Assembly (NCBI GenBank): GCA_963726745.1
Contig: CAVSDR010000006.1
Coordinates: 448,001 to 512,000, forward strand
Source: an uncultured Verrucomicrobiae bacterium
GTDB taxonomy: Bacteria > Verrucomicrobiota > Verrucomicrobiia > Chthoniobacterales > UBA10450
DNA: 64,000 nucleotides
Direction: 5' to 3'
Positions within the stretch are counted from its first letter, which is position 1; the number at the start of each line of letters is the position of its first letter. Positions 1 to 64,000 of the stretch are shown piece after piece. Both the position numbers and the translations under genes were made by a program. The notes under the pieces are model-generated. The model had not been told where the DNA came from. It did no database searches and was given only the letters and a program-made list of their open reading frames with translations.

Positions 1-2
1 GG

Positions 3-1085
3 AAGGTCGACGGGCCGCATTTCGCCGGCTGGGAGATTTATCACATGAAAGGCTCGGCGGTAGATCCGGGCCGCATCTTTGCCTCGCAATCGAGCGGCTG
101 GTTCGGCCAGGTCATTCAGCGCTCGAACGATGGCGGGAAAACGTGGGAGACGCCGGGCGGCGGCCCGGGCAAGGATGCCATCGGCATGCCGACCGGCGAG
201 AGCAACAAGTTCGTCTACGAAGGCAAGGCGGGCACGCACATGTGGTATGACGGCACCCAGCACCCGTGGGAGTTCAAGCGCGTCTGGCATCTCGAGCCCT
301 CGTTAGGCGATCCGGATCATGTTTACGCCGGGGTGGAGGACGCAGCTCTGTTTGAATCGAAAGACGGCGGCACGAGCTGGCAGGAGTTGGCCGGGCTGCG
401 CACGCACCACAGTGGCCCGCAATGGCAGCCGGGCGCGGGGGGAATGTGCCTGCACACCATCCTGATTGATCCGACGAATCCGCGCCGCCTTTACGTCGCC
501 ATCTCGGCCGCGGGCGCCTTTCGGAGCGACGACGCGGGCGCGACCTGGAAGCCGATCAACAAAGGGCTGCAGTCGCAGTTCATGCCCGACCCGGACGCTG
601 AAGTGGGCCATTGCGTTCATCGCATCGCTTTTCATCCCTCGCGGCCGGAGACGCTCTTCATGCAGAAGCATTGGGACGTGATGCGGAGCGACAACGCCGG
701 CGATCTTTGGTCGGAAGTAAGCGACAATCTCCCGAGCGATTTTGGTTTCCCGATCGATGTGCACGCGCACGAGCCGGAGACAATCTACGTCGTCCCGATC
801 AAGAGCGACTCGGAGCATTTCCCGCCGGACGGAAAGCTGCGCGTCTACCGCAGCCGGAGCGGCGGCGGCGACTGGGAAGCGCTGACCAAAGGGCTCCCGC
901 AGGAGAACTGCTACGTGAACGTCCTCCGCGACGCCATGGCGGTGGATTCGCTGGACGAATGCGGCGTCTATTTCGGCACGAGCGGCGGTCAGGTTTACGG
1001 GTCGCGCGATGGCGGCGATACCTGGGAAGCAATCGTGCGCGACCTGCCGCCGGTGCTCTCGGTCGAAGTGCAGACACTCCCGTGA
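3..1085 (+). CDS. BNR/Asp-box beta-propeller protein (exo-alpha-sialidase-like), 5' partial
   Basis: Repeated S-x-D-x-G-x-T/S-W Asp-boxes ([36 protein letters not shown]). The frame is open to the window edge. Confidence 0.85.
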
Positions 1086-1379
1086 TCCGCGTCGTCCTGC
1101 CGCATCATCTCCGCACGCTCGCGCGTGTCGGCGACGAGGTGCGTTTGGAATTAGACAGCGAGATCACAACCGCGCGCATCCTGGACGCGCTCGAGGAAAA
1201 GTATCCCGCGCTCCGCGGCAACGATCCGCGAACACGGGACGCTCAAGCGCCGGCCGATGGTCCGCTTTTTCGCCTGCGAAGAAGACATCTCGCTCGAGCC
1301 GACAAACGCTCCCCTGCCTGCTGCCATCGCCGAAGGGCGCGAGCCATTTATCATTTTGGGCGCGATTGCCGGCGGTTAA
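1082..1379 (+). CDS. MoaD/ThiS family ubiquitin-like protein (apparent frameshift ~1220)
   Basis: GTG overlaps the previous stop. [14 protein letters not shown]...YPALRG continues in a shifted frame as [17 protein letters not shown]...GAIAGG*, ending in the C-terminal GG. Confidence 0.8.
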
Positions 1380-1388
1380 GCTGGCGGC

Positions 1389-1814
1389 ATGAACCAGGAT
1401 TTTTCCAGCACTCGCGCCGCGGAACCGGTCGGCGCGTTTCCGCACGCCAAGCGCGTTGGCGATCTGCTCTTCCTTTCCGGGATCGGCCCGCGCGTCCGGG
1501 GGAGCAAGGAAATCCCGGGCGTCATGCTCGATGCGGAACGCAACATTTTAGCCTACGACATCGAGAAGCAGTGCCACGCGGTCTTTGAGAATGTCCGCCT
1601 CGTCTTAGAAGACGCGGGCGCTAGCTGGAATGACATCGTCGACGTGACCGTTTTCCTGACCGACATGAAGCAGGACTTCCCCGTCTTCAATCGCATCTAC
1701 CCGGAATACTTCGCCGGCGAAGACAAACCGAACCCCACGCGCACCACCGTGGAAGTGGGCGCGCTGCCCACGCCGATCGCGATCGAGCTGAAAGTCATCG
1801 CAGTGGCGCGCTAG
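1389..1814 (+). CDS. RidA family protein, probable 2-aminomuconate deaminase
   Basis: RidA motifs (PVGAFPHAKRVGDLLFLSG, NPTRTTVEV, IAIELKVIA); lies next to kynU and kmo. Confidence 0.8.
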   Translation: MNQDFSSTRAAEPVGAFPHAKRVGDLLFLSGIGPRVRGSKEIPGVMLDAERNILAYDIEKQCHAVFENVRLVLEDAGASWNDIVDVTVFLTDMKQDFPVFNRIYPEYFAGEDKPNPTRTTVEVGALPTPIAIELKVIAVAR

Positions 1815-2004
1815 GCACTCGCGCTCCAATTGCGGGTCCTCGCGATCAGCCCGCGTGCTGGCGCGGCGGCGGGCGCGTGCATCTTTCCGGAAGGTGATTC
1901 GCGGGCACGCCGGAAAAATCACACGCCATCTGCGCGGGCCAGACCAGCCAAACCGGCGCGGCGGTCTTGCATTGCCGCCCCGGCAGGCGGATTCGTTTTG
2001 CCTC

Positions 2005-3283
2005 ATGGCAGCCCCTTTCTCCACTGGCGAGACTTTCGCCCGGCAGAGTGACCGCGACGATGCGCTCGCGAAATTTAGACAGCAATTTCACCTGCCAACG
2101 GACGCGCAGGGCGAGCCGCTGATTTATTTTGTCGGCAACTCGTTAGGCCTCCAGCCCAAGGCCGCGCGCGGTTTGCTCGAGCAGGAGCTGGAGGATTGGG
2201 CGCGGCTCGCGGTCGATGGCCATCTGCAGGCGCGCACGCCCTGGTATTCCTACCACGAGACGGTGCGCGAGCCGCTCGCGCGGATCGTCCGCGCGCAGCC
2301 CGAGGAAGTGGTCTGCATGAACAGCCTGACGGTGAACCTGCACTTCCTGATGGCGACCTTTTACCGGCCGACGAAAGAGCGCTGCAAGATCGTGATGGAA
2401 GAGCCGGCTTTTCCTTCCGACACCTACGCGATTCGCTCGCAAATCGAGCATCACGGCTTCGACCCCGAGACCGCGCTTGTGCTCGCGCGGCCGCGCGACG
2501 GCGAGACCACTCTCCGCACCGAAGACATCGAGGCGCTTCTCGAACGCGAAGGCGACTCGGTCGCGCTCGTTCTTTTCGCGGGCGTGAACTTTTTCACCGG
2601 GACAGTTTTTCGATGTCGCCCGCATCACTGCGGCGGCGCAGAAGCGCGGTTGCACCGTGGGGATCGATCTCGCGCACGCGGTCGGCAACGTCCCGCTCGC
2701 CCTGCATGATTGGAACGTCGATTTCGCCGTCTGGTGTTCCTACAAATATCTCAACGCCGGGCCAGGCGCAGTCGCGGGCGCGTTCGTGCACGAGCGCCAC
2801 GCCAGGAACACTGCGCTGCCGCGCCTCGCCGGCTGGTGGGGCAACGATCCCGCGACCCGTTTCCGGATGCAGCTCGAGCCGGAGTTCATCCCGGTGCCGC
2901 GGGCCGATGCCTGGGCAGTGAGCAATCCGCCGATCCTTTCGATGACGCCGCTGCGCGCCTCGCTCGCGCTTTTTGACGAGGCCGGCGGAATGGAACCGCT
3001 GCGCGCGAAATCGGAGAAGCTCACCGGCTACCTCGAGTTCCTCCTCGGGCAAATCGGCTCGAGCCGCTTCTCGATCATCACGCCGCGTGAGCCGGGCGCG
3101 CGCGGCTGCCAGCTATCGATCGTGGTCCACGAGCATCCGAAGGAGCTCTTCGCCAAGCTCGAGGCCGCAGGGGTGCGCTGCGATTTCCGCGAGCCGAACG
3201 TCATCCGGGCCGCGCCGACGCCGCTTTACAACAGCTTCCACGACGTCTGGCGTTTCGCGCAGATCCTCGCGGCGCATCACTGA
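2005..3283 (+). CDS. kynU: Kynureninase, 3-hydroxykynureninase-type (apparent frameshift ~2600)
   Basis: YFVGNSLGLQPK, MNSLTVNLH, DLAHAVGN, WCSYKYLNAGPG, SNPP, CDFREPNVIR; split across ORFs 1855-2709 and 2657-3283. Confidence 0.92.
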
Positions 3284-3304
3284 GAGCGCGCTGCCTAACG
3301 ACTG

Positions 3305-3715
3305 CTACCCGAGCAGTTCCTTGACGCACTTGATCAAGCCTTCGACCGCGAAGGGCTTGACCAGGTATTTCACTTCTTCGTCGATCAGGAAGCGGTGGAT
3401 CTCCGCCTCCGCGGCAAAGCCGGTGATGAAGATGAAGTGGTCGGCTAATTCCGGCTGGGTGCGCTTGATCTCGAGAAAGAATTCGTCGCCGCGCAGGCGG
3501 GGCATTTTCAAATCGCAGACGATCGCGTCGTATTGATGCACGCGCGTTTTCAGGCGCGCCTCCTCGCCGTCGTAGGCCACGTCGACCAGAAAATTTTCGT
3601 CCGCCAGGATCCACTGCAAGGCGGAAGCCAGCTGCTTGTCATCATCCACGAGGAGGATGGCCTTGAGCCCCAATTCGTGCGTTGGGGGCGGCTGATCTTC
3701 CGAATTCATCTTCAT
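3305..3715 (-). CDS. Single-domain response regulator
   Basis: ILLVDDD, CDLKMP, FITG, LVKPF receiver motifs. Confidence 0.9.
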   Translation of the reverse strand: MKMNSEDQPPPTHELGLKAILLVDDDKQLASALQWILADENFLVDVAYDGEEARLKTRVHQYDAIVCDLKMPRLRGDEFFLEIKRTQPELADHFIFITGFAAEAEIHRFLIDEEVKYLVKPFAVEGLIKCVKELLG

Positions 3716-3824
3716 TGGTTAGGCTCTCCCCTTAGCACGGTCAATGCCACCCAGCCGCTGGCCCTTGAGGCGGCCCATAGCTTTTCCCTCTTTCTTCGCG
3801 GAGCGATTCGCCGATTCTTCTCCC

Positions 3825-5133
3825 GTGTCCAGGTATCTCCTCATCGGCAGCGGTCTGGCCGGCGGCATGATGGCCGCGTTTCTCGGGCGGCGCGGCCACG
3901 AGGTGGAACTCTTCGAGCGCCGGGCCGATCCGCATGCCGGCAACCTTGTCGGCGGCCGCTCGATCAATCTCGCGCTCTCCACCCGCGGGATCCACGCGCT
4001 CGAGCGCCTCGGGATTGCTGACGAAGTCTTGCAGCACGCCATCCCGATGCGCGGCCGGATGATCCACGACAAGTCGGGCGCGCTTGCACTTCAGCGCTTA
4101 CGATCGCGATCCGTCGAAATGCATCAACTCGATCGGCCGCGGCGCGCTCAATAACGCCACCCTCGAGGCGGCGCAGCGTTACGCGAATGTGCGGGTGCAT
4201 TTCCTCCATCGCTGCACCGGGGTGGACCTGGAGACGCCCTCGGCGGACCTGGTCAAGGCGGAGACCGGTGAAGAAATTCGCGTCACGGGCGATGCGCTTA
4301 TCGGCGTGGACGGCGCGTTCTCCGCGGTGCGGGCGGCGATGCAGCGGACGGATCGCTTTGAATACAGCCAAAGTTATCTCGCGCACGGCTACAAGGAGCT
4401 GACAATTCCGCCCGCGGCCGACGGGAGTTGGCGGATGGAAAAAAACGCGCTCCACATCTGGCCGCGCCGGAGCTTCATGATGATCGCGCTGCCTAATCCC
4501 GACGGCTCCTTCACGTGCACGCTCTTTTGGGAATTCGAGGGGCCGCGGAGCTTTGCGAGCATGCGCGACGGCGAGGATTTCCGCCGCTTCTTCGAGGAGG
4601 AATTCCCCGATGCCGTGCCGCTCATGCCGACGCTGCTGGAGGACTATCGCGAGAACCCCACCGGCTCGTTAGTCACCGTGCGCTGCGCTCCGTGGAACTT
4701 CCGCGACAAGGTCGCGCTCCTCGGCGATGCCGCGCATGCGGTGGTCCCGTTCTACGGCCAGGGAATGAACGCCGCCTTCGAGGATTGCGAGGTGCTCGAC
4801 CAGTGTCTCGAGGAATTTGCGGATGATCGCGGCCGCGCTTTTGCGGCGTATTCCGCGCGGCGGAAGAAAAATGCCGACGCGCTCGCGGAACTCGCGGTGC
4901 AGAATTTTATCGAGATGCGCGACAAGACTGCCTCCCCAGTGTTCCGCGCGAAGAAGAAGCTCGATCATCTGCTCGAGGGCTGGTTTCCCGGCCGCTACCT
5001 GCCGCTTTACAGCATGATCAGCTTCACCCGCATCCCGTATGCGGAAGCGCAACGCCGCGCCCGCTTGCAGGACGCGCTCGTCTACGGCGCGGTCGGGTTG
5101 CTCGTCGCGCTCGTGCTCTTGCTCGTCTTCTGA
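3825..5133 (+). CDS. kmo: Kynurenine 3-monooxygenase (apparent frameshift ~4083)
   Basis: IGSGLAG, GRSINLALSTRG, HGYKELTIP, ALHIWPR, LGDAAHAVVPFYGQGMNAAFED, YSMISF. Confidence 0.92.
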
Positions 5134-5146
5134 TAACAGCGCATCC

Positions 5147-5587
5147 ATGAAACGCGTTCGTCCCGCCGTGGCGGTCTGGTTGAGCCTGCTGCTGGTGCTT
5201 CTCGTCACCGCTTGCCAGAAAAAAACCGGCGAGCTCTCGCCGGCACTGCAGGCGCGTTTTGACCAAGAGGGCGTGCAACATCGCGCCGAGGATCTTACTT
5301 TTCGCCGGACCAAATTAGCCGGCGACAAGAGCTGGGACGAAAAGCGCGCATCGCTCGTCGTCACCCGAGAGAGTGTCTTTCTGCACGTCAACGGCCAGCC
5401 GCTGGTCGAGATCACCCCGCGCTCCACCGGTCAATACGAAGTCAGCCGCGACCACGACCGGATCAGCTTGCGCGCGGGCAGCGGCAAGTCGGCCGCCAGT
5501 TGGTCTTTCCGCCCGCCGGACCCCGCCGAGGCCGATGCCTGGACGACCGACATTCGCGCCGTGATCAAGCACTCGAAGGCGCGTTAG
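5147..5587 (+). CDS. Hypothetical lipoprotein
   Basis: Hydrophobic N-terminus with lipobox-like VTAC. Confidence 0.65.
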   Translation: MKRVRPAVAVWLSLLLVLLVTACQKKTGELSPALQARFDQEGVQHRAEDLTFRRTKLAGDKSWDEKRASLVVTRESVFLHVNGQPLVEITPRSTGQYEVSRDHDRISLRAGSGKSAASWSFRPPDPAEADAWTTDIRAVIKHSKAR

Positions 5588-6212
5588 CGCGGGCCGCGGG
5601 CGGATGCCCGGCACGCATCTGCCGATCGTGCCAGCGGCCAAAGAAAATCGCCGCGCACAAAGCGCCGGCTAAAGCGCAAGTCATGTCTTTTTGCGTGTCC
5701 CAGATATCCCCCTGCCCACCAAGAAACGCGTCCGCATTTTGCCCGTAAATCTCGGCGCTGATCCATTCGATCAACTCGTAGACAGCGCTAATTGTCATCG
5801 CCACGCAGACGATGAAAAACCCGATCCAGCCGCGCGCCGGGATAATTTCGCGCCGGACGATGATCTCGCGCGCGATCAACGCCGGCACCAGTCCTTGCGC
5901 GAAATGCCCCAGCCGATCGTAATGATTGCGCCCCAGCCCAAGCCATTGCTGCACCCAATGACCCGCCGGCACCTCCGCGTAGGTGTAATGCCCGCCGACC
6001 AGAAGGATAATCATGTGCAGCGCGATCAAAACCTGGAGGAGCAGGGTAAAACGAAACCGCTTCCGCACCGCCGCGAGCACGATCAAGCCCAGGAGCGCGG
6101 GCGTGACTTCCAGCCACCAGGTCAGCCGATCATGCGGCCCGATCCCGGACCAAACCAGGACCGCGAGCACCGCCGCGAGCAGCAGGAGCGTCCATCGATT
6201 GTAGGCGGGCAT
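5565..6212 (-). CDS. DUF2238/YjdF-like inner membrane protein
   Basis: GGHYTYAEVP, RNHYDRLGHFAQG, YELIEW, QGDIWDTQKDM. Confidence 0.88.
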   Translation of the reverse strand: MPAYNRWTLLLLAAVLAVLVWSGIGPHDRLTWWLEVTPALLGLIVLAAVRKRFRFTLLLQVLIALHMIILLVGGHYTYAEVPAGHWVQQWLGLGRNHYDRLGHFAQGLVPALIAREIIVRREIIPARGWIGFFIVCVAMTISAVYELIEWISAEIYGQNADAFLGGQGDIWDTQKDMTCALAGALCAAIFFGRWHDRQMRAGHPPAARANAPSSA

Positions 6213-6260
6213 CGCTCGCTGCACTGAAGTTGCCGCCTAAAGCTGGCGGCCTAACGAACG

Positions 6261-6680
6261 CTAGTATTCCTCGCCTTCGTCGACCACGCCGGGGACCACG
6301 CGATCCTTGATCGCGTAGACGTGGAACATGACGCCGAACCAGAAGAGCGGAAGGAGCGCCAACCCGAAGCCGGCCGTGGCCGTCGCCGCCAGGAGGGAGA
6401 TCGCCACTGCCATCGGCGTGGCCACAAAAATGAGCAGGAGCCCCATCACCCGGTGCCCCTTGTAGATGTGCCCGAGGCCCGGGAAAACACTCAGCAATAC
6501 CGCGACGGCGTCGCTCGCCGCGCCCTCGGCCGTTTCCGGTTTGCCTTCGCGCTCCCAGTTGCAGTGGGTGCAATGGTCCGCCTCTTTCGGCAGCGTGGTC
6601 CCGCATTGCGGGCACTCCATTGTTCCGGGCACTTCCGTGCTCAGGGTTTCCTCGGTGACTGGCGCGTCGGTGTATTCCAC
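6261..6680 (-). CDS. Hypothetical zinc-ribbon membrane protein
   Basis: CPQC..CTHC, then PGLGHIYKG and transmembrane segments. Confidence 0.7.
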   Translation of the reverse strand: MEYTDAPVTEETLSTEVPGTMECPQCGTTLPKEADHCTHCNWEREGKPETAEGAASDAVAVLLSVFPGLGHIYKGHRVMGLLLIFVATPMAVAISLLAATATAGFGLALLPLFWFGVMFHVYAIKDRVVPGVVDEGEEY

Positions 6681-6794
6681 GGGTGAACTCCTCTTTTGAA
6701 AATATCGGCTGCGCCAAAGTCCTAACCGCCGCCGCCGCCGTCAAGCACCGTCTGCGAGCTTGCGCTCCCGAGCGCGCGCCCGCTTTATTCCCCC

Positions 6795-7550
6795 GTGGCC
6801 GCACTCGCCGAGATCGTTCGTTATGCCGACAGCTTTCTGCGGATCGGCGCCTCGGGCGACTGGGCGAACGCGCTTAACGGCCTTCAGGTCGAGAACGCCG
6901 GCGAGGTCCGGAAAATCGGCGCGGCGGTCGATGCTTCCACGCGCACCTTCGAGGCCGCGAGCAATGCCGGGGTCGACCTGCTCGTGGTCCATCACGGCTT
7001 GTTCTGGGCCGGGCTGCGGCCGATCACCGGGCCGCTCCGCCGCCAGCTCGCGCTCGCCTTTGCGAGAGATCTCGCGCTCTACAGCGCGCATCTGCCGCTC
7101 GACGTCCATCCGGTCGTGGGCAACAACGCTCTCCTCGCGACCGCGCTCGGATTGGAAAACCCAACGCCCTTTCTCGAAACCAAGGGGCAGCTCGTCGGCC
7201 TGCGCTTCGAGGCTGAGTTCGCGCTTCCCAAGCTGGCCACAAAGCTTGAGCAGTCGTTAGGCAGCGAGATCAAGGTTTTCGCCAGCGGGCCCACGATCAC
7301 GAAACAGATCGGTGTCATCACCGGCGGCGCCGGCTCGGAAATTTACCAGGTGGCCGCGGAAGGCATCGACACCTTCATCACCGGCGAAGCGCCCCACTGG
7401 GCGGCGGTCGCGGCCGAGGAAATAGGCGTCAACCTCTTGTTAGGCGGACATTACGCGACCGAGACCTTCGGCGTGAAAGCGCTCGCGGCGCACCTCGCGG
7501 AACGCTTCGCCCTTCCGTGGGAATTTTTCGACGCGCCCACCGGTTTGTGA
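6795..7550 (+). CDS. Nif3-like dinuclear metal centre protein
   Basis: NGLQVE, VHHGLFW, SAHLPLDVHP, GNN, FITGE, GHYATETFG. Confidence 0.92.
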   Translation: MAALAEIVRYADSFLRIGASGDWANALNGLQVENAGEVRKIGAAVDASTRTFEAASNAGVDLLVVHHGLFWAGLRPITGPLRRQLALAFARDLALYSAHLPLDVHPVVGNNALLATALGLENPTPFLETKGQLVGLRFEAEFALPKLATKLEQSLGSEIKVFASGPTITKQIGVITGGAGSEIYQVAAEGIDTFITGEAPHWAAVAAEEIGVNLLLGGHYATETFGVKALAAHLAERFALPWEFFDAPTGL

Positions 7551-9265
7551 TGCATCTCGTCTTTGTCTTCCTCGGCTTCTTTGCGCTCGGCGCGGTCTTG
7601 CTCGTCTGCGTCCTCTTCCTCGCGCAACAAGGGCAGCGCTTGCGCCGCTTGGAGCGCGCGGTGCAAGAACTCCAGGGCCCGCGGGTCCCGGTGCCGGAAG
7701 TTCGGTCCTCGCTGCCGCCCGTGCCGCCCGCGGTGCCCCGGCGCGCGATCGATTGGGAAGCGTTCCTGGGCGTAAAACTTTTCGCCTGGATTGGCGGCTT
7801 CGTCCTCTTCCTCGGGGTCGTCTTCCTGGTGAAGTATTCCTTCGAGAACAACCTGATCACGCCCGCGCTCCGCGTGTTTCTTGGGCTGCTCATCGGCCTC
7901 GCGCTCGTCACTGCCGGCTGGCTGACCGCCCGCCGCCGCTATCGCATCCCCGGGCAAAGTCTCTGCGCCACCGGCTTGCTCGTGCTCTACGCCGCCATCT
8001 TCGGCGCGCACACTTTCTACGGCTTGATCTCGTTAGGCAGCGCTTTCCTGGGGATGTCGCTCGTAACCGTGGGCGCGTTTCTTCTCGCGGTAAAACTGGA
8101 CGCTGCGGTCGTGGTCACGCTCGGCTTGCTCGGCGGGTTCCTCACCCCGCCGTTGCTCAGCAACACGCGCCAGTCCTGGGCCATCTTCGGTTACATCGCG
8201 CTGCTTGATTCCGGGATTGCCGCGGTCGTTTTGCGGAAGCGCTGGGATTATCTCCTCGCGCTGGCCGCGCTCGGCACGGTCGCGCTCGAACTCGCCTGGC
8301 TGCCGACTGACGATGCCTCCCGCCTTGCCCTCGGCTTCCCGATTTTCCTCGGGCTGCAGGCGCTTTTTCTCGCGGTCGTCCTGCTGCGCCAACGCCTCGA
8401 GCCGGTCGAGCATTGGTCGGTGCCCTCGGCGGCGGCGGTCGGCTGCGGCTCGCTCGTGCTCGTCCTCGCCGCGCTCGAGTTGCCGACATTGGCGGCCAAC
8501 TTCGCGCTCATTTTTGGCAGCACTTTGATCGCCGATACCGGACTGCTCGCGCTCGCTTTTTGGAGACCAAAAACTGCGCAGCCCGCCTTCACCGCGCGCC
8601 ACCTCGCAGCCGCGCTCGCCCTGGGCCTGACCTGCGCGATCGAGTGGCAATGGCACCAGCTCGCGCTCCCCAATGTCCCGCCCGCACTCGAGCTCGGCTG
8701 GTATCTGGCCTTCTTCCTTCTCTTTTACGGCTTCCCGTTTTTCCTCAACGGCCGAAGCACCTGGCCGTGGGTCACGAGCGCCTGGGCCGGCGTGCTCCAC
8801 TTCTCGTTAGTCTACGAGGTCGTGCGGGTGCATTTTCCCGCGTGGCGGAATGGCTTCCTCCCCGCCGCTTTCATCCTGCCGTATGCCTTCGCCGTCTGGT
8901 GGCTCGCGCGACGGCGCGCACCGGGCGGAAGTGACGCGCGCCTGGTCTGGCAGGGCGCGGCCGCGATCTACTTCCTCTCGCTCGTTTTCCCGATTCAATT
9001 CGAGCGCGAATGGATCACGCTCGGCTGGGGCGTGGAGGGTTTTGCGCTCCTCTTGCTCGGGATGAAAAAGCGGATCCGCCCGCTCCGTTATGCCGGGGTC
9101 ATCTTGCTCGCGCTCACCCTGCTGAAGCTCTTCCTCTACGACCTTGCGAATCTCAGCCAGCTCTACCGCATCGGCGCTTTCATCGGGGTGGCCGTGATCC
9201 TCCTGGTGGCGTCGTTCGTTTATCAGCGCTTTCTCGCGCCCGATAAAAACACGGAGAGCGTTTGA
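7550..9265 (+). CDS. DUF2339 family membrane protein
   Basis: DWEAFLGVKLFAWIGG, LGLLGGFLTP, LKLFLYDL...RIGAFIGV; many TM helices. Confidence 0.82.
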   Translation: MHLVFVFLGFFALGAVLLVCVLFLAQQGQRLRRLERAVQELQGPRVPVPEVRSSLPPVPPAVPRRAIDWEAFLGVKLFAWIGGFVLFLGVVFLVKYSFENNLITPALRVFLGLLIGLALVTAGWLTARRRYRIPGQSLCATGLLVLYAAIFGAHTFYGLISLGSAFLGMSLVTVGAFLLAVKLDAAVVVTLGLLGGFLTPPLLSNTRQSWAIFGYIALLDSGIAAVVLRKRWDYLLALAALGTVALELAWLPTDDASRLALGFPIFLGLQALFLAVVLLRQRLEPVEHWSVPSAAAVGCGSLVLVLAALELPTLAANFALIFGSTLIADTGLLALAFWRPKTAQPAFTARHLAAALALGLTCAIEWQWHQLALPNVPPALELGWYLAFFLLFYGFPFFLNGRSTWPWVTSAWAGVLHFSLVYEVVRVHFPAWRNGFLPAAFILPYAFAVWWLARRRAPGGSDARLVWQGAAAIYFLSLVFPIQFEREWITLGWGVEGFALLLLGMKKRIRPLRYAGVILLALTLLKLFLYDLANLSQLYRIGAFIGVAVILLVASFVYQRFLAPDKNTESV

Positions 9266-9440
9266 CTCTGCGCCCGCCCGCAGAACCATTCCCCACGTTC
9301 ATGGCCAAAAAACTCGACCGAAAAGTTGCGCTTCTCACCGGCATTGCGCCAGGCCGGCATGCCGTCGCTCAAGCCGCGCATCCTCGAGGTGCCGACGCTG
9401 ACGGTGGCGGAATCGCTCGCGTAGTTCTTTCGGTCCGCCG

Positions 9441-11034
9441 ATGGCTGCCCCGAACAGCGAGAGAGTGAGCGCCCGGGCCACCGGCGTGGTCGGCGTGGCC
9501 ATTCTCTGCAGCCGCGTGCTCGGATTAGTGCGCGAGATGGTGATCGCATCGCTCTTCGGCGCGAGCCGGAATCTCGATGCTTTCCTGACCGCCTTCCGCG
9601 CGCCGAACATGCTGCGCGATCTCTTTGCCGAAGGCGCGCTTTCGACCGCTTTCGTGACCACCTTCTCGAAGCGGATCGCGACTGAAGGCGACCAATCCGC
9701 CTGGGGCCTGGCGAACAAAGTGGCCACGCTCACCGCCGTTTTCATGAGCGCCACCGTGCTCGTGGGCGTGCTCACGGCGCACTGGCTCGTGGCCATTCTC
9801 GCGCCGGGGTTCGATCCCGAAAAGGCCGCGCTCACGGTCACGCTCACGCAGGTGATGTATCCCTTCATCCTGCTCGTTTCGCTGGCCGCGCTGGCCATGG
9901 GAATGCTGAACGCGAAGCACGTCTTCGGCATGCCGGCGATGGCCTCGAGCTTCTTCAATCTCGGCTCGATCATCGGCGGCGTGGCCATCGGCTATTGGAT
10001 CGATCCGCGCTTCGGCACGCGCGCGCTCGATCGGCCTCGCGATCGGCACGCTTATCGGCGGCTTGCTTCAGTTCCTCGTGCAGATTCCTTCGTTAGTCCG
10101 GGTCGGCTTTCAGTTTCGACCGGACTTCCAATGGCGCGACGAGGGGGTGAAGAAAGTCCTGCAGCTCATGGGCCCGGCGGTGATCGCGGCGAGCGCGGTC
10201 CAGGTGAATGTGCTGATCAACAGCGTCTTCGCCTCCTACTTGCAGGACGGCGCCGTTAGCTGGCTGAACATCGCTTTTCGCCTGATGCAATTGCCGCTCG
10301 GCATCTTCGGTGTGGCTGTGGCCACCGTCGCGCTCCCGCTGGTTTCGCGGAGCGCCGCACGCGGCGACATGGTCGCGTTTCGCAGCGGGCTCGCGCATGC
10401 GTTGCGGCTGGTGATGTTGCTGACTATTCCTTCCGCCATCGGGCTGGTTATTTTGGCGAAGCCGATCATCGCCCTGATCTACGAGCACGGGCGCTTCAGC
10501 GCGTTTGCCACCGAGCAGACCTCCGGCGCGCTCCAGTTCTACGCCATTGGTCTCGTCGGCTACGCCTCGGTCAAAGTGCTCGCGCCCGCTTTCTACGCGC
10601 TCGACCGCCGGAACCTGCCGATGCTCGTAAGCATCCTTTCGATCGGCCTGAACCTGTTCTTCAACTGGCTGCTAACCTTCCGTCTCGGCTTCGGGCATCG
10701 CGGCCTCGCGCTTTCCACCAGCATCATCGCGCTGATTAATTTCTCCCTGCTTTACCTGATGATGCGGCGCTATGCGGGCGCGCTCGAGTCTGGCGCGATG
10801 CTGCGCACCTTCGCGAAGCTGCTCGTCGCCGGCGCCTGCCTGGCCGCGGTCTGCTTCCTCGGGACACACCTTTTCTTCTCCGGCACGGCCAAGCTCACGC
10901 TCGGCCGGGAGTTGCTCAGCGTGGGCGTAACCGTGATCACCGCCGGCGTGGTTTTCTTCGTCACCGCCTACGCGCTCCGCGTCGCGGAATTGCAGGACCT
11001 GGTGCAATTGATCGCACGGAAACTGAAGCGCTAA
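9441..11034 (+). CDS. murJ: Lipid II flippase MurJ/MviN (apparent frameshift ~10030)
   Basis: SRVLGLVRE, AFRAPNMLRDLFAEGALS, AFRLMQLPLGIFGVA. Confidence 0.92.
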
Positions 11035-11043
11035 GGAGCGGTC

Positions 11044-12159
11044 TCAGCCCAACGCCTGCGCCAGGTCTTCGATCAAATCATCGGGATGCTCCAGACCGAT
11101 CGAGACCCGGAGCAAGCCCTGCGGCGTGAGCGGACTCTCGCCGGCGATCGAGGCGCGATGCTCGACCAGGCTCTCGACCCCGCCGAGGCTGGTCGCGCGC
11201 ACGAAGAGCCGCAGCTTCCCCGCCGCCGCCATCGCTGCCTCCGCTCCACCGCGGACGACGAAGGAAAGCATCCCGCCGCCCGCGCTCATCTGCCGCGTCG
11301 CGATTTCGTGCCCGCGATGACTCGTTAGGCTGGGATAATTGACCCGCTCCACCTGCGGATGCGTCGCGAGAAATTCCGCCACCTGCCGGGCATTCTCGCA
11401 ATGCCCGCGCATCCGCCACGGGAGCGTGCGCAGGCCGCGCAAGAGCAGCCAGCAATCGAACGGCGCCGGCACCCCACCGACAAGCGCCTGATTCTGCCGC
11501 ACCCGTTCGAAGAATTCCCCGCTTTCTCGCGCGACCACCATCCCGCCCATGACGTCGCTATGGCCGCCGAGATATTTCGTGGTCGAATGCACCACCAGAT
11601 CGCAACCGAGCGCCAGTGGCCGTTGCACGATCGGCGCCCAGGTATTGTCGCAGGCGCAGAGCGCGCCGGCCTCGTGCGCAAGCGCGGCGACCGCGGCCAG
11701 GTCGGTGATTTTCAGCTGCGGATTGGACGGCGATTCGGTCCAGACAAGGCGCGTCTTGCTGGTTAATTTCGCGCGCACCGCCGCGAGGTCGCTCAGGTCC
11801 ACAAAGTCGACTGCGAGGCCCCACGGAATAAGCACCTCGCGCAGGAGCTTGGTCGCGCCGTGATACATCTCGTCCGGCGCGATCACATGGTCGCCCGGGC
11901 GCAGTGCCTGGAAGACTGCCGCCGTCGCCGCCAGGCCCGAAGCGAAAGCCGCCGCGACCGCGCCGCCCTCGATCTGCGCCATCGCTTCCTCGAGCGCGCG
12001 GCGGTTGGGATTATCGCTCCGTGCGTAGACGTAGCCACTGGGATAACTCCCATCGACCGCGCGCTCGAAGGTGGTGGAAAGCTGGATCGGCGCGGCCACG
12101 GCGCCGGTCGCGGCATCCACTTCGTGTCCGGCGTGCACCGCCAAAGTCTCAATGCGCAT
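11044..12159 (-). CDS. PLP-dependent trans-sulfuration enzyme (cystathionine gamma-synthase/lyase family)
   Basis: YARSDNP, FASGLAA, ESPSNP, DNTWA, HSTTKYLGGHSD, SLGGVESL, RVSIGLE. Confidence 0.9.
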   Translation of the reverse strand: MRIETLAVHAGHEVDAATGAVAAPIQLSTTFERAVDGSYPSGYVYARSDNPNRRALEEAMAQIEGGAVAAAFASGLAATAAVFQALRPGDHVIAPDEMYHGATKLLREVLIPWGLAVDFVDLSDLAAVRAKLTSKTRLVWTESPSNPQLKITDLAAVAALAHEAGALCACDNTWAPIVQRPLALGCDLVVHSTTKYLGGHSDVMGGMVVARESGEFFERVRQNQALVGGVPAPFDCWLLLRGLRTLPWRMRGHCENARQVAEFLATHPQVERVNYPSLTSHRGHEIATRQMSAGGGMLSFVVRGGAEAAMAAAGKLRLFVRATSLGGVESLVEHRASIAGESPLTPQGLLRVSIGLEHPDDLIEDLAQALG

Positions 12160-12326
12160 GGTGGCGTGGATGTTTGGCCGCAAAGGCCGCAAGCTCAATC
12201 GAAAAACCGCCCGCCCTTCGCTTCCTCCGCAAAAACCGAAATCAATTTGACGGTTCGGGAAGCTCAGGCGCTAATACCACACTGGTTAGCCGGCAGGATT
12301 CTCCCCGCGCCGCCACGCTTTCTCCT

Positions 12327-13589
12327 ATGACAATCTACCACGACGAAGTGTTTCAGATGGCCTGCGATCAATTTCAGGTGATCGCCGATTACCTCAACAT
12401 CGACCGGAACGATCGCGACCGGCTGATGTATCCGAAGCGCTCGGTCGCGGTCACCCTCCCGGTGCACATGGACGACGGGAGCACGCAGACCTTCCAGGGC
12501 TACCGCGTGCAGCATCACCTCACGCTCGGCCCGACCAAGGGCGGCACGCGTTTCGCGCCCAATCTCTCGATGGGCGAAACCGCTGCGCTCGCCATGTGGA
12601 TGAGCTGGAAGTGCGCCCTCGCGAATCTCCCTTACGGCGGCGCTAAAGGCGGCATCGCTTGCGACCCGACGAAACTTTCCCGCACCGAACTCGAAGCCGT
12701 CTCCCGCCGTTACATGCAGGAGATGATCCCGTTTGTCGGGCCGCACACCGACATCATGGGCCCGGACATGGGCACGAACGAGCAGGTCATGTCCTGGTTC
12801 ATGGACACCTACTCGGTCTACCAGGGCTACGCCGTGAGCGAGATCGTCACCGGCAAGCCGGTCTCGATCGGCGGCACCGAAGGCCGGCGCGAAGCCACCG
12901 GGCGTGGCGTCGTCTATTTAATCAATCGCGCGATGGACCTGCTGAAGATGGAGCCGGAAAATTCCACCGCGATCATCCAGGGCTTCGGCAATGTCGGCAG
13001 CGTGGCCGCGCTCGAGCTGGCGATGAAAACAGGCGTCAAGATCATCGGCATCAGCGACGCCACCGTCGCGCTCTACAACCCCAAGGGCATCGATGTGCGC
13101 GCCGCCGAGCAGCACGTGATGAAGAAGGGCAACCTCCGCGCCTTCAACGAAGGCGACCGGATCGACCCAGCCGAGATGCTCATCCAGAAATGCGACATCC
13201 TCGTCCCTTCCGCGGTCGACCGCGTGATCCACGAGAAGAACGCCGGCCAGCTCCAGTGCCGCATTCTCGCCGAGGGCGCGAATGGTCCCACCACCCCGGA
13301 AGCCGATCTCATCCTGAACGAGAAATGGGACGAAGTTTTCGTCATCCCGGACATTCTCTGCAACGCCGGCGGCGTGATCGTGTCCTACTTCGAATGGGTC
13401 CAGGGCCTGCAGTCGTTCCTTTGGACCGAGAGCGAAGTAACCGACAAGCTCTTCCGCATTCTCGAGCATTCCTTCACCCAGGTGATCCGGCGCGCGAAAC
13501 AGGACAAGGTCTCGCATCGCACCGCGGCCATGGCCATCGGCGTCGAGCGGGTGATGAAGGCGAAGCACGCGCGCGGCCTCTTCCCTTAA
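12327..13589 (+). CDS. gdhA: Glu/Leu/Phe/Val dehydrogenase (glutamate dehydrogenase)
   Basis: GPTKGGTR, LPYGGAKGG, PDMGT, GRREATGRGV, QGFGNVG, EGANGP, NAGGVIVSYFEW. Confidence 0.92.
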   Translation: MTIYHDEVFQMACDQFQVIADYLNIDRNDRDRLMYPKRSVAVTLPVHMDDGSTQTFQGYRVQHHLTLGPTKGGTRFAPNLSMGETAALAMWMSWKCALANLPYGGAKGGIACDPTKLSRTELEAVSRRYMQEMIPFVGPHTDIMGPDMGTNEQVMSWFMDTYSVYQGYAVSEIVTGKPVSIGGTEGRREATGRGVVYLINRAMDLLKMEPENSTAIIQGFGNVGSVAALELAMKTGVKIIGISDATVALYNPKGIDVRAAEQHVMKKGNLRAFNEGDRIDPAEMLIQKCDILVPSAVDRVIHEKNAGQLQCRILAEGANGPTTPEADLILNEKWDEVFVIPDILCNAGGVIVSYFEWVQGLQSFLWTESEVTDKLFRILEHSFTQVIRRAKQDKVSHRTAAMAIGVERVMKAKHARGLFP

Positions 13590-13595
13590 GCCGCG

Positions 13596-14528
13596 ATGAG
13601 CTTTTCGCATCGCGAGGAAAAGCGCGGCGATCGGCTCCTCGATGTTTTAACCGACGAGATCGCCGGCCTGCGGATCACGGTTTCGCGCCTCGGCGCGGAA
13701 CTGGTCAGCCTCGCGCGGCGCGACGCGGCGGGCGCATGGATTGGCTTCCTCCATCGCGACGATGACCTCGGCGCGCCGGCCCAGGGCTGGGCGAATCACG
13801 CCACCGTCATGGGCTACTTCCTCCATCGGTTGAAGGATGGCCGCAGCGTCTACCGCGGCGAGCCGATCGAAGGCGGCACGCACAGCTTCCTCCGCACCAA
13901 GGTCTGGCACCTCGCCGAACAAAATGCTGGCAAATTAACCTACCGGATCACGCCGGCGGATTACACCGCCACGGAGTATCCGCGAAAAGTCTCGCTGGAC
14001 CTGACCTACGCGCTCGAGGACGGCGCCGTCCGCACCAGCTTCCATTTCACCAATCACGAACCCGATCGCCCGGCGCACGTCGGGTTCGGACTGCATCCGG
14101 GCTTCGCGATCACGGAAGGCGGCAACTTCACCTTCCGGATGCCGCCCGGTCTTTACCGTCGGCATTTCTCGCCCACGAATTACCTTTCCGGCGAAACCGA
14201 AGACGTGCAGCACGCCGGCGGCGACATGCCCTTCGAGAAAACCAAGCTGGTCGGCTCTTACATCCTCGAGTTGGTGGATGTCCCGCAGCGCGACTTCGCC
14301 TTCGCCGATGGCGCCAGTGGCCGGCGGGTGGATTTCGACCTTCGCGAAGTGCCCTACCTGACCCTCTGGGCGGATAGCGCGGCCTTTCTTTGTGTCGAAC
14401 CCTGCTGGGGCCTGACCGATCACGACGCCCAGCGCACCTTCGAGCAGAAGGAAGGCATTCAGCTCATCCCCGCAGGCGGCAGCCTAACGAGAAGTTTCCG
14501 CATGACCCCGCAGCTCGCCTTCGCATGA
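13596..14528 (+). CDS. Aldose 1-epimerase (galactose mutarotase) family protein
   Basis: GAELVSL, FGLHPGF, FLCVEPCWG. Confidence 0.75.
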   Translation: MSFSHREEKRGDRLLDVLTDEIAGLRITVSRLGAELVSLARRDAAGAWIGFLHRDDDLGAPAQGWANHATVMGYFLHRLKDGRSVYRGEPIEGGTHSFLRTKVWHLAEQNAGKLTYRITPADYTATEYPRKVSLDLTYALEDGAVRTSFHFTNHEPDRPAHVGFGLHPGFAITEGGNFTFRMPPGLYRRHFSPTNYLSGETEDVQHAGGDMPFEKTKLVGSYILELVDVPQRDFAFADGASGRRVDFDLREVPYLTLWADSAAFLCVEPCWGLTDHDAQRTFEQKEGIQLIPAGGSLTRSFRMTPQLAFA

Positions 14529-15445
14529 AAAGGCCGGCTCTTTCCCTGCGCGCGCTCCTCGAGGGGGCGGTTGATTACGCCGGGCTCTTCCCGCCGGCCA
14601 GCCTCACGCTCGAGCCCGCGCTGCGGAATCACGCGGAGTATGTCCGCTCACCCGAGGCCTGGATGCTCGGCGCGTTCATCCTCCCAGTGGGCAAATTCGA
14701 GGAAGCTTCCGCGTTGCTCGGGCCCTTCGATGTCGAGCATCGCCTGCGCGTTTCCGCGCTTGGGCCGGCGACCGAGAATGCCAACGCCTTCATCGAAACT
14801 CTCGGCGCGCTGAATCAAACGATCGAAGGGTTCAACACCCGGCACGGCGCCACCGCCGCGGTCGTGCAGCTCGAGATGCCGCTTCCGGCGACCGACGGCG
14901 CCTCGCTCGCGGAGACGAACCGCGCGCTTTCCGGCCTGGAATTGCCGACCTACTGGGAACGCGCCGCCGACGAGGCCGAGCGCACCGTCGGCTTCATCGC
15001 GGAACGTCACACCACGGGCGCCGCGCGTTACGGCTTCAAGCTCCGCACCGGCGGCGTGGTTGCTTCCGCTTTCCCCTCCTCCATGCAGATCGCGCGTGCC
15101 CTCACCGCCGCGGCTCACCTGCGCGTGCCGATCAAGTTCACCGCCGGGCTGCATCATCCGGTGCGAAAATTTCACGAGAGCGTGCAGACAAAAATGCACG
15201 GCTTTCTCAACGTCTTCGGCGCCGGCGTGCTCGCGACGGAGCACCAATGGGACATCGTCCAGACCGCCGCGATGCTCGACGAGGAAGACCCGGCCTGCTT
15301 CCGCTTCACCGACGACACCTTCACCTGGCGCGACTGGACAATCAGCACTGAGCGCATCCAGCGCGCGCGCCGCTTTATCACCTCCTTCGGCAGTTGCTCC
15401 TTTGACGAACCGCGCGAAGACCTCCGGGCCCTCGATCTCCTCTAA
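14525..15445 (+). CDS. Conserved hypothetical protein adjacent to fahA
   Basis: DYAGLFPPA, FKLRTGG, KFTAGLHHPVR, HGFLN, SFGSCSFDEP; ATG overlaps the previous stop. Confidence 0.8.
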   Translation: MKRPALSLRALLEGAVDYAGLFPPASLTLEPALRNHAEYVRSPEAWMLGAFILPVGKFEEASALLGPFDVEHRLRVSALGPATENANAFIETLGALNQTIEGFNTRHGATAAVVQLEMPLPATDGASLAETNRALSGLELPTYWERAADEAERTVGFIAERHTTGAARYGFKLRTGGVVASAFPSSMQIARALTAAAHLRVPIKFTAGLHHPVRKFHESVQTKMHGFLNVFGAGVLATEHQWDIVQTAAMLDEEDPACFRFTDDTFTWRDWTISTERIQRARRFITSFGSCSFDEPREDLRALDLL

Positions 15446-15451
15446 AACACC

Positions 15452-16696
15452 ATGCCGCTCCGTTCCTTCATTGATGTCGCACCTGATTCGCATTTCCCGC
15501 TGGAGAACCTGCCCTACGGCGTTTTTCGCCCGCAAGCCGGCGGCGAGCCGCGTGTGGGCGTGGCCTTGGGCGACCAGGTGGTCGACCTCGCGGCCCTGGA
15601 AGAGGCTGGCTATTTAGACAGCAAGATCTTCGCGCAGCCTTCGCTCAACGCCTTCCTCTCGTTAGGCCGCGCGGCCTGGCGGAAGACCCGCGCGACCCTG
15701 CAGCACTTGCTGGCGGCGGACACCGCCGAGCTGCGGGACCACGCGGAGCTGCGCCGCCGCGCCTTCCATCGCCAAAGCGAGGTGACCATGCTCCTGCCGG
15801 CGCGGATCGGCGATTACACCGACTTCTATTCCTCCTATCACCACGCGCACAACGTCGGCACGATGCTCCGCGGCGCGGACAACGCACTCATGCCAAACTG
15901 GAAATCGCTCCCCGTGGCCTACCACGGTCGCGCCAGCTCGGTCGTGCTCAGCGGCACCGACCTGCGCCGCCCGCGCGGCCAGATCAAGCCGCCGGACGCC
16001 GAGGCGCCGATCTTTTCCGCGAGCCGCGCGATGGATTTCGAGCTCGAGACCGCTTTCCTCATCGGGCCCGGCAATTCGTTAGGCGAGCCGATCCCAGTGG
16101 CCCAGGCCGAGGAGCACATCTTCGGGCTGGTGCTGATGAACGACTGGAGCGCGCGCGACATCCAGACGTGGGAATACCAGCCGCTCGGGCCGTTCCTTGC
16201 GAAAAACTTCGGCACCAGCATCTCTCCCTGGGTGGTCACGCTCGAGGCGCTGGCGCCATTCCGCCGCCCCTTGCCGAAACAGGAACCGGCACCGCTCGAT
16301 TACCTGCGCGCGCCGCAGGACGGGACTTTTGACATCGAGTTGCTGGCGCAATTGCAGACGCCGGGAATGTCCGCGCCGCACACGATCACGCGGACCAATT
16401 TCAACAACCTTTATTGGAGCCTGGCGCAGCAACTGGCGCATCACACGGTCAACGGCTGCAACCTCCAGCCGGGCGACTTGTTGGCCAGCGGAACGATCAG
16501 CGGCCCAACGGAAGATTCCCGCGGGTGCATGCTCGAGCTGACCTGGCGCGGGGCAAATCCGCTCCAGCTTCCCGGCGGCGAAACCCGGAAATGGCTCGAG
16601 GATGGCGACCGGCTGACGATCACCGGCTGGGCGCAGGGGGCAGGCTACCGGGTCGGCTTCGGCGAGGTCACGGGCAAGGTCCTGCCGGCGGTCTAA
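15452..16696 (+). CDS. fahA: Fumarylacetoacetase
   Basis: [61 protein letters not shown]. Confidence 0.95.
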
Positions 16697-16708
16697 CGAG
16701 ACCTCGCG

Positions 16709-17017
16709 ATGCATCTGGTCCAGCTGCTCCTGCCGATCCACGACAACCAGCGCCAGCCCTTCCCCGGCGAGGTCTACCTGCAGGTGCGGCAGGAATTAAC
16801 CGACCAATTCGGCGGCCTGACGATCTACACCCGCGCGCCCGCCGAGGGCCTCTGGCGTGGCAACGGCAACGGCACGAGCAAGGACGACATCGTCATCTTC
16901 GAGGTCATGACCGAGACGCTCGATCGCCCTTGGTGGAGCGCTTACCGGCGCGATCTCGAGAGTCGGTTCCGGCAGGACGTGATCGTGATCCGCGCGCAGG
17001 CCACGCAGTTGCTCTGA
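16709..17017 (+). CDS. Small conserved hypothetical protein
   Basis: 102 aa with FGGLTIYTRAPAEGLW and LESRFRQD; coding-like codon usage. Confidence 0.7.
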   Translation: MHLVQLLLPIHDNQRQPFPGEVYLQVRQELTDQFGGLTIYTRAPAEGLWRGNGNGTSKDDIVIFEVMTETLDRPWWSAYRRDLESRFRQDVIVIRAQATQLL

Positions 17018-17025
17018 CTCGCGTC

Positions 17026-17457
17026 TTACGGCGCCTTCGCTTCGCGCAGCGGCCGAGAGAGGTCGCCCTTCACGCGATCGAGGATGCCATTCACAAAGCG
17101 TCCGCTGTCCGGGCCACCATACATCTTGGCCAGCTCGATCGCCTCGTTGATCGAGACCACCGGCGGGATGTCGTCGCGATGGAGCATCTCGTAGATCGCG
17201 AGCCGGAGGACGTTCCGATCGACCGGGGAGATCCGGCGGAAATCGTAGTTTTCGCAGTAGCGCGTGATCCGCTCGTCGATCTCCGGCAGGTGCGCCACCA
17301 TCCCGTCGATCAACGGTTGCGCGAACTCGCGCACGCCGCTCTTCGCCGGGCAAAATTCCCAGAACTCCTCCATCTTCTCCGGCGCCTCGCCCCCCTGGAG
17401 ATCGCGCCAGAAATGGAACTGGACCGCGGCCTGCCGCGCATTGCGTCGCTTGCCCAT
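17026..17457 (-). CDS. nusB: Transcription antitermination factor NusB
   Basis: RRNARQAAVQ, VDRNVLRLA, VSINEAIELAK, FVNGILD. Confidence 0.95.
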   Translation of the reverse strand: MGKRRNARQAAVQFHFWRDLQGGEAPEKMEEFWEFCPAKSGVREFAQPLIDGMVAHLPEIDERITRYCENYDFRRISPVDRNVLRLAIYEMLHRDDIPPVVSINEAIELAKMYGGPDSGRFVNGILDRVKGDLSRPLREAKAP

Positions 17458-17458
17458 G

Positions 17459-17944
17459 CTACTTTTTCGCGCGCAACTCCGAGAGCACGCCGACGATTTG
17501 CACCGCCGCGCGGGCCGCTTCCGTGCCGCGATTGATTTTCTCCTCCAGGCAGCGTTCCCGCGCCTGCGACTCGTCGTCTAAACTCAGGACCGCGTGGATC
17601 ACCGGCACGCCAAAGTCGATCGCGATCTGCTGCAAAGCCTGCGTCACCGACGTGGCCAAATGGTCCGCGTGCGAAGTGCTCCCCTTCAAGATCACGCCCA
17701 TCGCGAGGACCGCATCGGCGCGTTCGCTCTTGGCCAGCTCGCGCACGACCACCGGGATCTCAAACGCTCCGGGGACCTGGTGCAGCGCGATCGACGCATG
17801 CGGCGCGATCTCGCGCAATTCCTCGGCGGCGTGATTGACCAAACCCTGGACATAGCGCGCATTAAATTGGCTCGCGACAATCGCAAAGCTAAAGCTCCGC
17901 TTCGACGGGACGAGACGGGGGCGCGGTTGAAGAGCGAGCGACAT
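17459..17944 (-). CDS. ribH: 6,7-dimethyl-8-ribityllumazine synthase
   Basis: IVASQFN, VPGAFEIP, GVILKGSTSH, VPVIHAVL; lies between ribBA and nusB. Confidence 0.92.
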   Translation of the reverse strand: MSLALQPRPRLVPSKRSFSFAIVASQFNARYVQGLVNHAAEELREIAPHASIALHQVPGAFEIPVVVRELAKSERADAVLAMGVILKGSTSHADHLATSVTQALQQIAIDFGVPVIHAVLSLDDESQARERCLEEKINRGTEAARAAVQIVGVLSELRAKK

Positions 17945-17958
17945 GGGCGAACCGCAGC

Positions 17959-19179
17959 CTACAGCAAATGCCCCATCTTCGCTTTCTTCGTCGCGAGATA
18001 TTTGGCGTTGTGCGGATTGGCCTCGCTGCGAATCGGGAGCTGCTCGACCATCTCCAGGCCGTAGCCCTCGAGGCCGACGACTTTCTTGGGATTGTTCGTC
18101 AGGAAACGAAACTTGCGCACGCCGAGGTCGCAGAGAATTTGCGCGCCCAGGCCGTAATCGCGCAGGTCGGTGCCGAAGCCGAGACGCTCGTTTGCTTCCA
18201 CCGTGTCGAGCCCTTCCTCCTGCAGCTTGTAGGCGTGAATCTTCGCCGCCAGGCCGATGCCGCGGCCTTCCTGCTTGCGCATGTAAACCAGCACGCCATT
18301 GCCGGCCTCAGAGATTTGCTTGAGCGCGGCGTGCAGTTGATTCCCGCAATCGCAGCGGCGCGAACCGAAGACGTCGCCTGTGAGACATTCGCTATGCACT
18401 CGGACGAGCACCGGCTCGTCGCTCGAGATTTTCCCCTTCACCAGCGCAAGGTGATGCGCGCCGTCGAGCTTCGAATGGTAAAGGTGCAGCTCAAAGTCGC
18501 CGTAATCGGTCGGCATGTTCACCACCTGCTCGCACTCGATCAATTTCTCGCTCCGCCGGCGGTAGGCGATCAGGCTCTGGATTGTGCAGATGCGCAGGCC
18601 GTGCTTCTTGCGGAACTCCATCAGCTCCGGGAGCCGCGCCATCGTCCCGTCATCGTGCAGGATCTCGCAGATCACGCCGGCTGGTTGCAAACCAGCGAGC
18701 CGCGCGAGGTCGACCGCCGCTTCCGTGTGACCCGCGCGCTGAAGCACCCCGCCCTCGCGCGCGCGCAGCGGGAAAATGTGGCCGGGTTGCACCAGGTCCT
18801 GCGGCTTCGAAAGCGGGTCGGCGATCGTCGCGATCGTGGCCGCGCGATCGTGCGCGCTGATGCCCGTGGTCACGCCGCGCGCTGCATCCACCGAGACCGT
18901 GAAATCCGTCCGATACATCTCGCGGTTCTGCGCCACCATTCGCTGCAGGCCGAGCTGCTCCGCGCGCTCATTCGAAACCGGCGCGCAGATCAAGCCCCGC
19001 CCGTGCTTGGCCATGAAATTGATTGCCTCCGGCGTGGTCTTCTCCGCCGCCATCACCAGGTCGCCTTCGTTCTCGCGGTCGGCATCGTCGGTCACGATCA
19101 CGATTTTGCCCTCGGCAAGGTCGCGCAGGACGTCCTCGATCGCGTCGAATTGCAAGGCAGGTGGTGCTTCGGCGAGCAT
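17959..19179 (-). CDS. ribBA: Bifunctional DHBP synthase / GTP cyclohydrolase II
   Basis: [51 protein letters not shown]. Confidence 0.96.
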
Positions 19180-19223
19180 GGGAATCAATACGTCCCCCGG
19201 ACGTCCCCGGCAACCATCGGCCG

Positions 19224-19937
19224 TCAGCGCGCGCTCGAGCCGACAATTGCCTCCGGCCGGTAAAGGTCGCGATTGCTCCCCTGGAACTCCGCCTTCAAGC
19301 GCACCCGGAAGTGTGACAGGTCGACCAGGTCCCAGCGGGTGAAATCCCAATGCCCGGCGGTGCGCGCAGTGTGCTCGATGCCCACCAGCAGGTGCACCGC
19401 GTCGTCGCGCACCTTGTTTGTCGCCACCTTGGGCTCAAAATAAAACGTCCGGAAACTGCTCGCCCGGCTGCCCGCGGCGTAGAGTTTCGGGTCGAGATAA
19501 TACACGCGCCCACTCGCTTGCTCGACGATCCGCAAGTCGGGATAACCGGAGCGCTGCACCTTTTCCTCTGCGGTCTTCGGGAAGCCGCAGCGCAGGCCGG
19601 GCGCAGCATTCAAAAGCTCGCAGATCGTGTTTTCAAAGACGCTGCTGACTTCGTTGATCCGCGAAAAGCTTTGCACGGGCGCATTCGGGGCGCTCAGGCG
19701 GCGGAGCGTCTCGTCCAAGGCGCTGCCTATTTCCTCCAGGACTTTGCGGTCGACTTCGTTTTGTGGATCGATCGCGATGATCCGCTTCCCGGTGGCGGCC
19801 GCGATCACCTCGCTGAAAGGTAATTCCTTCAGCTCCTCCTTCTCCTGCAGGAGCCACGGAATAAGCGAAGCCGCAGGCGACTCCGCGCGCATCTCGGCTC
19901 CGCCCAGGAGCAGCAGGATCAAGAGCGCGGGCCGCAT
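19224..19937 (-). CDS. Hypothetical protein with signal peptide and PD-(D/E)xK-like motif
   Basis: [25 protein letters not shown]...YYLDPKLY. Confidence 0.7.
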
Positions 19938-19941
19938 CGTT

Positions 19942-21177
19942 TTAGTCGGCAATCTTCACCGCCTGGCGCAAGAGCGGCTCCACCGCCGCCAGGCTGTTTT
20001 CATCGCGCGCATGCATCAGCAAAAGCGGCTCGTCCTGCTCCACGCGCTCGCCCGTTTTCCGAATCTGCGAGAATCCAACCGCGAAGTCGATCGCGTCGTC
20101 GGCCTGGGCGCGCCCCCCGCCGAGGAGGACCGAGGCGCGGCCGATCAACTCCGCGTCCATGCTCACGACCCGGCCCGCGTGCGCCGCCAGCAGCGGCTCG
20201 ATGATCGGCGCCCGGTGCACCGTGGTCATCTTCTCCAGCGCGGTCGCATCACCATCTTGCGCATAGACGATCGCGACGAATTTCTTCCAGGCGGTCCCGT
20301 CCTGCAGCCGGCTGGCTAAAACTTCGCGCGGCGTGGTCGAGACTTTCTCCGCCAGGTCGAGCGTCAGGTCGATCACGTCCTGCGGCCCGCCTCCCTGCAG
20401 GACTTCCACGCATTCGGCCACCTCGAGCGCGTTGCCCACCGCGCGGCCGAGCGGTTCGTCCATCGCGTTCAGCAGATGCGAAACCTCCACGCCCATCAAG
20501 CGTCCCACCTCGGTCATCGACGCCGCGAGCTGCTCCGCTTCCGCGCGCGTTTTCATGAACGCGCCCCGGCCGAACTTCACGTCCAGCACCAGGCGATTGA
20601 GATTCTCCGCCAGCTTTTTGCTCATGATGCTGGCCACGATCAACGCCTGCGACGGCACCGTCCCGGTGACGTCGCGCAGCGCGTAGAGCTTTTTGTCCGC
20701 CGGGCAAATGTCCGCCGTCTGCCCGATCATGAAGACGCCGAGCTGCGCCAGCTGCTTGAGCGCGCGGCGTTCGTCCAGGTGGACGTTGAAGCCAGGGATG
20801 CTCTCGAGCTTGTCGAGCGTCCCGCCGGTAATCCCGAGGCCACGGCCGGAAATCATCGGCACCCAGACGTCGTCGCAGGCCAGCAACGGAGCCAGGACTA
20901 ACGAGACCTTGTCCCCCACCCCGCCGGTGGAATGCTTGTCCACCTTCGGCGGCGAACCCGCCGGGTAATGCAGCGTCCGCCCGCTCCCCATCATCGCGCG
21001 CGTCAGGTGCTGCGTCTCGACCGGCGTCATTCCGCGGAAGAAAACCGCCATCGCCCAGGCGCTCATCTGGTAATCCGGCACCTCGCCACGGGTAAAGCCT
21101 TCAATCAGCGCGCCGATTTCTTCCGCGCTCAGCTCTGCGCCTTCGCGCTTCCGTTCGATCAAACTTGGGACGTGCAT
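19942..21177 (-). CDS. deoA: Thymidine/pyrimidine-nucleoside phosphorylase
   Basis: DKHSTGGVGDK, MISGRGLGITGGTLDKLESIPG, LYALRDVTGTV, SIMSKKLA. Confidence 0.92.
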   Translation of the reverse strand: MHVPSLIERKREGAELSAEEIGALIEGFTRGEVPDYQMSAWAMAVFFRGMTPVETQHLTRAMMGSGRTLHYPAGSPPKVDKHSTGGVGDKVSLVLAPLLACDDVWVPMISGRGLGITGGTLDKLESIPGFNVHLDERRALKQLAQLGVFMIGQTADICPADKKLYALRDVTGTVPSQALIVASIMSKKLAENLNRLVLDVKFGRGAFMKTRAEAEQLAASMTEVGRLMGVEVSHLLNAMDEPLGRAVGNALEVAECVEVLQGGGPQDVIDLTLDLAEKVSTTPREVLASRLQDGTAWKKFVAIVYAQDGDATALEKMTTVHRAPIIEPLLAAHAGRVVSMDAELIGRASVLLGGGRAQADDAIDFAVGFSQIRKTGERVEQDEPLLLMHARDENSLAAVEPLLRQAVKIAD

Positions 21178-22275
21178 TGCGCGAGGAAAGAGCTGCCTGC
21201 GGGCCAACCGCCCGGGCATCTGAAGAAATCCGCGAGTGTCGCGGCCACGTCGGCAAAAGTCGTGCGCGTGCCGAGATCGCCTACCGCGCCGCGATGGAGC
21301 ACTACGAGCGGCACCTCCTCGCGCGTGTGATCGGTTCCGCGAAAGGTCGGGTCGTTTCCGTGATCGGCGGTAATGATCACCAGGTCGTCGGGTTGAACTT
21401 GCCGGCTAAATTCCCCCAGCCAGCGATCGAATTCCTCCAGCGCCCCGGCGTAGCCAGCCACATCGCGCCGGTGCCCGAAGAGCATGTCGAAGTCGACCAG
21501 GTTCGCAAAAACGAGCGCGTTCTCCGCCTTCGCCCAAAGCTCCGCAATCCGCTCCATGCCTTCCGCGTTCGAGGCGGTCGGATGCGATTCCGCGATCCCT
21601 GCGCCGGCGAAAATGTCGGCTATTTTTCCCACGCCGATTACCTCCGCGCCGTTCTCCCCGATCGCTTCGAGCACGCTCCGCGGCGGCTCGCATCGAGTAA
21701 TCGTGCCGGCGCGCGGTGCGGCGAAAATTCCCGGGCTCGCCCGCAAATGGCCGCGCAATCACCCGCCCGATCCGGTGCGCATCCGCATGCCGGCGCGCGA
21801 TCTCGCAAACCTCGTAGAGCCGCGCGAGCGGCATCACCTGCTCGTGCGCCGCGATCTGGAGAACGCTGTCGGCCGAGGTGTAGAGGATCGGTTTGCCGGT
21901 GCGGAAATGTTCCGCGCCCAGTTCCTCGAGAATCGTCGTGCCGCTGCGCGCGTAGTTCCCGATGAATTCCACGCCGGCCTCGCGCTCGATCGCGCGCACG
22001 AATTCGTCCGGGAAGCGGTCGAACACCGCGAACGGCTCTTCCAGGATAATGCCGGCTATTTCCCAGTGTCCGGTCGTGGTGTCCTTGCCCGCGGAGCGCG
22101 GCTGCATCCGCCCGCACGCGGCCGTTTCCTGCAGCGCATCCCAAACCGGCAGCCGCAGCTCCGGCAGCCGCTCCCGGATATGCCCGAGCGTGTCCGCGCC
22201 TTCATCGCCGTAGCGTGCCGCATCCGGCGCGGCGCCCACGCCCACACTGTCGAGGACGATCAAAAGCGCGCGCAC
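21159..22275 (-). CDS. deoB: Phosphopentomutase (apparent frameshift ~21690)
   Basis: [59 protein letters not shown]. Confidence 0.93.
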
Positions 22276-22279
22276 GGCG

Positions 22280-23158
22280 CTACAGGCCGATCGGATGCCA
22301 GGCGGTCTTCTGCTCCACGCTGTCGAGAATCCAATATGGATTCTCCGCCGCCTCGCTCTTCCACTGCGCCGGGGAGAGGTCGCGGCGCGTGTAGCGTTTC
22401 ACATTGAAGCCGCCGCCGCGCTGGAGTTCGCGCCCGATCTTCTCGTCGCCGGAAGCGTCGATGATCGCGTTCACGTCCATGTGGCTGGCAAAATGCGAGG
22501 CCAGCTCCGCGCGATCGCCGGCGAGCATGTTGACCACGCCGCCCGGCAGGTCGCTTGTCGCGATGATTTCCGAGAAGGTCAAGGCCGGCAGCGGCCGCGT
22601 GGTCGAAGGCAGGACGATCGCCGTGTTGCCCGCGAGAATCACCGGCGCGACCAGCGAAACCATCGCCACCAGCGACGGCTCATCCGGGCAAACCACCACG
22701 ACCACGCCGGTCGGCTCCGGCGAGGTGAAATTGAAGTGCGAACTCGCGACCGGATTTACCGAGCTGAAGAGCTGGCTGTATTTGTCCGTCCAGCCGGCGT
22801 AGTGCACCAGCCGGTCGATCGCGAGCGTGGTCTCGGCCTCGCTGGTGTCGCGCCAGGCGCCGTTGGAGCGCTTCAACTCCGCCGCCAATTCGCCGCGCCG
22901 CATCTCCAGCATTTCGGCCGCGCGGTAAAGGATTTGTCCGCGCAGATACGCGCTCTGCTTGGCCCAACCGCCAAAGGCCTTCCGCGCTGCCGTGACCGCA
23001 TCGCGGAAATCCTTGCGCGAGGCGCGCGAGAAATTAGCCAGCAACTCGTCGCCCCCGCGGGCCGGCGCGATCCGCCCGCTCTCGCTCCGGACGAACTTGC
23101 CGCCGATGTAAAGTTTGTAGGTCTTTTGGACTGCCAGTCTGGATTCTCGGGTCGCCAC
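22280..23158 (-). CDS. Short aldehyde dehydrogenase family protein
   Basis: [47 protein letters not shown]; about 292 aa. Confidence 0.82.
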
Positions 23159-23218
23159 GAAGTGAGGATTGCGTATGCCTGCGAAAAAGAAAATGGTAAA
23201 ACCCTTCCTGCCCCACGC

Positions 23219-24169
23219 ATGAATCCATCCGACAAAATTTTCGTCGCCGGCCATCGCGGCCTTGCCGGCAGCGCCATCGCCCGGCGGCTCGAAGCCGAGG
23301 GTTTCACCCACCAGCTCAAGCGCACCCGCGCCGAGCTCGACCTGCGCGATCGCGGCGCGGTCTTCGCATTCTTCCAGGCCGAGCAGCCCGACGTGGTCGT
23401 GCTCGCCGCGGCCAAGGTCGGCGGGATCAAGGCGAACATGGATTTCCCGGTGGAGTTCCTGCTCGATAACCTCGCGGTGCAGAACAATGTCATCAGCGCC
23501 GCGCACGAGCACGGCGTGCGCAAGCTCCTCTTCCTCGGCAGCTCCTGCATCTACCCGAAGCACGCGCCGCAACCGATCACCGAGGACTCCTTTCTTTCCG
23601 GCAAACTCGAGCCCACGAACGACGCCTACGCGATCGCCAAGATCGCCGGGATCAAGCTTTGCCAGGCCTACGACTCGCAATACGGCGCCAATTTCATCAG
23701 CGCGATGCCGACCAATCTCTACGGCCCGGGCGACAACTTCGACCTGACCTCCTCGCACGTCCTCCCCGCCCTTCTGCGCAAGACGCACGAGGCGAAAATG
23801 AGCGGCGCCAAAGAGCTGGTCGTCTGGGGCTCCGGCCGGCCGCGGCGCGAGTTCCTCCACGTGGACGACATGGCCGCAGCCTGCGTTTTCCTCCTGCGAA
23901 ACTACGATGCGCCCGAGATCGTGAACGTCGGCTGCGGCGAGGACATTACCATCCGCTCGTTAGCCGAAATGATCTGCGAGGTCGTCGGTTTTGACGGCGA
24001 GCTCACTTTTGATGCGAGCAAGCCCGACGGCACCCCGCGGAAGTTGCTCGACCTCTCAAAGCTGACTGCGATGGGCTGGCGCCCGGAGATTCCGCTGCGC
24101 GAAGGGATCGCCCGCACTTACGAGTGGTTCCTCCAGCACCACACCGCGCCCGCGATTGCGGCCGGCTAG
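23219..24169 (+). CDS. fcl: GDP-L-fucose synthase
   Basis: VAGHRGLAGSA, AAKVGGI, LGSSCIYP, YAIAKIAG, MPTNLYGP, SSHVLPAL, PDGTPRK. Confidence 0.95.
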   Translation: MNPSDKIFVAGHRGLAGSAIARRLEAEGFTHQLKRTRAELDLRDRGAVFAFFQAEQPDVVVLAAAKVGGIKANMDFPVEFLLDNLAVQNNVISAAHEHGVRKLLFLGSSCIYPKHAPQPITEDSFLSGKLEPTNDAYAIAKIAGIKLCQAYDSQYGANFISAMPTNLYGPGDNFDLTSSHVLPALLRKTHEAKMSGAKELVVWGSGRPRREFLHVDDMAAACVFLLRNYDAPEIVNVGCGEDITIRSLAEMICEVVGFDGELTFDASKPDGTPRKLLDLSKLTAMGWRPEIPLREGIARTYEWFLQHHTAPAIAAG

Positions 24170-24759
24170 GACTTCAGCGTCAAAAGCCGCATCAACTCGC
24201 GCCCCTCGCGTCCCGGGTGGGTTCGCATGGGAATCCATTCGCGCTCGAGCGCAAATTTCTCGCCGAAGAATTGCTCGAGTTCGTCGCGGCTCACCGGAAA
24301 GGGCGGGCCGTCCTCGTCGTGGTCCGGATTGAGAAAGAAAATAGCCAGCAACTTCCCGCCTGGTCGGAGCACGCGTGTGATTGTGCGCACGTAGTCCGCG
24401 CGCTGCGCCGGATCGATCGCGCAGAAACAGGTGTGCTCGAAAACCCAATCGAAAGCGCTGTCTAATTCCGCGGGCAAGGCGAAGAGATCCGCCTGCACGT
24501 ACTCTTCCCGACCGCTGCGCGGCTGCGCGGTCGCGCGCGTGATCGCCTGCGTGGAGAAGTCGAGTCCGACGACGTGATTCGCCGCGTTGCTCAAGGCGCG
24601 CACGTCATGGCCCGAGCCGCAACCGGGCACAAAAATCTCGCCCGCCAGCGGACCGTGCTCCGCGAGAAAATCGACCAGCGCCGGATGCGCCCCGCCCTTT
24701 TCCCATGGCGTCTCCCCCTCGGCATAGGCCGCGTCCCAATCGGTTTGCGTTTGTTTCAT
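24166..24759 (-). CDS. Thiopurine/thiol S-methyltransferase-like SAM-dependent methyltransferase
   Basis: GETPW, VPGCGSGHD, EHTCFCAI, GPPF. Confidence 0.85.
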   Translation of the reverse strand: MKQTQTDWDAAYAEGETPWEKGGAHPALVDFLAEHGPLAGEIFVPGCGSGHDVRALSNAANHVVGLDFSTQAITRATAQPRSGREEYVQADLFALPAELDSAFDWVFEHTCFCAIDPAQRADYVRTITRVLRPGGKLLAIFFLNPDHDEDGPPFPVSRDELEQFFGEKFALEREWIPMRTHPGREGRELMRLLTLKS

Positions 24760-24818
24760 GGCTACGGTTCACTGGCAGCCTCCGGCATGTTTTCGCAACT
24801 TCCTAATCGGGCGCGTCG

Positions 24819-25733
24819 ATGAAAAAACTGCGCGTGGGCGTCGTTGGCGTCGGTCACATCGGGAAAAATCACGCCCGCCTCTACGCGCAACTTCCGGGCG
24901 CGGAGTTCACCTCGATCTTCGATACCGACCACGAGAAAGCTGTCGCGCTGGCGCAGGAATACGGCGCGCACGCTGCGTCTTCGCTCGAGGAATTTGCCAG
25001 CGAGATCGACGCCGCTTCCATCGCCACGCCCACCAGCAGTCACTTTGCGGTCGGCCACGCGCTCCTCGAGCAGGGCAAGCATTTGCTGATCGAGAAACCG
25101 ATCGCCGAAACGCCGGAGGAAGCGACCGCGCTCGCCGAGCTGGCCGCGCAAAAGCAACTCGTCCTCCAGGTCGGCCACGTGGAGCGCTTCAATCCCGTGC
25201 TCGGCGCGCTCGAGGAACGCCTGACGCATCCGCGCTTCATCGAGGCCCACCGACTCTCGCCCTATCCCAACCGCAGCACCGACATCGGCGTCGTCCTCGA
25301 CCTGATGATTCACGATCTCGAGATCATTCTCCACCTGGTGCGCTCGCCGGTGCAGACGATCGACGCCGTGGGCGTGCCGGTCCTCAGCAAGGGCGAGGAT
25401 ATCGCCAATGCGCGCCTGCGTTTCGAGGATGGCTGCGTGGCCAACATCACCTCCAGCCGGATCAGCCCGGAGCGCATGCGCAAGATTCGCGTCTTCCAGG
25501 AGGACGCCTATCTCTCGCTCGATTACGGCAGCCAGACGGGCGAGATCTACCGCCGGACGGCGACCGGGATTTCGCGCGAAGAGGTCGAGATCGAAAAGGA
25601 AGAGCCGCTCCTGCGTCAACTCGCCTCCTTCGTGGAGTGCGCCGCCACCGGGCGCGCCCCGAAAGTGTCCGGCTTCCAGGCGACTGCCGCGCTGGAATTA
25701 GCCGTCGAGATCACTAAACGGATCCATCCGTGA
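24819..25733 (+). CDS. Gfo/Idh/MocA oxidoreductase (GnnA-like)
   Basis: GVGHIG, EKP, GHVERFNP, DLMIHD; overlaps the lpxB start. Confidence 0.85.
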   Translation: MKKLRVGVVGVGHIGKNHARLYAQLPGAEFTSIFDTDHEKAVALAQEYGAHAASSLEEFASEIDAASIATPTSSHFAVGHALLEQGKHLLIEKPIAETPEEATALAELAAQKQLVLQVGHVERFNPVLGALEERLTHPRFIEAHRLSPYPNRSTDIGVVLDLMIHDLEIILHLVRSPVQTIDAVGVPVLSKGEDIANARLRFEDGCVANITSSRISPERMRKIRVFQEDAYLSLDYGSQTGEIYRRTATGISREEVEIEKEEPLLRQLASFVECAATGRAPKVSGFQATAALELAVEITKRIHP

Positions 25734-26836
25734 CCCTCTACTTCGTCGCCGGCGAAGCGAGCGGCGATGCCCACGGCGCCGCGCTCCTGCAGGCCCTGCA
25801 CTCGTTAGACGGCGAGCTGCATTTCGCCGGCCGCGGCGGCCCGAAGATGCGCGCACTCGCCGGCGCGAGCTTCCAGGATTGGAGTGAGCACTCTGCGGTT
25901 CTCGGTCTCTGGGAAGTGCTGAAGCAATACCCGTATTTCCGCCGGGAGTTCCATGCCACCCTCGCGGAGATCCGCACGCAGCGACCGGAGGCAGTGGTCC
26001 TGATCGATTACCCCGGTTTCAACCTCCGCCTGGCCCGCGCCCTCCGCGCGGAGAAATCGCCGGCTAAAATTATTTACTACATCAGCCCGCAGGTCTGGGC
26101 CTGGAACCGCGGCCGCATCCGCACGATGGCGCGCGACCTCGACCTGATGCTTTGCATCTTCCCGTTCGAAGCCGAGCTCTACAACCAATCCGGCCTGCGC
26201 ACGATCTTTGTGGGCCACCCGATGCTCGAGCGCGAAACAGCCGGCAAGATCACCCGCGAGCCCGACCTCGTGGGCCTGTTTCCCGGCAGCCGCCTGCGCG
26301 AGGTGCGGAAGATTTTGCCGGTGATGTTGTCGGCTGCCGAACGAATCGTCGCCGCGAAACCGGGGACGCGCTTCGAGATCGCAGCCGCGAACGAAAAGCT
26401 CGCGCAGGAGATTCGCTCGGTCGCCGATCCCGCGCGCTTCCACATCTCCGTCCACGATTCGCCGAATGCGATGCAACGCGCCGGCGCTGCGATGGTCGCT
26501 TCGGGCACGGCCACGCTCGAGGCCGCGCGCTTTCGCCTGCCGTTCGTCCTGGTTTATCGCGTCGCCTGGCTGACCTACTTCGCCGCGCGGCTGGTGGTGA
26601 AGGTGAAACATCTGGGGATGCCAAACGTGCTCGCCGGCCGCGAGATCGTGCCGGAATTTATCCAGCAAGATGCCGAGCCGCGCGCGATCGCCGACGCCGT
26701 TCTGCGCTTGCTGAACGAACCCGAGGCACGCCAGCAGATGCTGTCAGAATTCGACCGCATCATGCATCAACTGGGCGACCAACCGGCCAGCCGCACCGCG
26801 GCCGAGGCGATCCTCGCGGAACTCCGCGCTCGTTAG
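25730..26836 (+). CDS. lpxB: Lipid-A-disaccharide synthase
   Basis: AGEASGD, IDYPGFN, SPQVWAW, PFE, VGHP, PGSR, SGTATLE. Confidence 0.95.
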   Translation: MTLYFVAGEASGDAHGAALLQALHSLDGELHFAGRGGPKMRALAGASFQDWSEHSAVLGLWEVLKQYPYFRREFHATLAEIRTQRPEAVVLIDYPGFNLRLARALRAEKSPAKIIYYISPQVWAWNRGRIRTMARDLDLMLCIFPFEAELYNQSGLRTIFVGHPMLERETAGKITREPDLVGLFPGSRLREVRKILPVMLSAAERIVAAKPGTRFEIAAANEKLAQEIRSVADPARFHISVHDSPNAMQRAGAAMVASGTATLEAARFRLPFVLVYRVAWLTYFAARLVVKVKHLGMPNVLAGREIVPEFIQQDAEPRAIADAVLRLLNEPEARQQMLSEFDRIMHQLGDQPASRTAAEAILAELRAR

Positions 26837-28125
26837 GTTACGAGAGTGGCGTGCGCGGCAAATTGCTCGTAGCTCCGCGTCTCGGCGATCTCTTTCAACG
26901 CCGCGATCGCTTCCCAGCATTCCGCGAAGGTGTTGTAGAGCGGCGAGGGCGCGAAGCGGACGATGTCCGGCTTTCGGAAATCGGGAATGATCCCGCGCGC
27001 GCGCAGCGCCAGCGAGATCGGCTGCGCCTTCTCGTGCTGCAGCGAGACGTGTCCGCCACGGCGCCGCGCTTCCCGCGGCGTGCCCACGCGGAAACCAAGC
27101 TCCGCCAGCTCCGCATCCGCCGCCGCAATCAGGAATTCCGTCATCGCGACCGACTTCTCGCGAATGCGCTCGAGCCCGGCGTCCTCGATCGGCTGCAGCG
27201 CTCCCTCGATCGGCGCCATGCTCAAGACCGCCGGCGTTCCGATCTGCAAGGCCGCCGCCCCCATGCCCGGGAAGAACTCGTCCGACATCTCGAACATGCT
27301 TTCCTTGTGCACGCTCCACCAGCCGGCCAGGCCCGCATCGACGCGGCCATCGTGCGCGAAATGCCGCTGGTTAATGTAGAGCCCGGCGACCGAACCCGGC
27401 CCGGCATTGAGCCACTTGTAATGACCCCAGCCGGCGAAGTCCGCGCCCCACTGGTCGAGCGCGTGCGGCATGACCCCGACGGTGTGCGAAAGGTCGAGGC
27501 CAATGACGACATCGTTCGCCCGCGCCGCCCGGCAGATCCGCTCCAGGTCGAGCAATTGCCCGGTGGTGTAGACCACCGAGGGAAAGAGCGCCATCTGCAG
27601 CTCAGGATTAGCCAGCGCTTTCTCGATCGCGGCCTCGTCGAGAAAGCGCCCTTCACCCGCCGGCACGACGACGATGTGTTCCTCCGGATCAAGCCCGCGC
27701 AGGCGCAAATGGCTGCGGAGCGCGTAGCGGTCGGTCGGGAAACTGTGCGCATCGATCAGCACTTTCGTGCGCGTGTCATGCGGCCGGTAAAGCGTCGCGA
27801 GGAGCTGGTGCAAATTCACCGTCATCGAATTGGCGATCGCCACTTCGTCCGGCTCTGCCCCGACCATTTTCGCGACCCGCGCCGCGAGCGTTTCCGCCAT
27901 CGTGAACCAGGGCGTGTCGCCATCGAGCCAGCCGCCGATCCCGCCGGTCTTCCACTCCTCGAGGACCCGCGCCAGGCTCTCCTCGGCTTCGCGCGAAAGC
28001 AGGCCTAACGAGTTACCATCCAGGTAAATTTTGTCCTCCGGCACATAGAAGCGCGCGCGGAAAGCCGCCAGCGGATCGCGGGCGTCGAGTTGCTGGGCCG
28101 TCGAGCGGGAAGGCGCGGTCGTCAT
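26833..28125 (-). CDS. kynU: Kynureninase, second copy (L-kynurenine-type)
   Basis: IYLDGNSLGL, TVNLHQL, DLSHTVG, YKWLNAGPG, QIGTP, DFRKPD, PSPLYN. Confidence 0.88.
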   Translation of the reverse strand: MTTAPSRSTAQQLDARDPLAAFRARFYVPEDKIYLDGNSLGLLSREAEESLARVLEEWKTGGIGGWLDGDTPWFTMAETLAARVAKMVGAEPDEVAIANSMTVNLHQLLATLYRPHDTRTKVLIDAHSFPTDRYALRSHLRLRGLDPEEHIVVVPAGEGRFLDEAAIEKALANPELQMALFPSVVYTTGQLLDLERICRAARANDVVIGLDLSHTVGVMPHALDQWGADFAGWGHYKWLNAGPGSVAGLYINQRHFAHDGRVDAGLAGWWSVHKESMFEMSDEFFPGMGAAALQIGTPAVLSMAPIEGALQPIEDAGLERIREKSVAMTEFLIAAADAELAELGFRVGTPREARRRGGHVSLQHEKAQPISLALRARGIIPDFRKPDIVRFAPSPLYNTFAECWEAIAALKEIAETRSYEQFAAHATLVT

Positions 28126-28174
28126 GGCGTCAAGGACGCTACGAGCGCCGGATGCATTCCTCAACGGCGCGCGC

Positions 28175-29887
28175 TCAGGGGACGATCAGGCTCGTCAGCT
28201 CCATCTTGACCGCGTCGACCAGGCCCTGGTCGGTCAGCTTGAGCGCGGGAATCGGCGAAAGACTGAGGAACGAGAGCGACATAAACGGCGCCGGCAGGTT
28301 GCTGCCTAATTTTGTGGCGGCCGCTTTAAGCGCCTCGATTTTCTCGACCACTTCCGCGAGCGGCCGATCGGAAACCAACCCGGCGATCGGCAAGGGCAGC
28401 GCGGCGATTTCTTTTCCATCCTCGATCGCAACCTGTCCGCCGCCCATCTTTTGCAGCGCCGCGACGGTCGCGAGGATGTCGCTGTCCGACACGCCCACGA
28501 CCACGATGTTGTGCGCGTCGTGCGCCACGGTGGAACCAAGCGCGCCGCGCTGGAGCCCAAAGCCGCGGACAAAGCCGACGCCGACATTGCCGGTGGCGTG
28601 GTGCCGCTCGAGCACGACCAGCTTGAGGATGTCGCGCGCCGGATCGGAGACGATCTGCTCGTGCACAATCTTCGCTTCCTCGATCGCTTCGTTGGTCACG
28701 ATTTGTTCCGGCACAATCTCGATCACGCGGATTTTAGCCGGCACTTTCGCCGCGACGGCAATGTCCTCCGCGCCGCGGAAGCGAACGTTCATCGTGTTCC
28801 GCGCGAGCTGCGCGGCCGCGCCTTTCGCGCCGAGATACTCGCCATTCTCCGCGACCAGTTTTCCCTTCTTGTAGACGCGGCGGACGACGAATTTCTCCAG
28901 GTCGTCGAGCACCAGGAAGTCGGCCCAATAGCGCGGGGCAATCGCGCCATGATTCCGCAGCCGGTAATGCCGCGCGGTGTTGATCGTGCCCATCTGGATG
29001 GCGGTGATCGGCGCCAGCCCGCAGGCGATCGCCTTGCGGATGGAGTGGTCGATGTGGCCTTCGCCTAACAAGTCGCCGGGTAATTTATCGTCCGTGGCGA
29101 AGGAGCAATTCGCGGAATTTTGCGGCGTCACCAACGGGATCACGTGCTCGAGATTCCGCTCAGTGCTCCCCTCGCGCACGAGCAGGTGCATCCCGAGCCG
29201 CAGCTTCTCGCGCGCCTCTTCCAGCTCCGTGCTCTCGTGGTCGGACCGCACGCCGGCGAGCGCGTAGGCGTTCAGGTTCCGCCCGCGCAAGCCCGGCGCG
29301 TGGCCATCGATCAACTTCCCTTTGCCCGCGCGGATCTTTGCCAGCTCGCTTTCCATCCCGAGAAACACGCCGGGGTAATTCATCAGCTCCGCCACGCCCG
29401 CGATGCGTTCGTGATTGATCATCTCGGCCAAATCCGCCGCGCTCATCCGCGCCCCGCTGGTCTCGAGATGCGTCGCGGGAATGCACGACGGCAGCATGAT
29501 GAAAAAATCGATCGGCAACCCGCGGCTCGACTCGAGCACGTATTCGATCCCGTCCCGGCCGAGAACGTTGGTGAACTCGTGCGGGTCGATCACCATCGCG
29601 CTGGTTCCGTGCGGCACGACCGCGCGGGCGAACTCCGGCACCGTCACCATCGTGCTCTCGACGTGGAAATGTCCGTCGATCAATCCCGGCGCAAGAAAGG
29701 CGCCTTCGAGGTCGATGGTTTCGCGCGCGTCGTATTCCCCCAGCCCGACGATCCGCCCATCGTCCACCGCCACGTGCGCCGGATAGATCTCGCCGCTGAA
29801 GACGTTCACGAGCTGCGCGTTCCGGAAAAGGATTTCTGCCGGCGTTTCGCCGCGGGCGACCGCGAGTTTGTGCTCCAGCGCTCTCAT
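28175..29887 (-). CDS. ade: Adenine deaminase
   Basis: DGHFHVESTM, DPHE, DGHAPG, SDHE, REGS, TDD, STVAHDAHN. Confidence 0.93.
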   Translation of the reverse strand: MRALEHKLAVARGETPAEILFRNAQLVNVFSGEIYPAHVAVDDGRIVGLGEYDARETIDLEGAFLAPGLIDGHFHVESTMVTVPEFARAVVPHGTSAMVIDPHEFTNVLGRDGIEYVLESSRGLPIDFFIMLPSCIPATHLETSGARMSAADLAEMINHERIAGVAELMNYPGVFLGMESELAKIRAGKGKLIDGHAPGLRGRNLNAYALAGVRSDHESTELEEAREKLRLGMHLLVREGSTERNLEHVIPLVTPQNSANCSFATDDKLPGDLLGEGHIDHSIRKAIACGLAPITAIQMGTINTARHYRLRNHGAIAPRYWADFLVLDDLEKFVVRRVYKKGKLVAENGEYLGAKGAAAQLARNTMNVRFRGAEDIAVAAKVPAKIRVIEIVPEQIVTNEAIEEAKIVHEQIVSDPARDILKLVVLERHHATGNVGVGFVRGFGLQRGALGSTVAHDAHNIVVVGVSDSDILATVAALQKMGGGQVAIEDGKEIAALPLPIAGLVSDRPLAEVVEKIEALKAAATKLGSNLPAPFMSLSFLSLSPIPALKLTDQGLVDAVKMELTSLIVP

Positions 29888-32800
29888 CGCAGCACCCCTT
29901 CCGCCACCGGATGCTCGGGCGTGGCCTCAGCGGGCTCGGCTGCACTCGTTAGGCTGCGGATGCTTAGGAAGATCGCCTCCGGAGTCGCGGGCGATGGGAG
30001 CGAGCACCTGCGTGCCGGCTCGGCCAAAGGCGGCGACCGCGTCGCGAATCGCTTCGCGCACCGAGAGCGCGAGCATCAGCGGCGGCTCGCCCACGGCTTT
30101 GCTGCCATGGATCACGTTCGGCTGCGTCGCGTCGCTCAAGAGGGTGACGTTGAAGATGTCCGGCGTGTCGCCGACCGCGGGGATTTTGTAGGTGTCGGGC
30201 GAATGCGTCCGCAGACGGCCTTCGGAATCCCAGACCAATTCCTCGACTGTGAGCCAGCCGGCGCCTTGCACGAAGCCGCCCTCGATCTGGCCGCGGGTCA
30301 CCCCGAGATTCACCGGGTCGCCGGCGTCATGCAAGATATCGACCCGCCGCAGGTGATGCATCCCGGTGTAGCCATCGATCTCCACCTCGCTCACGGCCGC
30401 GCCGACCGCGAAGTAGTGGAACGGTTTTCCCCGCCCCGCCTCGCGGTCGTAGTGAATCTCCGGCGTGCGATAAAATCCGGTCGCGCTCAAGCTCGTGCGC
30501 GCGAAGTAGGCCCGCTGCAAGAGCTCGGCAAACGAGATGCGGGTCGCGACTTCCTCCGTCTCGAAAACCGCGTTCTCCGCGAAAACCAGATTGTCGGCTA
30601 AAACTTCGCGTCCCAATTTTTCCGCGAGCATTTCGAGCGCGAACGGCACCAGCCGCGCCCGCAATTTCTCGCACGCATCCTGGACCGCGGCGCCATTCAG
30701 GTCGGTCCCGCAAGAGGCAGCGGTCGCGGAAGTATTCGGCACTTTGTCGGTCCGCGTAGCCATCACCCGGACGCGCTCGGGCGTGATCCCAAGCTCGCGC
30801 GCGGCGATCAGCGCCATGTTCGTGTAAACGCCCTGGCCCATCTCGATCCCGCCGTGGTTCACCTGCGCCGTGCCGTCCTGGTAGAGGAGCACGAGCGCGC
30901 CGGCCTGGTTGAGATGCGTCGTCGTGAAAGAAATACCAAACTTCACCGGCGTGATCGCGAGCCCGCGTTTGCGCCGCGGATGAGCGGCGTTCCACTCCGC
31001 CAGTTCCGCGCGTCGGCTCACGAACGCACTCGACTCCAGCAGCTCCGTCCAGATGCGCTGGAGGCGATTGTCCTCGATCTCCTGGCCGTAGTGCGTCGTA
31101 TTCGTCGCGCCGGTGCCGCGGTAGAGATTGCGCTGCCGGACCATCTCCGGCGCCAGCCCGGTGGCGCGCGCGATTCGGTCCATGATCTCCTCGATCACGA
31201 GCATTCCTTGCGGTCCGCCGAAGCCGCGGAAAGCGGTGTTCGAGGCGAGGTTGGTCTTCGCAACCGCGCCGCTGATCTCCGCGTGCGGCAGGTAGTAGGC
31301 GTTATCCGCGTGGAAGACCGCCCGATCCGTGACCGCGCGCGAAAGGTCTAACGACCAGCCGCCATTCGAGAAAAGCTCGATCCGCGCGGCTTGCACCAGT
31401 CCCTCGTCATCGAAGCCAACCTCGAATTTCCCGAGAAATGGATGCCGCTTTCCGGTAATCATCATGTCCTGATCGCGATTGAAACGGATCCGCACTTTGC
31501 GTCCCGTCTTCGTGGCCGCGAGCGCAGCGAGCGCAGCCAGGCCGGCAGCTTGCGTTTCCTTCCCGCCGAAACCGCCGCCCATGCGCGGACATTCCACGAC
31601 CACGCGATGCATCGGCTGTGCGAGCACGTGCGCCACGATGTGCTGCACTTCACTCGGGTGTTGCGTCGAGGAGCTGATGAAAACGCTTCCGTCCTCGCCC
31701 GGTTCCGCCCAGCAGGCATTGGTCTCCAGGTAAAAGTGATCCTGCCCGCCGAAAGAGAATTCACCCGACAACTTGCGAGGCGCAGAGGCCAAGGCCGTAT
31801 GGACATCGCCCCGCCGGATGAAGTTCGGCTCGGTGTGGAAGCTCTCCGCGGCGATTGCTTCCTCGATCGAGAAAATAGCCGGCAGGCTCTCGTATTCGAC
31901 CACGACCTTCTCCGCCGCTGCGCGGCAAAGCTCCTGAGACTCGCCGACGACCAGCGCGATGATTTGCCCGTGATAAAACGCCTCGTTGTCCGCCAGCAGA
32001 ATCTCGTCGTGCCGCACCGCGCCCACGTCGTTTAGGCCGGGCACGTCCTCTGCGAGCAACACCGCGTGCACACCAGGAAAGGCCCGCGCCGCGCTCGCGT
32101 CGCGCCGGAGAATTTTCGCGTGCGCGTGTGGCGAGCAGACCGGCCAGACTTCGAGCATCGCCTCGGATTGCGCGCAGTCGTCCACGTAGATCGCCTCGCC
32201 GGTGACATGTTTATGCGCGCTCTCGTGCGGCAGCGATGCCGGACGCTCCGCGAGCGCGCGCGCGATCTTCCCCGGAGACGGAACCGGCGCTTCCTCTTCG
32301 AGGAATCGAGCCAGCAAACTGGTGATCAATTCCCGCCGGTAAAGCTCGCTCCCGCGCACGTCCGAGATCGGCGAAAACTCCGCCGCCAGCACCGGCGCGA
32401 CCTCTGCGAAAATCTCCGGCCGCCAGTGCTTGCCCAAGAGCGCTTGCTCAGTCGCATGCGCCCGCACCGGCATCGCGGCCACGCCGCCGAAAGCGACGCG
32501 CGCTTTTGTGATCGTGCCGCCCTCCGTGCGCTCGACCGCGAACGCGCCGGCCACGGTGCTGATGTCCATTTCGCGGCGCTTGGAGACTTTGAACCAGCGG
32601 CGATGCGACCCGGCCGGAGGAACAGGCAGCAAGATGGCCCGAAGGATTTCGCCCGGCTCCAGCGCGGTCTGGCGGTAACTCACGAAAAATTTCTCCAGCG
32701 GCAACACGCGTTCGCCTTTCGCGGAAGCGAGCACGACCTGCGCATCGAGCGCGAGCAGGACCGGCGCGGAATCGCCGATGGGCGACGCGGTCACAAGATT

Positions 32801-33685
32801 TCCGCCCATGGTCGCGCGGTTCCGAATCTGCCGCGAGCCGAAGACGAGGAGCATCTCGCGCAACTCCGGGAAGTCGCTCCCTAACGAGTCATCGATCTTC
32901 GTGAGCGTGGCCGCGGCGCCGATCCGCCAGCCCTCGCCGGTGCGCTCGACCGCATTCAGCTCCGCGATCGCTTCCAGCGAGATCAGCACCGGGAAGCGGC
33001 GATATTTTTTCGTGATCTCGAGCCCGAGCTCGGTCGCGCCGGCGATCAGCCGTGCCTCCGGATTGGCGGCCATCATTTCGAAAAGGCGCGGGAGCGAAGT
33101 CGGCCGGAGAAACTTCTCCTCGCCATAGGTGTAGCGGACCGCGCCCGGCTTCGCTTTGGCTGTGCGCAGCTGTTCGTCGAACGAGTCCGCGCCGTGGCGC
33201 TGCGCGAAGGCGTCGGCCGCGGCGTCGCGGATCGGCCGGTAGCCGGTGCAACGGCAGAGGTTGCCGGCTAGTTGCTCATCGAGTTGCGCCGCGGTCTTCA
33301 GGTCCTTGCGGTAGTAGCCTTCGAACATCGACATGATGAAGCCGGGCGTGCAGTAACCGCATTGCGACCCGAAGTTTTCCACCATCGCCTGCTGCACCGG
33401 GTGCAGCTTTTTCGCACAGCCGACCCCTTCCACCGTGAGGAGTTCGCGCCCGGCCATGAGCGGCAGCGGGACAAGGCAGCTGTTGATCGCGCGGAAGCAG
33501 CGCTTTCCTTTCGCATCGCGATCGACCAGCGCGACCGAGCAGGCGCCGCAATCGCCTTCGGCGCAGCCTTCCTTCGAACCGGTCAGGCCATTGACCCGCA
33601 GCCATTCGAGCAGCGTGGTATTCGGTGAGACCGAGTCGACGCGGACCGCTTTCCCGTTCAGCCGAAACTCGAAGGCGTTGCTCAT
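29884..33685 (-). CDS. Xanthine dehydrogenase, fused 2Fe-2S/FAD/molybdopterin polypeptide (apparent frameshift ~30000)
   Basis: KEGCAEGDCGAC, QCGYCTPG, GNLCRCTGY, RMGGGFGGKE, TAFRGFGGPQG, SKAVGEPP. The corrected C-terminus LPSPATPEAI...GVLR* has its stop overlapping the ade ATG. Confidence 0.92.
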
Positions 33686-35035
33686 GCGCCGCGCCGCCCT
33701 TGCAAAATCTTCAGGAACGAGCGCGAGCGAATTTCCTCGAGCGTGAGCCCGGTCTCGAGCGCTTCGCTCTCGGTGATCGCGCCGCAGGCAATTCCGCGGA
33801 GGAAGAAATTGAGCAAGCCCTGGCCGGTGGCGGCATCGTCGAAGACATCGCCGTGGAGCGAGGCGAGCGCGGCTTTTTCCACGAAGGCTTTCAGGCGATT
33901 CGAAGCGCTCGCAAGGCCGCCGAGGAAGAAATGGTAAACCGCGGCGTAGCGGGTCACGAGCTGCGCCGGGTGGAGATCCCAGCCTTGGTAAAAGCCATTG
34001 CGAAGCGAGTGCAGGTTGTCGTCAAACCCAAGACGCCAGGCCTTGTGCACCGACTCGCGGTTTTCGCGTTCCTGCTCCGGCGTGAGCGTTTGACCTTCGG
34101 CGGCGCGATGCGGCGCGGCCGGCAAGATATTGGTCGCGCCATCGGAAAGATGCACGCCGGTGCCGGCAGTGGAGACGAGCATCACCTGGCGCGCGAAGTC
34201 GCAGGTCGGATGGCCCATCGCCTGGTAGGCCGCGGTGATCCCGCAGGAGGCGGTGTAATCGTAAACGCCGAAATGGATGCTGCGGCAGCGCCCTTCCGCA
34301 GCCTCGATCAACGCGCCGATGCCCATCCGTCCCTGCTGGCTGATGATCGCCTGTGGCGTCTCGATCATCGGCTCGAGCTGGAGCGCACCGTTCGTTAGGC
34401 CGAGGCGTTCCTCGAGCAATTTGCAGTAGGCCACGGCGGCGTGCATTTGCTCGGGGAGCTGCACCTTCGGCACGGTGATGACGAAATTAGCCGGCAACTT
34501 CCCGCCGCTCTCGCGCAGGAGCGCGGAGAGGAAAAGATCGAGCGTGCGCACGCTCCGGGCGCGCAAGTCTTCATTGAGCGGCTTCAGGCGGATGCCGATG
34601 AAAGGCGGGAGCGTGCCCTGCGCCAGGCCACGTGCGACCTCGGCGGCGCTGGAGGCGGCGTGGCCATCTTCCTCCTCGTCGGCGCGATTGCCGTAGCCAT
34701 CCTCGAAGTCGAGCCGGAAATCTTCCACCGGTTCGCGCTCCAGTTTCTCCTGCACGCGCGCGATAGACTTTCTCCGCATGTTCGCCTTCGAGCCCGAGAA
34801 TCTTCCCAAGCGTCGCCGCGTCGGGCGCGTATTCCTCGAGCGAGCGCCGCGCGACCACGCCGAGGCGCTGCGCGGAATCGGCCCGGAAGAGGTGCGCGCC
34901 GCCGTAGACCACGTGGACCGCCTGGCGGCGATCGGATTCCCCGGGGTAATGGCGCAGGAAGCCGAGATTGGCCTCGCGCAAAGCGCTGTCTATTTTCTTC
35001 GTGTCGTCGGGCTGGAGAGTGGTTTTCGCGTTCAA
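33682..35035 (-). CDS. HpcH/CitE-like aldolase/citrate lyase superfamily protein (apparent frameshift ~34760)
   Basis: VHVVYGGAH, EDFRLDFEDGYG, ITVPKV, MIETPQ, HFGVYDY, GWDLHPAQ. Confidence 0.75.
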
Positions 35036-36307
35036 AATGGTTCCGGCCTAACGAATTGGGCGTTGGGGCGGCGGGGGAAATTACCATCCTCGAAGACGGT
35101 TTGTCCGCGCAAAAATGTGCGGCGCACGCGCGCTGGCGGCGTTCGGCCGATGTAAGGCGACTGCCGGTGCCGGTAATGGAGCGACTCCGCGGTGATGGTT
35201 TCGCCCGCGCCAAACTCGAGCAGGGAGAAGTCGGCATCCTTTCCCACTTCGAGCCCGCCCTTGTCCGCGAGGCGGAAACGCCGGGCGACGTTGGCGCTCG
35301 TGAGTTGACTCGATCCCCGGCAGGTCGGCCAGGAGCGGCAGAAGATGCTGGCAACCGGAGATGCCGCCCCAGACTTCCGCGAAATTCTCCCGCTGCTTCA
35401 TCTCCGGCGGCGAGGGCGAATGATCCGAGCCGATGGTCTCGACGTCCCCGAGGTGCGCCTGCAGGTCGCGCTGCTCTGCGGCCGAGCGCAGCGGCGGGGC
35501 GCACTTCGCCACCGCGCCTAACGAGACCATATCCTCGTCGGTCAGGAGCAGGTAATGCGGACAGGTTTCGCAGGAAACGTCGAGCCCGGCCGCGCGCGCT
35601 TGCGCCACCAGTGCCACGCCGCGTCCGCTGCTCACGTGCACCAGGTGCAGCCGGCATTTTGTTTCCTCCGCCAGCTCGAGCGCCTGCCGGATGGCTTCCA
35701 GCTCCGCTTCCACGGGGCGCGAATCGAGGAAGTCGCGCACCGTCCCGCCGCCTGCCGGACGCAAGGCCGCGGGCGCCTCCGCATGCAAGCCGACGAGCAG
35801 CCCGAGCTCCGCGGCGCGTGCCATCCCCGCGCGCAGCGTGGCCCAATCGGCGAACGGAAAATCGTCGATCCCGCTCGGGCACATGAAGGCCTTTAACCCC
35901 ACAACCCCGCGGTCGCGCAGCGTTTCCAAGTGCTCGAGGTTGCCCGGGACCAGGCCGCCCCAAAGCCCGAAGTCGGCTAACGAGTGCTCCTCCGCGGCCG
36001 CGCGCTTCGCGTCGAAGCTCGGGCCGTCGAGCGTCGGCGGGTGCGCGTTCAGCGGCATGTCGAAGAAGGTGGTGGTGCCGCCGGCGAGGGCCGCGCGCGA
36101 GCCGCTGGCAAAACCTTCCCAGTCCGTCCGGCCGGGCTCGTTGAAATGCACGTGCGCGTCGATCACCCCGGGGAAAATCGCCAGCGCGGTGGCATCAATC
36201 TCTGCCCGCGCCGCGCCCGGGAGGTTCGGTCCGATGGCGGTGAACTTGCCGTCTAAAATCCCGAGGTCGCGCTCGCGCCCGCGCACCAGGAGGTCGAACT
36301 CGCTCAT
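35032..36307 (-). CDS. allB: Allantoinase (apparent frameshift ~35300)
   Basis: DAHVHFNEPGRTDWEG, DMPLN, HAE, HVSS, ETCPHYL, KCAPPLR, SDHSP, WGGISG. Confidence 0.92.
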
Positions 36308-37305
36308 TCGTTAGGCAGCCGCGGCACGCCCCAGAGCCGCAGCCGGCTGACGCCGCCGTCCGGGAAAATATTCAGCCGCACATGGGTGCAGTTCTCCAGC
36401 GGAGCGAGTTCCTGCTCGAAGAAGTGGCGCGTGTGCGCCTCGAGCTTGGTCTGCGGGAGGATCGGCTGCCACGCGGCGCTGGCTAATTCCTCCGCGGTGG
36501 CGCCAGGCGCTTGCACGCCCTCGAGCGAGCAGGTGTCGGGGTAGTTGCCCTTGAAGTGATTCGTGTCGACCTCGATTTTCCGGATCGCGCCGGGACGGCC
36601 GAGCTGCAGGATCAGCCAATCGTGCCCGGGACCGCGGCGGCGTTTGGTCTCCCAGCCGTCGCCCATATTTTCGGAACGGCCGGGCATGATCAGGTTGTTC
36701 ATCGAGGAGAAAAACATGTCGCTGCAGGCGAGCGGCACGCCGCCATTCTCCACCGCCGCGAGGTCGACCGTTTCGCCGGGTCGCACCTTGCTCCAATCGG
36801 GCACGACCACGCCATAGACCCGCAGGCGGGCAACGCCGCCGTCCGGGAAAATGTTCAGTCGGAGATGCGTCCAGGCTTCTTCGTTCGCGATCGCGAAGAG
36901 ATTTTGCGAGCCGGGATCGAGCGGTGACTTCTCCAGGATCGTCGTCCAGCGAAGCTGCTCGAGGTCGCTGATCTCGCCGTCGGCGCGCGCGGCGTCGAGC
37001 GAAGCGAACGGCGGGTGGTTCCCGAGGAAGTGATTGGTGTCGATGTCCACCTGCCTAACGACTCCACGCAGGCCAAGCCGGAGGATGCACCAGTCGTGGC
37101 CCGGCGTGCGGCGCCGGCGGCTTTCCCAGCCATCCATCCACTTGCCGCGCTCGGTGTATTTATCGGGAATGAAGACGCCGCGCCCAGGCTTGAGGAGGTT
37201 TTCTTTCTCGGCAAAGAATTCGTCGTTCGCCTGGAGCGCAACGCCACCGACGCGCGCCGCCGCGAGGTCAACCAGGCCAGGAGGAGTGGAATCTTTTTCG
37301 CTCAT
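36304..37305 (-). CDS. alc: Allantoicase
   Basis: Two repeats of DGWE(S/T)(R/K)RRR.PGHDW, DTNHF.GN and FPDGGV.RLR. Confidence 0.95.
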   Translation of the reverse strand: MSEKDSTPPGLVDLAAARVGGVALQANDEFFAEKENLLKPGRGVFIPDKYTERGKWMDGWESRRRRTPGHDWCILRLGLRGVVRQVDIDTNHFLGNHPPFASLDAARADGEISDLEQLRWTTILEKSPLDPGSQNLFAIANEEAWTHLRLNIFPDGGVARLRVYGVVVPDWSKVRPGETVDLAAVENGGVPLACSDMFFSSMNNLIMPGRSENMGDGWETKRRRGPGHDWLILQLGRPGAIRKIEVDTNHFKGNYPDTCSLEGVQAPGATAEELASAAWQPILPQTKLEAHTRHFFEQELAPLENCTHVRLNIFPDGGVSRLRLWGVPRLPNE

Positions 37306-37313
37306 GTGTGATT

Positions 37314-37634
37314 TCAGCTTCCGCGATAGGTGCTGTAGCTCCAGGGCGAGACCAGCAGCGGGACGTGATACTTCGCCATCTTGTCGGCTATTTTGAAACG
37401 GACGGGCACGCGATCGAGAAAAGCGTTCTCACCGAAGTAATCGCCGACGTGGAAAATGAGTTCGTAGTCGCCCGCGCGCATTTCGTCGCCGCTGAGCAGC
37501 GGGCCATCGGTGCGGCCGTCGGCGTTGGTAATCGCGGTCTTGAGGAGCTGGCCGGCAGCCCAGAGTTCAATCTTTAAGCCGGCGGCGGGACGGCCGCGGG
37601 CGGTATCGAGGACATGGGTGGAAAGCGTGCTCAT
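37314..37634 (-). CDS. uraH: 5-hydroxyisourate hydrolase
   Basis: [20 protein letters not shown]-terminal YRGS. Confidence 0.95.
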
Positions 37635-38128
37635 GGGGCCACGAGGTCGCGCAGCCGCAGCTCCGCAATTTGGTAGATCTCGCCGAGTGCGGTTTGGATT
37701 TCCTGCTCCCGGGAATTTTCCAGGCGCCGGGGGAAGGCGCGCAGGATGGCTTCCTTCTTGTTCAGGCGCGCGCAGATGACGAACGGAAAGCCGAAGCGCT
37801 CCGCATAAGCGCGATTGGAGCGGTCGAAAAACGCGACCTCCTCCGCGGAGAGTTCGCCCAGGCCGGCGCTCTGTTGCTCGCTTTGCGACTCGCTCGTGAG
37901 CACGGCGCGGCCGACAAGATCAGGATGCGCGCGGATCAAGGAAAGCTGTTCGTCCGCGGTGGCGGCCTCCACGGTTGCGCGGAGCGCGGCGAGCAGAGCC
38001 TCCAGGCTCACGAAGGGCCGCCGGGCGGCGGTGCGTTCCGCGATCCAGGGCGAATGCTCGAAGACCGGCCCGACGATGCGCGTGAACTCCGCGGGCGGGA
38101 GCGCATTCAACTCCTCCAGCTTTACCAT
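37631..38128 (-). CDS. uraD: OHCU decarboxylase
   Basis: [31 protein letters not shown]. Confidence 0.93.
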
Positions 38129-38173
38129 CGCGCTCCGGCCTGCCTTGAATTATGAATGGTGCGCAAGCTGCCC

Positions 38174-39016
38174 ATGAAACTCCTGAGCAATCGATACGGC
38201 AAGGCGCGAGTGCGCGTCCTGAAAATTTTACGCGCCGGGGCGCGGCACACGGTGCAGGAAATCGAGGTCACGGCCCTGCTCCAGGGCGACTTTGGCGAAA
38301 GCTACACCGCGGGCGACAACACCGGCGTGGTCCCGACGGACACGATCAAGAACACGATCAACGTGCTCGCGAAGGATCACCTGGGCGAGGAGATCGAGCG
38401 CTTCGCCCTCTCGTTAGGCAATCACTTCCTCGAGCGCTACAAGCAGGTCGCGAGCGCCAACATCGAGATCAGCGCCAAGCGCTGGGAGCGGATGGAGATA
38501 GAGGGCGAGCCGCACCCGCACGCCTTCGCAGCCGGGAGCGAGGCCCGGGGCTGGACCCGCGCGGTAAGCACGCGCGAGTCGCAGTTGGTCGAGTCCGGCG
38601 TGCGCGACCTGGTGATCATGAAATCGACCGGCTCCGGCTGGGCGGGTTTTCCGCGCTGCGAATACACCACCCTCCCGGAGACGACGGATCGCATCCTCGC
38701 GACCTCCTTTGACGCCACCTGGACCTGGTCCAACCTGCCGGCTGATTTTCGCCGGGCGAACGACGCGATCCTGGCCGCGATGTTGAAAGCTTTTGCGAAC
38801 AACTACAGCCCCTCGGCGCAGGCGAGCGTCTACCAGATGGGCGAGGCCGCGCTCAGTGTCTGCCCGGAGATCGCGCGCGTGGCCATGAAGATGCCGAACA
38901 AGCATTACCTCCTGGTGAACCTGAAGCCGTTCGGAATGGAAAATCAGAACGAGATCTTCGTCCCGACGGACGATCCGTTTGGCTTGATCGAAGGCACCGT
39001 CGTCCGCGATGCCTGA
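38174..39016 (+). CDS. pucL: Urate oxidase (factor-independent uricase)
   Basis: YGKARV, VPTDTIKNT, MKSTGS, YTTLPETTDRIL, SAQ, MPNKHY. Confidence 0.92.
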   Translation: MKLLSNRYGKARVRVLKILRAGARHTVQEIEVTALLQGDFGESYTAGDNTGVVPTDTIKNTINVLAKDHLGEEIERFALSLGNHFLERYKQVASANIEISAKRWERMEIEGEPHPHAFAAGSEARGWTRAVSTRESQLVESGVRDLVIMKSTGSGWAGFPRCEYTTLPETTDRILATSFDATWTWSNLPADFRRANDAILAAMLKAFANNYSPSAQASVYQMGEAALSVCPEIARVAMKMPNKHYLLVNLKPFGMENQNEIFVPTDDPFGLIEGTVVRDA

Positions 39017-39803
39017 GGATTTGCTGGAGGAACTGCTCCGCGCGCGGCAGGCGCGCACCGCCTGTGTGCTCGCGACCGTCGCGGCCACCACCGGCTCCGT
39101 GCCGCGCGCCGCCGGCTCGAAGATGCTGGTCTACGCCGACGGCAAAACCAGCGGGACGATCGGCGGCGGAAAGTTCGAGGCGCTCGTGGTGGAGGAAGCA
39201 CGCGCCGCTTTGCGCGCAAAGGCTCCGATCTTGAAACGCTACCCGCTGCACGAGGAGGACGCGGCGTCGTTTGGCGCCATCTGCGGAGGCGAAGCGACGG
39301 TCTTGCTCGAGCCGCAGGCGCTGGCGGAAGCGATCTACCTCGTCGGCGGCGGGCATTGCGCGCGCGCCATCGCGCACCTCGCCAGCACGGCGGGTTTCGT
39401 GACTGGCGTGCTCGAGGATCGTGCGGAATTGCTGGAGGATTTTCCCGCGGCAACCGCGCGCCTGGCGGCGGACTTTATCGCCACCCATCCCTGGAGCCGC
39501 GATGAGGCGCTCGTGCTCGTAAGCCGGAATCACGAGGTCGACCGCGAGGCGCTGGCCGCGGCGATGGCGCACGCGGAGAATGCCGGCTATCTCGGGATGA
39601 TCGGTAGCCGGCGAAAGGTGCGGATGGTTTTCGAGCACTTGCGCGCTCGCGGCGTGACCGACGAGCAACTGGCGCGGGTGCACGCGCCCCTCGGCCTCGA
39701 CATCGGCGCGGATTCGCCGGCAGAAATCGCGATCAGCGCGCTCGCAGAAATCATCGCCGTGCTCCGCGGCCGCGACGCCACCTCGCTGCGCGCGGGAGTT
39801 TGA
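39009..39803 (+). CDS. XdhC/CoxI family molybdoenzyme maturation factor
   Basis: GSVPR..GSKM, GTIGGG, ICGG, GGGH, YLGMIGSRRK, PLGLDIGA.SPAEIA. Confidence 0.9.
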   Translation: MPEDLLEELLRARQARTACVLATVAATTGSVPRAAGSKMLVYADGKTSGTIGGGKFEALVVEEARAALRAKAPILKRYPLHEEDAASFGAICGGEATVLLEPQALAEAIYLVGGGHCARAIAHLASTAGFVTGVLEDRAELLEDFPAATARLAADFIATHPWSRDEALVLVSRNHEVDREALAAAMAHAENAGYLGMIGSRRKVRMVFEHLRARGVTDEQLARVHAPLGLDIGADSPAEIAISALAEIIAVLRGRDATSLRAGV

Positions 39804-39828
39804 CGCTTCGCGCGCCGGTCCCTACGCT
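39800..39828 (+). promoter_or_regulatory. Putative sigma70 promoter of nbaC (leaderless arrangement)
   Basis: TTGACG (39800-39805), 17 bp spacer, TACGCT (39823-39828); the ATG follows 6 nt later. Confidence 0.5.
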
Positions 39829-39834
39829 GGGCGC

Positions 39835-40398
39835 ATGAGCAAGCTCGCTGAAGCCCTCGCCTCGGGCACCGAAGTGCAGGCGCCGATCGATCTGATGGGC
39901 TGGATCGAAGCGAACCGCGAGAAATTCAAGCCGCCGGTGAGCAATCGCTACCTCTACGATGGGCGCGACTTCTTTGTCATGATCATCAAGGGGCCGAATG
40001 CGCGGAACGATTTCCACCAGGTCGACAGCGAGGAGTTTTTCCTGCAACTCAAAGGCGACATCAAGGTGCGCATCCGCGAGGGCGACCGAATCGTCGATCA
40101 CCTGGTGAAAGAAGGAGAGACGTTCTTCATTCCGCCGAATGTCCCGCACGCACCGGTGCGTCCACCGGACACGCTCGGCCTGGTGGTTGAACGCCGCCGT
40201 CCGCCGGGCGAGCGCGAGCACGTGATCTTCTATTGCCCGAATTGCGAGGCGCTGGTGGAAGACATCGACTTCGATTGCGCCGATATCGTGCAGGCTTTCA
40301 GCAAAGCGATGACCGACTTCTGGGCGGACGACGCGCGCCGCACCTGCCCGGAGTGCGGCACCAAGGTCCCGCAGCCGGAGCCGGTGAAGCCGTTCTAA
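39835..40398 (+). CDS. nbaC: 3-hydroxyanthranilate 3,4-dioxygenase
   Basis: KPPVSN, GPNARNDFH, EEFFLQLKG, VPHAPVR, CPNC...CPECG rubredoxin-like site. Confidence 0.92.
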   Translation: MSKLAEALASGTEVQAPIDLMGWIEANREKFKPPVSNRYLYDGRDFFVMIIKGPNARNDFHQVDSEEFFLQLKGDIKVRIREGDRIVDHLVKEGETFFIPPNVPHAPVRPPDTLGLVVERRRPPGEREHVIFYCPNCEALVEDIDFDCADIVQAFSKAMTDFWADDARRTCPECGTKVPQPEPVKPF

Positions 40399-40415
40399 GC
40401 GCGGGCGAAATTTTA

Positions 40416-40474
40416 GGCAACTAATTGGTTGCCAGTCCGGCCAGGCAGCTGCAATATGCAACCATGAAGTTGCA
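40416..40474. promoter_or_regulatory. Two inverted-repeat operators, probably ArsR autoregulation
   Basis: GGCAAC-N6-GTTGCC at 40416-40433 and TGCAAC-N6-GTTGCA at 40457-40474, upstream of SRPBCC-ArsR. Confidence 0.65.
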
Positions 40475-40475
40475 A

Positions 40476-40934
40476 ATGCAGGAAGACCAAATCCAGAAGC
40501 AAATCGAGATCGACGCCCCGGTCGCACGCGTTTGGCGCGCGCTGACCGATCACACGGAGTTCGGCCAATGGTTCGGCGTCGCGATCGACGGGCCATTTGT
40601 CGCCGGGGAAAAATCGCGCGGGCGGATGACCATCCCCGGTCATGAACAGGTGAAGTGGGACGTGGACGTGCAAGAGCTCGATCCGCAGCGCCATCTCTTT
40701 GCCTACACCTGGCATCCCTACGCGATCGATCCGGATCACGATTACTCGCAGGAACCGACGACACGAGTGGAGTTCCAACTGGAGGCGAAAGGCGACGGCA
40801 CGTTGTTGACCGTGACCGAGACCGGCTTCAGCAAGTTGCCGGCTAACCGGATGCCCGAGGCCTTGCGGATGAACACGCGCGGCTGGGAGATCCAGGCGCA
40901 GGACATCAAGGAGCATGTCGAGCAGAACGCCTAA
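40476..40934 (+). CDS. SRPBCC/AHSA1 family protein
   Basis: IEIDAPVARVWRALTD..FGQWF, TTRVEF, VTETGF, GW. Confidence 0.88.
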   Translation: MQEDQIQKQIEIDAPVARVWRALTDHTEFGQWFGVAIDGPFVAGEKSRGRMTIPGHEQVKWDVDVQELDPQRHLFAYTWHPYAIDPDHDYSQEPTTRVEFQLEAKGDGTLLTVTETGFSKLPANRMPEALRMNTRGWEIQAQDIKEHVEQNA

Positions 40935-41265
40935 GACGCTGGCGGCGCCGCGGCTCCTGCAGCGGCACGCGCCGGTCTTCGCCGCGCTCAGCGATGCCAC
41001 CCGCCTGACCCTGGTGGCCCGACTGAGCGACGGCGCGCCGCGCTCGATCGCCCGGCTCGGCGAAGGGCTGGAAATGAGCCGCCAGGCGATCACGAAACAC
41101 CTGCGCGTCCTCGAGGGCGCGGGGCTGGTGCGGGCGGAGAGCGCAGGGCGCGAATGTCGCTTTGAGCTCGATGCCCGCCCGCTGGAAGAGGCGCGGGATT
41201 ACCTCAACGAAGTCTCGAGCCATTGGGACGCGGCGCTCGAGCGCTTGAAGAAATTCGTCGAGTGA
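40915..41265 (+). CDS. ArsR/SmtB family transcriptional regulator
   Basis: VFAALSDATR, SRQAITKHLRVLE.AGLV, W...L.RLK. Confidence 0.9.
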   Translation: MSSRTPKTLAAPRLLQRHAPVFAALSDATRLTLVARLSDGAPRSIARLGEGLEMSRQAITKHLRVLEGAGLVRAESAGRECRFELDARPLEEARDYLNEVSSHWDAALERLKKFVE

Positions 41266-41326
41266 CCGGCGCGCGAGGCCGCGCTTGCCTGGCGCGACTG
41301 CCGCCCTTAGACCTTCCAGGGCGCGC

Positions 41327-42367
41327 ATGAAGATCGATCTGCACACGCACATTCTCCCGCGCGAGTGGCCGGACCTCGACCGGAAATACGGCTACCCCGG
41401 CTTCATCCGCCTGGAGCATCACCGGCCCTGCTGCGCGCGGATGATGAAAGGCGAGCATTGCTTCCGCGAGGTGCGCGACAACGTCTGGGAACCGACCCGC
41501 CGGATCGAGGAAATGGACGCGTCGGGCGTGACCTTGCAGGTGCTCTCGACCGTGCCGGTGATGTTTTCCTATTGGGCGAAACCGGCGGACGCACTCGATC
41601 TTGCGCGCCGCTTAAACGATCACATCGCCGAGGTCGTGCGGGCGCATCCGACGCGCTTCGCCGGCCTGGCGACGATCCCGTTGCAGGACCCGGAGCTGGC
41701 CGCGGGCGAACTCGAGCGTTGCGTGCGCGAGCTCGGCCTGCGCGGCGCGCAGATCGGGACGCACGTGGATGCGAATGAATTTTGTCACGGGCCGCTTTGC
41801 CGAAATCTCGATGACCGCGCGCTCGACACCGTCTGGCAAACGGCCGAGTCGCTCGACGCTGGCCTGTTTGTGCATCCGTGGGACATGCTCGGGAAGGCGC
41901 GGATGCCGAAGTTTTGGCTGCCGTGGCTCGTCGGCATGCCGGCGGAAACGGCGCTGGCAATGTGCTGTCTAATATTCGGCGGCGTCTTCGAGCGCTTCCC
42001 AAAATTGCGCGTCGCCTTCGCCCATGGCGGCGGCGCTTTCCCGTTCACCATCGGGCGGATCGAGCACGCGTTTCACGTGCGGCCCGACTTGGTCGCGCTC
42101 GAGAACCAGCGCAACCCGCGCAGTTATCTCGCAAGCGAAGGCAAGCCGGCGCACTTCTACGTCGACTCGTTAGTCCACGATCCCGCCGCGCTGCGCATGC
42201 TCCTCGGGCTTTTCGGCGCGGAGCGGATCGCGCTCGGCTCGGATTACCCCTTCCCGCTCGGCGAAGAACGCGCCGGCAGCTTGATCGAGTCGCTCCCGGA
42301 CCTAACGAGCGGTCAAAAAGCGCAGTTGCTCGGCGGCACGGCCGTGGAATTCCTGAAGCTGCGATGA
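41327..42367 (+). CDS. nbaD: Aminocarboxymuconate-semialdehyde decarboxylase (ACMSD)
   Basis: IDLHTHILP, STVPVMFSYW, VHPWDM, WLVGMPAET, AHGGG.FP..IGRI.H, GSDYPFPLGE. Confidence 0.9.
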   Translation: MKIDLHTHILPREWPDLDRKYGYPGFIRLEHHRPCCARMMKGEHCFREVRDNVWEPTRRIEEMDASGVTLQVLSTVPVMFSYWAKPADALDLARRLNDHIAEVVRAHPTRFAGLATIPLQDPELAAGELERCVRELGLRGAQIGTHVDANEFCHGPLCRNLDDRALDTVWQTAESLDAGLFVHPWDMLGKARMPKFWLPWLVGMPAETALAMCCLIFGGVFERFPKLRVAFAHGGGAFPFTIGRIEHAFHVRPDLVALENQRNPRSYLASEGKPAHFYVDSLVHDPAALRMLLGLFGAERIALGSDYPFPLGEERAGSLIESLPDLTSGQKAQLLGGTAVEFLKLR

Positions 42368-43137
42368 AACTTCGTCTGGCGCTGTTGCTGGCTCTGTTCA
42401 CCTCGACCGCTGCGCTGTTCGCGGATGAAGAGGTGGTCGTGCGCGGCCGCGAGGAGGGCGAAGAATTTGAGGAACCGGGCGGCTACGGCCAGCCGCAGTG
42501 GGCCGAGCGCAGCCGCGCCTCGGCCACGACCAAGCTCTACGTGCTCTCGCCTTGGGAGGTCTTCGCCGGCGTGATCTCGTCGACTAAATTCGGTCGCGGC
42601 CGCGGTGAGCTCACGCAGGAAATCGAGCTCGGCCTTCCCGGCCGCCTCGAGCTGGACCTGGAAAATCGCGTCGGCTACTTCGCCGAGCGGGACTGCAGCC
42701 TTGGGGCGCGTTATGCGCTGGCGAACTGGGGCAAGCTGCCGTTGAACCCGGCGCTCGCGGCGAGTTATCGCTTCGGCGAGCCCCGCGCGCTCGAGCTGCG
42801 GTTGCTCCTGGGGCAGGAATTTTTCCCGCGCGTGCAATGGGCTGCGAATCTTTTCGCCGACGTCGGCCGCGGCGGGCGTGGAGCGCGTGGCTTCACCCAG
42901 AGCCTCGCCTATCTCGCGCTGGCCGACCGGCTCGAGCTCGGCACCGAGTTGCGCCTGGCCCAGACCGGCCACCGGAACGAGTTTGGGCTCGGGCCGAGCG
43001 TGAACTGGAAGCCGAACCTCCACACCGTCTTGAGCGCCGCGCCGCTCTTCGGCCTGACCCACCGGTCGCCGCGGCTGGAGCTGCTGCTCGCGGCTTCGCT
43101 GGAATTTGGCGGCGGCGAGTCCAAGACTGCTCGTTAG
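42364..43137 (+). CDS. Hypothetical exported protein, possibly outer-membrane beta-barrel
   Basis: Signal peptide; alternating beta-strand pattern (QEIELGLPGRLELD, GPSVNWKP). Confidence 0.6.
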   Translation: MKLRLALLLALFTSTAALFADEEVVVRGREEGEEFEEPGGYGQPQWAERSRASATTKLYVLSPWEVFAGVISSTKFGRGRGELTQEIELGLPGRLELDLENRVGYFAERDCSLGARYALANWGKLPLNPALAASYRFGEPRALELRLLLGQEFFPRVQWAANLFADVGRGGRGARGFTQSLAYLALADRLELGTELRLAQTGHRNEFGLGPSVNWKPNLHTVLSAAPLFGLTHRSPRLELLLAASLEFGGGESKTAR

Positions 43138-43160
43138 GCGATTAGCCGGCATTTTCAGCC

Positions 43161-43823
43161 ATGGCGGAACTCTTCACCCGGGACGACGCCACTTTTGACG
43201 GGATTTACCCGCCGGCGATCCGCGCGCTCTCGGAACTGTTTTGGACGCCGGTGGCGGTCGCGGCGGAGGCGGCCCGCTGGCTGGCCGAGGAGGCCGGCAC
43301 GCGCGTGCTCGATCTTGGCTGCGGCGCGGGAAAGTTCTGCCTGGTGGGCGCGGCGACCACCGCAGGTCACTTCACCGGCGTGGAGCAGCGTGCGGAACTG
43401 GTGGCCGCGGCGCGACAGGCAGCGGCCGGCCTTGGGCTCGAGCGCCTGGAGTTCGTCCACGCGAACATCACCGACACGCGCCTGGCCGACTTCGACGCCT
43501 TTTACCTCTTCAATCCTTTCGAGGAAAACCGGCACGGCTACCGGATCGACTCGGCGATTCCGCTCGCGCCGGAGCTTTACCAAAAATACACCCGCCACGT
43601 GGCGGCGGAGCTGGCGCAACAGCCGCTCGGCACGCGCGTGGCCAGCTACATGGGCTACGCGGAGGACATCCCGGATTGCTACACCTGCGACAACGCGCTC
43701 TTCGATGACGACCTGAAGTTCTGGGTCAAGACGCGCGCGCACGACGCGGAACTGGAGCGCCTCCGGTTGCGCAGTCCGCGCAGCTACCGCGGGGCGCGCG
43801 GCTGGGCGCCGCCGCGGCATTAG
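43161..43823 (+). CDS. Class I SAM-dependent methyltransferase
   Basis: FWTPV, VLDLGCGAGKF, FYLFNPF. Confidence 0.82.
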   Translation: MAELFTRDDATFDGIYPPAIRALSELFWTPVAVAAEAARWLAEEAGTRVLDLGCGAGKFCLVGAATTAGHFTGVEQRAELVAAARQAAAGLGLERLEFVHANITDTRLADFDAFYLFNPFEENRHGYRIDSAIPLAPELYQKYTRHVAAELAQQPLGTRVASYMGYAEDIPDCYTCDNALFDDDLKFWVKTRAHDAELERLRLRSPRSYRGARGWAPPRH

Positions 43824-43834
43824 CCGACAACTTG

Positions 43835-44908
43835 TTAGGCGACGGCTTCCGTCCCCACGACCGCGGCATGGATTTCCTCCATGATCTCGCGCAGGCCGTA
43901 ACGGAATTTCCAAGCCGGGTAATGCTCCTGGAATTTCCGCACGTCGCTAATCCACCAAATGTGATCGCCGATGCGGTTGTCCTCGACGTATTCCCAGGTG
44001 AGCTGGCGGCCGCTGATTTCCTCGCAGAGCTGGATGGCCTCGCGCATGGAGCAATTGCTGTGGCGACTGCCGCCGAGATTGTAGACTTCGCCCGAGCGCG
44101 GCGCGGCGATGAACGCAGCGAAGGCTTCCACCAGGTCGAAGCTGTGGATGTTATCCCGCACCTGCTTGCCATTGTAACCGAAGACGCGGTAGGGCCGGCC
44201 GGTGACGGTGCATTTCATCAGGTAACTAAGGAAGCCGTGGAGCTCCGTGCCCGCGTGCGCCGGGCCGGTCAGGCAACCGCCGCGGAAGCAGGCCGTGGGC
44301 ATGCCGAAGTAGCGACCGTATTCCTGCACGAGCACGTCGGCCGCGACCTTGGAGGCGCCGAAGAGCGAGTGCTTCGTGTGGTCGATGCTCATGGTCTCGG
44401 AAATGCCAGGCTCATACTCGTGGCCCTCGGCGATTTCCCAGCGGAACTCGAGCTCGCGCAGCGGCAGGCGGTTCGGCGTGTCGCCGTAGACTTTATTGGT
44501 CGAGGTGAAAACAAACGGCGCCTCGGGCGCGACTTGCCGCGTGGCCTCGAGGAGGTTGAGCGTGCCGTTGGCGTTGACCGTGAAATCCATCTGCGGATCG
44601 CGTGCCGCCCAGTCGTGCGAGGGCTGCGCCGCGGTGTGCACCACCGCCGCGATGCGACCGGCGTGCTCCTGGAAAACCGCGAGCACCGCGGCGGCGTCGC
44701 GGATGTCGATGTCGTGGTGCTCGTAGCCCTCGACCGTCTCGACGAGCGCGTCACGCGTCCCGCGGGTGGAAGCTTCCGCGCCGAAGAAGCGGCTGCGCAT
44801 GTCATTGTCGATCCCGACCACGCGCTGCCCTTCGCGGGCGAAATGCTTGACCGTCTCCGAGCCGATGAGGCCGGCGGAACCGGTGACGATGATGGTGTTT
44901 GCTTTCAT
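43835..44908 (-). CDS. NAD-dependent epimerase/dehydratase (CDP-paratose 2-epimerase-like)
   Basis: [35 protein letters not shown]. Confidence 0.88.
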
Positions 44909-44939
44909 GGGAGAAAAATTAGCCGACGCTCTGTGGCCC

Positions 44940-45634
44940 TCAGGATTGCCCGATGATCCACGTGATCTCCCCAGAGCAACTCACGCGCCCCGCCGGGTAG
45001 TCTCCCTCGCCCGCGAGCACCTGCTCGATCAGCTCGGGGTGCTTCGTCCCATCGACGATGAAGCAGACCTGCCGCGCGGCCGCGATCAGCGGATAGGTGA
45101 AGGTGATCCGCCAGGTGTCGAGCTTCGGGACGTGATTCGCGACGACCCGCTCAGTCACTTCATTGAGCGCTGCCGTCCCGGGAAAAAGCGAGGCCGTGTG
45201 CCCATCCGGCCCCAGGCCGAGCAGGATGAGATCGTGCCGGAAGATACCCTCGCCGCTCTGGGCCGCGCGCACGTCCAGCGCGTCCTGGTATTCCTGCGCC
45301 GCGACGTGCGGCTCGAGCTCGCCGCGCATCCGCGCCACCGAGGCCGCCGGCACATGCGCCGGGTCGAGTAAGCGTCTCGCGCGCCATCCGGTAAGTTGCT
45401 CTCGGCATCGTCCGGTGGGACACAACGCTCGTCGCCGAAAGTGAGAAAGATCCGCTCCCACGGCAGCTCCGCGCCGCGCCGCGCCAGCTCCGCGTAGATC
45501 GGCCGCGGCGTGTTCCCGCCCGAGAGCGAGAGGCGAAACTCACCGCGCTCGCCCAGCGCCAGTCGCGCCTGTTGCAGAATGAAATCGACCGCTTTCTCCA
45601 CGAAGGCGGTCGTGCGCAGGACGGTCGCTTCCAT
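44940..45634 (-). CDS. pgl: 6-phosphogluconolactonase (apparent frameshift ~45385)
   Basis: [37 protein letters not shown]. Confidence 0.9.
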
Positions 45635-45642
45635 CTTGCTGG

Positions 45643-46115
45643 CTAAATCGAGCAATGCGTGAGACCGCGCTTCTCGAGGTAGCGCTGGTGATAATCTTCC
45701 GCGGGATAGAACTTCGGCGCAGGTGCGATCTCGGTCACGATCGGCTTTGGGAAACGTCCGCTCTGGTCCAGCGCCGCCTTCGATTTTTCCGCGGCCGCCT
45801 TCTGTTCGGGCGAGTAAAAGAAGATTGCGGAACGGTATTGCGTGCCGACGTCCGGGCCCTGGCGATTGAGCGTCGTCGGATTGTGGTTCGACCAGAAAGT
45901 GTCGAGTAATTTCTCGTAGCTCACCTCCGCCGGGTCGAACTCCACCTCGACCACCTCGGCGTGTCCGGTGGCATCCGTGCAGACTTCCTCATAGGTCGGG
46001 TTCTCGGTTTTGCCGCCGGCGTAACCAGAGATCGCCTCGCGCACGCCGGCACCGCGCGAAAGGTCGCCTCCACGCCCCAGAAACAACCCGCGCCAAACAT
46101 TGCTTTTTCCGTCAT
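45643..46115 (-). CDS. msrA: Peptide-methionine (S)-S-oxide reductase (apparent frameshift ~46050)
   Basis: GAGCFWGVE, GYAGG, TGHAE, RQGPDVGTQYRS, AEDYHQRY. Confidence 0.93.
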
Positions 46116-46161
46116 GGGAAACAATCGGCGGAAGGGCGGTCGCACGCAAGATGCGCCCGGC

Positions 46162-46905
46162 TCACATCACCATCCCGCCATCCACCGCCAGCACCTGCCC
46201 TGTGATGTAGCGCGCTTCCGCCGAAGCGAGAAAAGCCACCATCGCCGCGATGTCCTCCGGCTGGCCTAACGAGCCCAGCGGGATCTTGCTCAGGATATTT
46301 TTTCGCACTTCCTCCGGCAGCACCGAGGTCATGTCGGTTTCGATCAAGCCCGGTGCGACCGCGTTCACCGTGATCCCGCGGCTGGCCACCTCACGCGCGA
46401 GCGACTTGGTGAATCCGATCAAGCCGGCCTTGCTTGCGGCGTAGTTCGTCTGCCCCGCGTTGCCGATCAAGCCGATGACCGAAGTGATGTTGATGATCCG
46501 GCCGCTGCGCTGCTTGATCATCGAGCGCTGGACCGACTGCACGAAATTGAAGGCGCCCTTGAGATTCGTGTTCAGCACGACATCCCAATCCTCCGGCGAC
46601 ATCCGCATGCTCAGGCCATCGCGGGTCACGCCGGCGTTGTTCACCAGGATGTCCACGCGGCCGAACTCCTCGAGAATGCGCGCGCCGGTCGCCTGCACCG
46701 CCGCGTGGTCGGAGACATCGACCGCGTAAGCCCGGGCCGCATCCGCGCGCCCGGCGTTGATCTCGTCGGCTGTTTTCTGGGCGTTCGCTTCCGTGCGGCT
46801 AACCGATGCGACGCGCGCGCCCTCCTGCGCCAGGCGCAGGGCAATCGCATGCCCGATCCCCCGCCCCGCCCCCGTGACAATCGCGACCTGATTTTCGAAT
46901 TTCAT
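46162..46905 (-). CDS. fabG: 3-oxoacyl-ACP reductase
   Basis: TGAGRGIG, NNAGVTRD, GNAGQTNYAASK, VAPGLIETDMT, VDGGM. Confidence 0.92.
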   Translation of the reverse strand: MKFENQVAIVTGAGRGIGHAIALRLAQEGARVASVSRTEANAQKTADEINAGRADAARAYAVDVSDHAAVQATGARILEEFGRVDILVNNAGVTRDGLSMRMSPEDWDVVLNTNLKGAFNFVQSVQRSMIKQRSGRIINITSVIGLIGNAGQTNYAASKAGLIGFTKSLAREVASRGITVNAVAPGLIETDMTSVLPEEVRKNILSKIPLGSLGQPEDIAAMVAFLASAEARYITGQVLAVDGGMVM

Positions 46906-46946
46906 GACAAGACATTCGTCGGCGCGAGCACGGACGAAGGCAATCC

Positions 46947-48086
46947 CTAACGAGCAATTTTCACCATCCGCCGCGCGCGCGCGCTCTCGGTGATCGCATC
47001 GAGCACGACTTGATTGCGCCAGCCATCCTCGAAGGTGGGCTGGACGCTTTGGCCAGCGACGACCGCGCGGACGAAGTCGGCCATGGTGTGCACGAAGGTG
47101 TGCTCGTAGCCGATCAAGTGTCCCGGCGGCCACCAATTCTCGATGAACGGATGCGCCGCTTCCGTGACCAGGAGGTCGCGAAACCCGCGGCGCTCCGCGG
47201 GATCGGCGGCATGGTAAAAGCGGAGGCGATTCATTTCTTCGAAGTCGAAGACGAGCGAGCCGGCGCTGCCGTTGATCTCGAGCGTGATGCTGTTCTTCCG
47301 TCCGTGGGCGAAGCGGGTGGCCTCGAAATTAGCCAGCGCATTGTTGCGGAAACGGCCGATCACGGAGACGGCGTCATCGACGGTCACGCGGCCGCGTTGG
47401 CCAGCGCCGCTCTCCAGCGGGCGCTCTTTTACGAACGTCTCCATGACCGCGCTGACCTCGCGAAATTCCCCCACGAGATAGCGCGCGAGATCGACCAGGT
47501 GAGCGTTGAGGTCGCCGTGTGCGCCGGAGCCGGCGACCTTCCTTTGCAGGCGCCAGACGAGCGGAAACTCGGGATCGGCGATCCAATCCTGCGCGTAGCG
47601 CGCGCGAAAATGGTAGAGACGGTCGCCCAGTTCCCCGCGCGCGATCATCTCCCGCGCGAGCGCGAGCGCCGGGATGCGCCGGTAGTTGTGGCAAACCATG
47701 TGGACCACGCGCGCCTTCCGCACCGCGGCGAGCATCTCGGCGCATTCCGCGGCGTCGAGCCCGAGCGGTTTCTCACACAGGATCGCCTTGCCCGCAGCCG
47801 CGGCGGCGAGCGCGATCTCGCGGTGGGAGTCGTTAGGCGTCGAGATGTCGACCACGTCGATCTCGGGATCGTCGAGCACTTGCCGCCAATCAGTCACGCT
47901 CTGCTCCCAGCCGAGCTGCTGCGCGGCGGCCCGCACCGCCGTGCGATCGCGGCCGCAAATCGTCTTCATCCGCACGTCTGCCGGCAGGTCAAAGAAGCGC
48001 GGCGCCTGGCGCCAGGCATTGGAATGCGCCCGGCCCATGAAGTTGTAGCCGATGAGGCCGACTGCGAGCGTTCGTCTGGTCCTCAT
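46947..48086 (-). CDS. Gfo/Idh/MocA oxidoreductase
   Basis: GYNFMGRAHS, CEKP, GSGAHGDLNAH, WWPPGH. Confidence 0.88.
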   Translation of the reverse strand: MRTRRTLAVGLIGYNFMGRAHSNAWRQAPRFFDLPADVRMKTICGRDRTAVRAAAQQLGWEQSVTDWRQVLDDPEIDVVDISTPNDSHREIALAAAAAGKAILCEKPLGLDAAECAEMLAAVRKARVVHMVCHNYRRIPALALAREMIARGELGDRLYHFRARYAQDWIADPEFPLVWRLQRKVAGSGAHGDLNAHLVDLARYLVGEFREVSAVMETFVKERPLESGAGQRGRVTVDDAVSVIGRFRNNALANFEATRFAHGRKNSITLEINGSAGSLVFDFEEMNRLRFYHAADPAERRGFRDLLVTEAAHPFIENWWPPGHLIGYEHTFVHTMADFVRAVVAGQSVQPTFEDGWRNQVVLDAITESARARRMVKIAR

Positions 48087-48160
48087 GTGCGCAGGTGCAA
48101 AGCGTGGGCGGACGTTTTATATGGGGGAATGCGCCGGCGACTCAAGGCCAGAACCTCGCG

Positions 48161-48739
48161 ATGAAGTGCCCCTCCTGTGGCGCGCTCTTCGCGTCGCCTG
48201 TGCCCCGCTGCCCGGAGTGCAAATTTTCCCTGCAGAAAGCGGATGCGCGTTTCGGCCTGGTGCCGGCGCATTCGCGCTTCCTGACCGATCGCACCGGGCG
48301 TTTGACGCCCGCGGAGGTGCAGACCCTGCGCGACGCGCTCAAACTCTTCCAGAAGCGCTTTCCGCAAACGCTTTTCTCGGTGCTTCTGGTGGAACTCCCG
48401 GCCGGCAGCAGCGTGGCCGAGTTTGCCTTCTGGATTGCGAACCGCGCGCGCTTCACTTCCGCCGATCGCCTGCGCGCGGAGAACCGAAATATCCTTCTCG
48501 CGGTCGACCTGGCCGGCGGCAGCGCGGCGCTCACGACCGGCTACGGCCTGGAAAAATTCGTCCCGGAAGCGACGTTGCAACGCGCGCTCGATCAGCTGGC
48601 CGGTGCACTGGCGACCAACGGCGTGGCCGCGGGCGTGCAGGCGGCGATCGGTTCGCTCACGGAACAATTTCGCGTGCTCGCAGCGGATCATCCCACTGCC
48701 GATGCGCGCTCGAACGAGAGAGGAGTGGACTCATGGTAA
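48161..48739 (+). CDS. Zinc-ribbon + TPM-like domain protein
   Basis: CPSC..CPEC; LTDRTG.L, ILLAVD, GYGLE. Confidence 0.72.
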   Translation: MKCPSCGALFASPVPRCPECKFSLQKADARFGLVPAHSRFLTDRTGRLTPAEVQTLRDALKLFQKRFPQTLFSVLLVELPAGSSVAEFAFWIANRARFTSADRLRAENRNILLAVDLAGGSAALTTGYGLEKFVPEATLQRALDQLAGALATNGVAAGVQAAIGSLTEQFRVLAADHPTADARSNERGVDSW

Positions 48740-49161
48740 GGCCGCTTCGCTTGCTCCTCTGCGCGCTCTGCCTGCTCGGCGGGCCCGCGCTTTTGCCGGC
48801 GCAATCCACGCCCCGATCGTCACCGACCCCGCCGATTTTCGATCCCCGTCCCGTGGGCGTCATCCCACCGCCCACGCCTACGCCGCGCTACAGCGGACGC
48901 ACCGAGGCCGAGGAAGAAAAGCCAATCGAGCGCGTCTGGCTTTTCGTCGGTGGCGGTGTGGTGCTGCTTCTGGGCGCCGGCGTTCTCTGGTTCGCCCTGG
49001 GCGCCTGGCGCTCGTCGAATCTTTTCGATCGGCAATATCTTTTCCCTGAAAGCGAAGCGGCCGACTTGCGCCTGGGCGGCTTGAAATGCGGCGGCCATCT
49101 GGCGCAGGTGCAGTTCGGGAAAGACGCACCGCGGGTGCCGTCAAAAGCGAAAGACGCTTAG
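48733..49161 (+). CDS. Hypothetical membrane protein
   Basis: Signal peptide, Pro/Thr-rich linker, one TM helix. Confidence 0.6.
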   Translation: MVRPLRLLLCALCLLGGPALLPAQSTPRSSPTPPIFDPRPVGVIPPPTPTPRYSGRTEAEEEKPIERVWLFVGGGVVLLLGAGVLWFALGAWRSSNLFDRQYLFPESEAADLRLGGLKCGGHLAQVQFGKDAPRVPSKAKDA

Positions 49162-50112
49162 AAAGGCCACCTCCACCGCGAGCGCTTCCTGGATGTTGCG
49201 CCCGAGCTGGTCGCGCAATTCCTCCAGCCGCCGCAGCCGCCGGAGGCAATCCGTGGTCGTGAGCTTGCCGGCTATTTCCTGTGTCTTCCCGGCCGCGGCC
49301 GGCAACTCCGAGCCGGCCAGACCCTCGCACGCGCGGAGCACATCCGACCACCAGCGGAAAAGCACCTCCACCAGATCGGCGCGCCGTTGCACGTAAAGGC
49401 TTTCGTTCATCGCCTTGTAGAAATCCTCGCGCTCGTCCAGCCAGGCGCCGTCGGTGGTTTTCTTGTAGCGCTCCTCCTCCGCTTTCAAGGCCGCGGCATT
49501 CTCTGTCTGGATGCCTTCGCGCAAGCGACCTAGAAGCCGCTGGAAACCTTGCGCCAGCCGATAGGCTCCCTGCACTCCACTGCTCGCCGGCCCGCCAATC
49601 TCGCTGAGTAAAGCCACCAGCTCCGTCTCTTCCGCGGAAGGCGCAATCCCCGCCGGGGTCGCAAGCGGGATCGGCACGCAGCGCGAGCGGATCGTATCCA
49701 TGAGCGCTTCCGGGAGCGCGCTCAAGAGCAGGAGCAACGAGTCGTTAGGCGGCTCTTCCAGCGTTTTCAGGAAAGCGTTCGCGGCTTGCGGCTGGAGGCG
49801 GTCGGCATCGGAAACAATCGCGACTTTGCGTCGTCCGCCGGTGGCGCGCATCTGCAGCGCGTGCTCCAGCGTGCGCACCTGCTCGATCACAATGCGGCGC
49901 GATTTCGAGCTTGGCTCCGCCAGAAAAACATCGCTCGCGTTCCCGGAGAAGACATCCTCGGCCTCGGTGCCGTTGACCAAGTTAGCCAGCCGGCTGGCGA
50001 GCGCGCGTTTGCCGCTCCCAGCCGCGCCGGAGATGAGATAAGCGTGGGCCAGGCGCTCCTGCTCGTGCGCGCGGCGCAGGTATTGGAAAGCAGCTTCGGG
50101 CGAGAAAGACAT
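49141..50112 (-). CDS. holB: DNA polymerase III delta' subunit
   Basis: LAHAYLISG..GSGK, IEQVR, AANAFLKTLEEPP, TIRSRC; follows tmk. Confidence 0.9.
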   Translation of the reverse strand: MSFSPEAAFQYLRRAHEQERLAHAYLISGAAGSGKRALASRLANLVNGTEAEDVFSGNASDVFLAEPSSKSRRIVIEQVRTLEHALQMRATGGRRKVAIVSDADRLQPQAANAFLKTLEEPPNDSLLLLLSALPEALMDTIRSRCVPIPLATPAGIAPSAEETELVALLSEIGGPASSGVQGAYRLAQGFQRLLGRLREGIQTENAAALKAEEERYKKTTDGAWLDEREDFYKAMNESLYVQRRADLVEVLFRWWSDVLRACEGLAGSELPAAAGKTQEIAGKLTTTDCLRRLRRLEELRDQLGRNIQEALAVEVAFLSVFRF

Positions 50113-50753
50113 CAGGGCGTGAGGCGCGGCGCGAGCGCCTGCCAGATGGTGGCTTCGATTTCCTCCGGCGACCCGGAAGCGTCGATTAAATGCACGCGCT
50201 CCGGCTCGCGGGCCGCGAGCGCGCGATAGGCCGCGCAGACGCGCTCGTAGAATTCCTCCGGCTGCGATTCCATCCGGTCGGGCGCGCCCACCGGCCGCAC
50301 CCGGCGAAGCATCCGCTGGCGCGCGGTCGCGAGCTCCACATCGAGCAAAAACGTCAGGTCCGGCTGCCAGGAGCCGACCGCAAACCGGTTGAGTTGCGCC
50401 ACCATCTCGCTGTCTAATTTTCGCGCCGCGCCCTGGTAGACCGTGGTCGAATCGTAAAAGCGATCGCTGATCACATGCGTGCCACGCGCCAGCGCGGGCG
50501 CGATCACCTCGCGCACCAACTGGCTGCGGCTGGCCTCGAAAAGCAGCACCTCCGTCTCCGGGTGCATCGCGTAGCCTTCGGGCGCGAACTGCAGGAGGTC
50601 GCGGATTTTTTCGCCGATGGCGGTGCCGCCGGGCTCGCGCGTGAGCAGGAATTCGTGGCCGGCCTTTTCCAGGCGCGCAGCCAGCCGCTTCACCTGGGTC
50701 GATTTCCCGCAGCCCTCCGATCCTTCGAATGTGATGAAGAGGCCGCGGGACAC
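50112..50753 (-). CDS. tmk: Thymidylate kinase
   Basis: FEGSEGCGKSTQ, TREPGGT, DRFYDSTTVYQG, PDLT, DRME. Confidence 0.95.
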   Translation of the reverse strand: MSRGLFITFEGSEGCGKSTQVKRLAARLEKAGHEFLLTREPGGTAIGEKIRDLLQFAPEGYAMHPETEVLLFEASRSQLVREVIAPALARGTHVISDRFYDSTTVYQGAARKLDSEMVAQLNRFAVGSWQPDLTFLLDVELATARQRMLRRVRPVGAPDRMESQPEEFYERVCAAYRALAAREPERVHLIDASGSPEEIEATIWQALAPRLTP

Positions 50754-50817
50754 GTCGCGATTGTGAAACAGGCGGCGGCGGTTGTCGAATGGCTGGCGGC
50801 GCGCTAGAAGCTCGTGG

Positions 50818-51226
50818 ATGAAGAAACACTGGCTCGTGAAATCGGAGCCGTCGGCTTACTCGTGGGCGGATCTCGTGCGCGACGGCAAGACCAGCTGGAC
50901 CGGCGTGCGCAATTTCACCGCGCGGAATAACCTGCGCGCGATGCAGCCAGGCGACGCGGTTTTGTTTTACCACAGCGTCACCGGGAAAGAAATCGTCGGC
51001 CTGGCCGAGGTGCAGCGCGCCGCTTATCCCGACGCGACCGCCACGGAAGGCGACTGGAGTGCGGTCGACCTCGTGCCGCAGAAAGCGCTCAAAAATCCGG
51101 TCACGCTCGAGGCAGTGAAGAAAAATCCCGCGCTCCAGCGAGATGGCGCTCCTCCGGCTTTCGCGGCTCTCGGTGCAGTCGCTCACGCGTGAGGAATTCG
51201 ACGAAGTGCTGCGCATGAGCCGCTAG
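50818..51226 (+). CDS. EVE domain protein (apparent frameshift ~51138)
   Basis: WLVKSEP, WTGVRNFTARN, FYHS, then a shifted frame giving LLRLSRLSVQ. Confidence 0.88.
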
Positions 51227-51276
51227 CGCCGGCCTTTGCGCTTGTCGGGCAGGGCCGCGAAGCTGAGAACATCGAC

Positions 51277-52084
51277 GTGACCGCCACTGCCGCGACTGCC
51301 TTCCCCATCCTCGCGGCCGCGGAGCGCGAAGCGCTTCCGCTGGTGGTTTCGCTGCACGACGTGGCCCCGGCGACGCAGCCCGCGTGCGAGAAAATGCTGG
51401 CTGACCTCGCACGCTGCGGCGTGCGCGTGACCTCGCTCCTGGTCGTGCCCGATTACCATCATCGCGGAAAGGCGACCGCCGATCGCGATTTCCTCCAATG
51501 GCTGCGCGACCTCGAGGCCGCCGGGCACGAGATCGTGATTCACGGCTATTTCCATCAGCGCCCACGCGCGGCCCACGAGTCGTTAGGCGACAAGTTCATC
51601 ACCCGCGCCTACACCAGCGACGAGGGCGAGTTTTACGATCTCGACTACGAGGAAGCCTTCGCCCGGATCACGCGGGCGCGGGAGGAATTCACAGCAGGCC
51701 GGGCTGCAGCCGCGCGGCTTCATCGCCCCGGCCTGGCTCTTGAGCGCGGCGGGCGAGCGCGCGGCGCGCGATGCGGAAATGGAATACACCACCCGCCTAA
51801 CGAACGTGCGCGATCTTCGCCGCGGGGCGACCTACCCGTCGCGCTCGCTGGTCTACAGCGTGCGCAGCGCCTGGCGGCGCGCGGCCAGCCTGCTCTGGAA
51901 CGGCGCGCTCGCCCGTGCCTTGCAGGCTGCCCCGCTCCTCCGCCTGGGCCTGCATCCGCCGGACTATGAGCACCCCGAGATCTGGGCGCAGGTGCTGCGA
52001 CTGGCGGGACGCTTCGCGGAAGCACGCAGGCCCACGACCTACTGCGATTGGATTGCGGAGCAACGCCGGATGGCGCCCCGATGA
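51277..52084 (+). CDS. Polysaccharide deacetylase-like (DUF2334-like) protein (apparent frameshift ~51700)
   Basis: VSLHDVAP, HGYFH, EGEF, GFIAPAW (shifted frame), LRLGLHPPD. Confidence 0.8.
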
Positions 52085-54492
52085 GCCGCTGCGACCTGCA
52101 CCTTCACTCCCGCTCGAGCGATCGCTCGGAGGAATGGCTCTTTCGCCGCTTCGATTTTCCCGACAGCTACTCGAATCCGCGCGAGCTCTACACCGCGCTC
52201 CGGCATGCCGGGATGGATTTCGTCACCCTGACGGATCACGACACGATCGAGGGCGCGCTCCAGATCGCCGATCTTCCCGGCACGTTCCTGAGCGAGCAGG
52301 TGACGACTTATTTCCCGCAGGACCCCTGCAAGATTCACTTGTTAGTCTGGGGAATCACGGAAGCGCAGCATGCGGAGATCGCGCGGCTGCGGGAGAACAT
52401 CTTCGAGCTGCAGGCTTACCTGCAGGCGGAAAACCTGGCGCACGCCGTGGCTCATCCGCTTTACAGCATCAACGGCAAGCTTCAGGCCTCGCACCTGGAA
52501 CGCTTGATCTTGCTGTTTAAAACTTTCGAGGGGATCAACGGCCTGCGCGACGCGCTCTTGAGCGAGCTCACCCTGGAGATCTTCCGCGGCCTAACGAAAG
52601 CAAAGATCGAGGAGCTGGCCGAGCGCCATCAGCTGGCGCCGACGCACGCCGAGCCGTGGAAGAAAGTGCTCGTGGGCGGCTCGGACGACCACGGCGGAAT
52701 GTTTCTTGCGCATGCCTACACCGAGACGCCGCCCGCAGCCGCGCCGGCGGAGTTCCTCGAACATCTGCGCGCGGGCCGATGCGAGGCGCGCGGCGAAGGC
52801 GGTACGCCGCTGGCGCTTTCGCACGGCTTTTACAACACGCTCTATTGCTTCATCCAGGATCACTTCGAGGAGCGCCTGGGCGCGGGCGCGCCGCTCGTGC
52901 AGGGAATGTTTTCGCGCTTCATGGAAGGGCGCGACCCGACCGAATTTTCCCTGCGCGAGAAGGCCAACTTCGTCGCCCAGGGCGTGCTCTCCGGGAAAAT
53001 CTTCGACCTCGCCAAGCCGGGGAACGTTTCCCTGTGGAAAGAACTTTCCGGCTATTTCGCGAAGCCGGAAATGAAGGCGCTCCTGGCGGAGGAAATGGAA
53101 GGCGAAACCTCGCCCGAGCGCCGGACTTTCCTGATGGCGAACATGGTCAGCGAGCAGCTCGCGTTTCGCTTCTTCGAGCAGTTCGTGCGCAAGCTGAACG
53201 CGGGCGACGTCATCGGGAGCATGCAGGCGGTCAGCGGGATCGTGCCCATCCTGATATTGCTTTCGCCCTACATCTACGGCTTCCACAGCCAGGCGCCCTC
53301 GCGCACCTGGCTGCGCGAAGTTTGCCAGCAACTTGCCGGCCGCGTCCCGGCGCAGTTGCAGAACCAAAAGCGCGCCTGGTTTACCGACACTTTGGAAGAC
53401 GTGAACGGCGTCTCCACCACCATCCGCCGGATGACCGCCGCGGCTGCGGAAGCCGGCGAGCAGCTCGTGGTCGTGACCTCGCGCGGCGAGCTCACGGTCG
53501 ACGAGATCCCGATCGCCAATTTCAAGCCGATTGGCGAGTTTGAGCTTCCGGAGTACGAGCTGCAAAAGCTCAGCTTCCCGCCCGTCCTGCAGGTGCTCGA
53601 TTACATCCAGCGCGAGCGTTTCACCGAGATCATCATCAGCACGCCCGGCCCGATGGGGCTGACCGGATTGCTCGCGGCGAAGATGCTCAACCTCCGCACC
53701 AGCGGCATCTACCACACCGATTTTCCGGAATACATCCGCATCCTGACCGAGGACAGCTTCCTGGAAAATCTCGGATGGACTTACATGCGCTGGTTCTACG
53801 GCCAGCAGGACACGGTTTACGTGAACTCCGAGCAGTACCGCCGGAGCTGGCTCGAGAAAGGCATCCCCCCGGAGAAGCTGCAGATTCTCCCACGCGGCCT
53901 CGACCTCGCGCTCTTCGATCCGAAACGACGCGACGCGAAATTTTGGCAGCGCTTTGAGCGCACCGCCTTGCCTAACGAGACCGTGCGCCTGCTCTACGTC
54001 GGCCGAATTTCGCGCGAGAAAGATCTCGACGTCCTGGTCGCGGCCTTCCGTCTTTTGGGCGAAACGGCCGCGCCGGTGAGCCTTTGCTTTGTCGGCAATG
54101 GTCCCTACGAAAAGGCGCTGGCCGAGCTGCTTCCGGAAGCGATTTTTACCGGCCGGCTCGCGGGCGAAGAACTCGCGACCGCCTATGCTTCCGCGGATAT
54201 CTTCGTCTTCCCGAGCACCACCGACACCTTCGGGAATGTGATCATCGAAGCGCAGGCCTCCGGGTTGCCGGCGATCGTCTCCGATGTCGGCGGGCCGTGC
54301 GAACTGGTGACGCATGAGCAGGATGGGCTGGTGACGAAAGCGCGCGACGCGGAAGCTTTCGCCGCCGCAATTCGTCGCCTAACGAACAATCCAGGGGAAC
54401 GCGCCGAGCTGGGCGCGCGTGCGCGGGCCAAGGTGCTCGACCGGAGCTGGCCGCACGCCTTCGAAAAATTTTGGGCGGCGACCGCAGTCTAG
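52081..54492 (+). CDS. PHP-domain / GT4 glycosyltransferase fusion
   Basis: DLHLHS, TDHD, AHP, GSDDH (PHP); NGVS, YHTDFP, VGRISREK, FPSTTDTFGNV.IEAQASGLP (GT4). Confidence 0.88.
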   Translation: MSRCDLHLHSRSSDRSEEWLFRRFDFPDSYSNPRELYTALRHAGMDFVTLTDHDTIEGALQIADLPGTFLSEQVTTYFPQDPCKIHLLVWGITEAQHAEIARLRENIFELQAYLQAENLAHAVAHPLYSINGKLQASHLERLILLFKTFEGINGLRDALLSELTLEIFRGLTKAKIEELAERHQLAPTHAEPWKKVLVGGSDDHGGMFLAHAYTETPPAAAPAEFLEHLRAGRCEARGEGGTPLALSHGFYNTLYCFIQDHFEERLGAGAPLVQGMFSRFMEGRDPTEFSLREKANFVAQGVLSGKIFDLAKPGNVSLWKELSGYFAKPEMKALLAEEMEGETSPERRTFLMANMVSEQLAFRFFEQFVRKLNAGDVIGSMQAVSGIVPILILLSPYIYGFHSQAPSRTWLREVCQQLAGRVPAQLQNQKRAWFTDTLEDVNGVSTTIRRMTAAAAEAGEQLVVVTSRGELTVDEIPIANFKPIGEFELPEYELQKLSFPPVLQVLDYIQRERFTEIIISTPGPMGLTGLLAAKMLNLRTSGIYHTDFPEYIRILTEDSFLENLGWTYMRWFYGQQDTVYVNSEQYRRSWLEKGIPPEKLQILPRGLDLALFDPKRRDAKFWQRFERTALPNETVRLLYVGRISREKDLDVLVAAFRLLGETAAPVSLCFVGNGPYEKALAELLPEAIFTGRLAGEELATAYASADIFVFPSTTDTFGNVIIEAQASGLPAIVSDVGGPCELVTHEQDGLVTKARDAEAFAAAIRRLTNNPGERAELGARARAKVLDRSWPHAFEKFWAATAV

Positions 54493-54550
54493 GCGGCGCG
54501 CGAAGTTATTGTGCCGGACGTGCTTGCGAACCGTGTCGGCGATAAAAAAT

Positions 54551-55342
54551 ATGCGCGTAGGGGTTGCCTGTTTTCTCTGCTGCCTGGCCGTCCTCCCGGT
54601 CCGAGCGGATGAAGCCGTGCGCCAGGTGCAGGAGGAATTGCGCCGGCGGAACCTCTACTTTGGCGACATCGATGGGCAGGATTCGCCGAATGTGGCCAAC
54701 GCGCTCAAGCGTTACCAGGCGCGAAAAGGCTTCGCGGCCACCGGCGCGCTCGATGCCGAGACCGCACGCTCGCTCGATCTCGAGGTGGAACGCGTCCTCC
54801 CGGTGGCCGCAGCCGTCCTGCCGGACGTGCCGGTGCTGAAAAGCGACAACGCGCGCGCCTTGCCGGAACCCGAGCAGCAACTCCTGGCCGCGCAGGCCGA
54901 GGCCGCGCTCGATGCCTCGCCCAGCCCGGCGCCGCCGGCGGAGGAACCACCGCCGTTGGAAAATGTGAGCGCCGAGCAAATGCAGAGTTATGTGCGCCAG
55001 TATCTGCGCGACAGCGAAAGCGATGACCTCGCGGCGCAGGTGAAATACTTTGCCTACCCGGTGGAATACTTCGACCACGGCGCGGTCGCGGCGGAATTCG
55101 TCGAGCGGGATGTGCGCCGCTACCTGCAGCGCTGGCCGCGACGGAAATACGAGTTGCTGACGCCGCCGACGCTGACCATGGCCGGCCGGACAGGCGAAAC
55201 CGCGGTGCGGTTTACCCTGCGCTTCGAAGTGGAAGGCAACGGCCGCCGGGCGGCGGGGCGCACGGAAAACTTCTGGATCGTGCGCCCGGAAGGAAACGGG
55301 CTGCGGATCGTAGCCATACGGGAACGGCGCCTGCGCGAATAA
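54551..55342 (+). CDS. Peptidoglycan-binding domain protein
   Basis: Signal peptide; VQEEL...YFGDIDG...ALKRYQ...TGALD. Confidence 0.75.
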   Translation: MRVGVACFLCCLAVLPVRADEAVRQVQEELRRRNLYFGDIDGQDSPNVANALKRYQARKGFAATGALDAETARSLDLEVERVLPVAAAVLPDVPVLKSDNARALPEPEQQLLAAQAEAALDASPSPAPPAEEPPPLENVSAEQMQSYVRQYLRDSESDDLAAQVKYFAYPVEYFDHGAVAAEFVERDVRRYLQRWPRRKYELLTPPTLTMAGRTGETAVRFTLRFEVEGNGRRAAGRTENFWIVRPEGNGLRIVAIRERRLRE

Positions 55343-55411
55343 TCCGCGCGCGCCGCCGTCTATCCTGCCTCGCACGGGAGCGAGTGGTCTGGGCGAAAGG
55401 GAGGGCAAGCA

Positions 55412-57604
55412 ATGAAAGTTCAGACCAAAATCAGCCTGCTCTTGGTCGCAGTCGTGGCGACTTTCCTCAGCGGGCTGTTTGCGCTCCGCGCTTACGAGGG
55501 CTTCAAGTTCCGCCACATCGCCGAGGAACGCTTCCGCGAGCGCAACGTCTCCTTCGACGAATTCCTGCAATACCACGGGCAGCCGCTCGAGACGCTCGCG
55601 CGCGACTTCACCACTTGGGACCAAATGGTCGCGGCGATCGCCAGCGGCGACGCGCCCTGGTTTCGCGATAATCTCAGCAGCGCAGTCCTCGAAAGCTTCC
55701 ACGCAAACGCCGCCTGGGTCCTCGGGCCCGAGGGCGCGCCGGTCTTCGCGCTCAACAACCTCAACGCCGGCGAGACGCTCGAAGCTCTCGGCCTGCCGCG
55801 CGCGGCGCTCGGGCAAATCTTCGCCTCGGCAAAGCTGGTGCACTTTTTTCTGGAGACGCCGCAGGGTTTGCTCGAGCTGCGCGGCGGCTCGATTCACCCC
55901 TCGCGCGACGCCGCGCGGGAAACGCCGGCGCGCGGCTATTTTTTTGCCGGCCGCCTCTGGAGCCAGCCCGCGCTGCGGGAGATGTCGCTCTTCACCGGGA
56001 ACGAGGTCACGCTCGTCCGGCCGGCGCCGCGCGTGGGCGCAAATTCCAATAACGAGCGCAATGGCTTGATCGCCTTTTCGCGCGTGCTCCGCGGATGGGA
56101 CGGGCAGCCGCTGGCCGAGCTCGTGGTCCGGAACGAATCGCCCATTGTCCGCGCGCTCAATCGCTCGAGCGAACGCCTGCTCGCGGCGCTCGTCGGCTTC
56201 TCCGTGGCCTTGCTCTTCCTGCTCGCGCTCGCGCTCGTCCTTTGGGTCAGCCGGCCGCTCCGGCGCACCATGGAAAGCCTGCAGCGGAACGATCCCCGGC
56301 CGATCGCGCGCCTGGCGGGGCAACGCTCGGAATTCGGCGCGCTCGCGCGCACGATCCAGAAATTCTTCGAGCAGCGCGATAATCTCGTGCGCGAAATGGA
56401 GGAGCGCCGCGCGGCTGAAGAGGCGCTGCGCCAAAGCGAAGAGGAGCGGCGCCATGCGCAAAAGATGGAAGCGATCGGGCGCCTGGCCGGGGGAGTGGCG
56501 CACGATTTCAACAACTTGCTGACCGCGATCATCGGCTACGCCGAGCTGGTGCGCGGCCGCTCCGGGCACGATCCAGTCGTTAGGCAGCACGCTGATCTGA
56601 TCCTGAAGGCGGGCGAGCAGGCCGCGGGCGTGACCCGGCAATTGCTCGCCTTTAGCCGCAAGCAAATCCTCCAGCCGCGCGTGATCGACCTGAACCAGCT
56701 CGTGCGCGAAATGGAGAAGCTCCTCCGGCGGGTGATCGGCGAACGCTTCGAACTGCGCACCGAGACGGCGGCTTGCGAAGGCCGGGTGTTGGCCGACCCG
56801 ACGCAGCTCGGGCAAGTCCTGATGAACCTGGGGGTGAACGCGCGCGACGCCATGGGCGACGCCGGTTGCATCACCATTCGCACGGCCAATGTGCGGCTGG
56901 ATGCGGCCGCCGCGCGCGCCATTTCCAAGTCTCTCGCCGCGGGCGACTACGTGGAATTTTCCGTAGCCGATAGCGGTGCGGGAATGGACGCGGAAACGCG
57001 CGCGCACCTCTTCGAGCCGTTCTTTACCACCAAGGGCCCGGGCAAAGGAACCGGCCTGGGCCTGGCCACGGTCTACGGCATCGTGCGGCAAAGCGGCGGC
57101 GGAATCACGGTCGAGAGTGCGCCGGGCGCAGGCAGCACTTTCCGCGTTTTCCTCCCGCAAGAGAGCGCCCCGGTCGAGGAAACGCGCGCCCTCACACCCT
57201 CCTCCCAGCGCGGGCAGCACTTCGAAACCATCCTCGTGGCCGAGGACGAAGAGATCGTGCGCGAGCTCGTCTGCGCGGTCTTGGAAGAGGAAGGCTACAC
57301 CGTGCTGTGCGCGCCCGATGCGGCCGGGGCGCTGCGCGCCGCGCGCGCCTATGAAGGCAAGATCAGCCTGCTCGTCACCGATGTCATCATGCCGCAGACG
57401 AACGGCCCGGAGCTGGCCGCGCTCCTCGCCGCGGAACGCCCGGAAATGAAAGTGCTGTTTGTTAGCGGTTACTCCGATACCGAGTTCGCGCACGACCAGA
57501 CACTCGAGGAGCGCACGGAACTGTTACAAAAGCCTTTCACGCCCGAAACCCTGGCGCGCAAAGTGCGCGAAGTGATCGAAGAGCACCAGCATGTCGCTGT
57601 CTAA
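55412..57604 (+). CDS. Hybrid sensor histidine kinase/response regulator
   Basis: Two TMs flanking a periplasmic sensor; [29 protein letters not shown]-terminal receiver (TDVIMP, KPF). Confidence 0.92.
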
Positions 57605-57971
57605 ATTCTCCGGCCTCACGCTGGCCGCGCTCCTTCTGGCCGGCTGCTCCCGGCGTCCCGAAGCCGCGGCGCCGAGCGCGCCCGTGCGCCGGGTGCTCGT
57701 CTCCTGGTATGAGGTGCCGGAGGACTCCCTGGCGCACCACCGGGCCGAGCCACACGAATTCACCGCGGCCCACAATCGCCTGCCGCTGGGGACGCGCGTG
57801 CGCCTGCGAAATCCAGAGAACGACAAGAGCGTGACCGTGCGCATCACCGACCGGGGCATCCACAACCGGCGGGTCGAGCTCGACCTTTGCAAGGAAGCCG
57901 CGACTGAGCTGGACGTGGTGCACGCAGGCCTGGCGCACGTGGAAATGCAGGAGCTGCCGGCGGAAAAATAG
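57591..57971 (+). CDS. RlpA-like (DPBB) lipoprotein
   Basis: LAGC lipobox; SWY, TAAHNRLPLGTRV, VRITDRG, LDL. Confidence 0.85.
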   Translation: MSLSKFSGLTLAALLLAGCSRRPEAAAPSAPVRRVLVSWYEVPEDSLAHHRAEPHEFTAAHNRLPLGTRVRLRNPENDKSVTVRITDRGIHNRRVELDLCKEAATELDVVHAGLAHVEMQELPAEK

Positions 57972-58442
57972 CTAGCGCACGAAGAGCGCGTAGAGCGGCC
58001 CGGCGGGATTAAGCAGCTCGTGCTTGCCCCCGGCGAGGGCGAGCGCGACCTGGAAAATCCAGAGCGCAACCAGCCCGGCGAGGCCGCCGGCGAGCTGGCG
58101 CGGCGTCAGGCGGAAGTTGCCGCCTAACGAGAGCTGGCGGCGCAGGGCGAGCTCGAGCGCGAGCTTGAAGCCGAGGAGCAACCCCGCGAGCGCGACTGGA
58201 AAAGCCAGCCAGTTGAAGTAGAGCGCGCGGCTGAAGTCGCCGGCTAAAAGATGGTGCAGCGCGCGCGTGGTGCCGCAAAAAATGCAGGGCAAACCAGTAA
58301 CCGCGCCGCAGGTGGGCCGCAGCCAACCGAAGCTCGCCGGCGGCAGCGCGCGCAGGAGAAGCGCGCCCACGGCGAGCGTAAACAGCGCGCCCGCCCGCAA
58401 GGCGAGAGAGGTGCGTCCGAGGTTTTCCGGGAGCAGGCGCAT
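57972..58442 (-). CDS. DUF2752 family membrane protein
   Basis: C...TGLPCIFCGTTRA. Confidence 0.78.
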   Translation of the reverse strand: MRLLPENLGRTSLALRAGALFTLAVGALLLRALPPASFGWLRPTCGAVTGLPCIFCGTTRALHHLLAGDFSRALYFNWLAFPVALAGLLLGFKLALELALRRQLSLGGNFRLTPRQLAGGLAGLVALWIFQVALALAGGKHELLNPAGPLYALFVR

Positions 58443-59396
58443 TTAGGTTTGCACCGGCGGCGGCTCAAGCGGCGGCGCGGGCTCGGCGACCACGAAACTG
58501 GCCCAGGGATCGAAGTCGGCCCCGAACTGGCGCACAAAGAGCAGCGTGTAGCCGGTGCCGAAAACAAAAATAGGCAGCAAGATGACCGTGCCGAGATACG
58601 GGATGGCCGTCAGGCAGCAGGTCGCGCAAGTCGCCAGGCAAGCGACGAGCATCATCGCCAGGCTCAAGACCCAGGAGAACAGCAGGTAAAGCAGGACCGG
58701 CCCAGGTTCCGCGGCGATTGCGCCTAACGAGGCGCGGAAGGCTGCGCTCGCGCCGCAACGCCGCCGATACATGATGGGCTGCATGAAAGCGGCCAGGAGG
58801 CTGAGCGCGATCAGGAGCGCGAAGAGCACCCCGAAAAGCAGGAGCGCGCCCACGACCAGCTCCACGCCTTCCGGCGGCCGCCCATGCAGCGCGGCCGGGA
58901 GCCACAAGGGCGAGCCGGCCACCCCCACGATCACGAGCACGCTCGTAATCACAATCACGAGAAAGCCGAAGTAGCTGTTCCCCTCGCGCCGGAATTCGTG
59001 CCACGGCTCCACGATCGCGGCGCGATTGCGCACGATGCAGTCGATAAAAATGAATTTCCCGCGCGACCCGATCCAGAGACAGAGGAGAGCGATCACGAGC
59101 ACGAGCAGGCCACCGACCGCGATCAACGGAAAGACCCACGCCGGCAGCGCGTCGCCCGCGGTTCCGGCAACCCCGCTTGCGGCCGAGTGATAGCTCGTCT
59201 TCCAATCGCCGCCGCCGGGAATGCGGAAATTAAAGCCGCTGCCACCGCCGCCCGCGAGATGAGAGAGAAAGGCGGCAAAGCCGATCACGAACCATTTCCG
59301 GAGGTCGAAAGGTTCGAGGAGGATGCGCTTGGTCAGCTCAAGCGCGGCATTGAAAGGCGCGAAGATTTCGATCCGGCGCTCGGGGCTTCCATTCAT
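58443..59396 (-). CDS. Hypothetical multi-pass membrane protein
   Basis: PFDLRKWFVIGFAAFL, several TM segments, CATCC motif. Confidence 0.72.
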   Translation of the reverse strand: MNGSPERRIEIFAPFNAALELTKRILLEPFDLRKWFVIGFAAFLSHLAGGGGSGFNFRIPGGGDWKTSYHSAASGVAGTAGDALPAWVFPLIAVGGLLVLVIALLCLWIGSRGKFIFIDCIVRNRAAIVEPWHEFRREGNSYFGFLVIVITSVLVIVGVAGSPLWLPAALHGRPPEGVELVVGALLLFGVLFALLIALSLLAAFMQPIMYRRRCGASAAFRASLGAIAAEPGPVLLYLLFSWVLSLAMMLVACLATCATCCLTAIPYLGTVILLPIFVFGTGYTLLFVRQFGADFDPWASFVVAEPAPPLEPPPVQT

Positions 59397-59499
59397 GCGC
59401 GGCATTTCAGCGGCGCTCCGCGTGCGGCGCAAGCTTTTCGCGGGTGGCCGCCGCGGGATTGATTTTTTCCGCGCCGTCCCGTAAAAATCGCGCCCAGCT

Positions 59500-62400
59500 G
59501 TGGCGCGCTTTTCTCGATCTCGTTGGCTCCTCCTCGCGGGCGCATTGCTTGTTCTGCTCTCCGCGGCTGCGCAGGCCTACGTCCTCCTGCCGTATCGCTG
59601 GGCCGACGGGACGCAGATTCAAATGCACCTCGCGCTCACGCGTTCCTCGGGTCCGCTGCAGGATGGGAGCGTCTCCTGGAATGCCTCCGCCGCGGATGCG
59701 CTCGCCCTTTGGAATCAAAACCTCGGCCAGGTGCGCCTGGTCGATGCCGGGCCGGCCAGCGCCGCGGCCAATGACGGGGCCAACACGGTCGCCTTCGCGA
59801 GCACGGTCTACGGCCAAAGCTGGGGCGGAAACACCCTCGCAGTGACCTTGAATTACTCTCCCAGTGGCGCCTTTTTCACCGAGACCGATGTGCTCTTCAA
59901 TAGCGCGCGCAACTGGGATTCCTACCGCGGCGACCTGCAGGGTTCCGGCCCCGGCGGGACCTACGATCTCCACCGCGTAGCCTTGCATGAATTTGGCCAC
60001 GTCCTCGGCCTGGATCATCCGGATGAACATGGCCAGCCCGGCCGGGTGGCGATGATGAACTCGATCATCAGCAATCTCGATCACCTGGCCGATGACGACC
60101 TCGCCGGCGCGCGCGCGCTTTATGCCGCGGTCATCACCAGCACCCTCAGCTCGCAAACGGTGCGCAGCGGCGACGCATTTGCCTACCAGATCCGGGCGAA
60201 CAACTCGCCCACAAGCTTCCGCGCGGAGGGTCTGCCCCCGGGGATGCAGGTCGACCCGGCCAGCGGCTTGATCAGCGGCCGCTGCCCGACAAGCGGCCTT
60301 TTCACCGTCGACCTCACGGCCGAGAATGCCAGCGGCGGGACGGCTACCGGGCGTTTCCTGCTGCAAGTCCTCCCCTACCCCCTAACGAGTGCCAGCCGGC
60401 CCGCGCCCACGCTCCTCGGCAGCGCGTTTGCCTACCAGATCACCGCGCCGAATAACCCCACCAGCTTCAGCAGCAGCGCGCTTCCCGAGGGCCTCGCGCT
60501 CGACCCGGCCACGGGCCGGATCAGTGGCACCGCGACGATGGCGGGCACGTTCACCGTCCAGGTAATCGCGCGCAGCGCGACCTCGGAAGCGAGCGGCTCG
60601 ATTGTGATCGAGATCTCGCCGCCACGCATCACCAGCCCGGCCACGATTCCAGCGATCGAGATCAACCAAACCTTCAGCTACCAGGTGATGGCGACGCATT
60701 CACCGACCGCATTCAGCGCCACCGGATTGCCGCCCGGCTTCCAGATCGATCCCGCCACGGGCTGGATCACCGGCACCGCCACGAACCCGGGAAACTACAG
60801 CGTGACTCTGCGCGCGGAGACGGCCTACGGCCCGGCGACCTTGCAGCTTTCGCTCGTGATTCTGGTCGGGCGGATCAACAGCGAACTTAACCCGGCGGGG
60901 CAGCCGATCGGCAGCGCTTTCACTTACCAGATCACGGCGACCAATCGCCCGACCGCCTTCCGCGCGCAGCCGCTCCCCTCCGGGTTGCAGCTCGATCCTG
61001 CGACCGGAAAAATCTCCGGCGTGCTCACCTTGAGCGGGACTTTTTCGGTCACGCTCACGGCGCAGGGAAGCGCAGGCGACGTCAACGCGCTCTTGCGGAT
61101 CACCGTTTTCCCGGCGGCTTCGGTGATCCCGTCGACCGTGCCGGAGTTTGAGCTCCCGCAGGTGTTCACGCTCATGGCTGATCCCGTGCGCCCGCGACTT
61201 TACCTCGCCTGTGCGAGCGGGATCGCGGTGGTCGATTCCTTTACCTACGGGCAAATCAAGTTGCTGCCTATGTCCGAAAGGCCGCCGGCGCTCGACCTCT
61301 CGCCGGACGGGACGCGGCTCTACGCGACCGCGGGTTCGCAAGGCGTGATCAAAGTGGTGGACTTGCAGACGCTCGAGTTTCTCCCGGATGTCCCCGTTCC
61401 CGGCCGGAATCTGTGGCAACTGCGCGCGGGCGCGGATGGGATGCTCTACGTGATCGACTACGGCGACACCAGCGCGGTCCTCCAGATCGACCCGGCGAAC
61501 GGCGCCATCGTCGGCGCCCTCCGGCCCAACCCTCCGGGCGCACCGACACCGATCGACACGCTCGTGCTCAGCCCTGATCGGCGGAACCTTTTCGTGGCCG
61601 AGCTCTACCGCAGCACCGGAACTCTCGCGCGCTACGCGCTCAATCCCGGCGTCGCCCCGGAGTTGGGGCAAAAAATAGCCAGCAACATCAATATCCAAAA
61701 GCTCTCGGTCACGGCCGATGGACGCGCGCTGGCCCTGGTCTTCGATGGCGGCAGCTCCCTGCGTTCGGTCGACAACCTCACCTCGGAGATTGGCCGGTTT
61801 CCGGCGCCGCTCAGTCCGCTCGAAATCGCCTTCAGCGCGGACGGGCGGTATGCCGTCCAGAGCTATCGCTCGGATCCGCGGGTGGATCTGTTCGATGCGC
61901 GCTCGGGTGCGCTTGTGCGCAGCGTGGCGCTGCCCGAGGCGCTCTATCCCCCGCCCACGGAAATTTTGCCCGATCTCGCTTTTGACGGGGCAAGCAGCCG
62001 CTTCTTTGTCGTGGCGCCAGGGATTGGAAGCGGCAGCCGCATTTTCGTTTACCAACTCTCCGCCGGGCCGGCTCCGCCCCGTCAACTCCTTAACGTCTCG
62101 ACCCGCCTGCGCACCCAGACCGGGGAAAACGTGCTTATCGGCGGCTTCATCGTCACCGGGCGGGCGCCCAAGCGCGTCGTCCTGCGCGCGATCGGGCCGT
62201 CGTTCGCGCTCGCAGGAAAATTAGCCGACCCGACGCTGGAACTGCACGGGCCCGACGGCTTGCTCGCGACCAACGATAACTGGAACGAACATCGCCAGGA
62301 AATCCTGCTCACGACCGTCCCGCCGACAAATGAGCGCGAGGCGGCGATCGTGGCCACGCTCGACCCGGGCGCTTACACCGCAATCGTACGCGGCTTGGGT

Positions 62401-62844
62401 GAGACCTCAGGCGTGGCCTCGGTGGAACTCTATGATCTCAACCCCGCGAGCGACTCGCGCATTGCCAACATCTCCACCCGCGGCCGCGTGGAGACCGGAG
62501 ACAATGTCATGATCGGCGGCTTCATCCTCAGCGGCCCGGACTCGACCAAGGTGATCGTGCGCGCGCTTGGTCCCTCGTTAGGCGACCGGGGCGTCGCTGG
62601 CGCACTCGCCGACACCACGCTCGAGCTTTACAACGGCAACGGCGCGCAGCTCGCCGCGAACGATGACTGGCAGACGGACCAGGCGCAGGAAATCATCGAC
62701 TCGACCGTGCCGCCGGAGGATCCGCGGGAATCCGCCATCGTCCGCACGCTCACGCCGGGGGCTTACACCGCGATCGTGCGCGGGAAAGCGGCCAGCAGCG
62801 GCGTGGCCCTGGTGGAAGTCTACAATCTCGAGCCGGCTCCTTAA
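59500..62844 (+). CDS. Secreted matrixin-like zinc metalloprotease with 4 Ig-like repeats, beta-propeller and duplicated C-terminal domain
   Basis: Signal peptide; HEFGHVLGLDH plus Met-turn AMMN; 4x F.YQ(I/V).A...PT.F....LP.G...DPA.G.I.G; YVTN-like repeats; 2x N(V/I)STR..GGFI. Confidence 0.85.
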   Translation: MARFSRSRWLLLAGALLVLLSAAAQAYVLLPYRWADGTQIQMHLALTRSSGPLQDGSVSWNASAADALALWNQNLGQVRLVDAGPASAAANDGANTVAFASTVYGQSWGGNTLAVTLNYSPSGAFFTETDVLFNSARNWDSYRGDLQGSGPGGTYDLHRVALHEFGHVLGLDHPDEHGQPGRVAMMNSIISNLDHLADDDLAGARALYAAVITSTLSSQTVRSGDAFAYQIRANNSPTSFRAEGLPPGMQVDPASGLISGRCPTSGLFTVDLTAENASGGTATGRFLLQVLPYPLTSASRPAPTLLGSAFAYQITAPNNPTSFSSSALPEGLALDPATGRISGTATMAGTFTVQVIARSATSEASGSIVIEISPPRITSPATIPAIEINQTFSYQVMATHSPTAFSATGLPPGFQIDPATGWITGTATNPGNYSVTLRAETAYGPATLQLSLVILVGRINSELNPAGQPIGSAFTYQITATNRPTAFRAQPLPSGLQLDPATGKISGVLTLSGTFSVTLTAQGSAGDVNALLRITVFPAASVIPSTVPEFELPQVFTLMADPVRPRLYLACASGIAVVDSFTYGQIKLLPMSERPPALDLSPDGTRLYATAGSQGVIKVVDLQTLEFLPDVPVPGRNLWQLRAGADGMLYVIDYGDTSAVLQIDPANGAIVGALRPNPPGAPTPIDTLVLSPDRRNLFVAELYRSTGTLARYALNPGVAPELGQKIASNINIQKLSVTADGRALALVFDGGSSLRSVDNLTSEIGRFPAPLSPLEIAFSADGRYAVQSYRSDPRVDLFDARSGALVRSVALPEALYPPPTEILPDLAFDGASSRFFVVAPGIGSGSRIFVYQLSAGPAPPRQLLNVSTRLRTQTGENVLIGGFIVTGRAPKRVVLRAIGPSFALAGKLADPTLELHGPDGLLATNDNWNEHRQEILLTTVPPTNEREAAIVATLDPGAYTAIVRGLGETSGVASVELYDLNPASDSRIANISTRGRVETGDNVMIGGFILSGPDSTKVIVRALGPSLGDRGVAGALADTTLELYNGNGAQLAANDDWQTDQAQEIIDSTVPPEDPRESAIVRTLTPGAYTAIVRGKAASSGVALVEVYNLEPAP

Positions 62845-63146
62845 CTCCCGCCGCTGGCTACCGGCGGCGCGACTTCGTTCGCCTCGAAGACCACGCGGGT
62901 AGAGGAGGCGAAGTGGAAGCAGGTGCGCCCGTTGCGGATTTCCTTGACCGTGAAAGTGACCGTGCGGGAGGCGCCGATCGCGTGGCGCAGGCACAGGCCG
63001 ACTTTGCCGAAGCGGGTATTGATGTCCTTGAGCCACTCGCGGAAGCGCTCCGGGTTAAAGGTGGCCATGTCGCGCGTGAGCACGGTGTGGAGGAGCTGGC
63101 GCACCGCTTCGCGCTGCTCCTTCGGTCGGGAATGCATTCCTTGCAT
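62841..63146 (-). CDS. Hypothetical protein
   Basis: About 101 aa ORF with typical codon usage, downstream of upp. Confidence 0.5.
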   Translation of the reverse strand: MQGMHSRPKEQREAVRQLLHTVLTRDMATFNPERFREWLKDINTRFGKVGLCLRHAIGASRTVTFTVKEIRNGRTCFHFASSTRVVFEANEVAPPVASGGS

Positions 63147-63188
63147 GCCGCCCTTTCCAAGCAGGCGCAATGCCGCGGCCGACCGCGC

Positions 63189-63807
63189 CTAACAAGTCCC
63201 GAAGTAGCGGTCGCCCGCGTCCCCCAGACCCGGGAGAATGTAGCCGCGCTCGTTCAGCCCGGTGTCGATCGCCGCGGTGATGATCGGAATCGACGGATGC
63301 GTCGCCTGCATCTGTGCGATCCCCTCCGGGCAGGCCACGAGCACGACCAGCTGGATGCGTTCCGCCCCGGCGGACTTCAGCAATTCCACCGCGGCACACG
63401 CGCTATGGCCGGTGGCCAGCATCGGGTCGAGCAGGAGCACTTCCGCCTGCGCGATTTGTTTAGGCAGCCGGCTGTAATAAGTCACCGGGCGAAGGGTTTT
63501 TTCGTCACGATACAAACCGAGATGCCCCACCTGCGCCTCGGGCAAAAGTTGCAGCATCCCATCCATCATCCCAAGGCCGGCGCGCAGGATCGGCACCAGC
63601 GCGACCGGCCGCGCGAGCGCGGCGCCGGCGCAAGTTTGCAGGGGCGTGGTCACTTCGATCTCGCGCGTGTCCCAGGAGCGCGCAGCTTCGGTCAAGAGGA
63701 GCATCGAGACTTCCTGGAGCGCGCGCCGGAAAACGCCGGTGCTGGTGGTGTGCGCACGCAGCAGGGCCAGCTTGGCCGCGACCAGCGGATGCGCGACGAC
63801 GTGTCAC
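63189..63807 (-). CDS. upp: Uracil phosphoribosyltransferase (apparent frameshift at the start ~63804)
   Basis: HPLV..KL, VPILRAGLGM, GLYRDE, LDPMLATG, GYILPGLGDAGDR.FGT. Confidence 0.93.
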
Positions 63808-63892
63808 GCCGGGCGGAGGGGAGAAGGTGTCGGCTGTTTTAATGGCGCGGATACGAAACCGTGCCGCGCCGACAAAGCAAGGCACCCGCGAG

Positions 63893-64000
63893 CTAAGGCC
63901 GCGGCGGCTCGCGGCTAATCGTGGTCCACTTGCCGTTTTTGTGCACCGCCACCCAGGCGGCGCCCAGTTGCCGGTAATCCGCGTAGCGCGAGTCGTCGAG
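63893..64000 (-). CDS. 3' end of an unidentified CDS (partial)
   Basis: LDDSRYADYRQLGAAWVAVHKNGKWTTISREPPRP*, open to the window edge. Confidence 0.5.
   Translation of the reverse strand, partial: LDDSRYADYRQLGAAWVAVHKNGKWTTISREPPRP

Follow-up and report, generated by a model that had tools for sequence, protein, structure and literature searches.

Hyper-abundant short words in the genes of an uncultured soil bacterium of the Verrucomicrobiota and its family: putative self-DNA tags

The USS of the Pasteurellaceae has a 9-nt core with a weak AT-rich flank, and the DUS of the Neisseriaceae is read by the minor pilin ComP. For uptake sequences bioRxiv 10.1101/2025.10.24.684340 gives 9-10 nt and hundreds to thousands of copies. 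Distortion of the proteome by USS is described in PMC2817400, and ComN/PpdA is the predicted USS receptor in PMC12616744. For the cyanobacterial word HIP1 (GCGATCGC) PMC13756078 reports the recent proposal of a function as uptake recognition sequence, two methylases reading the word and a link to type IV secretion proteins.

In the window, i.e. the whole analysed stretch of 64 kb, the word GCCTAACGA (M1) was matched exactly 31 times between 300 and 62583, with 17 copies on the minus strand (spelled TCGTTAGGC on the plus strand) and 14 on the plus strand (Table 1). This recount bears out the number, strands and range given in the first-pass annotation. All 11 one-mismatch copies located there were found again, but 24 such copies were counted instead of about 17. 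Dinucleotide shuffles of the window gave 0.29 exact copies on average and three at most; for sites with at most one mismatch, 55 were found versus 10.6 expected. The source genome (G000, 94.7% complete) contains 1312 copies in 3.41 Mb, on 7/7 contigs with 0.32-0.53 copies per kb on each contig. With 15.9-24.3 copies expected genome-wide by Markov models of order 0-3, observed/expected amounts to 54-82. The enrichment persisted after shuffling of synonymous codons inside each gene (20 replicates): 930 copies were found in called CDS versus 20.2 expected (about 46-fold), the coding/non-coding split depending on the crude gene caller used here, by which some genes were missed. Forms with a single change within positions 3-7 or at position 9 of the word were mostly at or below expectation, and GCCTAATGA was found 0 times versus 9 expected. 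In 62% of the copies the word is followed by G (position 10), T or A stands at position 11, and 70% have A or T at position 14; flank conservation ends at about 14 nt.

M1 occupies all four stop-free frames in the CDS of G000, with 420 copies read as SLG, 217 as LT, 199 as PN and 94 as VR. For the window the use of several frames had been noticed before and is confirmed by 12 SLG, 6 xLTx, 4 xPN(E/D) and 2 VVRQ; one further copy overlaps a gene end and six are beyond the gene calls. At least one of these six (49742) is inside a dnaX-like ORF missed by the caller. The claim that M1 forces rare codons also holds, as M1 contains 14.5% of the TTA codons of the genome, 14.3% of its CTA codons and 6.8% of its AGG codons. 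The proteome is inflated in SLG (738 versus 464 expected, 420 of the 738 spelled TCGTTAGGC) and in PNE (233 versus 99 expected). Furthermore, M1 supplies the stop codon TAA in 90 and TAG in 60 called genes. An effect at the DNA level, not at the level of protein or codons, is supported.

The lack of strand bias seen in the window extends to the genome, with 566:608 copies on the G-rich versus the C-rich strand (48% G-rich, p=0.23). Control 8-mers were polarised, with up to 65-69% on one strand. Gaps below 200 bp between M1 copies are depleted (2.5% versus 7.5% expected), and only five inverted pairs at most 100 bp apart occur among 1305 gaps. The density increases from 0.2 per 10 kb at GC 0.58 to 5.6 at GC 0.66. 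The two largest deserts, of 35 and 24 kb, correspond to gene clusters for surface polysaccharide, O-antigen and exosortase. Depletion in transferred regions, suggested earlier as a check, was found: M1 is absent from the low-GC surface-polysaccharide islands and depleted in exchangeable DNA.

Table 1. Copies of M1 (exact matches) and M2 (pattern matches) in the window
Word	Position	Strand	Context and relatives
M1 GCCTAACGA	300..308	-	CDS antisense, Ser-Leu-Gly (SLG)
M1	2140..2148	-	CDS antisense SLG
M1	3293..3301	+	beyond gene calls
M1	6249..6257	+	beyond gene calls
M1	7254..7262	-	CDS antisense SLG
M1	8030..8038	-	CDS antisense SLG
M1	11322..11330	-	overlaps end of CDS 11086-11328
M1	14482..14490	+	CDS sense SLTR
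M1	15659..15667	-	CDS antisense SLG
M1	16076..16084	-	CDS antisense SLG
M1	28003..28011	+	CDS antisense SLG
M1	29946..29954	-	CDS sense QPNE
M1	34392..34400	-	CDS sense GLTN; among 3 relatives, common to G013 only
M1	35046..35054	+	beyond gene calls; one-off forms in relatives
M1	35516..35524	+	CDS antisense SLG; relatives: GCGCCGAGCCG etc., without gap
M1	36308..36316	-	CDS sense LPNE; relatives differ by one letter
M1	37053..37061	+	CDS antisense VVRQ
M1	38411..38419	-	CDS antisense SLG; G000 only, among 4 genomes
M1	43131..43139	-	CDS sense RLTS
M1	46264..46272	+	beyond gene calls
M1	47830..47838	-	CDS sense TPND
M1	49742..49750	-	within DNA_pol3_delta2 domain of dnaX-like ORF 49141-51216(-); sole copy kept in 6/6 aligned genomes
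M1	51580..51588	-	G000 only, among 6 genomes
M1	51795..51803	+	CDS sense RLTN; common to G088 only
M1	52589..52597	+	CDS sense GLTK; relatives: CTGACG/CTCACC
M1	53970..53978	+	CDS sense LPNE
M1	54377..54385	+	CDS sense RLTN; 97%-like soil contig has T at 54383
M1	56577..56585	-	CDS antisense VVRQ
M1	58122..58130	+	CDS antisense SLG
M1	58722..58730	+	CDS antisense SLG
M1	62575..62583	-	CDS antisense SLG
M2	3440, 5664, 17573, 20311, 21401, 24457, 26059, 30593	+	
M2	36248, 36478, 41964, 42579, 45638, 50409, 57596, 58239	+	
M2	1150, 2074, 5314, 15613, 19941, 23033, 27607	-	
M2	28733, 34486, 43141, 43819, 44918, 47328, 62220	-	

The origin of the copies was examined with two alignments of G000 regions, with three and five congeners, covering ten M1 copies of G000. 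Seven of the ten are unique to G000, two are common to one relative and one is present in all. Each aligned M1 stretch stands opposite letters, never a gap, and mostly opposite ordinary codons in every relative; many adjacent letters are changed in the word patches and the flanks are conserved. M1 arises by substitution, not by insertion, with turnover between species. As only one of the ten copies is kept in place, no strong selection for position acts on single sites. For the raw-read check on basecalling errors, the matches were limited to low-share contig fragments of relatives, one of them the 97%-like soil contig of Table 1.

Relatives labelled Chthoniobacterales or Ca. Udaeobacter, in agreement with the order given for the stretch, were surveyed for the word and its dialects (family sample of 201 genomes in 36 genera). 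No named member of this family is known to be cultured. M1 was matched in 201/201 genomes and enriched in most of the 200 others, strongly in most genera, which removes the concern of a word confined to one contig. The maximum was 4633 copies in 4.3 Mb (G200); M1 was low in genus g19, and in g46 and g36 it was close to the reversed control or beneath it. No enrichment was detected elsewhere in the phylum: counts did not exceed 19 in the order's 12 remaining families, nor 76 in any of 298 other Verrucomicrobiota. A dispersed word was not found in two outgroup families. In cultured Gemmatirosa (Gemmatimonadota) the core GCCTAAC(G) is hyper-abundant as well, and its presence in another phylum needs transfer of the reader or some other common cause. 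By its excess over the codon null, its strand neutrality and its occurrence in relatives, M1 agrees with the driven or selected genome-wide DNA signal proposed from the window.

The picture of a single word has to be extended by a second word family in G000 and a third in the bacterial family. The pattern GYYGDCTAAW (M2) has 30 matches in the window (1150..62229) versus 1.02 expected from shuffles. Its extended form in G000 is (CAAG)TYGYYG[G/T/A]CTAAWTT, and GYYGGCTAAW occurs 958 times in this genome. M2 is nearly private to G000, and its four copies in the aligned regions stand opposite ordinary sequence in the relatives. The word M3, (C)AAGATCGACAA, is dominant in other genera. As AGATCGACA it reaches 830-4941 copies in g39, g18, g22, g27, g46, g44, g43, g24, g26, g29 and g20 and 260-1788 in g35 and g47; in M1-rich genera it is at baseline. 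M1 and M3 coexist in one genus (1803 and 4941 copies in G056), as M1 and M2 do in G000. To our knowledge, two or three unrelated high-density words in one genome have no precedent among described uptake sequences.

M1 and, in G000, M2 are tentatively read as putative tags of self-DNA, driven by a bias in DNA acquisition (probability about 0.45). The enrichment, strand neutrality, substitution origin, turnover, island depletion, lineage-specific words and transformation genes are observations; from sequence data, we infer uptake of DNA, a preference of uptake or recombination for the words and a protein that reads them. Some DNA-acquisition step of natural transformation would favour word-bearing fragments, most likely the step in which a component of the type IV pilus/Com machinery binds them at the cell surface. 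Alleles mutating towards the word would be transmitted more often via homologous replacement. Hence, the tags GCCTAACGA(G) and M2 would spread along the chromosome by molecular drive and accumulate where the protein tolerates the change. The copy number of M1 and its non-palindromic core of 9-10 nt fit uptake sequences. This soil bacterium and its family carry M1 and further lineage-specific words thousands of times inside genes, contrary to their usual codon choice, as is the case for the uptake tags of Neisseria and Haemophilus.

The suggested search for Com and pilin genes in G000 was successful for ComEC, a ComEA-like HHH protein, DprA, three secretins, 16 pilin-like ORFs and ten PilB/PilT-type ATPases. 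Transformation genes are widespread in bacteria and therefore merely permit the uptake reading. No ComP_DUS homologue was found in G000 above the cut-off (best 21.9 versus 27.3 bits). Among all pilin-like ORFs of G000, G200 (M1 only), G056 (M1 and M3) and G063 (M3 only) none tracks M1 or M3. A minor-pilin variant of G000 with 61% identity to that of G220 does not track M2, which has 21 copies in G220, below the control of that genome. Any picture with a single receptor has to accommodate M2 in G000 and M3 in the family.

The missing surface receptor candidate would suit words without a role in import, to which at least one abundant chromosomal protein binds and which are kept by selection on the resident chromosome. 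Such a reader could be a nucleoid-associated protein, a loader or a defence system sparing self-marked DNA. Paralogous or exchangeable DNA-binding proteins would easily explain coexisting and lineage-shifting words, a transferable reader gene would fit the core common with Gemmatirosa, and the very strict core positions (see GCCTAATGA) point in the same direction. However, per-site selection must then outweigh the rare-codon and amino-acid cost at more than 1000 sites, and the finding that only one of ten copies is kept in place among congeners argues against it, as does the lack of a candidate protein. We regard this explanation as rather unlikely.

A lower probability is assigned to a Chi-like signal acting after entry, where the word stimulates recombination and shields linear DNA, either incoming or broken, against degradation by a helicase-nuclease. 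The higher rate of integration of fragments with the word would likewise amount to a drive. As in Chi, core DNA is enriched and foreign islands are depleted, and drive on mainly two-ended fragments might give strand neutrality; the missing polarity is nevertheless unfavourable. Known Chi sites are enriched far below the 54-82 fold of this 9-mer. Neither RecC nor a long AddAB-type nuclease was found in G000, absences which are not proven in a genome 94.7% complete; the sole PDDEXK_1 ORF has 470 aa, presumably too short for AddA, AddB or RecB.

Slightly less probable still is biased mutation or repair as proposed for HIP1, in which a sequence-specific methyltransferase and/or short-patch repair turns near-matches into the word. 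The patches altered at many adjacent letters would agree with it, as would GATC and TCGA within M3, words that shift between lineages like modification systems and the two methylases reading HIP1 (PMC13756078). On the other hand, M1 and M2 are non-palindromic, and neither Vsr nor a D12 adenine methylase was found in G000. D12 is present in 36/201 family genomes without following M3 (g39 1/4, g35 0/5, g38 7/21). Known methyltransferase sites are shorter than the 9-17 letters specified in M1 and M2. An origin from a mobile element or from integron recombination is largely refuted: GCCTAAC/GTTAGGC fits the attC inverse-core/core consensus (RYYYAAC/GTTRRRY), but no integron integrase was found in G000 (best 80 versus a 265-bit cut-off), the copies are single and not paired at attC spacing, the flanks are unconserved past about 14 nt and ordinary codons are replaced without indels.

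Compared with known systems, M1 resembles HIP1 as a hyper-abundant word inside genes with conservation at clade level. HIP1 differs as a palindrome read by methylases; neither a D12 methylase nor Vsr was found in G000. It also differs in its link to type IV secretion, as VirB4 was not found in G000 and is present in just 3/201 family genomes. With Chi, M1 has in common the over-representation in core genome DNA and a possible function as a mark of self for DNA processing; the much stronger enrichment, the absent polarity and the nucleases not found in G000 differ. Like DUS, M1 is specific to one clade, varies between lineages, is enriched in core DNA and is missing from islands that are exchanged; a type IV pilus system is present in G000 as well. 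In contrast to DUS, G000 has no detected ComP_DUS domain protein and lacks the inverted-repeat terminator pairs. Between dialects of DUS one or a few letters change, whereas M1, M2 and M3 are largely unrelated and can coexist. From the USS of the Pasteurellaceae M1 differs in phylum and spelling, in an uptake preference that is putative, in the occurrence of as many as three unrelated words in one genome and in the recurrence of its core in Gemmatimonadota. Nevertheless, both have a 9-nt non-palindromic core with weaker flank preferences, occur about once per 1-3 kb on both strands, mostly as single copies in genes and in every open frame, distort the proteome, avoid short spacings and extend over a whole family with more than one word type.

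The nine-letter word GCCTAACGA (M1) occurred in 31 exact copies in the window, 14 on the plus and 17 on the minus strand, against 0.29 expected from dinucleotide shuffles. With up to one mismatch 55 sites were found (10.6 expected), among them every one-mismatch copy located by the first-pass annotation. The assembly of the source genome, G000 (3,406,779 bp, 7 contigs, GC 0.62-0.64), contains 1312 copies, distributed over all contigs with 0.32-0.53 per kb. M1 is the second commonest 9-mer of this genome and its extension CTCGTTAGGC the commonest 10-mer (820 copies). Markov models of order 0-3 gave an expectation of 15.9-24.3 copies and thus observed/expected ratios of 54-82; orders of 5 and above swallow the signal, but only because M1 is part of their own training sequence. 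In the logo the nine letters are strict; G comes next (62%), then T or A, and position +14 is A/T. Pyrimidines weakly prevail in the 5' flank, and no conservation was detected farther away. Word positions 1, 2 and 8 were the only ones with raised numbers of one-mismatch variants; at the others such variants were mostly at or below expectation. Short, non-palindromic and far above chance, M1 has the form of the words known as DNA uptake sequences (DUS, Neisseriaceae) or, in Pasteurellaceae, as uptake signal sequences (USS).

M1 is a signal at the level of the DNA. With our own ORF-based and crude gene caller 2843 genes were predicted (85.7% coding). The division of the copies is approximate, since this caller missed a dnaX-like ORF in the window: 930 copies (71%) were located wholly within called CDS, 229 (17%) were intergenic and 153 (12%) lay across gene ends. 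Within CDS the word is read as antisense Ser-Leu-Gly (420 copies), x-Leu-Thr-x (217), x-Pro-Asn-Glu/Asp (199) and x-Val-Arg-x (94). The other two frames hold TAA or TAG, which are the stop codons of 90 and 60 called genes. The enrichment described in the first-pass annotation withstood a codon-aware null, as synonymous shuffling within the called CDS gave 20.2 copies compared to the 930 seen. M1 contains 14.5% of the TTA codons of the genome, 14.3% of its CTA codons and 6.8% of its AGG codons. The tripeptide SLG was found 738 times (464 expected), written as TCGTTAGGC in 420 cases, and PNE 233 times (99 expected).

The origin of the copies was examined in alignments of two window segments (Table) with congeners, which share only 70-77% DNA identity with G000. 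M1 was present in at least one genome at 20 alignment columns. Ten G000 copies fall into these segments; seven are unique to G000, two occur also in one relative, and one, in the AAA+ domain of the dnaX-like gene, is kept in all six genomes. Opposite the G000 copies the relatives have ungapped, mostly ordinary codons, e.g. GCCTGACGA or GCCTCACCG. Thus, M1 copies arise by substitution and not by insertion. A base difference in a soil-metagenome contig (Table) indicates a close relative without the respective copy. In the raw-read look-up the runs found contained 7% of the sampled words, and the contigs were short fragments of relatives, 90-99% alike.

The dnaX-like ORF has an atypical GC at the codon positions (0.75/0.56/0.66), and its DNA_pol3_delta2 (DnaX/HolB-type) domain begins only at residue 374. 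Its start may be mis-placed; alternatively, the ORF may carry an N-terminal extension, or dnaX may be frameshifted. An Rfam scan of the window gave no family match.

Absence of strand bias was confirmed for the whole genome: 566 copies were counted on the locally G-rich strand and 608 on the other (p=0.23), hence both orientations occur and replication polarity is absent. The strand assignment works, since values of 65-69% were obtained for the 8-mers with the strongest polarity. These 8-mers are G-rich, GGCGAGGG (192:86) and GGGGAGCG (116:58), and are candidates for a KOPS-like signal. Gaps of less than 200 bp between M1 copies are depleted (2.5% compared to an exponential expectation of 7.5%). 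The density climbs from 0.2 per 10 kb where the local GC is 0.58 to 5.6 where it is 0.66, although M1 is GC-poorer than the genome. Depletion in acquired regions was a check proposed in the first-pass annotation, and M1 is depleted in acquired or diversifying DNA: it is sparse at low GC, and both of its largest deserts contain clusters of DegT aminotransferase, glycosyltransferase, Wzy/Wzz, ABC transporter and exosortase genes. Such surface-polysaccharide clusters are classic exchangeable DNA. Further deserts contain pilin-like genes (Table). G000 also has two tandem arrays, probably repeat-rich genes: one of the hexamer GCCAAC/ACGCCA, whose 12-14-mers reach about 140 copies, and one of CCGACT type with about 50.

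M1 occurs on all contigs and in other genomes, so that confinement to this contig, which would have spoken against the reading of the first-pass annotation, does not hold. In a draw of 200 further genomes of the family, covering 36 genera, every genome matched the word, with varying strength (Table). In a first draw 18 of 18 congeners had 138-2291 copies, compared to 30-118 copies of the reversed word used as control; twelve other families of the order had 1-19 copies, fewer than their controls. A 163-kb sample of G200 (genus g38) contained 182 copies (observed/expected 149) with flanks as in G000. In samples of weakly enriched genera M1 was still the top dispersed word (observed/expected 17-21 in G161 and G058). 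A separate dialect in the low-count genomes G002, G161 and G058 was rejected; they carry a weaker M1. Among 298 other Verrucomicrobiota of 68 other families, the 8-mer GCCTAACG reached at most 76 copies each and exceeded the reversed control in none, bar one genome with about 20 of each. Samples of 160 kb from two outgroup genomes contained no dispersed 8-10-mer with an observed/expected ratio above 12, compared to 77-208 in an equal-sized G000 sample. The records of the relatives are titled Chthoniobacterales, Candidatus Udaeobacter, Spartobacteria or Verrucomicrobia. The tallies include the unpublished genomes G001, G008, G032, G036, G043, G162, G196 and G222; no conclusion hinges on them. 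Outside the phylum, the first 50 kb of plasmid 1 of Gemmatirosa kalamazoonensis (GC 0.71) contained 39 copies of GCCTAAC and 30 of GCCTAACG, along with one of GCCTAACGA and two of the reversed control. The strict part common to the family and Gemmatirosa is GCCTAAC(G), after which the lineages diverge.

Furthermore, other words were identified. G063 (genus g46, 100% complete), which lacks M1 enrichment, has the dispersed word (C)AAGATCGACAA, named M3; a sample of 184 kb contained 56 copies of its 10-mer (observed/expected 66), whose flanks are not conserved. M3 was counted across the family as AGATCGACA, with a near-binary distribution (Table). Both words occur in genomes of g39, e.g. 1803 copies of M1 and 4941 of M3 in the 2.9 Mb of G056. 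A second word family of G000, M2, has the consensus (CAAG)TYGYYG[G/T/A]CTAAWTT, with 479 copies of GCTGGCTAA, 315 of GTCGGCTAA and 122 of GCTGTCTAA. GYYGDCTAAW was detected 30 times in the window (1.02 expected). M2 is found in either orientation and in several frames; about 21% of it falls outside CDS, and its copies stand opposite ordinary sequence in relatives. One composite site of M1 and M2 was rejected: there is no preferred spacing, nearest-neighbour distances are near independent placement, and the regional correlation is weak (rho 0.25). Within the 201 family genomes, only G000 reached 958 copies of GYYGGCTAAW, followed by G015 (254), G036 (190; unpublished) and G017 (135); the remaining genomes had at most 92, mostly fewer than the control. 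A further congener, G011, has 394 M2 copies.

The g19 genome G153 has a weak shifted variant, CTAACGAGA, found 16 times in 200 kb at 29 times the expectation. Another dispersed word, GTCATCCCGAG(C), unrelated to M1 or M3, is common to two genera, with 18 copies in 200 kb of G153 (stretches L047-L056 and L071-L080) and 8 in 184 kb of G063 (L081-L090). CGGACGGCAA(AGT) was found 29 times in 254 kb of G002 (L024-L036), where a local heptamer tandem (GAAGTAG-type) also swells k-mer counts. In general, the words of the family differ in age and range and are variously combined: one is old and family-wide, one belongs to a sub-clade, and one is young and nearly restricted to a single species. Across the 201 genomes M1 behaves as DUS and USS do, a common word of related species with lineage-specific variants.

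Words per genome in genera (g) of the family, and coordinates of features in the window and on contigs (C) of G000
Feature	Location	Copies or size	Remark
M1	g38	1241-4633	G200: 4633 in 4.3 Mb
M1	g16	1808-2628	
M1	g31	687-1836	
M1	g1	160-2435	
M1	g39	354-1803	
M1	g19	22-198	low, often barely over control
M1	g46	35 and 60	at or below control
M1	g36	13	at or below control
M3	g1, g38, g16, g31	43-140	baseline
M3	g39	2894-4941	
M3	g18	2807	
M3	g22	1655	
M3	g27	1224-1728	
M3	g35	685-1788	
M3	g46	978-1165	
M3	g47	260-1666	
M3	g44, g43, g24, g26, g29, g20	~830-1350	
Aligned segment	window 34001-39800		three congeners
Aligned segment	window 49001-53960		five congeners
M1 copy, all-conserved	window 49742		
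M1 copy	window 54377-54385		T for C at 54383 in soil-metagenome contig, ~97% identical
dnaX-like ORF	window 49141-51216 (-)	691 aa	passed over by gene caller
ORF, other frame	window 50112-50753 (-)		scores separately; upstream
M1 desert, largest two	C7:60030-95400		
M1 desert, largest two	C6:413728-437792		immediately upstream of window
M1 desert	C3:1022429-1035984		contains minor-pilin operon
Minor-pilin operon	C3:1032978-1034820	three genes	
M1 desert	C6:622688-636238		contains pilin-like ORF
Pilin-like ORF	C6:624087-624647		3 kb from dprA

The competence genes proposed in the first-pass annotation were found in part. G000 encodes ComEC (849-aa frame), a ComEA-like HHH_3 ORF of 103 aa (C2:230178) and DprA, together with three secretins, 16 pilin-like ORFs and ten PilB/PilT-family ATPases; a ComP-like receptor was not detected, the best ComP_DUS (PF16732) match reaching 21.9 bits with a cut-off of 27.3. 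This and the other absences in G000 are provisional, as the genome is 94.7% complete. The gene content is only permissive for natural competence. The globular parts of the N_methyl ORFs of G000 (16), G200 (15), G056 (18) and G063 (15) were compared by BLASTP. For the four genomes compared, a pilin as reader was rejected: no orthogroup occurs in the M1 genomes and is missing from G063, and none is confined to M3 genomes. The minor-pilin operon was too diverged to score in this comparison; among congeners, too, its divergence is extreme, and it is situated in an M1 desert. Its 248-aa and 227-aa products, searched in 34 congeners, were 24-40% identical within the genus, except for one match of 61% in G220. 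Both were rejected as M2 readers, since G220, with the closest homologue, has 21 M2 copies, fewer than its control, and the M2-rich G011 has only a 29%-identical homologue.

Of the hallmarks of uptake sequences open to an in silico check, all were observed but two, the pairing in terminators and a known receptor. Conjugative T4SS of the classical kind seem to be rare in the family and were rejected as the DNA route, with a VirB4-type ATPase in only 3 of 201 genomes. Transformation is the sole DNA-entry route with genes found; therefore biased DNA acquisition is favoured as the drive behind the words, with a probability of roughly 45%. The textbook model of one receptor fails to explain why unrelated words coexist and why the core crosses phyla, and both points keep three other explanations alive. 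A reader of the words with a function other than uptake is rather unlikely. A Chi-like step after DNA entry seems improbable. Chi sites are co-oriented with replication and read by RecBCD or AddAB, whereas M1 has no polarity, and neither RecC nor a long AddAB-type nuclease was found in G000, the sole PDDEXK_1 ORF having 470 aa; M1 as a Chi site proper was rejected on the same grounds. Creation of the words by a repair or methylation bias is still less probable: Vsr was not found in G000, and D12 adenine methylase, likewise not found in G000, is sporadic in the family (36 of 201 genomes) and does not follow M3. Footprints of mobile elements or integrons are largely excluded, as no IntI exceeded the cut-off in G000, M1 copies are single and not paired in the manner of attC (an inverse-core site 50-140 bp from a core site, with an integrase), and the relatives align without gaps.

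Going beyond biased DNA acquisition as such, the words could be evolving self-DNA tags of the Ca. Udaeobacter family: M1 ancestral, M3 belonging to a large sub-clade and M2 recent in this species, with an exchangeable predicted reader unrelated to ComP and one specificity (GCCTAAC) common with Gemmatimonadaceae, perhaps via gene transfer. We regard this proposal as tentative and on balance doubtful. If it were true, soil bacteria would evolve under kin-biased, sequence-specific DNA acquisition as a major, modular force, which would then be no mere peculiarity of two families of proteobacteria. Ca. Udaeobacter and related bacteria rank among the most abundant in soil; if the system is real in this uncultured, globally dominant lineage, kin-biased gene exchange shapes soil genomes. 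Words of different ages (family-wide, sub-clade and species-level) offer a natural experiment for a reader search by phylogenetic profiling, and the young word a chance to watch a new word being born. With the common core, the cultured G. kalamazoonensis KBS708 is a strain in which uptake is testable. As practical markers the words could flag foreign islands and aid binning checks of MAGs of the family.

Compared to known repeat classes, M1 differs from REP/MITE elements, which have conserved flanks or a palindromic unit, are intergenic and arise by insertion. This class was rejected, since the flanks of M1 lose information beyond about 14 nt, most copies lie in called CDS and the copies align to relatives without gaps. 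HIP1-type words are palindromic sites of a resident methyltransferase; M1 and M2 are non-palindromic, and the findings on D12 methylase and Vsr led us to reject a methylase/VSP reading as well. Uptake sequences are short words of 9-12 nt, present in hundreds to thousands of copies per genome, with ComP or ComN/PpdA as receptors, and inverted-repeat pairs in transcription terminators are characteristic of DUS and to a smaller degree of USS. In contrast to DUS, this architecture was not found by neighbour spacing in G000, where only five of the 11 M1 pairs within 100 bp are inverted, and the search for the ComP receptor gave no match above the cut-off. Among the literature matches listed, no paper dealt with the M1 word, nor with uptake sequences of Verrucomicrobia or Udaeobacter, and the motif letters matched only primers and unrelated sequences. 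The introduction of a preprint names only Neisseriaceae and Pasteurellaceae, two proteobacterial families, as carriers of uptake sequences (bioRxiv 10.1101/2025.10.24.684340), and HIP1 has lately been proposed as a third case (PMC13756078).
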